A DNA stretch of 26,234 nucleotides from an uncultured Burkholderiaceae bacterium (GCA_964432095.1 CAYSMM010000002.1:1-26234), one strand, 5' to 3'. Counted from the first letter of the stretch, positions 1 to 26,234 are shown. Program-made: numbers and translations. Notes: a model not told the origin generated them from the sequence alone.

Positions 1-269
1 AGCAGATCGCTCACCTCGCCATCGCCCATGTCGTGCGTGCCCTCGCTTGCGCCCGTACCGCGAAAATTGAAGCGCACGGACGCCAGGCCCAACTGTACGA
101 ATGCCCGAGCCAGCGTCTGCACCACCTTGTTGTCCATCGTGCCGCCGAATAACGGGTGCGGATGCGCCACCACCGCCAGGCCCAGCGGCGCGCCTTGCGG
201 CAAGTCGAGTGCGCATTCGATGCGGCCCGCGGGCCCGGCAATCGAGAGCCGCTGTGTTTGAGCGTTCAT
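1..269 (-). CDS. Alpha/beta hydrolase, 5' part (runs off the window start)
   Basis: Manual translation from the ATG at 269: MNAQTQRLSIAGPAGRIECALDLPQGAPLGLAVVAHPHPLFGGTMDNKVVQTLARAFVQLGLASVRFNFRGTGASEG. The HPHPxxGGTMxNKVV and RFNFRG motifs are typical of this family. It is absent from the ORF track because it has no stop in the window. Confidence 0.9.
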   Translation of the reverse strand, partial: MNAQTQRLSIAGPAGRIECALDLPQGAPLGLAVVAHPHPLFGGTMDNKVVQTLARAFVQLGLASVRFNFRGTGASEGTHDMGDGEVSDL

Positions 270-315
270 GGGCTTGGACGGTGAAATACGAATTGGTAAA
301 AAGTCAGAAAACCAT

Positions 316-386
316 GTACTTCATGCTGTATAATCATGTTACTGGTTTTTAGTAGAGCAGAAATGGTATTATACATAGTACAGTAT
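316..386 (+). repeat. 71-bp dyad-symmetric intergenic element, copy A
   Basis: GTAC-ttcatgct-GTATA-atcatgtt-ACTGG-tttttagtaga-GCAGA-aatggtat-TATAC-atagtaca-GTAT; about 31% GC; ends about 20 bp from the ferredoxin stop. Confidence 0.85.
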
Positions 387-407
387 CAATGTACTATCGT
401 GCCTTGC

Positions 408-743
408 TTATGCCTCGGGCTCATCGGGCAGACGCAGCCTTGCAACCGGTACGCCATTCTTCAGGTGACTTTCGACGATTTCATCGAGGTCGTGTTGGTC
501 GACATACGTGTACCAGACGTTGTCGGGGTACACCACCGCACAGGGGCCTAGTTCGCACCGTTCCAGGCAGCCCGAGGTGTTGACGCGTACCATGCCCGGG
601 CCCTTCAATCCCATGGCCTTGATCTTGTCCTTCACATAATTCACGGCCTGCTCAGCCCCCTGTGCTGCACAACATGGCCGCGGCGCATCGGCAGGCCGCT
701 GGTTCTGGCAAAAGAAAATGTGATGGCGGTAGTAAGACGGCAT
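408..743 (-). CDS. Thioredoxin-like [2Fe-2S] ferredoxin
   Basis: HIFFCQNQR...CC...SGCLERCELGP...VVYPDNVWY motif. Start moved to MPSYY (743) because the upstream extension overlaps the VanZ gene. Confidence 0.9.
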   Translation of the reverse strand: MPSYYRHHIFFCQNQRPADAPRPCCAAQGAEQAVNYVKDKIKAMGLKGPGMVRVNTSGCLERCELGPCAVVYPDNVWYTYVDQHDLDEIVESHLKNGVPVARLRLPDEPEA

Positions 744-807
744 GAGCGACCCGGGTTGAGGAGTGAGTGAAAAGCGCGGAGCGCGTGCAAGTGCACAAGG
801 CGTAATT

Positions 808-1911
808 TTAGTTTTTCGCTGAAACCGCCCTGCGAAACAGGTAAAGCAACGCCGCAAACGGCCATAGCATCGACAGCCAGTGCGCCAACCCATGCAGGCG
901 TATCCAGCGCCCTTGCTGCCATTGCCGCAAGTTGAGGTCGTAGTAGGGATCTTCAGGCAGTTGATTCATCATCGCCAGCAGCAGCACCGCTACTGCCAGG
1001 CCCGCCACGGCGCCCATGCGCGGCGGTGCAAACGACAAACCCAGCGCCACAAGCGTACCCGCTGCGAGCGGCGCGATGTTATCGGCGCTGACCCACTCCA
1101 GCGCATGCAGCGGGCCGTAGCTCATGGCTTGCGACAATGTTGTGGCTGCTGCGCCAGCTGCCAGCACTGCGAGTGTGAGCCACACGCGCGGCGCACGCGG
1201 CTGCGCGATGCTGGCGACAAGCAAGCCCAGAAGCATGCACGCCAGCGCCGGCAGCGCCTGTTGTTGCGGCTCCGACAAACCCGCAGGAGACCAGCCTGCC
1301 AGCCATTGCGCCAAGCTCGTGTCATTCTGCGTGTGCTGCGACAGCCAATCGGTGAACGATGCCACCACGTTGCCCGTGCCAAACAGCACTGGCTGTGGAT
1401 ACAGCAAGGCCGCTGGCCATAAGCCCAGTAGAAGAAGCCCATAGCTGGCGTCGCTGGAAAACCAGTCGTGCCGCGCGATGTACAGCGCGTTGGTAGCACG
1501 CAGCCGCGGAATCACCAGCGCCGCAAGCGCCGCACCCACCAGCGCCCCGGCGGTATTGAGGCCCCAATCCACATTCGACGGTATGCGCTGCGGCATGAAG
1601 CTCTGCGCGGCCTCCATCACGAACGACACCGCAAGCGCCAGCATTGTCGCGGCCAAAACCACTGCCACGCCGCGCAAGCGAGGCAATATCGCAGCGACCA
1701 AAAAAAACCCCAGCGGTACATAGCCCAGCACATTGAGCCAGATGTCTTGCCGTGTGATGTAGCGCGGCCAAGGCGCAGTGACGAAGGCCCAGGGCGCGAT
1801 GCCACGGTATGCCCAGCCCGCAAACGGATACAAGCTGGCATACACCACGACAGCCGCGTACACCGCGAGCGCATAACGCGTCAACGGGGAGGGCTGAAGC
1901 GAGTGCATCAT
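808..1911 (-). CDS. VanZ-family membrane protein
   Basis: SLYPF...D..LNVLGYVPLGFF...E..Q.FMP.R.PSNVDW.LN..G signature; many hydrophobic helices; TGATG overlap with the hemJ stop. Confidence 0.85.
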   Translation of the reverse strand: MMHSLQPSPLTRYALAVYAAVVVYASLYPFAGWAYRGIAPWAFVTAPWPRYITRQDIWLNVLGYVPLGFFLVAAILPRLRGVAVVLAATMLALAVSFVMEAAQSFMPQRIPSNVDWGLNTAGALVGAALAALVIPRLRATNALYIARHDWFSSDASYGLLLLGLWPAALLYPQPVLFGTGNVVASFTDWLSQHTQNDTSLAQWLAGWSPAGLSEPQQQALPALACMLLGLLVASIAQPRAPRVWLTLAVLAAGAAATTLSQAMSYGPLHALEWVSADNIAPLAAGTLVALGLSFAPPRMGAVAGLAVAVLLLAMMNQLPEDPYYDLNLRQWQQGRWIRLHGLAHWLSMLWPFAALLYLFRRAVSAKN

Positions 1912-2333
1912 CAGAAGGGCTTGACCACCACCAGGATGACCGTTGCCGCAAACATGAGCACCGAAAGCTCATTGAATACACGAAACCATTTGTGGCTGCG
2001 GGTGTTTGCGCCCTGCTCGAACTGCCGCAGCACGCGCTTGCAATAGTGCTGATAGCCGACCGCCAGCACCACCAGCGCCAGCTTGGCATGCATCCAGCCC
2101 GCGCCTTTGCCAATGCCGTAGTAAAGCCACAGCGCCAGGCCCAGCGCGAGTGCGACGATCATGAGCAGAGTGCCAAAGCGGTATAGCTTGCGGCCCATCA
2201 GCAGCAGCCGGTCTCGCTCGGCCTCACTGCTAGCCGGTACCATGGCCAGGTTGACAAAGATGCGCGGCAGGTAAAACAGCGCTGCAAACCAGCTGGCCAC
2301 AAAAATGATGTGAAAGGCTTTGACCCAGAGCAT
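1911..2333 (-). CDS. hemJ: HemJ (CopD-like) protoporphyrinogen IX oxidase
   Basis: MLWVKAFHIIFVASWFAALFYLPRIFV...WMHAKL...WFRVFNE...VVVKPF; start moved to 2333. Confidence 0.88.
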   Translation of the reverse strand: MLWVKAFHIIFVASWFAALFYLPRIFVNLAMVPASSEAERDRLLLMGRKLYRFGTLLMIVALALGLALWLYYGIGKGAGWMHAKLALVVLAVGYQHYCKRVLRQFEQGANTRSHKWFRVFNELSVLMFAATVILVVVKPF

Positions 2334-2391
2334 GCAGAGGATTGTATGCAGTCGGTCTCCCTGTCTCACTCAGGCACGCGGCGAGATCACA

Positions 2392-2658
2392 TTAGCTATA
2401 GACCTCACGCCGGTTGCCGAGTTGCACCACCAGCACGCGGATCGTGCCGTCTTGAATATCGCAAATCACCCGGCAGTCGCCCACATGGTAGCGCCACAGG
2501 CCGCCGAGTGTTCCGGTCAGTGCCTTGCCCTTGCTGCGAGGGTCGTCCAGCACTGCAATGCGTTGATCCATGTAGTCGAGAATCCGTCGCGCAGTGGGTT
2601 TGTCCATCTTACGCAACTGCGTGCGCGCGGTGTGGGTGTACTCAATCGTCCAGGCCAA
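2392..2658 (-). CDS. RelE/ParE-superfamily (RelE/StbE-type) toxin
   Basis: 88 aa; PRSKGKALTG.LGGLWRY.VGD.RVICDIQD...LVVQLGNRREVY; directly downstream of an RHH antitoxin gene. Confidence 0.9.
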   Translation of the reverse strand: MAWTIEYTHTARTQLRKMDKPTARRILDYMDQRIAVLDDPRSKGKALTGTLGGLWRYHVGDCRVICDIQDGTIRVLVVQLGNRREVYS

Positions 2659-2869
2659 GATCGCGCCTTACGTCCGCAGCCGAATGCACTTTCTCCTGCC
2701 CCTTGCGCACCCGCTCCAGCACCTCGGCCGCGAGGTAGTAGTCCTCCAGATCGTCAATGTGCTGTTCGATGATCTCTCGCAGGTAATACGCCTTTGTACG
2801 GCCAGTCTGACTGGCAAGAAAGTCGAGCCGTTGCTCAATGTCCGGCGCAAGCCGAATGGACGTTGCCAT
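2642..2869 (-). CDS. Ribbon-helix-helix (CopG/RelB-like) antitoxin
   Basis: 75 aa; MATSIRL...EQRLDFLASQTGRTKAYYLREII...LEDYYLA; overlaps the toxin start by 17 bp. Confidence 0.88.
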   Translation of the reverse strand: MATSIRLAPDIEQRLDFLASQTGRTKAYYLREIIEQHIDDLEDYYLAAEVLERVRKGQEKVHSAADVRRDLGLDD

Positions 2870-2893
2870 GATTGCGTCACCCCAGTTGAATGC

Positions 2894-2920
2894 GTGTATT
2901 CACTGTAGTTAGTGTATCAC
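2894..2920. promoter_or_regulatory. Candidate TA autoregulatory operator (two GTG-tat(t)-CAC boxes)
   Basis: GTGTATTCAC (2894-2903) and GTGTATCAC (2912-2920) lie 25-50 bp upstream of the antitoxin start. RHH antitoxins commonly bind tandem short palindromes. Confidence 0.35.
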
Positions 2921-3009
2921 TTGGCCTCTATGGTGCACTTGTTCTTGCACCAGTGGCAGGTGAGTTACACAGTTTGCACGGCACCCGAGGCCAAGTGACG
3001 ATTGCGCAG

Positions 3010-3043
3010 AAAAAAGCCCCGGCGGCCTTGCAGCAACCGGGGC
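3010..3043 (-). terminator. Intrinsic terminator
   Basis: GCCCCGG...CCGGGGC stem (3016-3043) followed by U6 (A-run at 3010-3015 on the + strand). Confidence 0.75.
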
Positions 3044-3116
3044 GAAAAGCCTTAAAAACGCTAAGGCTCCCGCTCAGGGAGGAAAAGCGGGGATTCCAGG
3101 CTTTCGCCCGGAATCG
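3010..3116 (-). ncRNA. Candidate small RNA (~107 nt) with an anti-SD loop
   Basis: Four consecutive hairpins on the minus strand: a 10-bp stem with GAAA loop (3092-3115), CCCGCT-UUUCCUCCCUG-AGCGGG (3069-3091), AGCCUUA/UAAGGCU (3048-3068), and a terminator with U6. It has its own -35/-10. Confidence 0.6.
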
Positions 3117-3122
3117 TTGCCA

Positions 3123-3150
3123 AGTGTAATGGCAAGTATGCTGGCGGCAA
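3123..3150 (-). promoter_or_regulatory. Candidate sigma70 promoter for the sRNA
   Basis: TTGCCG (3150-3145), 16-bp spacer, TACACT (3128-3123); implied start at about 3116, right at the first hairpin. Confidence 0.5.
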
Positions 3151-3210
3151 AGCACGAAGGCGACAATTAGAGGCTTGGCCCCAGCGGATGTCGCACAATA
3201 CGCGCAATAG

Positions 3211-4221
<1,011 letters not shown>

Positions 4222-4248
4222 TGCGATCATAGTGCGCGAGCCCGACCC

Positions 4249-5373
4249 ATGCGCGTGTTTCACATCAACAGCCGTGTGAGCGAAGCCGGCGAGTTGCCGC
4301 AGCAATTGCCTGAGCAGGGCTTTGTGTGGGCGTCGTTCAGCCGACGCGAGTTTGAAATCAGCGCTCCCGACTTGCAAGCTGCGCTGGTGCGTTTTGGTCT
4401 GCAGCCGCTGATGGACTTGCATCTGACCGATATGCTCAACAATCAGTTGCCCTCGCACTATGACTACACCACGCAGTACGACATCCTGGTGTTTCGGCGC
4501 CTGGCGGCGGGTCAGTCCGAGCGTGACCCGAACAAGCCCGGCGCCTTGCTCACGCAGCGCCTGAGCAGCAGCGGTCCGCCCGTGCTGCGCCGTATCGACA
4601 CCAGCCCCGTGGCCTTTGCCTTGTTCGACCGGTTTTTGATTACCGTGCACCCAGCCGACTGTAGCGTGCGTGAGAACTTTGCTGCACGCCTGTTGAATGT
4701 GGGCAACTCGGCGATTCAAGAAGTAACGACACTGGACTCGCGCGGTGTGAGCCGCCTGCCCTCCAGCGCTGCCGACTTGATGATGCGCCTGGTCAACACC
4801 ATGGTCGACGGTTACCTGGAGCTGCGCCGCGAGTTGACCAAACAGCTCGACCATTGGCAAGCCGAGCTGCTCGATCCATCCACGCGCTTTACCAACTGGA
4901 AGTCGCTGCTCGACGCGCGCAGTGCGCTGCATTCGCTAGACGATATTTGCGAAGATCAACGCGGCGCCGTGCAGGAGTGGATCGACACGCTCGAAGAGTG
5001 GCCCGAACCCGAGACGCCCACTGCGCGGCGCGAGCGAGACGCGCTCAAAGTGCGCTCGCGCGACGTGCTCGAGCACATCGAGCGCGTGGTGCATCACGTG
5101 CGCCGGCTCGAAGCGACGGCGGAGTCTGCGGTGCAAATGCATTTTTCGGCCGTGGCCAATCGCACCAACGCCACCATGCGCACGCTCACTGCGCTCACCG
5201 CCATCTTTTTGCCACTCAACCTCATCACCGGCATCTTCGGCATGAACTTTGAGCGCATGCCGTTTTTAAAGGAGAGCTGGGGCTTTGCGTTTGCCATGTC
5301 GTGCATGCTGCTCGTGGCCTTGCTGATTGTTCTGGTGTTCATGCAAAAGCGCTACCTGCGCTCGCGCGGCTGA
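4249..5373 (+). CDS. CorA-family Mg2+/Co2+ transporter
   Basis: C-terminal TAIFLPLNLITGIFGMNF (GMN motif) plus a second TM helix. Confidence 0.92.
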   Translation: MRVFHINSRVSEAGELPQQLPEQGFVWASFSRREFEISAPDLQAALVRFGLQPLMDLHLTDMLNNQLPSHYDYTTQYDILVFRRLAAGQSERDPNKPGALLTQRLSSSGPPVLRRIDTSPVAFALFDRFLITVHPADCSVRENFAARLLNVGNSAIQEVTTLDSRGVSRLPSSAADLMMRLVNTMVDGYLELRRELTKQLDHWQAELLDPSTRFTNWKSLLDARSALHSLDDICEDQRGAVQEWIDTLEEWPEPETPTARRERDALKVRSRDVLEHIERVVHHVRRLEATAESAVQMHFSAVANRTNATMRTLTALTAIFLPLNLITGIFGMNFERMPFLKESWGFAFAMSCMLLVALLIVLVFMQKRYLRSRG

Positions 5374-5407
5374 GCGCATGCCCGCTCCAATTACATCAGC
5401 TTCTCAT

Positions 5408-5478
5408 ATACTCCATATTCTATAAAGCCTTTACTGGTAATATTTATTGACTGAGAATCTGTATACTTATTGAAGTAA
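5408..5478 (+). repeat. 71-bp dyad-symmetric intergenic element, copy C
   Basis: ATAC-tccatatt-CTATA-aagccttt-ACTGG-taatatttatt-GACTG-agaatctg-TATAC-ttattgaa-GTAA; about 27% GC; right central half-site degenerate. Confidence 0.78.
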
Positions 5479-5708
5479 TCCAGTAATCGAATATCAAGCG
5501 AGCTTTGATCCGCACGCTTACAGCACCGTGCCTCGCCAGGCATTGATCTGCATTGTTCGGTATCCAGGTGCGCCAACCTGCGATCACCCGGTAGCTTTGA
5601 TGCAACGGGCTGATCACGGCGACTTGCTGGGCGCACGGCCGCAGCGAGGGCGGTGGCTATAAGCCGCTCGTGAGAGCGAGCGGGCTTGACCGCCGCGTTG
5701 CAGGGCTT

Positions 5709-5737
5709 TTGATTTTGCCGGCAAAGTACTGTATATT
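5709..5737 (+). promoter_or_regulatory. Candidate sigma70 promoter of the Y-family polymerase
   Basis: TTGATT (5709-5714), 17 bp, TATATT (5732-5737); the -10 lies inside the LexA box. Confidence 0.5.
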
Positions 5738-5746
5738 TAAACAGTA
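5727..5746. promoter_or_regulatory. LexA (SOS) box
   Basis: TACTGTATATTTAAACAGTA matches the beta/gammaproteobacterial CTG-N10-CAG consensus with TA flanks and abuts the start codon of an error-prone polymerase. Confidence 0.92.
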
Positions 5747-7023
5747 TGCTGCGCTACCTGGTACTGGATTTCAACTCGTACTTTGCCTCGGTTGAGCAAC
5801 AATTGCGGCCGCAGTTGCGCGGCCGCCCGGTGGGCGTGGTGCCAATGCTGGCCGACAGCACCTGCCTGATTGCGGCGAGCTACGAATGCAAGCGGCTCGG
5901 TGTCAAAACCCTCACGCGCGTACGCGACGCCAAGCGCATCATTCCCGACATCGTGCTCGTCCAGGCGCGGCATGCGGAGTACGTGCAGTTTCACGAGCGC
6001 GCGGTGAAAGTGGTCGATTCGATACTGCCGATCGAGAAGGTGATGTCGATTGACGAGATGGCGTGCGAGTTGCCCAAGCGCTTCAGCGCACCCGACGTGG
6101 CGCGTGTCAAGGCACAGGAAATCAAGAACGCAATCATGCGCGAGCTGGGCGAGTGTCTGAAGACGAGCGTGGGCATTGCGCCCAACATTTTCCTGGCCAA
6201 GCAGGCCAGCAATATGCAAAAGCCTGACGGTCTGACAGTCGTCACGCTCGACGACTTGCCGCACAAACTCTATGCGCTCAAACTGGGCGATCTCACCGGC
6301 ATTGGCCCGCGCATGTTGAGGCGCCTCAACGCGCAAGGCATTCACACCATAGAGCAATTGTGGGCGCTGAACAAAGATCAACTGCACAGTCTTTGGGGCG
6401 GAGTGGGTGGCAGCGACTTTTACGATCAGCTGCGCGGCGAAACAGCCACCCGGCGTCAAGAAGGCGGCAAGAGCATCAGCCAAAGCCATGTGTTGCCGCC
6501 CGACATGCGCACCCTCAAAGACGCCTATGCTGTGCTCGACCGGTTGACGCAAAAGGCGGCCATGCGATTACGCAAGGCGTCGCTGGTGGCGTGTCATATG
6601 CACATCGTGGTGAAGGCGGCGCATCACTTTCGAGACGCGGGTAGCAAAATGAGTTGGGAGGCTGGCGCGGGTCTGGCCGAGACGCAAGACACGCAAGCCT
6701 TTGTGCGTTGCCTCAAAGAGCTATGGAAGCAGATCGAGCAACAGGCACGCAGCGCGCATGACGAGCGTGCGGTGCCCTATCAAGTGGCCATGGTGTTCAG
6801 CGGATTGATGCCGCTATCGCAATACACGCCTGATTTATTCGCGCAGGCCGAGGTGCAGCAAAAGCGTGCCCGCCCGCAAGAAAAACTCAACAAAGCCGTC
6901 GATGCCTTGAACGTGCGCTATGGCAAGAACACCTTGTACTTCGGCGCGGCGCATGAGGCCAAAGCACATGCGGGCATGGCAATCGCGTTCAATCACATTC
7001 CCGATCTTGAGACGGAGCGGTGA
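5746..7023 (+). CDS. Y-family DNA polymerase (DinB/UmuC-like)
   Basis: LDFNSYFASVEQ, AASYECKRLGVKT, catalytic SIDE, SVGIAPNIFLAK, DLTGIG; UmuC-like tail AVDALNVRYGKNTL. Confidence 0.93.
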   Translation: MLRYLVLDFNSYFASVEQQLRPQLRGRPVGVVPMLADSTCLIAASYECKRLGVKTLTRVRDAKRIIPDIVLVQARHAEYVQFHERAVKVVDSILPIEKVMSIDEMACELPKRFSAPDVARVKAQEIKNAIMRELGECLKTSVGIAPNIFLAKQASNMQKPDGLTVVTLDDLPHKLYALKLGDLTGIGPRMLRRLNAQGIHTIEQLWALNKDQLHSLWGGVGGSDFYDQLRGETATRRQEGGKSISQSHVLPPDMRTLKDAYAVLDRLTQKAAMRLRKASLVACHMHIVVKAAHHFRDAGSKMSWEAGAGLAETQDTQAFVRCLKELWKQIEQQARSAHDERAVPYQVAMVFSGLMPLSQYTPDLFAQAEVQQKRARPQEKLNKAVDALNVRYGKNTLYFGAAHEAKAHAGMAIAFNHIPDLETER

Positions 7024-7215
7024 GTCAGCATCAATCCTCAGCATGGCTTTTGGGATAACAACCGCAAGGTCATCAGTATCTGGCACAGGTTGACAGCGCA
7101 GCGGCGACATAACGCCGCAGAGATCACAACCCGGCACATACACGCGTCGCGTATATGCAATCCACGCTGCGCATAGTTTCAAGACCCTGTCACACCCGCT
7201 TTCTAATATTTCATC

Positions 7216-7285
7216 ACTCAGTTTCATTTCTCCTGAAATCTGAGGTTTCCATTTACGGGCGGCCTTAAGGCCGCTCTTTTCTTTT
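7216..7285 (+). ncRNA. Candidate small RNA (~70 nt) with a CU-rich loop
   Basis: CTCAG-TTTCA-[TTTCTCC]-TGAAA-t-CTGAG hairpin (7217-7244), then a strong terminator; TAATAT at 7204-7209 could be a -10, but there is no convincing -35. Confidence 0.4.
7257..7285 (+). terminator. Intrinsic terminator
   Basis: GGGCGGCC-TTAA-GGCCGCTC followed by TTTTCTTTT. Confidence 0.8.
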
Positions 7286-7421
7286 GTGCTGTGCATCTGC
7301 ACGCCAGTCATTGCGTACGACGCAATAGTTCTACTGCAGTGGCGCAGACCTTCAATACGCAAGTTGTTGCAACTCTTAACGTCTCGGCTGGTTCGTTAAA
7401 GCACGATGACAGGAGAGATGC

Positions 7422-10283
7422 ATGAGTCGATTGAAGGGGCGTCAACCACGCAGGTTGACCATGTCGCCAGTGATGAAAGGTTTGATTCTGGCGTTCGGCA
7501 GCAGTAGCTTGCTGGCCGTTACTTACGCACAGCAGAGCACACAAGCTGCACCGGCAGAGCAGCAGGCACAGAAGCAAGAGCGTATCGAGGTCACAGGCTC
7601 CAGCATCCGACGTACCGATGCGGAGACCGCATCGCCGGTGCAGGTGATTACGCGTGAAGAGATTTCGCGCTCCGGCAAGCAAACGATTGCCGAAGTCATT
7701 CAAACGGTTTCGGCAAACAATCAGGGCTCGATTCCCGGCGCATTTACGGCGGGCTTTGCCTCAGGCTCTGCGGCCGTGTCGCTGCGCGGGCTAGGAGTCA
7801 ATGCCACATTGGTGTTGGTCAATGGCCGGCGCATGGCGCCTTATGGTTTGGCCGACGACGGGCAGCGCACCTTCGTCGACTTGAACGCTATTCCGCTGGA
7901 GGCTATTGAGCGTGTCGAGGTGTTGAAAGACGGCGCATCAGCGATCTATGGCTCAGACGCAATTGCCGGGGTAGTCAACATCATCTTGCGCAAAGACTAC
8001 CAGGGTGTGACGGCTGCTGCGACGCTAGGCACCTCGCAAGAAGGCGATGGCAACCTGGTGCGCGCGTCAGTGTCGGCCGGGTTCGGCAACCTGGCGCAGG
8101 AAAAGTACAACTTCAGCTTCACCATGGAAGCGGCCAAGGAAGAGCGCATCGTGCACAGCGACCGCGATGGCTACCTGGGTACCAACGACTTGCGCGCGTT
8201 TGGCTGGTACGACAATCGCCGCGGCGCTTTCGGTGCGGGGTTTGGTGCGTTCCCAGACGGCACGCCGGCTTTCAATGCTGCAACACCTTACGGCACCGTG
8301 CGCAGTGGCACCCCCAATGTCACCACTGGCCCAGGCGTGGGCTCGCCGTTTTATGACCGCGTCAACCTGAGTGCATGCCCCGAGATCAACCCGCTCACCA
8401 ACGTGTGTCTGTTCGACCCGATCAACTACGAAGAAATTCAACCGGAGACAGAGCGCTTCAACATCACCGGCCGAGGCAGCTTTCAGTTGACGCCGGATTG
8501 GCTGGCTTATACCGAACTGGGCTTCTTCACCACCAAGGTGTCGAGCCAGACCTTCCCATCGGGTGTGCGCAACGTGGGCGGTGTGTTCGACCCGCGTAAC
8601 CCTTCTGCACCTGTGCCGCAAATCACTGTGCTGCCCGCAGGGCACCCCGACAACCCGCTGGGCATCAATCGCGGGCTGTTCTATCAAACGGCAGACGTGG
8701 GCCCTCGCCGCAACGAGACGGATACGGAAGTGCAGCGCTGGGTGGCAGGGCTGCAGGGCTCGTTGCAAGAGTGGAATCTCGATGCCGGCATTGGCTATCT
8801 GGAGAGCAAGACAAAGACGACCCGCAAAGGCTTCATTCGCTTCAGCGCGCTGCAAGCAGCACTGGACAACGGCACTTATCGCATCAACAACCCTGGTTTG
8901 GTATCGCGCGAGGTGTACGACGTGATTTCGCCCGCGCTCGTCAACACCAGCAAAAGCAGCATTACCTTCATTGATGCCAAAGCCTCGCGTGACCTCATAC
9001 AGCTGCCGGGCGGTGCGTTGGCGCTGGCGCTTGGCACCGAGTACCGCGAAGAGAAAGCTGACACACCGCCAACGCCCTTTACCGAGGTGGCCGACATCAT
9101 CGGCCTGGGGTTCTCGGCTTTCAAAGCCAAGCGCGACGTGACGGCGGTGTTTGCGGAGTTGAGTGCACCAGTGCACAAGACACTGGAGCTCAACGCTGCG
9201 GTGCGCGTAGATAACTACTCCGACGTCGGCACTGCTACCACACCGAAGCTGGGGGTGAAGTTCAGCCCGGTCAGACAACTCTCGATTCGTGGCACCTATG
9301 CCGAGGCCTTCCGCGCGCCGGGGCCTGCAGAGGCCGGCGAAAGTGCATCAGCCGGCTTCACCAACATCCTCAACATCAGCGTAGGCAACCCGAACATCAA
9401 GCCCGAGAAGGCCAAGAGCACGACCCTGGGTATCATTTTCGAACCCATGCCCGGCACCAGCGCGACGCTGGATGTTTATCAAATCAAGCGTCGCAATGAG
9501 ATTTTGGGGGCTGATCAGGCATTGGTGCTGGTGCCCAACACCGGCGGGCTGGCCAACGGCAGCTTGCCAGGTGCGGTACCCGGCTCGTTCGGCTTCTATG
9601 ACGAAAACGGCGACCTCACCGCAATCTTGAGCCCATATACCAATGCCACGTTCACCAAAACCAAGGGTATCGACCTCGATCTGCGCCAGCGTTTCAACCT
9701 GGGGGACTATGGACGCCTGACCGCCGGGCTGACGCTGACGCACATCCAAAGCTTCAAGCGCTCGCTCACCGACGGCCGCGTGCTGGAGTATGCGGGCACG
9801 CATGGCCCGTTTGTGTTGAGCGCTGCAGGCGGCACACCCAAGAACAAGGCGGTGCTGTCGTTTGCTTATGACCGTGGGCCCTGGGCCGGCACGGTCAACT
9901 TCAACTACGTGAGCGGCATGAAAGCGATCGATCACGAAGGTGAGACGCTCGTGGACAATGAAGACGGCACGTACTCCACCACCACCGCAGAGGGTGCGTT
10001 CTTCAACGTCGATCCCAATGGCTTAGCCTGCGGTGTGTTTCACCCCGACGGCCGGCCGCTCAACGGCGATTGCCGCATTCCGTCGTTTACCACCGCCGAC
10101 GTATCCGTCAAGTACAGCGGCATCAAAAACCTGGAGCTGAGCTTTTCAGTGCTCAACCTGTTTGATCGCAAGGCACCGTTCGACCCCTACACCTATGGCG
10201 GTGTGAACTACAACCCAGTATTCCATCAAGCCGGTGCGGTCGGTCGTTTCTTCAACATTGGAGCACGCTACAAGTTTTACTGA
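7422..10283 (+). CDS. TonB-dependent outer-membrane receptor
   Basis: AGGAGA RBS, signal peptide, TonB box ERIEVTGSSI, plug motifs LVLVNGRR and IERVEVLKDGASAIYGSDAIAGVVNII, C-terminal ARYKFY. Confidence 0.95.
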   Translation: MSRLKGRQPRRLTMSPVMKGLILAFGSSSLLAVTYAQQSTQAAPAEQQAQKQERIEVTGSSIRRTDAETASPVQVITREEISRSGKQTIAEVIQTVSANNQGSIPGAFTAGFASGSAAVSLRGLGVNATLVLVNGRRMAPYGLADDGQRTFVDLNAIPLEAIERVEVLKDGASAIYGSDAIAGVVNIILRKDYQGVTAAATLGTSQEGDGNLVRASVSAGFGNLAQEKYNFSFTMEAAKEERIVHSDRDGYLGTNDLRAFGWYDNRRGAFGAGFGAFPDGTPAFNAATPYGTVRSGTPNVTTGPGVGSPFYDRVNLSACPEINPLTNVCLFDPINYEEIQPETERFNITGRGSFQLTPDWLAYTELGFFTTKVSSQTFPSGVRNVGGVFDPRNPSAPVPQITVLPAGHPDNPLGINRGLFYQTADVGPRRNETDTEVQRWVAGLQGSLQEWNLDAGIGYLESKTKTTRKGFIRFSALQAALDNGTYRINNPGLVSREVYDVISPALVNTSKSSITFIDAKASRDLIQLPGGALALALGTEYREEKADTPPTPFTEVADIIGLGFSAFKAKRDVTAVFAELSAPVHKTLELNAAVRVDNYSDVGTATTPKLGVKFSPVRQLSIRGTYAEAFRAPGPAEAGESASAGFTNILNISVGNPNIKPEKAKSTTLGIIFEPMPGTSATLDVYQIKRRNEILGADQALVLVPNTGGLANGSLPGAVPGSFGFYDENGDLTAILSPYTNATFTKTKGIDLDLRQRFNLGDYGRLTAGLTLTHIQSFKRSLTDGRVLEYAGTHGPFVLSAAGGTPKNKAVLSFAYDRGPWAGTVNFNYVSGMKAIDHEGETLVDNEDGTYSTTTAEGAFFNVDPNGLACGVFHPDGRPLNGDCRIPSFTTADVSVKYSGIKNLELSFSVLNLFDRKAPFDPYTYGGVNYNPVFHQAGAVGRFFNIGARYKFY

Positions 10284-10314
10284 CGTCACTCATCACTACC
10301 GCAACGCGAGACTT

Positions 10315-10349
10315 GGCCCGCAGGAGCAAGATGCCTGCTGGCTCTTTTC
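10315..10349 (+). terminator. Weak candidate terminator after the TonB receptor
   Basis: GGCC-c-GCAGG...CCTGC-t-GGCT then CTTTTC; the stem is interrupted and the U-tract is short. Confidence 0.3.
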
Positions 10350-10402
10350 ATTGCGGTGATTCACAGGTAAGCATGCAAATACCGGTCAACATCAATACTT
10401 TT

Positions 10403-10473
10403 ATACATCGGTATCTGTACAGTTTCTACTGTTTATTAATTATCTAGTAATCGGCATATAGATAGGAAAGTAT
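10403..10473 (-). repeat. 71-bp dyad-symmetric intergenic element, copy E
   Basis: Minus strand: ATAC-tttcctat-CTATA-tgccgatt-ACTAG-ataattaataa-ACAGT-agaaactg-TACAG-ataccgat-GTAT. Confidence 0.8.
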
Positions 10474-10517
10474 ACAGTATGCTGAGTGCGTCACCACTTG
10501 GCTGATGCAGCGCTTGT

Positions 10518-11447
10518 TCAGCGCTGCAAACCAAACAGGCGCTCCCCGTTGAGGTAGGCGATGCGCGCGGCCACATCGGGCGGCAGCTCACCCAGCCAGC
10601 GGCGGTACTCGGCCATCAAGTCGTCGTAGTGCTGCCAGCGCTGGTTCACCCAGGTATCGCTGCCGATCAAAAAACGATCCGCAAACTCAGTGAACAACTC
10701 GCGCCATGGTGCTGATAGTTTGCCGTCTTGTGTAAGGCCGGGCCGGTACGACAGCTCGCCCATCAGACCGGGGTGTTTGTTCAGCAGCTCGCGCACCCGC
10801 GCAACAGGTACTCCGCCAATCCCGGTGTGCGCCCAGATCACTTTGGCCTTGGGGGCGTGCGCGTACAGCAGCTCAATCGCGACGTCGTCCACATGCGCCA
10901 GCACCACCAGACCGCGCTGCTCGGCCAGCTGCATCAATTTCTTCGCCACCGGGCCGTTGGCATTGGCGCTGTCGTAGAGGTGAAACTCGCCAATGCCGCG
11001 ATACGCGCCGCTGGGTGTGCCGGTCTTCAACTCGTCGAGCACCCTCTGGTAAATCGTCTCGTCGCGAAACCAGTTGCTGTAATCCGCACGGTTACGGTAC
11101 AGCCGCACGAAGGGCACCACCGTCACGCTGGCAGCGCGCGTCTCGGCCGTCGCGCTGGCCAAAATCTTGGTACCGTCGTTGGGGCGGCTGTTGGCAACGA
11201 TGGCGCGCACCTCGTTGCGCTGGAACTTGGCCAGCACATCGGGCAGAGGGTGTGCGGTGAGTGCGTCGTCGTTGTAGTGCAGGTGCGCGTCGAACAACGG
11301 GCCGCGATACGAACCCGCATCGCCCGCTGAGCCTTGGGCCACGATCAAGCCTGATGCGCAGGCTATGACGACAGCCATGATGCCGGCACGCAGAGCTGGG
11401 TCAATCAGGATTAGGCGCATCTGAAGATTGTGCGCCGAGTGATTCAT
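10518..11447 (-). CDS. Amidohydrolase-superfamily (TatD-like TIM barrel) protein, probably exported; start uncertain (11447 or later)
   Basis: Metal ligands DAHLH, IGEFH, LAHVD, WAHTG, GSDTW; hydrophobic N-terminal segment. Confidence 0.85.
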
Positions 11448-11465
11448 CTACGCTATGGTAGAGAG

Positions 11466-11536
11466 ATACAGCATTATGTATATATGCTTTACCGGTTTAT
11501 GGCAAAGCAGAGAGGTGCATATAGACACAACAGTAT
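11466..11536 (+). repeat. 71-bp dyad-symmetric intergenic element, copy F
   Basis: ATAC-agcattat-GTATA-tatgcttt-ACCGG-tttatggcaaa-GCAGA-gaggtgca-TATAG-acacaaca-GTAT. Confidence 0.85.
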
Positions 11537-11555
11537 ATTGATGCTGATTGTGCAG

Positions 11556-14495
11556 TCACTTATTCAGCATTCCCTCAAAGCCTATGAGTTCGCCAGTGGC
11601 GCTGCCTTCACCCGCTGCTTTGCGTGCCTTGCCTTTGGCCTTGGGGGATGCCGCAGGTACGCTTGCGCCGTCCAGCACACGCGCCAAAAAATACCCGGTG
11701 TGGCTGGTGGCGTGTGCAGCCACTTCTTCAGGTGTGCCGGCCACCACAACTTGCCCGCCGCCGGCGCCGCCCTCGGGCCCCATGTCGATGATCCAGTCTG
11801 CGGTTTTAATGACGTCGAGGTTGTGCTCGATCACCACGATGGTGTTGCCGTGGTCGCGCAGCGTGTGCAGCACCTTGAGCAACAGCTCGATGTCGGCAAA
11901 GTGCAGCCCGGTGGTGGGTTCGTCGAGGATGTAGAGCGTGCGGCCGGTGTCGCGCTTGGACAGCTCCAGCGCCAGCTTCACGCGTTGCGCCTCGCCGCCC
12001 GACAAGGTAGTGGCGCTTTGCCCGAGCTTCACATAGCCCAGGCCTACATCCATCAGCGTTTGCAGCTTCTTGTTGATGGCGGGCACGCTCTCAAAAAACG
12101 CGAGCGCAGCCTCCACCGTCATGTCCAGCACTTCGCTGATGTTTTTGCCCTTGTACAAAATCTCCAGCGTTTCGCGGTTGTAGCGCTTGCCGTGGCACAC
12201 ATCGCAGGGCACGTACATGTCAGCCAGAAAATGCATCTCCACTTTGATGACGCCGTCGCCCTGGCAATGCTCGCAGCGCCCGCCCGACACGTTGAACGAA
12301 AAACGCCCCGCGCTGTAGCCTCGCTCGCGCGCTGCGGGCACTTGCGCGAACAAGTCACGTATCGGCGTGAACAGCCCGGTGTAGGTAGCCGGGTTGCTGC
12401 GCGGCGTGCGGCCAATCGGCGATTGATCGACGTTGATCACCTTGTCGAACTGATCCATCCCGTCGATATGCTCATGCTTGGCGGGCTCGGCATGGCTGCC
12501 GTAAATCTGCTTGGCCGCGGCGTTGTACAGCGTATCGTTCATCAGCGTGCTCTTGCCCGAGCCGCTGACGCCCGTGACGCAGGTGAACAGTCCCACGGGA
12601 ATGCGCGCCGTCACATCGCGCAGGTTATTGCCGCTGGCCTTGTCGATGCTCAACCACTTGCCGCTGTGGGCGGTGCGCAGCTTGGGCAGGCCGATGCGGC
12701 GCTTGTGGGCCAGGTATTGCCCGGTGAGCGATGAATCCGTGGCGGCCACCTCGCTCGGCGTGCCTTGCGCCAGCACCCAGCCGCCGTGCACGCCCGCACC
12801 GGGGCCGAGGTCGATCACATGATCTGCCGCGCGAATGGCGTCTTCGTCATGCTCCACCACCAGCACGCTGTTGCCCAGATCGCGCAGGTGTTTGAGTGTG
12901 CCGATCAACCTGTCGTTGTCGCGCTGATGCAGACCGATGGACGGCTCGTCGAGCACATACATCACGCCTGTCAGGCCGCTGCCGATTTGCGACGCCAAAC
13001 GGATACGCTGCGACTCGCCGCCGCTCAAGGTGTCGGCACTACGGTCGAGCGACAAATAATCCAGCCCCACGTTGTTGAGAAAGGTCAGGCGTGAGGTGAT
13101 CTCACGCACGATCTTCTCGCCGATCTCGGCCTTCGCGCCGCTGAGCTTGAGCTCGCTGAACCAACGATGCGTTTCACGCAGCGGCCAATGGCTCAACTCG
13201 TAAATCGGCCTGGACTGTGCACCTTCACCCAGCCGCACATGCCGCGCCTCGCGCTTTAAGCGCGTGCCCTGGCAGTCTGGGCATGGCGAGACTGCCCAGT
13301 AGCGCGCCAGCTCCTCACGCACCGCCAGGCTGTCGGTTTCGCGCCAACGCCGCTCGATGTTGGGAATGACGCCTTCAAACGCATGCTTGCGGATGACGGA
13401 CTTGCTCTTCTCGGTGAGGTAGCTGAAGGCAATCTGCTCGTCGCCGCTGCCGTGCAGCACCGTGCGCTGCACCTTGGTTGGCAGGCTTTCAAACGGCTGC
13501 TCCACGTCAAAGCCGTAGTGCTGCGCCAGCGAGTTGATGAGCGAGAAGTAATACAGATTACGCCGGTCCCAGCCGCGAATGGCGCCACTGGCCAGCGACA
13601 GCTCGGGGTGTGCCACCACGCGCGCTACATCGATCACATCCACATGGCCCAGCCCGTCGCAGGTGGGGCAGGCGCCTGCCGGGTTGTTGAACGAGAACAA
13701 TCGCGGCTCGAGCTCGGCCAGGCTCCAGCCGCACACCGGGCAGGCAAACTTGTTGCTGAATACCTGCTCGGACTGCGTGTCCACGTCCACCGTCAGCGCC
13801 TTGCCGTCGGCCAGGCGCAGCGAGGCCTCGAAACTCTCGGCCAGCCGCTGCTTGATGCCAGCCGACACCTTCACACGGTCGATCACCACGTCGATGTCAT
13901 GCTTGTCGTTCTTGCGCAGCACCGGCAGCTCGGCGGTCTCGACCACCTTGCCGTTGACACGAAAGCGCACATAGCCCTGCGCCTGCATCTGCTCAAACAA
14001 ATCCTGGTGCTCGCCTTTACGGCTGCGCACCACGGGCGCCAGAATCATCAGCTTGGTGTCTGCGGGCAGCGCCAGCACGGCGTCGACCATCTGGCTCACG
14101 CTTTGCGCGCGCAGCGCCTCATGCGGGTGGTCAGGGCAGTAGGGCGTGCCCACGCGCGCGTAAAGCAGGCGCAGGTAATCGTGAATCTCGGTGACCGTGC
14201 CCACCGTCGAGCGCGGGTTGTGCGAGGTGGCCTTTTGCTCGATGCTGATGGCTGGCGACAAGCCCTCGATCACGTCCACGTCGGGCTTTTCCATCAACTG
14301 CAAAAACTGCCGCGCATAGGCCGACAGCGACTCCACATAACGCCGCTGGCCCTCGGCATACAGCGTGTCAAACGCCAGCGACGACTTTCCGCTGCCGCTC
14401 AAGCCGGTGATCACCACAAGCTGGTTGCGCGGAATGTCCAGCGATATGTTTTTGAGGTTGTGCGTGCGTGCGCCGCGAACCTTGATGAAATCCAT
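11556..14495 (-). CDS. uvrA: Excinuclease ABC subunit A
   Basis: [17 protein letters not shown], two Walker A motifs ([16 protein letters not shown]), LSGGE signatures, Zn-finger CxxC pairs; start moved to 14495. Confidence 0.98.
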
Positions 14496-14654
14496 GCGTC
14501 GTAGTCGGTATGGTTTTGCCGGGCCGGGTAAATGGCATCCCTTGCACGCGGCGGGCAGCGAGGGCCTAGGCACGCGCGGCGCAGGTAAACTCTCAAGTTT
14601 ACTCTTGCCGCATTGCCGCCTCCATGCTGCTGCTGCGGGCAAACTCCCCTCGCC

Positions 14655-15890
14655 ATGAACACACCTGCCAACCCGCCTTTATCAGACACGCACCGCATGA
14701 CGCCGCTGGAGCTGCGGGCGGCGGGCTGGCTGTCGTCGATTTTTGCGCTGCGCATGCTGGGCTTGTTCCTCATCCTGCCGGTGTTTGCGATCCATGCGAA
14801 AAACCTGCCCGGGGGTGATGATTTGTTCTGGGTCGGCGTGGCCATGGGCATTTACGGCCTCACGCAGGGCGTGCTGCAAATTCCGTTTGGCTTGGCCAGT
14901 GACCGTTTTGGCCGCAAGCGCGTCATCATCATCGGCCTGCTGATTTTTGCTGCCGGCTCGGTGATAGCCGCGCTGGCGCAAACCGTGTGGATGGTGATTC
15001 TGGGCCGCGCGGTGCAGGGCGCGGGCGCAATTTCGGCAGCGGTCAGCGCGATGATTGCCGACAGCACGCGCGACACGGTGCGCACCAAAGCCATGGCCAT
15101 GCTGGGCAGCATGATCGGCCTGACGTTTGCGCTGTCGCTCATCTTGTCGCCGATGCTGGTCAGTGCCCTTGGCGTGGCCGGCCTGTTCTGGCTGACGGCA
15201 GCGCTATGTGTGGCAGGCATAGCCGTCATGCTGTGGGCCGTGCCCGACGCACCCCAAGCCACCGAGATGGTGGACGCGCGCATCACCTGGCAGCACGTCG
15301 TGTTGATGCCCGACCTGCTGCGCTTGAATGTGGGCATGTTTACGCTGCATGTGGTGCAAATGGCGCTGTTCGTGGCCGTGCCCGTGGCGCTCTTCAAGCA
15401 TGCCAACCTGCCGCTGGCTGCGCACTGGCAGGTGTACCTTCCGGTGGTGCTGTTGAGTTTTGTGGCCATGATGCCGCCGCTCATCTGGGCCGAGAAGCGC
15501 GGCCAACTGCGCGTGGTGTTTCTCTCATCCATAGCGCTGCTGCTGCTCACCTTGCTGCTACTGGCGCAAACCTATCGCACTGCCTGGCTGCTCATCGCTG
15601 GCTTGTGGCTGTTTTTCGTGGCGTTCAACATACTCGAGGCGTTGATCCCGTCGCTGGTGTCGCGCCACGCCCCGGCGGGCCGACGTGGCTTGGCCCTGGG
15701 CGTGTACAACACCACCCAGGCGCTGGGCTTGTTTGTCGGCGGCGCTGTCGGCGGCAAGCTCGCGCAGTCGATGGGCTACGGCCACATGTTTATGGCCTGC
15801 GCCGGGCTTACGGCGCTGTGGCTTATCATTGCCTGGCGCATGCAGCCGCCGCCCGCAAGGCAAGTGGCGGTAAGCGCGCAACCCGCATAG
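14655..15890 (+). CDS. MFS transporter (YajR-like)
   Basis: MTPLELRA...[27 protein letters not shown] motif A, about 12 TM helices; start at 14655 or 14697. Confidence 0.9.
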
Positions 15891-15977
15891 TTTTCAGGCA
15901 TTACTTTGCACCCAAATCATTATCAAACGAGTTGCAGCGGTCGGCAGACGCTGTGGTACTAAGCCAAGGAGCATCAC

Positions 15978-16448
15978 ATGGCATCGGTCAACAAAGTCAT
16001 CATCATGGGCAACTGCGGGCGCGACCCCGAAGTGCGCTACACCCCAAGCGGCGCGGCCATTTGCAACGTGAGTGTGGCCACGTCGAGCAAGCGCAAAGAT
16101 AAAAACACCGGCGAGACGATCGAAGACACGCAGTGGCACCGCGTCACGTTTTACGACCGGCTGGCCGAGATTGCGGGCGAGTACCTCAAGAAGGGCCGCC
16201 CGGTGTATGTGGAAGGCCGCCTGAAGTACGGCAAATACACTGACAAAGACGGCATCGAACGCAACACAGTCGATATCGTCGCCACCGAGATGCAACTGCT
16301 CGGCGGCCGTGAGGGTGGCAGCGCGCCGTCAGACGATGCTGGCTACTCACGCGCACCCGCGCCTGCCGTAGCGGCCAAGAAGCCTGCAGCGGCGGCCAGC
16401 AAACCCGCGACGGGGTTTGATGATATGGACGACGATATTCCGTTCTAA
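15978..16448 (+). CDS. ssb: Single-stranded DNA-binding protein
   Basis: MASVNKVII.GN.GRDPEVRY, WHRV.FY.RLAEIAGEYLKKG, C-terminal DDDIPF; AAGGAG RBS. Confidence 0.98.
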   Translation: MASVNKVIIMGNCGRDPEVRYTPSGAAICNVSVATSSKRKDKNTGETIEDTQWHRVTFYDRLAEIAGEYLKKGRPVYVEGRLKYGKYTDKDGIERNTVDIVATEMQLLGGREGGSAPSDDAGYSRAPAPAVAAKKPAAAASKPATGFDDMDDDIPF

Positions 16449-16465
16449 AGAATCCATAAAGATTG

Positions 16466-16536
16466 ATACTCATTGGTGTAACATGCCGTTTCTGGTTATT
16501 GAGAAACCAGTAAACGGCTTATACACTGTAATGTAT
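16466..16536 (-). repeat. 71-bp dyad-symmetric intergenic element, copy G
   Basis: Minus strand: ATAC-attacagt-GTATA-agccgttt-ACTGG-tttctcaataa-CCAGA-aacggcat-GTTAC-accaatga-GTAT. Confidence 0.85.
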
Positions 16537-16624
16537 AAGTCTAATCGGCATGTCATCATCGTCCTGGCGTCGTGACAGGCGCATGGAGTTCTGGCCAAGG
16601 CCAGGTTATCGAGGCCATTAACAC

Positions 16625-17551
16625 CTAAATCGTAGCTGCCCGCCGATGCAGCTTGCCTTGCGCATCCACCGCCAGATACGCCACGCCGAGCGTGTTGAGG
16701 TAGTCGAGCGCGGCGCTCTCCTTGAGCATGGCAATGGTGGTGATGGCGCCTGCGATGAGGGCGTGCGATGCCAGCACGCTGACGCTTTGCCATGCGCGTA
16801 CCGGCCAGCCGGTGTGCGGGTTGAGAATGTGGCAGTAACGTTGGCCGTCCAGCTCAAAGTAGCGCTCGTAGTCGCCGCTGGTGGCCAGTGCGCCCTGCGC
16901 CACGGGCAGTGAGGCGATCACCTCGTCTGCCTTACGCGGGTGCGCGATGGCAATCAGCCACGGTGTGCCGTCAGACTTGGGCCCGATCACGCGTACATCG
17001 CCGCCGAGGTTGACAAAGCCATGTGCAATGCCGTGCTGCTGCAGTATGGTGGCGGAGCGGTCGGCGGCATATTCTTTGCCGAAGCCGCCAAAGTCGATTT
17101 GCATGCCGACCTCGGGCAGTGCAATGCGGCGGTGGTCCGCGTCCCATTGCACCTGTGGCCAACCGATGAGGCGCAGCACCTCATCGATCTGGTTTTGCGC
17201 AGGCACACGCCGGGCTTGAAAGTCCCACACACGGCGCAGCACGCCGGAGGTAATGTCGAACAGCCCGCCGCTTTGCGCATGCAGTTGCGCTGCGAGGGTG
17301 AGCAGTTGCGCGCATTCCTCAGTCACCTCCACGGCCTGGCCGCTGCCGGCAGAAGCATTGATGCGGCTGACGATGCTGTCCGCACGGTAACGCGAGTAGG
17401 TGGACTCGATACGCTGCACTTCGGCCATTGCCAGCTGTGCCGCAGCCTGTGCCGCAGCTTCGCTGACACCGGCAATGCGTAATTCGCAACGCGACGCCAT
17501 GGCGGTGAACTCAAAGCCCAGGCTGTCGGTTTCAATATGCGCGCTTGTCAT
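16625..17551 (-). CDS. apbE: FAD:protein FMN transferase (ApbE family)
   Basis: F.AMASRCEL, S.YRADS.VSRIN, GLFDIT, DFGGFGKEYAAD, NLGGD, ATSGDYER, HILNPHTGWP; no lipoprotein signal seen; start uncertain (17551 or 17500). Confidence 0.92.
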   Translation of the reverse strand: MTSAHIETDSLGFEFTAMASRCELRIAGVSEAAAQAAAQLAMAEVQRIESTYSRYRADSIVSRINASAGSGQAVEVTEECAQLLTLAAQLHAQSGGLFDITSGVLRRVWDFQARRVPAQNQIDEVLRLIGWPQVQWDADHRRIALPEVGMQIDFGGFGKEYAADRSATILQQHGIAHGFVNLGGDVRVIGPKSDGTPWLIAIAHPRKADEVIASLPVAQGALATSGDYERYFELDGQRYCHILNPHTGWPVRAWQSVSVLASHALIAGAITTIAMLKESAALDYLNTLGVAYLAVDAQGKLHRRAATI

Positions 17552-17631
17552 GCACGGGAGTGTCGCAGATCGCCTGACAGTGTTGTACAAATCGTCACGC
17601 CCGCGGCGTGGCGCTGCTGCACAATCAGTGG

Positions 17632-19011
17632 ATGACGAAATTGATTCGCAGTGTGTGGCTGTCGTTGCGTGAGGGCCTGCTGGTGTGGGCGCCGTTCGTG
17701 ATGCTGACTTTGCTGCTGCTGGCGCTGGCGTACTGGGTGCTCAAGCCCACGCCACCCAAGCAGGTGATGCTGGCTACGGGCCCTGAGCAGGGCGCGTACG
17801 ACACCTTCGGCAAGCTGTATGCGCAGGCGCTGGCGCGCTATGGCATCACAGTGCAAACCCAGCGAAGTGCGGGCTCGGTGGCCAACCTCGGCAAGCTGCG
17901 TAGCGCCCCCGCCGAGGTGCAGATCGCGTTTGTGCAAGGCGGCAGTGCACCGGCCGAGTTACGGCAGGCCGCGGATGATGATGTACTGGGCAGCAGCAGC
18001 GAGCTGGTATCGCTGGGCAGTTTGTTTTATGAGCCGGTGTGGCTGTTCTACCGCGAGGACGCCGTTCGGCGCGCAGCCGGTGCGCGCACGCCCCGGCCGG
18101 TGCCTGCGCCTGCGGTGCTCGATTCGCTGGATGGCCTGCGTGGCTGGCGCGTGAATGTGGGCACCGAGGGCAGCGGCATCACGCCGGTGGTGATGCACCT
18201 GCTGGACGCCAACAACATCGACGCGAAAGAGCTGACACTGCTGCGGCTGGATCACACGCCGGGTGTCATCGAGCTGCTGGAGGCGCGTGCCGATGCGATG
18301 TTTTTTGTGAGCGCGCCCGAAAGCCCGCTCATCCAGATGCTGCTGCAAACACCGGGTATCCGCCTGTTTGACTTTGCGCAGGCCGAGGCGTATTCACGCC
18401 GCTTTCCATACTTGAGCCATGTCACGCTGCCGCGCGGCATCGTGGATTTGGGCCGCGACATTCCAAGTCAAGACTATCGCTTGATCGCGCCGACGGCCAC
18501 GTTGCTGGCACGGCGTGATCTGCACCCGGCGCTGATGCAGTTGTTCATGCAGGCCGCGGGGCAGATTCACGGCAGTGCGGGCTGGTTTCGCAAGGCCGGG
18601 GAGTTTCCGAGCGCGCGCAACAACGAGTTTCCGGTGGCCGAGGAGGCGCAGAAGTTTTTGCGCAATGGCCCGCCGCTGCTGCAGCGCTACCTGCCGTTCT
18701 GGCTGGCCAATCTCATCGAGCGCATGTGGGTGGTGTTGGCCGCCATCATTGCGGTGATGCTGCCGCTGTCGCGAATCGTGCCGCCGCTGTATGAGTTTCG
18801 CATCCGCTCACGCATCTTCCGCTGGTACGGCCAGTTGCGCGCGATCGAGGAAAGCCTGAGCAAACCTGGCGCAGACCGCGAGGCACAGCTCGCGCAGCTC
18901 AACGCGATGGAGCAGCGCGTGGAGCGCATTGCCGTGCCGCTGTCGTATGCTGACGAGCTGTATGCGCTGCGTCAGCACATCGACTTGGTGCGTTCGCGTG
19001 CGAGGGCCTAG
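17632..19011 (+). CDS. TAXI-family TRAP solute-binding protein with terminal TM segments
   Basis: LATGPEQGAY, SAGSVANL, IAFVQGG, LGSLFYEPVWLFYR, VNVGTEGSG, LPRGIVDL; C-terminal hydrophobic segment. Confidence 0.85.
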   Translation: MTKLIRSVWLSLREGLLVWAPFVMLTLLLLALAYWVLKPTPPKQVMLATGPEQGAYDTFGKLYAQALARYGITVQTQRSAGSVANLGKLRSAPAEVQIAFVQGGSAPAELRQAADDDVLGSSSELVSLGSLFYEPVWLFYREDAVRRAAGARTPRPVPAPAVLDSLDGLRGWRVNVGTEGSGITPVVMHLLDANNIDAKELTLLRLDHTPGVIELLEARADAMFFVSAPESPLIQMLLQTPGIRLFDFAQAEAYSRRFPYLSHVTLPRGIVDLGRDIPSQDYRLIAPTATLLARRDLHPALMQLFMQAAGQIHGSAGWFRKAGEFPSARNNEFPVAEEAQKFLRNGPPLLQRYLPFWLANLIERMWVVLAAIIAVMLPLSRIVPPLYEFRIRSRIFRWYGQLRAIEESLSKPGADREAQLAQLNAMEQRVERIAVPLSYADELYALRQHIDLVRSRARA

Positions 19012-19033
19012 ACTACTTAATTCAGAATCAATG

Positions 19034-19104
19034 ATACACAAATGAGTATAATGCCATCACTGGTTTTTATGAGATCAGAAACGGCACTATAGTAATGACA
19101 GTAT
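19034..19104 (+). repeat. 71-bp dyad-symmetric intergenic element, copy H
   Basis: ATAC-acaaatga-GTATA-atgccatc-ACTGG-tttttatgaga-TCAGA-aacggcac-TATAG-taatgaca-GTAT; shares ACTGGTTTTTA and ACAGTATCAATGT with copy A. Confidence 0.88.
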
Positions 19105-19258
19105 CAATGTTTCAGGAAACGCTGAATAAGCTTGGCGAGCGGGTGCAAGGCAAGGAACGGGGCCCAATAAGAGCCAGAGCTTACTCAAGCGTAAGTGAGG
19201 GTTCTTGTTGGGCTGTGACGTAGCATTGCGCCCGCGCAGCCGCTTAGGCAGCGTTTTC

Positions 19259-20482
19259 CTAGAAGTTGCGAGTGATGCCCAGCTGCAGCACACTAGCCTT
19301 CAGCGGCTCGATGCCAGGGCTGCCTTCGCCGCCGATGCGCCAGTCACTTTTCTGCTGGTAAGCCTCGAACTTGCCGTCCACCAGCCAGTCTTTGGTGATC
19401 TGATAATTCGCCTTCAGGCCCAGCGTCACCGCACCGAAAGCCGACAGGCGATGATCGACCGAGCGGTAGCGGTCAGGCGTAAACGTAAACAATGCCAGCG
19501 GCACTTGTGACACCGGGCTAGTGGGGTCGGGGTCGTAGTAAAACGCCGCCGAGTTTTGCGTGTAATAGCGCAAGCTGGGCGTCAGCGTGAGCTTGGGCGA
19601 CACCGGCTGTGCCCAGTCCACCTCCACCGAATGGCCGCGGATATTGAACGTGTCGGCGTAGTAGCGGTAGGCCATGCGCAGCGCAGCATCGGTGCGCTTG
19701 ATGTAGTGGTTCCAGCGCACCAGGAAGATGTCCTGGTCGCGGAACAGCGGACGGCGGTCCAGTAGCCGGTATGGGTCGTTGTAGGCCGATGTGCCCACGC
19801 GCATGTTGGTGCTCTTGCCCTCATTGCGCGTGTAGGTGAACTGCATGATGTCGTTTTGCGAGACCACTTGCGTGAGGCCCAGCGACAGCTCGTTGATCCG
19901 CTTGTCGCCCCACACGGTGGGGCTTTCCTCAGGCCCACGTACCGTGTCGCGCGAGACGCCGACGCCTACATTCAGCGTGGTGTTCTTGCTCTCGGTGGAA
20001 ATGCTGCCGCTGACGCCAAAGCCGCGAGATGAGTAATCGTCTTCATCGGAGGTGGCCACGTTGGCCGACAGTGTGCCGCGCGAGAAGTAGCGAGTGACCT
20101 TCAGGCTTGCGCCGGTGCGTTTGTCTTCCATGCGCGAGGCGCTGGACACCACGGAGTAGGCGCGCGGCGTGGCGCCCGATACCCCGTCGTACTCGGCCGA
20201 GGCCTCCACACTCCACTGCCCTGCAATCGGCACCACGAGATGCACGGACGGTTGATTCACGGTAATGCGATCAAGCCCTGGCTGAGCGTCTTTGTAGCGC
20301 AGGTAACGCAAAGAGATGCTGCCGTTTTCAGGAATCTGCTGCGCCTGCGCCGTGCCAGGCAGGGCCACCATACCCGGCAGTGCGAGCGCTGCACAACTCA
20401 GCGCGGCAAGTTGGGCCGAGACGGTCGGCGCGTGTTTCGCAGACTTGCGGATGTTTTTTACCTTAGTTTTTTTGTGCTTCAT
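19259..20482 (-). CDS. DUF3570-family outer-membrane beta-barrel protein
   Basis: Signal peptide, alternating beta strands, DGVSGAT, YRYYADTFNIRGHSVE, C-terminal RNF; located downstream of DUF4266 and TlpA. Confidence 0.85.
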   Translation of the reverse strand: MKHKKTKVKNIRKSAKHAPTVSAQLAALSCAALALPGMVALPGTAQAQQIPENGSISLRYLRYKDAQPGLDRITVNQPSVHLVVPIAGQWSVEASAEYDGVSGATPRAYSVVSSASRMEDKRTGASLKVTRYFSRGTLSANVATSDEDDYSSRGFGVSGSISTESKNTTLNVGVGVSRDTVRGPEESPTVWGDKRINELSLGLTQVVSQNDIMQFTYTRNEGKSTNMRVGTSAYNDPYRLLDRRPLFRDQDIFLVRWNHYIKRTDAALRMAYRYYADTFNIRGHSVEVDWAQPVSPKLTLTPSLRYYTQNSAAFYYDPDPTSPVSQVPLALFTFTPDRYRSVDHRLSAFGAVTLGLKANYQITKDWLVDGKFEAYQQKSDWRIGGEGSPGIEPLKASVLQLGITRNF

Positions 20483-20587
20483 CTGATGTTTCGTAGTGAA
20501 ATACCGAAGCGCGTGCAAGCAGTGGCGAAACTAGCAGTCGCTTTGATGCTGCACTACGCCCGTACAGCCGAATGAGGCAGCAGCTTC

Positions 20588-20857
20588 TCAGTTGCAGCCG
20601 CAGCCACCGCCACCCACCCCATAGCCGCCTTGCGCATTTTCCTTACTGTTGTACACATGCGCGCGCGCGCGCTGGTCAGCACCGCCCCCGTCAAGGCGCA
20701 TCTGCGGTTTGGCTAGGTTGCCCTTCTCCCAAGGTTGCACCTGGCCGAGCTTGCTGCCCGCACAGCCCGTGAGCGCAAGCGCTGCGAGGCCTACGGCCGC
20801 GATGCGCACCCAGTGCCCTGCGCCGTGTTGTGTCCCATGTATTGCCGTCAATGTCAT
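20588..20857 (-). CDS. DUF4266-family lipoprotein
   Basis: Lipobox LTGC; VQPWEKGNLA..M....HVYNSKE.A.GG.GVGGGGCGCN. Confidence 0.88.
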   Translation of the reverse strand: MTLTAIHGTQHGAGHWVRIAAVGLAALALTGCAGSKLGQVQPWEKGNLAKPQMRLDGGGADQRARAHVYNSKENAQGGYGVGGGGCGCN

Positions 20858-20902
20858 TGCGTCGTTCCTGTCCGGGAAATTGAATCGATAGTCAATCAGT
20901 CG

Positions 20903-21427
20903 CTAGTTGGCAGCTTTCACAGCCTGGGAGATTTTTTCTTCCAGTTCTTTGGTCATAGCGGTGTTGAAGCCCGAGTGCACTGCCAGCACTTTGCCGTCGC
21001 GCCCCACCAGCACCGAGCTGGGCATACCCTTGACCTTGTATTGCTTGGGCGACTGCGCGGTAGCGTCGAACGCCACGGCAAACTTGGCAGGCACCTCGCT
21101 CAAAAACTGCTGTGCCAGCTTGCGCTCGTTATCCAGGTTGATCGCCACCACCTTGAAGCCTTGCTCGCCGTACTTGGATTGCATCGCATTCATCCACGGG
21201 AAGGATTCACGGCACGGCGCGCACCACGATGCCCAAAAATCCACGTACACCACTTGGCCTTTCAAATCGGCCAGGCGCACTTGCTGGCCGGGCATTACGC
21301 CGGGCAGCTCGAACGCTGGTGCAGCCTGGCCTGGCTGTGCCGCATGCGATGCACCGCTAAGCGAGGCCATGGCAGTGACCGCAGCCACAACCAGCGCTGT
21401 GTTGAGTTTCTTCTTGGGGATCATCAC
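20903..21427 (-). CDS. TlpA-family thiol:disulfide oxidoreductase
   Basis: Signal peptide, AP.FEL, VVYVDFWASWCAPCRESFPWMN, GMPSSVLVGRDG. Confidence 0.93.
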   Translation of the reverse strand: MMIPKKKLNTALVVAAVTAMASLSGASHAAQPGQAAPAFELPGVMPGQQVRLADLKGQVVYVDFWASWCAPCRESFPWMNAMQSKYGEQGFKVVAINLDNERKLAQQFLSEVPAKFAVAFDATAQSPKQYKVKGMPSSVLVGRDGKVLAVHSGFNTAMTKELEEKISQAVKAAN

Positions 21428-21984
21428 TTCTCACCTTGTTGAACCGCTTGAGCCGAACGCCTGTCGGCGCGGCTTTGCCACAGGCGCCACGCCAGCACAC
21501 CGGTAGCCAATGCCGCCATCAATGCCAGCAGCGGATCCACCAGGCTCGTGCGGCCCACGGCGATGGTGCAGCCACCGCCACCTACATTGGTGGGTTCACT
21601 GGTTGTCGCCGTACTACCGCTACCGCCACTGCTGGGAGGAGGATTACCCACTGCCGATGGGTTGGCCAGGTATGCCGCGATATCCGCGTAGTCGGCCGTC
21701 ACCATGTATTGGCCGATGTAGCCCATTGCGCCTTTGTTCTGCCCGACTGCTGTGGCAATCAAGCCGGGGTTATTGGCAGCCCGGCGTGCAATGCTGTCAG
21801 GTGGGCTGCTGTGGCAACCCGCGCAACTAGAAGGGCTACCCGTCGTACCGGGCAAGGTGAAGTACAAATCGCGCCCGCGTTGGGCGTTTTGTGCGAAAGC
21901 CGGGCTGAGGGCGCTGAACGCGGCGATGGCTAGCGCAGCGCAGGCAGCAGGCAGTGCAGACTGAGGGCGTATTCCGGGGTGCAT
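21424..21984 (-). CDS. Small monoheme c-type cytochrome with a JDVT-CTERM-like sorting tail
   Basis: Signal peptide, CAGCH (21811-21825), distal AMG, Ser/Gly linker, then GGGGCT...DP, a TM helix and basic residues; ATGA overlap with tlpA. Confidence 0.8.
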   Translation of the reverse strand: MHPGIRPQSALPAACAALAIAAFSALSPAFAQNAQRGRDLYFTLPGTTGSPSSCAGCHSSPPDSIARRAANNPGLIATAVGQNKGAMGYIGQYMVTADYADIAAYLANPSAVGNPPPSSGGSGSTATTSEPTNVGGGGCTIAVGRTSLVDPLLALMAALATGVLAWRLWQSRADRRSAQAVQQGEK

Positions 21985-22244
21985 CGAGAGTCTCTTTTTT
22001 CTTGCTACGGCTCGCAGGATCGACTACCGCAATCATCTGAAAACCTTAACGAAATTCCGCTTCTAATACAGTAACAGAGGGTGAGTTGAGTCAGTGTTAC
22101 AACATTGCGCCATCCGTCCCGCCGAGGAGCGACTGTTGTACTGTCATCACAGTCGTTGAATAATGAGACAGAATTTGCGACGTTTTCGCGGCTTGGCGTA
22201 ACCGCCCAGCCGTACTTAACAAGGCGCAAGCCTGGAGGTGTGAT

Positions 22245-22802
22245 TTGCGGGTGCTCAGACTAGACGTAGCCGGCCTTCCGCGGGAGTGGCTGACAACAAC
22301 CGAGGCGGCCTTGCTCTACGCCACCGATTGCGTGGTGTGGACGCTGGGCGACCCGTTCGCGCGCCTGCGCGGTGGCGTACAGCGCGCCACGGGCGTGCAG
22401 TCGCGCATCGACGTGCACCCCATCATTGCTACCCGTGGCGCGGCGCCCAACTTCGTGTTCGGGCAGACGCCGTCGCTGTCGAACCGCAAGCTGTTCGCGC
22501 GCGACCGGCATATCTGCGCCTATTGCGGCGGGCATTTCCACAGCGACCATTTGACGCGTGACCATATCGTAGCCACCTCGCGCGGTGGGCACGACACGTG
22601 GATGAACTGCGTCACGGCTTGTCGCACTTGCAACGGTTTGAAAGGCAGCAAGCTGCCCGAAGAGGCGGCCATGCCGCTGCTTTATCTGCCCTATGTGCCC
22701 AATTTGCACGAGGACATGATCTTGCGCGAGCGTCAGATTCTGGCCGATCAGATGGAGTTTTTGCGTGCAAGCCTTCCCAAGCACAGCCGCCTTCATAGCT
22801 AA
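22245..22802 (+). CDS. HNH endonuclease
   Basis: LFARDRHICAYCG...LTRDHIV..SRGG.DTWMNCVTACRTCNGLKG; TTG start 6 nt after GGAGG. Confidence 0.92.
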   Translation: MRVLRLDVAGLPREWLTTTEAALLYATDCVVWTLGDPFARLRGGVQRATGVQSRIDVHPIIATRGAAPNFVFGQTPSLSNRKLFARDRHICAYCGGHFHSDHLTRDHIVATSRGGHDTWMNCVTACRTCNGLKGSKLPEEAAMPLLYLPYVPNLHEDMILRERQILADQMEFLRASLPKHSRLHS

Positions 22803-22811
22803 CGGATTCTT

Positions 22812-22881
22812 ATACTATAACGACTATCATAGTTTATTCTTCTACGAGCGGCCAGTGATTGCACTATAGATAGTGTAGTAT
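22812..22881 (-). repeat. Dyad-symmetric intergenic element, copy I (70 bp, one base short)
   Basis: Minus strand: ATAC-tacactat-CTATA-gtgcaatc-ACTGG-ccgctcgtag-AAGAA-taaactat-GATAG-tcgttata-GTAT; fills 70 of the 83 intergenic bases. Confidence 0.75.
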
Positions 22882-22885
22882 CGTC

Positions 22886-23536
22886 TCATAAGCTCAATTG
22901 CAAATCTTCTGGCCGGTCGATATCTCGTAGCGCGCCGGGGTCGTTCACATCGCACATCTGCAACTGCAGCGCATGAGCTTGCAGCAGCGTGCGCGCGCCC
23001 TCGTCGCCAGTGAGTTGCGTCAGCGACAGCAGGTGCTGCGCGGCAAAGCCCACCGGGTGACCACGCTGCCCCTGGTGGCAAGCCACGGCGATGGACGCGC
23101 CGGCCTCGACAGCGCTGCGCACTGCGGCGACGGTGGCTGTTTGCACGAATGGCAAATCGCCCAGCAGCAACACACAGCCAGAGGCACGCAACTCGATGAG
23201 CCGCCTGGCGCCGGCGGCAATGCTATCGCCCAGTCCAGGTCCAAGGGCGGGTTCATCCTGCGGCCTGGCCTGTGGATGCGGTGCGTCGAGCTCCACCACG
23301 TCAAAGCCCAGTTCGTGCAGCGTTGCACAGTGCGCAGAGCCATGGCGCACCACTGCCACGCTCAGCGGGCAAGCGGCGATGAGGCGTTGCGCGCTCCTCT
23401 GCAGCACGCTTTGCGGTGCGCTGTCCGGGGGGCCAGGCACGCGGGCCGCGAGTTTGTCGCTGCCAAAGCGGCGGCTGTAGCCCGCGGCCAGCAGCAGGCC
23501 CATGACCTGCGGCACTTGATCCACGCCGTCAGGCAT
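22886..23536 (-). CDS. MobA-like NTP transferase (MocA-type molybdenum cofactor cytidylyltransferase-like)
   Basis: LLLAAGYSRRFGSDKL, GLGDSIAAG, LLGDLP, GQRGHPVGF, LTGDEGAR, DIDRPEDL. Confidence 0.9.
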   Translation of the reverse strand: MPDGVDQVPQVMGLLLAAGYSRRFGSDKLAARVPGPPDSAPQSVLQRSAQRLIAACPLSVAVVRHGSAHCATLHELGFDVVELDAPHPQARPQDEPALGPGLGDSIAAGARRLIELRASGCVLLLGDLPFVQTATVAAVRSAVEAGASIAVACHQGQRGHPVGFAAQHLLSLTQLTGDEGARTLLQAHALQLQMCDVNDPGALRDIDRPEDLQLSL

Positions 23537-23954
23537 TCAGGACGTTGAGCTGCACGTCGATGTTGCCGCGTGTGGCGTTGGAGTACGGGCACACCTGATG
23601 CGCCGCATGCACGAGCTCAGTGGCGCCGGCCGCGTCCAGGCCATCTACTTTCACGTCGAGCACGGCATTGAGCAGAAAGCCGCCGCCCGCCTTGGGGCTG
23701 ATGCCGACATGGCAATCCACATGTACACCCGTCACCGGCAGCTTTTGCATCTTGGCCAGGAACTCGCAGGCGCTGCCGAAGCAGGCCGCGTAGCCCGCGG
23801 CAAACAACTGCTCGGGGTTGGTTTTGCCGGCGCCGCCCGGGCCGCCCATCTCCTTGGGCACGGCGAGGGAAAAGTCCACCACGCCGTCGGACGATCTGAC
23901 GGCGCCGTTGCGGCCGCCGCTGGCGTGTGCGTGTGCGGTGTAAAGCGCGCTCAT
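23529..23954 (-). CDS. ohr: Organic hydroperoxide resistance protein
   Basis: LYTA.A.ASGGRNG, PKEMGGPG, TNPEQLFAAGYAACF, AHQVCPYSNATRGN; AAGGAG RBS; start moved to 23954. Confidence 0.95.
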   Translation of the reverse strand: MSALYTAHAHASGGRNGAVRSSDGVVDFSLAVPKEMGGPGGAGKTNPEQLFAAGYAACFGSACEFLAKMQKLPVTGVHVDCHVGISPKAGGGFLLNAVLDVKVDGLDAAGATELVHAAHQVCPYSNATRGNIDVQLNVLNA

Positions 23955-24145
23955 GGGTTGCTCCTTGAAAGTGGATATCCATGATGCCAGCATTCCAAGC
24001 TCCGCGCTCGATGAGTGGCTGCGCAAGCCTTTCGGTCGGCTGTGAAATTTCCAGTCAAAAGCTGCGGTTTGCCCTAGCCGCAGATGTGCCGTAATTTCAC
24101 GCGGCTGCTTCTACATTGACGCCATCACAACGCGAAGGAGCAGCC

Positions 24146-25261
24146 ATGCGAATCGGTGTCCCCAAAGAGATCAAGCCGCAAGAAAACCGTGTGGGCCTGA
24201 CCCCTGACAGCGTACAAGAGCTCACGCGCGCCGGGCATGCGGTGCTGGTGCAGACGCAGGCGGGTGCGGGAATCGGTTGCGATGACGCGGCCTATCGCGC
24301 CGCGGGTGCGCAGATCGCTGCGACTGCTGCCGAGGTGTTTGCGGGCACCGACATGATTGTGAAAGTCAAGGAGCCCCAGGCCGTGGAGTGCGGCATGCTG
24401 CGCAAAGGCCAGGTGCTGTTTACTTATCTGCACCTCGCGCCCGACCCCGAGCAGGCCGAGATGCTGCAACAAAGCGGTTGCGTGGCGATTGCCTACGAGA
24501 CGGTCACCTCAGCCAGCGGTGGCTTGCCGTTGCTAGCGCCCATGAGTGAGGTGGCCGGTCGCATGGCGGTGCAAGCCGCGGCGGCGCATCTTGAAAAAAT
24601 CCGCGGGGGCAAAGGCAAGCTGCTGGGCGGCGTGCCGGGTGTTGCGCCCGCGCACGTGCTGGTGCTGGGCGCGGGAGTCGTAGGCACGCATGCCATGCAA
24701 ATGGCCGTGGGGTTGGGTGCGCGAGTGACCGTGATCGACAAATCGCTCGACCGGCTGCGCCAGCTGGACTTGATTTTTGGTAACCGCATTACCACGCGTT
24801 ATTCCACTGCGGCAGCAATCGACGCCTTGCTGCCTGAGGCCGACGCGGTGATCGGCGCGGTGCTCATCCCGGGCGCATCGGCGCCCAAGCTCGTGCGACG
24901 CGAGCACCTGCCGCGCATGGAGCCCGGCACGGTGCTGGTAGACGTGGCCATCGACCAGGGGGGCTGCTTCGAGACGAGCCGTCCCACCACGCATGCCGAG
25001 CCCACGTTCGTGGAGCACGGCGTGGTGCATTACTGCGTCGCCAACATGCCCGGTGGCGTGCCGCGCACCAGCACCTATGCACTCAACAATGCCACGCTGC
25101 CGTTCACGCTGGCGCTGGCCGGCAAAGGCTGGCAGCAGGCGCTGCGCGACGACGCGCACCTGCGCAACGGGCTCAACGTGTGCCAGGGCGCAATCACACA
25201 CCCAGCCGTGGCACAGGCGCTGGGTAAGCCGTTCACCGAGGCGGCCCGGTTGCTCAACTGA
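24146..25261 (+). CDS. ald: Alanine dehydrogenase
   Basis: [69 protein letters not shown]; AAGGAG RBS. Confidence 0.97.
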
Positions 25262-25357
25262 TTCAAACCGACACCAGATTCGAGGGGGTGGCCGCGGTCA
25301 TTGCGTGATGGAAAGTCACCGAATATCGCATTTGGTCTAGCAATCACCACAGCAAAC

Positions 25358-25385
25358 AAAAAGCCCCCGCACTCAGTGCGAGGGC
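25358..25385 (-). terminator. Intrinsic terminator at the ald/phoX convergent junction
   Basis: Minus strand GCCCTCGCAC-TGA-GTGCGGGGGC followed by TTTTTGTTTG. Confidence 0.75.
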
Positions 25386-25447
25386 AAGCCTGATTCAGGC
25401 GTGTCAACGTTGTTCAAAGAGTATGTGATCGCAATTGAAACGCTTGA

Positions 25448-26234
25448 TCAACCAAAACCAATCTGACCGCCGTCATTCTTGGTGATGACGATGGTGGCCG
25501 ACTGCGGGCGCGCCGTTCCGCCTGCAGGCCAGTGGCTGGTGAACTTGGTGGGGTCACCGATGTTGGCCGATGAAGTGTCTTCGCCCGGGTGCTGGATGTT
25601 GACGAACATGGTTTTGCCGTCCGGGGTTTCCGTCACACCCGTGATCTCGCAGGCCTTGGGGCCGACCAGGAAGCGCTTGAGCTCATTGGCCGCAGGCTTC
25701 TTGCCGACATAGGTATCCACATTCTTGGGTACGCCGGCGTTGTCATACGTCAGCGTCACCTTGGTGCCGTCACCGCGCGTACCCGGCAGGCCGGCCAGCA
25801 TCATGCAGTTGGTCACGTCGGTGTAGGCGCCGTCGTCGGTCTGAATCCAGCAGATATTGCTGGTGGGGCTGAACCACAGGCCGTCGGGGCTGGAGAAGTC
25901 GTTGTCCGCCGTGAGGGCAGACAGGTTGACCTTGGTACCGTCGGCACCGGACTCGGAACCAAATAGATAAACGTCCCAATTGAACGTGGTGGCTCCAGGC
26001 TCACCACCCGCTTCTGTGAAGCGAATGATATGGCCATTGGGGTTGCCAGTCTGGTTGGTGGTGCCTTTCACGTCGGTGTAGGTGCGCGGGTTGGCGCTGT
26101 CGACCGTGGCCACACTGCGGTTACTGCCACTGTTATTAGTCATAGTGATGTACACCTCGTTATTTTTCGGGTTCACCGCAGCCCACTCGGGGCGGTCCAT
26201 CGGCGTGGCGCCAACGGCGTCGGCCGCCAGGCGG
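25448..26234 (-). CDS. phoX: PhoX-family alkaline phosphatase (DUF839), 3' part
   Basis: MDRPEW, VYITMTNN, GHIIR, FSSPDGLWF, WIQTD, CEITG.TETPDGKTMFVNIQHPG; the frame stays open to the window end. Confidence 0.9.
   Translation of the reverse strand, partial: RLAADAVGATPMDRPEWAAVNPKNNEVYITMTNNSGSNRSVATVDSANPRTYTDVKGTTNQTGNPNGHIIRFTEAGGEPGATTFNWDVYLFGSESGADGTKVNLSALTADNDFSSPDGLWFSPTSNICWIQTDDGAYTDVTNCMMLAGLPGTRGDGTKVTLTYDNAGVPKNVDTYVGKKPAANELKRFLVGPKACEITGVTETPDGKTMFVNIQHPGEDTSSANIGDPTKFTSHWPAGGTARPQSATIVITKNDGGQIGFG

Follow-up and report, generated by a model that had tools for sequence, protein, structure and literature searches.

A candidate family of 71-bp dyad-symmetric elements at gene ends in a Burkholderiales clade

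Introduction

New families of extragenic palindromic repeats turn up regularly. A REP unit is 20–40 bp long and contains a 5–13-bp stem-loop that is usually G+C-rich. One of its ends carries GTAG (variants GYAG, GYRG, GTRG, GTMG, GTGG) or CGTC (PMC3733652). REPs, BIMEs and REPINs are short, multi-copy extragenic palindromes that lie mostly just 3' of coding regions and between convergent genes and are retained long-term at orthologous sites; BIMEs and REPINs consist of two inverted units about a short centre, and parts in supercoiling, termination and mRNA stability have been proposed for REPs and BIMEs. The Neisseria Correia element (NEMIS) is a small (~70–150 bp) inverted-repeat element near genes, with promoter-like TATA sequences, a potential for co-transcription and hairpin folding, and a presence that differs among related lineages. 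Composite operators (LexA-type 4-N8-4, LysR-type) combine multiple dyads at set spacing, each made of short palindromic half-sites around a fixed-length uncontacted spacer, with selection on contact bases only; the LysR-type BenM/CatM sites are ATAC-N7-GTAT. Integron attC sites are imperfect palindromes of comparable size that occur singly past a gene's 3' end, with low identity between copies and an unpaired base in the hairpin.

Here we describe a dispersed 71-bp element that resembles each of these systems in many of the traits just listed, down to a conserved end tetranucleotide (GTAT, where REP has GTAG), and yet departs from all of them. Its GTAT/ATAC tag is not among the listed REP variants, it is AT-rich (27–37% GC) with arms that lack a stable 5–13-bp stem-loop of their own, its length is fixed, and its copies share a spaced motif only (30–57% identity at variable columns) rather than near-identical sequence. 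The extragenic-downstream location would suit a REPIN, but a long hairpin beyond the motif occurs in only 5 of 15 copies, and no flanking RAYT (IS200/IS605-type Y1 transposase) gene was found in the 26 kb analysed or in the relatives' loci examined. Unlike Correia elements and other MITEs, the element has no consistent target-site duplication, its termini are conserved at ~9 spaced positions instead of along one continuous 20–26-bp repeat, there are no near-identical pairs among the seven copies, and orthologous sites retain the same positions across ~38% neutral divergence. Operators sit in regulon promoters, whereas this element follows stop codons at a density of one copy per 3.7 kb, and its N8 spacer differs from the N7 of BenM/CatM sites. 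Compared with attC, it lacks R'' (RYYYAAC) and R' (GTTRRRY) boxes and a conserved structure, is flanked by housekeeping genes on both strands, and has no integrase gene nearby.

Results

We analysed a 26,234-nt stretch of DNA (the window), which is a whole contig of a Burkholderiales clade known solely from a few metagenomes; the data on the clade comprise this contig and short overlapping contigs. Seven AT-rich islands stand out against the 61% GC of the window as a whole, six of them 71 bp long and one 70 bp, at exactly the coordinates, strands and sizes given in an earlier sequence-only reading. All seven share one layout in identical register, ATAC-N8-STATA...TYACYRG...A-N8-AGTAT. The ATAC-N8-STAT motif has 14 matches, every one at an element end and none elsewhere in the window, compared with 0.22 ± 0.52 expected from dinucleotide shuffles. 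A hidden Markov model (HMM) built from the seven copies recovered exactly those seven from the window and no extra. Against an AT-matched null, a variant of the check that the sequence-only reading had called for, the best HMM score in 2 Mb of first-order Markov sequence was 14 bits, compared with 30–47 bits for the real copies, and the strict pattern had no match in the same 2 Mb.

Fifteen columns are invariant among the window copies: TAC (2–4), TATA (14–17), T24, A26, C27, G30, A58 and GTA (68–70). The layout resolves into two inverted terminal modules, ATACt-N6-nT[G/C]TATA, each containing a 4-N8-4 palindrome, ATAC-N8-GTAT, with a centre-to-centre distance of exactly 55 bp; between them lies a weaker central dyad, T(T/C)ACTGG-N11-CCAG(A/T)AA. 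As in a MITE, the arms form terminal inverted repeats (pooled consensus ATACT....t.tgTATa.tgc..TtaCtG, inverted at both ends), and within each 30-nt arm only the 4-bp ATAC/GTAT are complementary, flanking a non-pairing N8. Across all 15 copies known from the window and its relatives the ends are ATAC...GTAT, save single end-base changes in two window copies, c1 (GTAC) and c2 (GTAA). The left central half-site was said to be better conserved than the right, and the left half does hold 31.6 bits of information compared with 27.9 for the right half. The full motif originally proposed captured the shared spaced layout in idealised form: 5/7 copies have an exact ACTGG, 4/7 the right-hand TATAS and 1/7 a CCAG (5/7 if only CAG is required).

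The copies lie close to gene ends. Three are in tandem settings, upstream of a co-oriented gene. Copy c1 (316–386, +; 71 bp, first base G instead of A) lies 21 nt past the stop codon of a 2Fe-2S-thioredoxin-like gene (−), and an alpha/beta-hydrolase gene (−) has its ATG (269) 46 nt beyond the element; orthologues are at L012:3047–3117, L013:818–888 and L018:2111–2181. Copy c2 (5408–5478, +; 71 bp, weak right half) lies 34 nt past the corA stop and 267 nt before a Y-family polymerase gene; L001, a same-strain JGI contig, has an identical copy. Copy c4 (11466–11536, +; 71 bp) lies 19 nt past the uvrA stop, with the called start of the amidohydrolase gene 18 nt further on; beyond its orthologue in the 80% lineage described below (L011:499–569, −) is a gene without a match to uvrA or any other window sequence.

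Convergent gene pairs flank the other four copies. Copy c3 (10403–10473, −; 71 bp) lies 44 nt past the amidohydrolase stop and 119 nt past that of a TonB-receptor gene, beyond the latter's own GC-rich terminator, and neither c3 nor the TonB-receptor gene is present in L011. Copy c5 (16466–16536, −; 71 bp), the best palindrome in the window (MFE −24.9, z −5.8), lies 17 nt past the ssb stop and 88 nt past the apbE stop; its orthologues are at L007:1331–1401, L006:1647–1693 (truncated by the contig end) and L008:4533–4603. Copy c6 (19034–19104, +; 71 bp) lies 22 nt past the stop of an NMT1_3-family gene and 154 nt past that of a DUF3570 gene, with orthologues at L005:5919–5988 (−) and at L008:3311–3381, where it is retained despite loss of the NMT1_3 gene. 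Copy c7 (22812–22881, −), the 70-bp copy, has a 1-nt deletion and a decayed right half and lies 4 nt past the stop of a MobA-like gene and 9 nt past that of an HNH gene; its orthologue, L005:2100–2170, is 71 bp long and a better palindrome.

Of the 11 spacer-facing gene 3' ends counted, seven are within 45 nt of a copy and two more are at 88 and 154 nt. The remaining two, those of the TonB-receptor and Y-family polymerase genes, have classic GC-rich hairpin and T-run terminators, as do the PhoX-like gene and the anti-hemB sRNA. Such terminators occur in the window at 7257–7276 (+) and 25385–25363 (−), and none of the terminator-like sites listed by the window scan coincides with an element; direct reading of the seven copies found no T-run after the element stems. 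The copies show no set orientation with respect to the gene that is transcribed into them, c2 being opposite to c1 and c4. Location at gene 3' ends would also follow from mere tolerance of insertions there.

Relatives at ~93% and ~80% nucleotide identity keep copies at matching intergenic positions. The orthologues differ at 1 of 60 motif-column positions in the 93% lineage and 5 of 45 in the 80% lineage. By comparison, four-fold sites diverge by 13.5% and 37.8% (binomial p = 0.002 and 7e-5) and the other element columns change at 27.5% and 52% (Fisher p = 2e-6 and 4e-7). Placement of the deep orthologues relied partly on a model that had been trained on copies from the window, and this introduces some bias toward motif columns; synteny and the absence of gaps in the 71-bp register speak for a correct placement. 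The non-motif element columns thus change at or above the neutral rate; non-element intergenic DNA in the 93% lineage changes at 10.2%. Length is 71 bp in 13 of the 15 copies from the window and relatives and 70 bp in two, and the central dyad is poorly preserved in the 80% lineage. By this comparison about 15 positions are under purifying selection while the intervening bases are free and the length is held at 71 bp, as the sequence-only reading had supposed in positing selection at fixed spacing with variable spacers. Its argument against recent transposition also held, given copies at orthologous sites across both divergences. In the suggested comparison of orthologous loci, sites are shared with both lineages, c3 is missing from L011 and the outgroups have no copies. 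We found no AT island and no HMM match in 33 kb of 70% GC outgroup sequence or in 69% GC outgroup contigs; in outgroup L014 the two genes that flank c1 overlap, which leaves its site empty. The family thus appears to be restricted to one clade.

We found no fold common to the copies. RNAalifold predicted zero consensus pairs from their alignment, no covariation was detected among them, and a c5-type hairpin imposed on the alignment was 66% paired, compared with 64% in shuffles; Rfam searches at gathering score and at E <= 10 gave no match that overlaps an element. Individual copies do fold. With the motif held fixed, spacer complementarity exceeded chance in 5 of 15 copies, which form long, near-perfect palindromes, and folding z-scores ran from −4.8 to −6.8 for c5 and the orthologues c1_L012, c5_L008 and c6_L005; 10 of the 15 fold no better than motif-preserving shuffles, with z >= 0 for c2 and c3. 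Both c5 and c5_L008, at the same orthologous site, are good hairpins with differing stem sequences. The c5 hairpin has one unpaired base. An RNA hairpin had thus been dismissed too quickly, even if the absence of a shared fold bears the dismissal out in part, and the statement that spacers mostly do not pair describes most copies but not c5 or several of the relatives' orthologues. Given the five palindromic copies, a single-strand or cruciform form may matter.

Searches for catalogued motifs were negative, in agreement with the earlier failure to match the element to known families. The 28-bp dif/Xer core (11-bp XerC arm, 6-bp centre, 11-bp XerD arm; approximately GGTGCGCATAATGTATATTATGTTAAAT) had no match in the window even with <=7 mismatches allowed. 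Nor did any copy contain an attC R' box or have one within 15 bp, and the tyrosine-recombinase analogy drawn in the sequence-only reading is left unsupported. For the LexA box (CTGT-N8-ACAG, TACTG(TA)5CAGTA) the sole match at <=2 mismatches, 5727–5746, is outside the elements; it is a classic CTGT-N8-ACAG box, so that the organism's own LexA site is unlike the element. Within the elements there were no matches to parS, matS or the Neisseria DUS, no exact IHF site, and a single 2-mismatch match to the H-NS nucleation motif, in c2 only. Nor was the motif found in the viral contigs, plasmids and phages searched.

Discussion

We tentatively read the element as a new REP/BIME-like or MITE-like family whose copies at gene ends are recognised in double-stranded form by an oligomeric protein, a reading in which we infer both the protein and the function. 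Sequence conservation at fixed spacing, a fixed length and the lack of a shared RNA fold fit protein contacts on double-stranded DNA, the part of the original proposal that stands, with the binder itself still putative. Such a sequence-specific protein would place one dimer on each terminal palindrome and bridge over the flexible AT-rich centre; the TAC/GTA cores, which recur every ~11–12 bp, would share one helix face. The element might act as a boundary at transcription-unit ends that blocks or absorbs read-through and supercoiling between adjacent genes, much as gyrase and IHF bind REP and BIME elements in enterobacteria. The family probably started as a palindromic non-autonomous mobile element, because some copies are near-perfect 60–70-bp palindromes and because the element is far AT-richer than the host genome and absent from the nearest outgroups.

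The same features could instead describe a selfish non-autonomous mobile element (a MITE- or REPIN-like palindrome) without host function, whose ATACt...TGTATA modules are transposase-binding ends; gene-end copies would then persist as harmless, and motif retention with a fast interior would be due to recurrent replacement or re-mobilisation and not to host selection. We consider this rather unlikely. Its inverted terminal modules, near-perfect palindromes and AT-richness in a GC-rich host would all be expected, as would variable presence, the synteny breaks that adjoin c3 and c4 in L011, and orthologue differences that come as clustered multi-base changes at ~2x the four-fold-site rate; c1_L012 is, moreover, closer to c5 (70%) than to its positional orthologue c1 (57–59%). 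What such an element should also leave behind is missing: across the seven copies and their orthologues no flanking direct repeat is consistent (only c6 has CAATG on both sides), no transposase gene accompanies them in the window or the relatives' loci examined, and none of the seven is young by paralogue identity. Decaying dead copies would not be expected to keep the same sites and the same 15 positions, free of indels, over the deeper divergence. An RNA-level role, in which a 3'-UTR hairpin confers stability on the upstream transcript, ends it or serves as an RNase III target, as proposed for REP and Correia, seems improbable. Lying 4–45 nt past stop codons, the copies are probably transcribed, most of the gene ends they abut lack a classic intrinsic terminator, four copies fold strongly, and the differing stems at the c5 site look compensatory. 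Yet pairing in the alignment barely exceeds that in shuffles, two-thirds of the copies fold no better than chance, the stems lack a following U-tract, orientation to the incoming transcript varies, Rfam offers no match, and conservation falls on the sequence at fixed positions, not on pairing.

Promoter activity is a poorer prospect, and we judge it very unlikely. Each arm would carry an inward TATAAT-like hexamer (positions 14–19 and the mirror) with a start at Y25-A26 ~7 nt downstream, giving short or antisense transcripts or, in the tandem contexts of c1, c2 and c4, the next gene's transcript. TATAAT, TATAGT or TATAAG does occupy positions 14–19 of many arms, A26 is almost invariant, and these three copies have a co-oriented gene downstream. 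However, a −35 element is missing at 16–18 bp, the promoter scan calls sites at only 3/7 elements (c4, c5, c6) and in differing registers, about half of the arms lack the key −7 T, the 4/7 copies between convergent genes have nothing to drive, and the conserved ATAC/AGTAT ends and fixed length go unexplained. Hardly credible, finally, are site-specific recombination sites (Xer/dif-, integron attC- or resolvase res-like) bordering exchangeable gene modules, for all that the element has three successive dyads, as in res sites, an ATAC-N8-GTAT shaped like a core site, an unpaired base in the c5 hairpin, and lineage differences in gene content beside c3 and c4. Known tyrosine-recombinase binding elements need arms longer than 4 bases, the dif and R' box searches were negative, no recombinase gene was found nearby in the window or the relatives' loci, most junctions are stable between lineages, and the copies are flanked not by co-oriented cassettes but by housekeeping genes (uvrA, ssb, hemB-corA, apbE) that face either way.

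A stronger form of the duplex-DNA reading, which we hold to be somewhat unlikely, is that a dedicated, clade-specific DNA-binding protein docks at the two ATAC-N8-GTAT palindromes 55 bp apart and so marks most transcription-unit ends. If that were true, the element would be an orientation-independent, protein-dependent boundary, whether a roadblock terminator, a supercoil insulator or a nucleoid anchor. It would then represent a bacterial counterpart of DNA-bound terminators and insulators such as mTERF sites, distinct from the REP/gyrase and IHF systems.

A 71-bp AT-rich repeat with a fixed sequence skeleton

All seven dyad-symmetric sites that the sequence-only reading had placed in the window are real, and they lie at the positions and on the strands it gave: c1 at 316–386 (+), c2 at 5408–5478 (+), c3 at 10403–10473 (−), c4 at 11466–11536 (+), c5 at 16466–16536 (−), c6 at 19034–19104 (+) and c7 at 22812–22881 (−). 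Six of these copies are 71 bp long and c7 is 70 bp; their alignment is gap-free except for a single deletion in c7, and their GC content is 0.27–0.37, compared with 60.8% across the 26,234-bp window. Columns on which all seven agree are TAC (2–4), TATA (14–17), T24, A26, C27, G30, A58 and GTA (68–70). Trained on the seven copies, an HMM matched these sites and no others in the window, as did one trained on 15 copies that included orthologues.

ATAC-N8-STAT occurs 14 times in the window, always as an element end, against 0.22 ± 0.52 occurrences expected from dinucleotide shuffles. For the AT-matched null that the sequence-only reading had proposed, we generated 2 Mb of sequence from a first-order Markov model of the element copies themselves, in which the top HMM score was 14 bits as compared with 30–47 bits for the real copies. 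Together, the excess of ATAC-N8-STAT and the null HMM scores rule out an artefact of chance or composition. The strict element pattern had no match in the same 2 Mb.

The motif as first written was somewhat idealised: ACTGG is exact in 5 of 7 copies, CCAG in one and the right-hand TATAS in four. Its left half is indeed the better conserved (31.6 vs 27.9 bits). The 15-copy consensus, ATACt......TgTATA...c..TtACtGg....t...A.a.CaG.aA...Ca.taTA.t.a....AGTAT, carries ~60 bits against an AT-rich background. Constancy is highest in a pair of terminal modules in inverted orientation, both of which include ATAC-N8-GTAT; 55 bp separates their centres. Between them lies a weaker central dyad, largely lost in the lineage of relatives at ~80% nucleotide identity. 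Positions 2, 13, 25, 45, 57 and 68 carry TAC/GTA cores, a spacing of 11–12 bp except across the centre. Outside the element, TCAG lies 9–12 nt ahead of the ATAC end in four of the seven copies (c1, c2, c3 and c6; for example at 304–307, 5396–5399 and 19022–19025) and is not retained in the c1 orthologues, and CAAT(G) directly follows the GTAT end in c1, c5, c6 and their orthologues at ~93% identity. Functionally, the unit may be a few bases longer than 71 bp.

Copies of the element lie at gene ends

The window, which is a complete contig, is by gene content ordinary Burkholderiales chromosome. Its left part carries, in order, genes for an alpha/beta hydrolase, a 2Fe-2S-thioredoxin-like protein, VanZ, UPF0093, a parE/antitoxin pair and the anti-hemB sRNA (an Rfam family); there follow hemB-corA, a Y-family polymerase behind a perfect LexA box, a TonB-dependent receptor and an amidohydrolase, then uvrA, MFS-ssb, apbE, an NMT1_3 protein gene and a DUF3570/DUF4266/redoxin operon. 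The right part consists of HNH, MobA-like, OsmC, alanine dehydrogenase/PNT and PhoX genes, the last of these a fragment running off the contig at the right edge.

Each of the seven copies occupies a spacer and follows closely on one or more stop codons, 4 to 44 nt from the nearest. Four copies (c3, c5, c6 and c7) lie between convergent genes and three (c1, c2 and c4) between tandem genes, and none of the seven is in a divergent promoter region. When gene 3′ ends facing a spacer were counted, leaving out the PhoX-like gene and the anti-hemB sRNA, 7 of 11 were within 45 nt of a copy (those of the 2Fe-2S-like, corA, amidohydrolase, uvrA, ssb, NMT1_3 and MobA-like genes), and the HNH gene also ends within 45 nt, on the other side of c7; two of the 11 are farther away (apbE, 88 nt; the DUF3570 gene, 154 nt). 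The TonB-receptor and Y-family polymerase genes end in classic GC-rich hairpin and T-run terminators, as do the PhoX-like gene and the anti-hemB sRNA, so the element is not the organism's sole end signal. Rather, element and intrinsic terminator tend to alternate as end signals. The orientation of the element, judged by its better-kept half, has no fixed relation to the incoming transcript, c2 standing against c1 and c4.

Several other features of the window were recorded. The stand-alone HNH endonuclease gene (22245–22802, +), which ends 9 nt from c7, is conserved in the 93% lineage (contig L005, 2180–2671) and is the sole nuclease-like gene adjoining an element. The divergent apbE (−) and NMT1_3 (+) genes have 17 bp between their called starts (17590–17608), and uvrA (−) and the MFS gene (+), each taken as its longest ORF, share sequence at their 5′ ends (14613–14642); either start codons are miscalled or promoters lie within coding sequence. 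A perfect E. coli-type LexA (SOS) box, TACTGTATATTTAAACAGTA, at 5727–5746 stands directly ahead of the Y-family (DinB/UmuC-like) polymerase gene, which is therefore probably SOS-regulated; the box ends on the A of the called ATG (5746), and the gene may be leaderless or have its true start further downstream. No comparable box with two or fewer mismatches precedes uvrA or ssb. The anti-hemB sRNA (RF02837; 3008–3093, −; 69.9 bits, E 1e-14) lies just upstream of hemB (3223–4221) and has its own GC-rich terminator. This sRNA family was described in Burkholderia, and the window comes from a distant lineage of Burkholderiales.

Orthologous copies in a narrow clade

The strain of the window is also present in JGI metagenomes 3300037501 and 3300043177 (identity 99.96–100%). 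Searching 5.8 billion proteins with ApbE, amidohydrolase and hydrolase queries brought up only a handful of close relatives, on contigs that fall into a lineage of ~93% nucleotide identity to the window (L005, L006, L007, L012 and L013) and one of ~80% (L008, L011 and L018; JGI 3300078831). A composite query joining both contig ends recovered relatives of the left-edge hydrolase only. Beyond these two lineages, amino-acid identity is 62–75%, in the Methylibium, Piscinibacter, Caldimonas and Paucibacter group. The GC content of the element-bearing clade is 58–62% (window, ~61%), as against 69–70% in the nearest relatives found; genes in the latter are more tightly packed, and AT-rich islands are absent.

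Copies occur at identical intergenic positions in both lineages. Orthologues of c1 were found on L012, L013 and L018, of c4 on L011, of c5 on L007, L006 (where the contig end cuts it) and L008, of c6 on L005 and L008 (the L008 copy was picked out visually, and the 15-copy HMM confirmed it), and of c7 on L005. Of the 15 distinct copies, two measure 70 bp and the other 13 exactly 71 bp. Four outgroup contigs with 69% GC (L014–L017), 82% identical in the hydrolase gene, are without the element; there the genes that flank c1 overlap and the entire 138-bp spacer is missing. Across 33 kb of a 70% GC relative (L019 and L020), there was neither an HMM match nor a 70-bp stretch below 42% GC.

Gene content around the copies has changed. 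L011 lacks c3 together with the TonB-dependent receptor gene (window 7422–10473, L011 1570–1770), and on the far side of its c4 orthologue it has a gene matching neither uvrA nor anything else in the window. L008 has lost the NMT1_3 gene and kept the adjoining element at 3311–3381 (window 17608–19104, L008 3304–3437). These differences between lineages adjoin elements. In the window, a ParE toxin/DUF6290-type antitoxin pair (2392–2869, −) separates UPF0093 from the anti-hemB/hemB region. The 93% lineage has this pair too (L012, 564–1041) and the 80% lineage does not (L018, 1–170); it represents an inserted or lost toxin-antitoxin module with no 71-bp element adjoining.

The element-bearing clade is absent from a collection of genomes from 185,579 species and is known from a few metagenomes only, its sources being JGI 3300037501, 3300037506, 3300043177, 3300043180, 3300043270 and 3300078831 and SRR12687782. 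A strict IUPAC pattern gave two matches in JGI metagenome contigs, both by chance, one chance match (a Bacillota MAG) in the 185,579 species-representative genomes and none in viral contigs, although this pattern recovers just two of eight independent orthologues and diverged sister families could escape it. BLAST of the copies against plasmids and phages returned chance matches only. It is unlikely that a sequenced species holds a large family with the same motif.

Purifying selection on the motif columns

As a neutral yardstick we took four-fold degenerate sites of the flanking genes, where the 93% lineage differs at 13.5% and the 80% lineage at 37.8%. The motif was defined as the 15 columns invariant among the window paralogues, with no part played by orthologues. 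In the 93% lineage, 1 of 60 motif positions had changed (binomial p vs neutral, 0.002), compared with 61 of 222 (27.5%) in the other columns (Fisher p, 2e-6); in the 80% lineage, the corresponding counts were 5 of 45 (p = 7e-5) and 87 of 168 (52%; Fisher p, 4e-7). At orthologous gene ends, the element is clearly constrained by purifying selection.

Intergenic DNA outside the elements differs at 10.2% (72/707) in the 93% lineage, at rates that vary from place to place, with fast change in the c1 and c5 flanks themselves; for this reason we claim no more than that element spacers are free of constraint and may be accelerated. Between orthologues, differences come in clusters and, with the 80% lineage as outgroup, changes are seen in both sister lineages. 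There are almost no indels despite this turnover, indicating that the distance between the element ends is constrained.

A putative protein site on duplex DNA

Single copies give some evidence that pairing matters at times. Their folding is very uneven: c1_L012 (the L012 orthologue of c1), c5, c5_L008 and c6_L005 have z scores between −4.8 and −6.8, and c2, c3 and c5_L007 are near zero. When 40 consensus columns were held fixed and the free columns alone were shuffled, five copies folded far better than chance; the mean z was −1.4 (p = 0.008). c1_L012 is an almost perfect palindrome, TGTATAATGCTTTTACTGG-N11-CCAGTAAAGGCATTATACA, and is nearer to c5 than to its positional orthologue c1; c5 and its 80% orthologue both form good hairpins that differ in stem sequence and bulge position. 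As a family, however, RNAalifold found no consensus pairs among 12 copies, a c5-type hairpin forced on the alignment was 66% paired versus 64% in column shuffles with weak covariation, and an Rfam scan gave no match even at E ≤ 10. The strong hairpins of some copies suggest that the family is palindromic in origin and that palindromy is renewed at times, which could occur through selection, template-switch repair of quasi-palindromes or in-place copy replacement. What is common to every copy is sequence at fixed positions, and a putative protein site on duplex DNA is a reasonable reading of the element.

The known kinds that behave most like the element in the genome are REP/BIME/REPIN elements and MITEs such as Correia. 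However, REP elements have the end tag GTAG or CGTC and GC-rich stem-loop arms, whereas the end tag here is GTAT and the arms are not of that kind; MITEs produce target-site duplications, and none was found; both have near-identical copies, unlike the element; and neither a RAYT nor a transposase gene lies in the 26-kb window or the relatives' loci retrieved. A sigma-70 promoter scan had matches at just three of the seven elements, in differing registers, and a sigma-70 promoter was rejected. As for other motifs, sigma-28, sigma-54 and T7-type promoters, the Tn5 mosaic end, IS608 TTAC/TCAA cleavage sites, NarL 7-2-7, the lux box, DasR dre and the Fur box have the wrong spacing or fit single copies only. 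The elements were negative as intrinsic terminators and did not match IHF, dif, attC R′, parS, matS, DUS, H-NS or LexA motifs, and with dif and attC negative, the suggested analogy to tyrosine-recombinase core sites is unsupported. The LexA box shares the 4-N8-4 geometry of the terminal palindromes and differs in sequence.

The element is best described as a previously undescribed extragenic palindromic repeat family. Among such repeats it is unusual in being AT-rich in a GC-rich genome, in its fixed 71-bp length, in the survival of the spaced motif alone and in its clear purifying selection at gene ends shared by orthologues. Bacterial extragenic repeats are mostly recognised through near-identical copies, and their function is still debated.

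We infer that a protein oligomer would recognise the element as duplex DNA, with one dimer on each 4-N8-4 palindrome and the two bridged across the flexible AT-rich centre. The position of the copies after stop codons suggests a boundary role at transcription-unit ends, in which the complex might act as a roadblock, supercoil sink or nucleoid anchor.

The element flags an uncultured Burkholderiales clade that is missing from genome collections and has ~61% GC, against ~70% in its nearest relatives. Its copies are so diverged that the functional skeleton alone remains, ~15 bases at fixed spacing within exactly 71 bp. This skeleton has been retained at the same gene ends in lineages that differ by ~38% at silent sites, and it amounts to a natural footprint and a precise probe for pulling down the putative binding factor. 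The family could thereby test whether some bacteria mark transcription-unit ends by protein-bound DNA sites, which would replace, or add to, RNA hairpin terminators.

Follow-up and report, generated by a model that had tools for sequence, protein, structure and literature searches.

The window analysed here is a stretch of 26,234 nt from an uncultured Burkholderiaceae bacterium. It contains seven copies of a palindromic element, which are listed in Table 1 in the frame of a 72-nt model. All of them lie close to gene ends, the gap between a copy and the nearest stop codon of a Pfam-supported gene being 4-44 bp. An initial annotation of this DNA, which had placed every copy within about 45 bp of a stop, gave matching figures. 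Its observations that the element occupies four of the five convergent junctions, and that divergent regions are free of it, also hold: the four convergent junctions marked in Table 1 have one copy each, and no divergent junction in the window has any. One neighbour is here renamed, as the gene previously called MocA is assigned by Pfam as a MobA-like NTP transferase.

Table 1. Copies of the element and nearby terminator-like features in the 26,234-nt window.
Feature	Position	Strand	Gap to nearest stop (bp)	Context	Support and remarks
Copy 1	315..386		21	Tandem; behind stop of gene 408-893(-)	nhmmer E=1e-10
Copy 2	5407..5478		33	Tandem; past corA-like stop (5373), 267 bp ahead of Y-family polymerase start	nhmmer E=1e-6; Pfam CorA and IMS
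Copy 3	10402..10473		44	Convergent, TonB receptor/amidohydrolase; gap is to amidohydrolase stop, 118 bp to TonB receptor stop	nhmmer E=6e-3 (final model), 4.5e-12 (seed model)
Copy 4	11465..11536		19	Tandem; behind uvrA stop, 17 bp ahead of amidohydrolase start codon	nhmmer E=2e-9; Pfam UvrA domains
Copy 5	16465..16536		16	Convergent, ssb/apbE; past ssb stop	nhmmer E=2e-12
Copy 6	19033..19104		21	Convergent, TAXI-like (NMT1_3)/DUF3570; past upstream stop	nhmmer E=4e-12; Pfam
Copy 7	22811..22881		4/8	Convergent, HNH/MobA-like; fills the junction; flanking stops at 8 and 4 bp	Degenerate, 71 nt (1 nt short), left central motif lost; seed-model E=3e-9, half-model E=0.07
Canonical intrinsic terminator	25363..25385	-		ald/phoX junction	10-bp stem with 8 GC pairs, then TTTTTGTTTG; dG -19.5 kcal/mol
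TonB receptor moderate hairpin with weak U-tract	10314..10351	+		Between TonB receptor stop and copy 3	Own terminator scan; hairpin (about 10314-10343) GGCCCGCAGGAGCAAGATGCCTGCTGGCTC then CTTTTCAT; dG -13.7 kcal/mol

The end motifs of copy 3 are ATACA at 10403-10407 and AGTAT at 10469-10473. The fifth convergent junction, ald/phoX, is the only one in the window without the element, and it holds the only strong canonical terminator, the textbook hairpin that had been noted there. It had also been stated that the four occupied convergent junctions lack a strong GC hairpin with a U-tract. This is correct for ssb, after which no canonical terminator was found in this genome, but is not strictly so for the TonB receptor, which is followed by the moderate hairpin of Table 1. 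No GC-rich hairpin with a U-tract was found within the elements of the window, and an Rfam scan of the window (E <= 1) gave only anti-hemB, elsewhere in the window, with the element unmatched.

Placement across the genome

Genes and junction types were assigned across the 2.5-Mb assembly using a simple gene caller of our own. The assembly contains about 460 copies of the element. Enrichment by junction type, which the initial annotation had named as a check, is found genome-wide: 144 of 269 convergent junctions are occupied (54%), compared to 215 of 1463 tandem (15%) and 14 of 283 divergent junctions (5%). For gaps of at least 80 bp, the occupancy is 68%, 32% and 7%, respectively. The placement bias is far beyond chance (convergent versus divergent occupancy, Fisher test p = 5e-42). 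Expressed as a share of all copies in junctions, 39% are convergent, 58% tandem and 4% divergent.

Genome-wide, the element lies a median of 24 bp behind the upstream stop codon. In tandem gaps of at least 300 bp it is found at a relative position of 0.11 from the stop, so the anchoring persists where there is room to be elsewhere. Orientation is random with respect to the upstream gene (105 copies the same, 110 opposite), in agreement with the earlier reading that it does not follow the direction of transcription. Each of the 373 occupied junctions carries a single copy, the closest pair being 534 bp apart, whereas a Poisson distribution would give two or more copies in about 48 convergent and 17 tandem junctions. 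Codon bias is slightly stronger in genes that end at an element (for tandem junctions, p = 2e-6).

Almost a third of the tandem copies (64 of 215, 30%) sit no more than 30 bp ahead of the next start codon. Transcription of the downstream genes must either cross the element or begin inside it, and this speaks against an obligatory block, or a strict terminator, at every site. A comparable placement has been described for the REPs of E. coli, of which 60% are convergent, 40% tandem and 1% divergent (bioRxiv 10.64898/2026.03.23.713779). Location at 3' ends and between converging genes is an established hallmark of REPs. The protein-dependent roadblock and the gyrase or GapR-like site suggested in the initial annotation are hypotheses.

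Sequence conservation and RNA structure

The element is a 72-bp dyad, AT-rich (34% GC) and of constant length, with almost no indels. Each half contains near-invariant blocks, ATACT at 2-6, WSTA at 13-16 and TnnCTG at 25-30, with their mirror images at 44-49, 58-61 and 68-72, and the sequence between the blocks is essentially unconstrained. Block positions are 94-100% conserved, while the other columns have 0-0.4 bits. T is found at position 0 and A at position 74; TA is invariant at 3-4 and 70-71. There are also weak AT-rich blocks about 8 bp beyond each end, which bring the footprint to about 90 bp. Conservation is the same in both halves (28.7 and 28.3 bits) even in tandem junctions, which are transcribed in a single direction.

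The individual copies resemble draws from a position matrix, with a mean pairwise identity of 0.550 compared to 0.551 predicted from column composition, and a nearest-neighbour identity of 0.71 compared to 0.68 in shuffled data. The closest pairs have flanks in common, and are therefore paralogous loci and not fresh insertions. AT content has its main periodicity at 7.75 bp and only a secondary peak near 11 bp, and for this reason we do not claim helical phasing on one face of the DNA. Two familiar readings of the blocks were considered and rejected. The TATAAT/TATAC blocks are not sigma-70 promoters, since their invariant T and A would occupy the positions of a -10 hexamer that matter least, and a conserved -35 box is missing; nor is the element a LexA box, since the SOS boxes of this genome (TACTGT-N8-ACAGTA, as at window positions 5727-5746) differ from its TACTG-N13-CAGTA.

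The palindromy is a property of the consensus and not of single copies: pairing is seen in 64.0% of cells, compared to 62.3% after column shuffling. Covariation is weak and limited to columns 19-27/47-55 of the inner stem, pairs such as 31-43 are at the chance level, and no long-range covarying columns were found in the alignment. Mismatches on the sense strand are G:T in 374 cases and A:C in 367, which gives no bias towards G:U. There is some hairpin tendency, with 10-13 of the 13 inner-stem pairs formed in about 17% of copies (6% expected) and a minimum free energy of -17.1 kcal/mol for real copies, compared to -13.9 for column-shuffled copies and -9.7 for shuffled sequences. The helices are AT-rich, however, and are only 5-6 bp long with large mismatched stretches between them. 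T-runs come after the element in 18 of 167 copies in tandem junctions and in 5-11 of 128 in convergent ones. Taken together, the covariation, the lack of G:U bias and the missing U-tract led us to reject an RNA hairpin model.

Gene ends that carry the element have canonical terminators (dG <= -12 kcal/mol) about half as often as those that do not (13%, compared to 25%). Of 51 other proteobacterial loci, 39 have a canonical terminator after ssb, and in this genome the element is found at that place.

Mobility and lineage distribution

Terminal inverted repeats (ATACT ... AGTAT) are present, inside the whole-length dyad. Target-site duplications were looked for in every register, and no direct repeat of 2-9 bp was found above the shuffled control, a TA duplication being indistinguishable from the palindromic ends. 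The flanks are not complementary, and insertion into the loops of terminator hairpins is rejected on these grounds. No near-identical copies with unrelated flanks were found. No larger parent element was seen in the assembly, whose fragmentation could let one escape, and solo matches to half of the element turned out to be degenerate full copies.

The element is confined to a single lineage: a search of 400 further genomes of the family, covering 201 genera, and of 40 relatives found no copy. A pattern scan of metagenomes gave five matches, all attributable to chance, and no copies were found in plasmids and phages.

The genome has a single RAYT-like Y1 transposase gene at C11:4191-4889, with a score of 74.8 bits for NCBIfam REP_Tyr_transpos, below the cut-off of 80. 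One degenerate copy of the element lies immediately upstream of it. On both sides of the gene lies a different palindrome, AATTGGGGTCTGACCCCAATT, the core of which also follows the orthologue in a relative, and orthologues are present in 24 of 31 relatives that do not have the element. At one of their ends, REP palindromes have a conserved tag, GTAG or CGTC (Di Nocera 2013, PMC3733652). There is no GTAG or CGTC column in the profile of the element, whose conserved ends are ATACT and AGTAT. For these reasons a RAYT/REPIN link was rejected. A search for a partner protein among genes bracketed by two elements gave a peroxiredoxin, a small DUF-like ORF and the amidohydrolase, none of which is an obvious DNA binder.

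Interpretation and known systems

The conservation pattern suggests a DNA site bound by protein more than it does a hairpin in RNA or a repeat that is still mobile, and the observations support the view that the element acts at the level of DNA, as a symmetric site at the ends of transcription units. We hypothesise, with about an even chance of being right, that it is a lineage-specific, REP/BIME-like boundary element at transcription-unit 3' ends, which a symmetric protein recognises in double-stranded DNA. This putative protein would have two-fold symmetry, and would probably be multimeric. One copy would then serve two converging genes or, in a tandem pair, stand behind the upstream gene, and would modulate the end of the transcription unit by partial termination or insulation, by local topology, or through nucleoid architecture. 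The element probably originated as a mobile palindromic repeat, which spread in the lineage and would since have been retained by selection; there are no signs of mobility now. The analysis shows the anatomy of the element, its copy number, placement and symmetry, the lack of RNA-type constraints and the confinement to one lineage; both the protein binding and the boundary function are what we infer from these. A more specific proposal is that the dyad is recognised by a symmetric DNA-binding complex, peculiar to the lineage, that sets transcription-unit boundaries. It would be a sequence-specific, protein-based substitute for intrinsic terminators (a bidirectional terminator/insulator, or a dedicated topoisomerase-loading site), placed a single time behind most converging pairs and maintained by selection. 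We regard this version as doubtful.

The strongest competitor, possible though clearly less probable than a boundary element, is an old and now immobile MITE/REP-like selfish repeat, whose copies survive where they are harmless, behind stops and not in genes or promoters, and whose blocks are former transposase-binding sites. The palindromic termini would be expected of such a repeat, and the T at 0, the A at 74 and the invariant TA pairs would fit a TA-type target. Occurrence in one lineage among 401 family genomes is what a burst predicts, REP elements have a like placement bias, and the near-perfect inner stems in a subset of copies could be relics of a perfectly palindromic founder. However, neutral decay would erode the blocks as much as everything else, and they remain conserved amid randomised positions. 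The searches for target-site duplications, complementary flanks, recent copies and a parent gave nothing in its favour. Tolerance alone does not explain strict single occupancy, where about 65 multiply occupied junctions are expected, or anchoring to the stop codon that holds in long gaps. That the element is instead a REPIN, mobilised or maintained by the single RAYT-like transposase, is very improbable. The existence of that gene and the degenerate copy directly upstream of it are in favour; yet the repeat that brackets the gene is the GGGGTCTGACCCC palindrome and not the element, most element-free relatives examined have the orthologue, and the element has neither the tag nor a maintained hairpin.

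Two further alternatives are unlikely. One places the action in RNA, with the transcribed palindrome forming a 3'-UTR hairpin that halts exonucleases and/or promotes termination in both directions. The E. coli REPs are context-dependent terminators and decay blocks (bioRxiv 10.64898/2026.03.23.713779), the element lies in 3' UTRs 10-40 nt past stop codons, and its folding energy and weak inner-stem covariation point the same way. Against this, compensatory change is almost nil, there is no G:U excess, the helices are short and interrupted, T-runs are scarce, and Rfam has no match. The other, the second option of the initial annotation and equally improbable in our view, would make it a dedicated strong site for gyrase or another topoisomerase, or for an adaptor that would bring one in, clearing positive supercoils between converging polymerases. 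Two-fold symmetry, location between converging genes, a footprint of about 90 bp with its flanking AT blocks, and the codon bias of element-followed genes are consistent with such a site, and the BIME-2 repeats of E. coli are strong gyrase sites independent of transcription (PMC6379681). However, gyrase in E. coli has a motif of 130 bp that is too degenerate to be picked up by motif finders (PMC6379681), whereas that of the element is sharp, and all the relatives are without the element though their gyrase is the same.

The boundary element proposed here is of wider relevance. Many bacteria have REP-type repeats at gene ends by the hundreds, with a function that is still under debate. In this family, sequence recognition is separated from hairpin structure, in that the blocks are near-invariant and the stems are not maintained. 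If a protein reads the sites, they would form a clean natural system for the marking of transcription-unit boundaries, or for the management of converging polymerases, and an example of a repeat family retained by selection after mobility was lost. The profile can in addition be used as a feature for annotating 3' ends in this uncultured Burkholderiaceae lineage.

Among known systems, the closest are the REP/BIME repeats of E. coli and the REPINs of Pseudomonas. Like the element, these are extragenic palindromic repeats, dispersed over the genome in hundreds of copies, located at 3' ends, enriched between convergent genes and near absent between divergent ones, and the functions proposed for REP/BIME (termination, mRNA protection, and binding of gyrase or IHF) are those proposed for the element. 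They differ in having GC-rich stems, where the element is AT-rich with stems that are not kept by compensatory change; in having the GTAG/CGTC tag; and in having a master sequence with close variants, where the copies here are draws from a matrix. BIMEs and REPINs form doublets or arrays and the element is never clustered, although its 72-bp dyad could itself count as one inverted doublet. A REPIN also flanks its cognate RAYT gene, a place taken here by a different palindrome.

The Correia elements of Neisseria are MITEs, short palindromic intergenic sequences with inverted ends and length variants of about 100-155 bp. Such elements resemble the present one in being AT-rich relative to the host, often co-transcribed with their neighbours, and possibly ending in TA-type termini. 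In contrast, the element has a single fixed length and conservation of the motif only, with no detectable target-site duplication, near-identical copies or parent. Bidirectional intrinsic terminators, like the element, provide one symmetric site common to two converging genes, tens of bp past the stops, and at ssb the element stands where most of the other proteobacterial loci have a canonical terminator. It differs from them in having no GC-rich stem and no flanking A-tract/U-tract, and in that its motif is conserved and its structure is not. Finally, the CIR repeats of Caulobacter and other alphaproteobacteria, said to have been described by Chen and Shapiro in 2003, reportedly have few copies and are defined by CcrM GANTC methylation sites. 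They are also said to be long and dyad-symmetric, with invariant short motifs and a location mainly between convergent genes, and in these respects they would resemble the element.

The repeat family and its anatomy

Seven islands of AT-rich sequence in the window can be aligned as a single family. The assembly holding the window, as contig C2, is fragmented (405 contigs, 2.50 Mb, 59.7% GC, 91% complete) and comes from a member of the Burkholderiales whose UvrA is at most 74% identical to that of any named genome. An iterated nhmmer profile was searched across it and non-overlapping matches were counted, giving about 460 copies of the element (387 at E < 1e-4), or one copy per 5.4 kb of genome.

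The element has a GC content of 34%; its length is constant at 72 bp, indels being very rare, and its dyad centre is at position 37. Near-invariant blocks are ATACT (positions 2-6), W-S-T-A (13-16), T25 with C28-T29-G30, C44-A45-G46 with A49, T-A-S-W (58-61) and AGTAT (68-72), while the majority of columns outside them carry 0-0.4 bits. Weak AT-rich blocks are found about 8 bp beyond either end. The strongest period in the AT profile is 7.75 bp, with merely a minor peak near 11 bp, and helical phasing is therefore not claimed.

Coordinates of element copies and other features (window positions unless a contig of the source assembly is named)
Feature	Location	Strand	Gap to nearest stop codon (bp)	Remark
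Copy 1	315-386		21	72-nt model frame
Copy 2	5407-5478		33	72-nt model frame
Copy 3	10402-10473		44	TonB receptor/amidohydrolase convergent junction
Copy 4	11465-11536		19	72-nt model frame
Copy 5	16465-16536		16	ssb/apbE convergent junction; gap is to ssb stop
Copy 6	19033-19104		21	NMT1_3 (TAXI-like)/DUF3570 convergent junction
Copy 7	22811-22881		4/8	HNH/MobA-like convergent junction; degenerate, 1 nt short
Amidohydrolase gene	10518-11447	-		Flanked by copies 3 and 4
ald/phoX terminator	25385-25363	-		Sole strong canonical terminator; convergent junction
Anti-hemB sRNA	3008-3093	-		Rfam RF02837, 69.9 bits, E=1e-14
hemB (ALAD) gene	3223-4221			Divergent from anti-hemB sRNA
SOS box	5727-5746			TACTGTATATTTAAACAGTA, canonical
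Y-family polymerase gene	5746-7023			Immediately behind SOS box
RAYT-like gene region	C11:4140-4960			Single-copy; between aroB-like and gltB-like genes
Third palindrome of the RAYT-flanking kind	C254:400			Built on GGGGTCTGACCCC
Peroxiredoxin-like gene region	C240:1853-3966			Inserted between rpsQ and rplN
Flank-sharing copies	C63:2103 / C215:4141
Flank-sharing copies	C105:5470 / C111:212

Two further features of the window are tabulated beside the copies: the anti-hemB sRNA, and the SOS box, whose strict pattern has only two matches in the assembly.

Placement at gene ends

The initial annotation placed every copy close to a stop codon, one in each of four of the five convergent junctions and none in a divergent one, and all of this holds in the window, as does the strong terminator at the element-free ald/phoX junction. 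Its statement that the four occupied convergent junctions have no strong GC hairpin with a U-tract needs one correction, at the TonB receptor, where a moderate hairpin (dG -13.7 kcal/mol, weak U-tract) lies between the stop codon and copy 3.

Genes were called genome-wide with our own codon-model caller, the calls in the window being backed by Pfam. Across the genome the copies are far from indifferent to junction type. Occupancy is 54% for convergent junctions (144/269), 15% for tandem (215/1463) and 5% for divergent (14/283), rising to 68%, 32% and 7% respectively at gaps of at least 80 bp (convergent vs divergent, Fisher test, p = 5e-42). Per kb of other intergenic DNA, this corresponds to 3.9, 1.4 and 0.23 copies. 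The 14 divergent copies occupy long gaps (median 435 bp), and the 39 "in-gene" matches mostly overlap gene ends or fall within short, low-scoring ORF calls. For tandem copies, the median distances are 24 bp from the preceding stop codon to the element and 71 bp from the element to the following start codon; even in tandem gaps of at least 300 bp the relative position from the stop is still 0.11. Orientation is independent of transcription, as had been proposed (105 tandem copies in the same direction as the upstream gene, 110 opposite).

All 373 occupied junctions contain exactly one copy, and no two copies are closer than 534 bp. Under a Poisson distribution, two or more copies would be expected in about 48 junctions of the convergent type and 17 of the tandem type; none was observed. 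Copies 3 and 4, which flank the amidohydrolase gene, are one of only three pairs less than 1 kb apart in the assembly. The start codon of this gene is 17 bp from copy 4, and its promoter must therefore be inside or past the element.

At convergent gaps of at least 60 bp genome-wide, hairpin-plus-T terminators (dG <= -12 kcal/mol) follow 13% of gene ends with the element vs 25% of those without. A strong canonical terminator follows ssb in 39 of 51 other proteobacterial uvrA-ssb loci; the window ssb has the element and no canonical terminator. Contig C240 carries one copy behind rpsQ, which ends the S10 operon. Here, at the S10/spc ribosomal-protein operon boundary, an inserted peroxiredoxin-like gene is followed by a second copy, so that it has the element on both sides.

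Probably a conserved DNA site rather than a hairpin or active mobile element

The element is mostly not a hairpin. Under the full-palindrome structure 64.0% of cells are paired, vs 62.3% with the 3' columns shuffled among copies, and the palindromy therefore resides in the consensus and not in compensatory change. Covariation is weak and confined to columns 19-27/47-55 (z scores 3-5). A minor hairpin tendency does exist: folding energy is -17.1 kcal/mol for real copies vs -13.9 for column-shuffled ones, and 10-13 of the 13 inner pairs form in about 17% of copies (6% expected). When tandem junctions are oriented by transcription, there is no RNA-level wobble signature on the sense strand (374 G:T vs 367 A:C mismatches), and conservation is equal in the half nearer to the stop codon and the half farther from it (28.7 vs 28.3 bits). 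T-runs 3' of the element are rare, and it has no Rfam match.

Checks of identity, flanks, target-site duplications and half-elements gave no sign of activity as a mobile element in this genome. Mean pairwise identity is 0.550 vs 0.551 predicted from column composition, and nearest-neighbour identity is 0.71 vs 0.68 with shuffled columns. The few most-alike pairs share flanking sequence, and are therefore paralogous loci or strain-variant contigs of the assembly. No target-site duplications or flank complementarity occur around copies, and solo half-element matches are degenerate full copies. The blocks are 94-100% conserved vs randomised remaining positions, which implies purifying selection on each copy; profile ascertainment cannot explain this contrast, because young copies would agree at the free positions too.

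In collections that may leave out records very close to this genome, the element was not found in 40 relatives, in 400 further genomes representing 201 genera of its family, or in plasmids and phages, and a metagenome collection gave only five pattern matches, all due to chance.

A single RAYT-like Y1 transposase gene is present in the genome, and immediately upstream of it lies a degenerate copy of the element. The gene is flanked on both sides by a different palindrome, AATTGGGGTCTGACCCCAATT, built on GGGGTCTGACCCC. A relative has the core of this palindrome, TCTGACCCCAtTTATT, behind its orthologue too, and 24 of 31 relatives without the element possess an orthologue. On these grounds the element is not classed as the REPIN of this gene.

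Possible function and relation to REP sequences

On the best-supported reading, the element would mark boundaries in the manner of REP/BIME sequences, and a putative symmetric protein would recognise it as double-stranded DNA. It probably originated in an old repeat burst within the lineage; its effect may be on termination or insulation, on topology, or on nucleoid architecture. The initial annotation suggested a transcription roadblock or a site where gyrase or a GapR-like factor relieves positive supercoils. A strict roadblock is counted against, since 64 of the 215 tandem copies are within 30 bp of the next start codon, start positions from our caller being approximate. Gyrase is possible but not favoured: the motif known for it is both long and degenerate (PMC6379681), and the element is missing from relatives that have the same enzyme.

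For the REPs of E. coli, the shares are about 60% convergent, 40% tandem and 1% divergent, with 30% of convergent gaps holding one (bioRxiv 10.64898/2026.03.23.713779). The element thus follows the known placement rule of REPs, and the pattern first noticed in the window is therefore real, yet not a new behaviour in kind. The element is unusual in bringing together five features: conservation restricted to the motifs, stems that are not maintained, a fixed length, strictly one copy per occupied junction, and a very high share of convergent junctions occupied.
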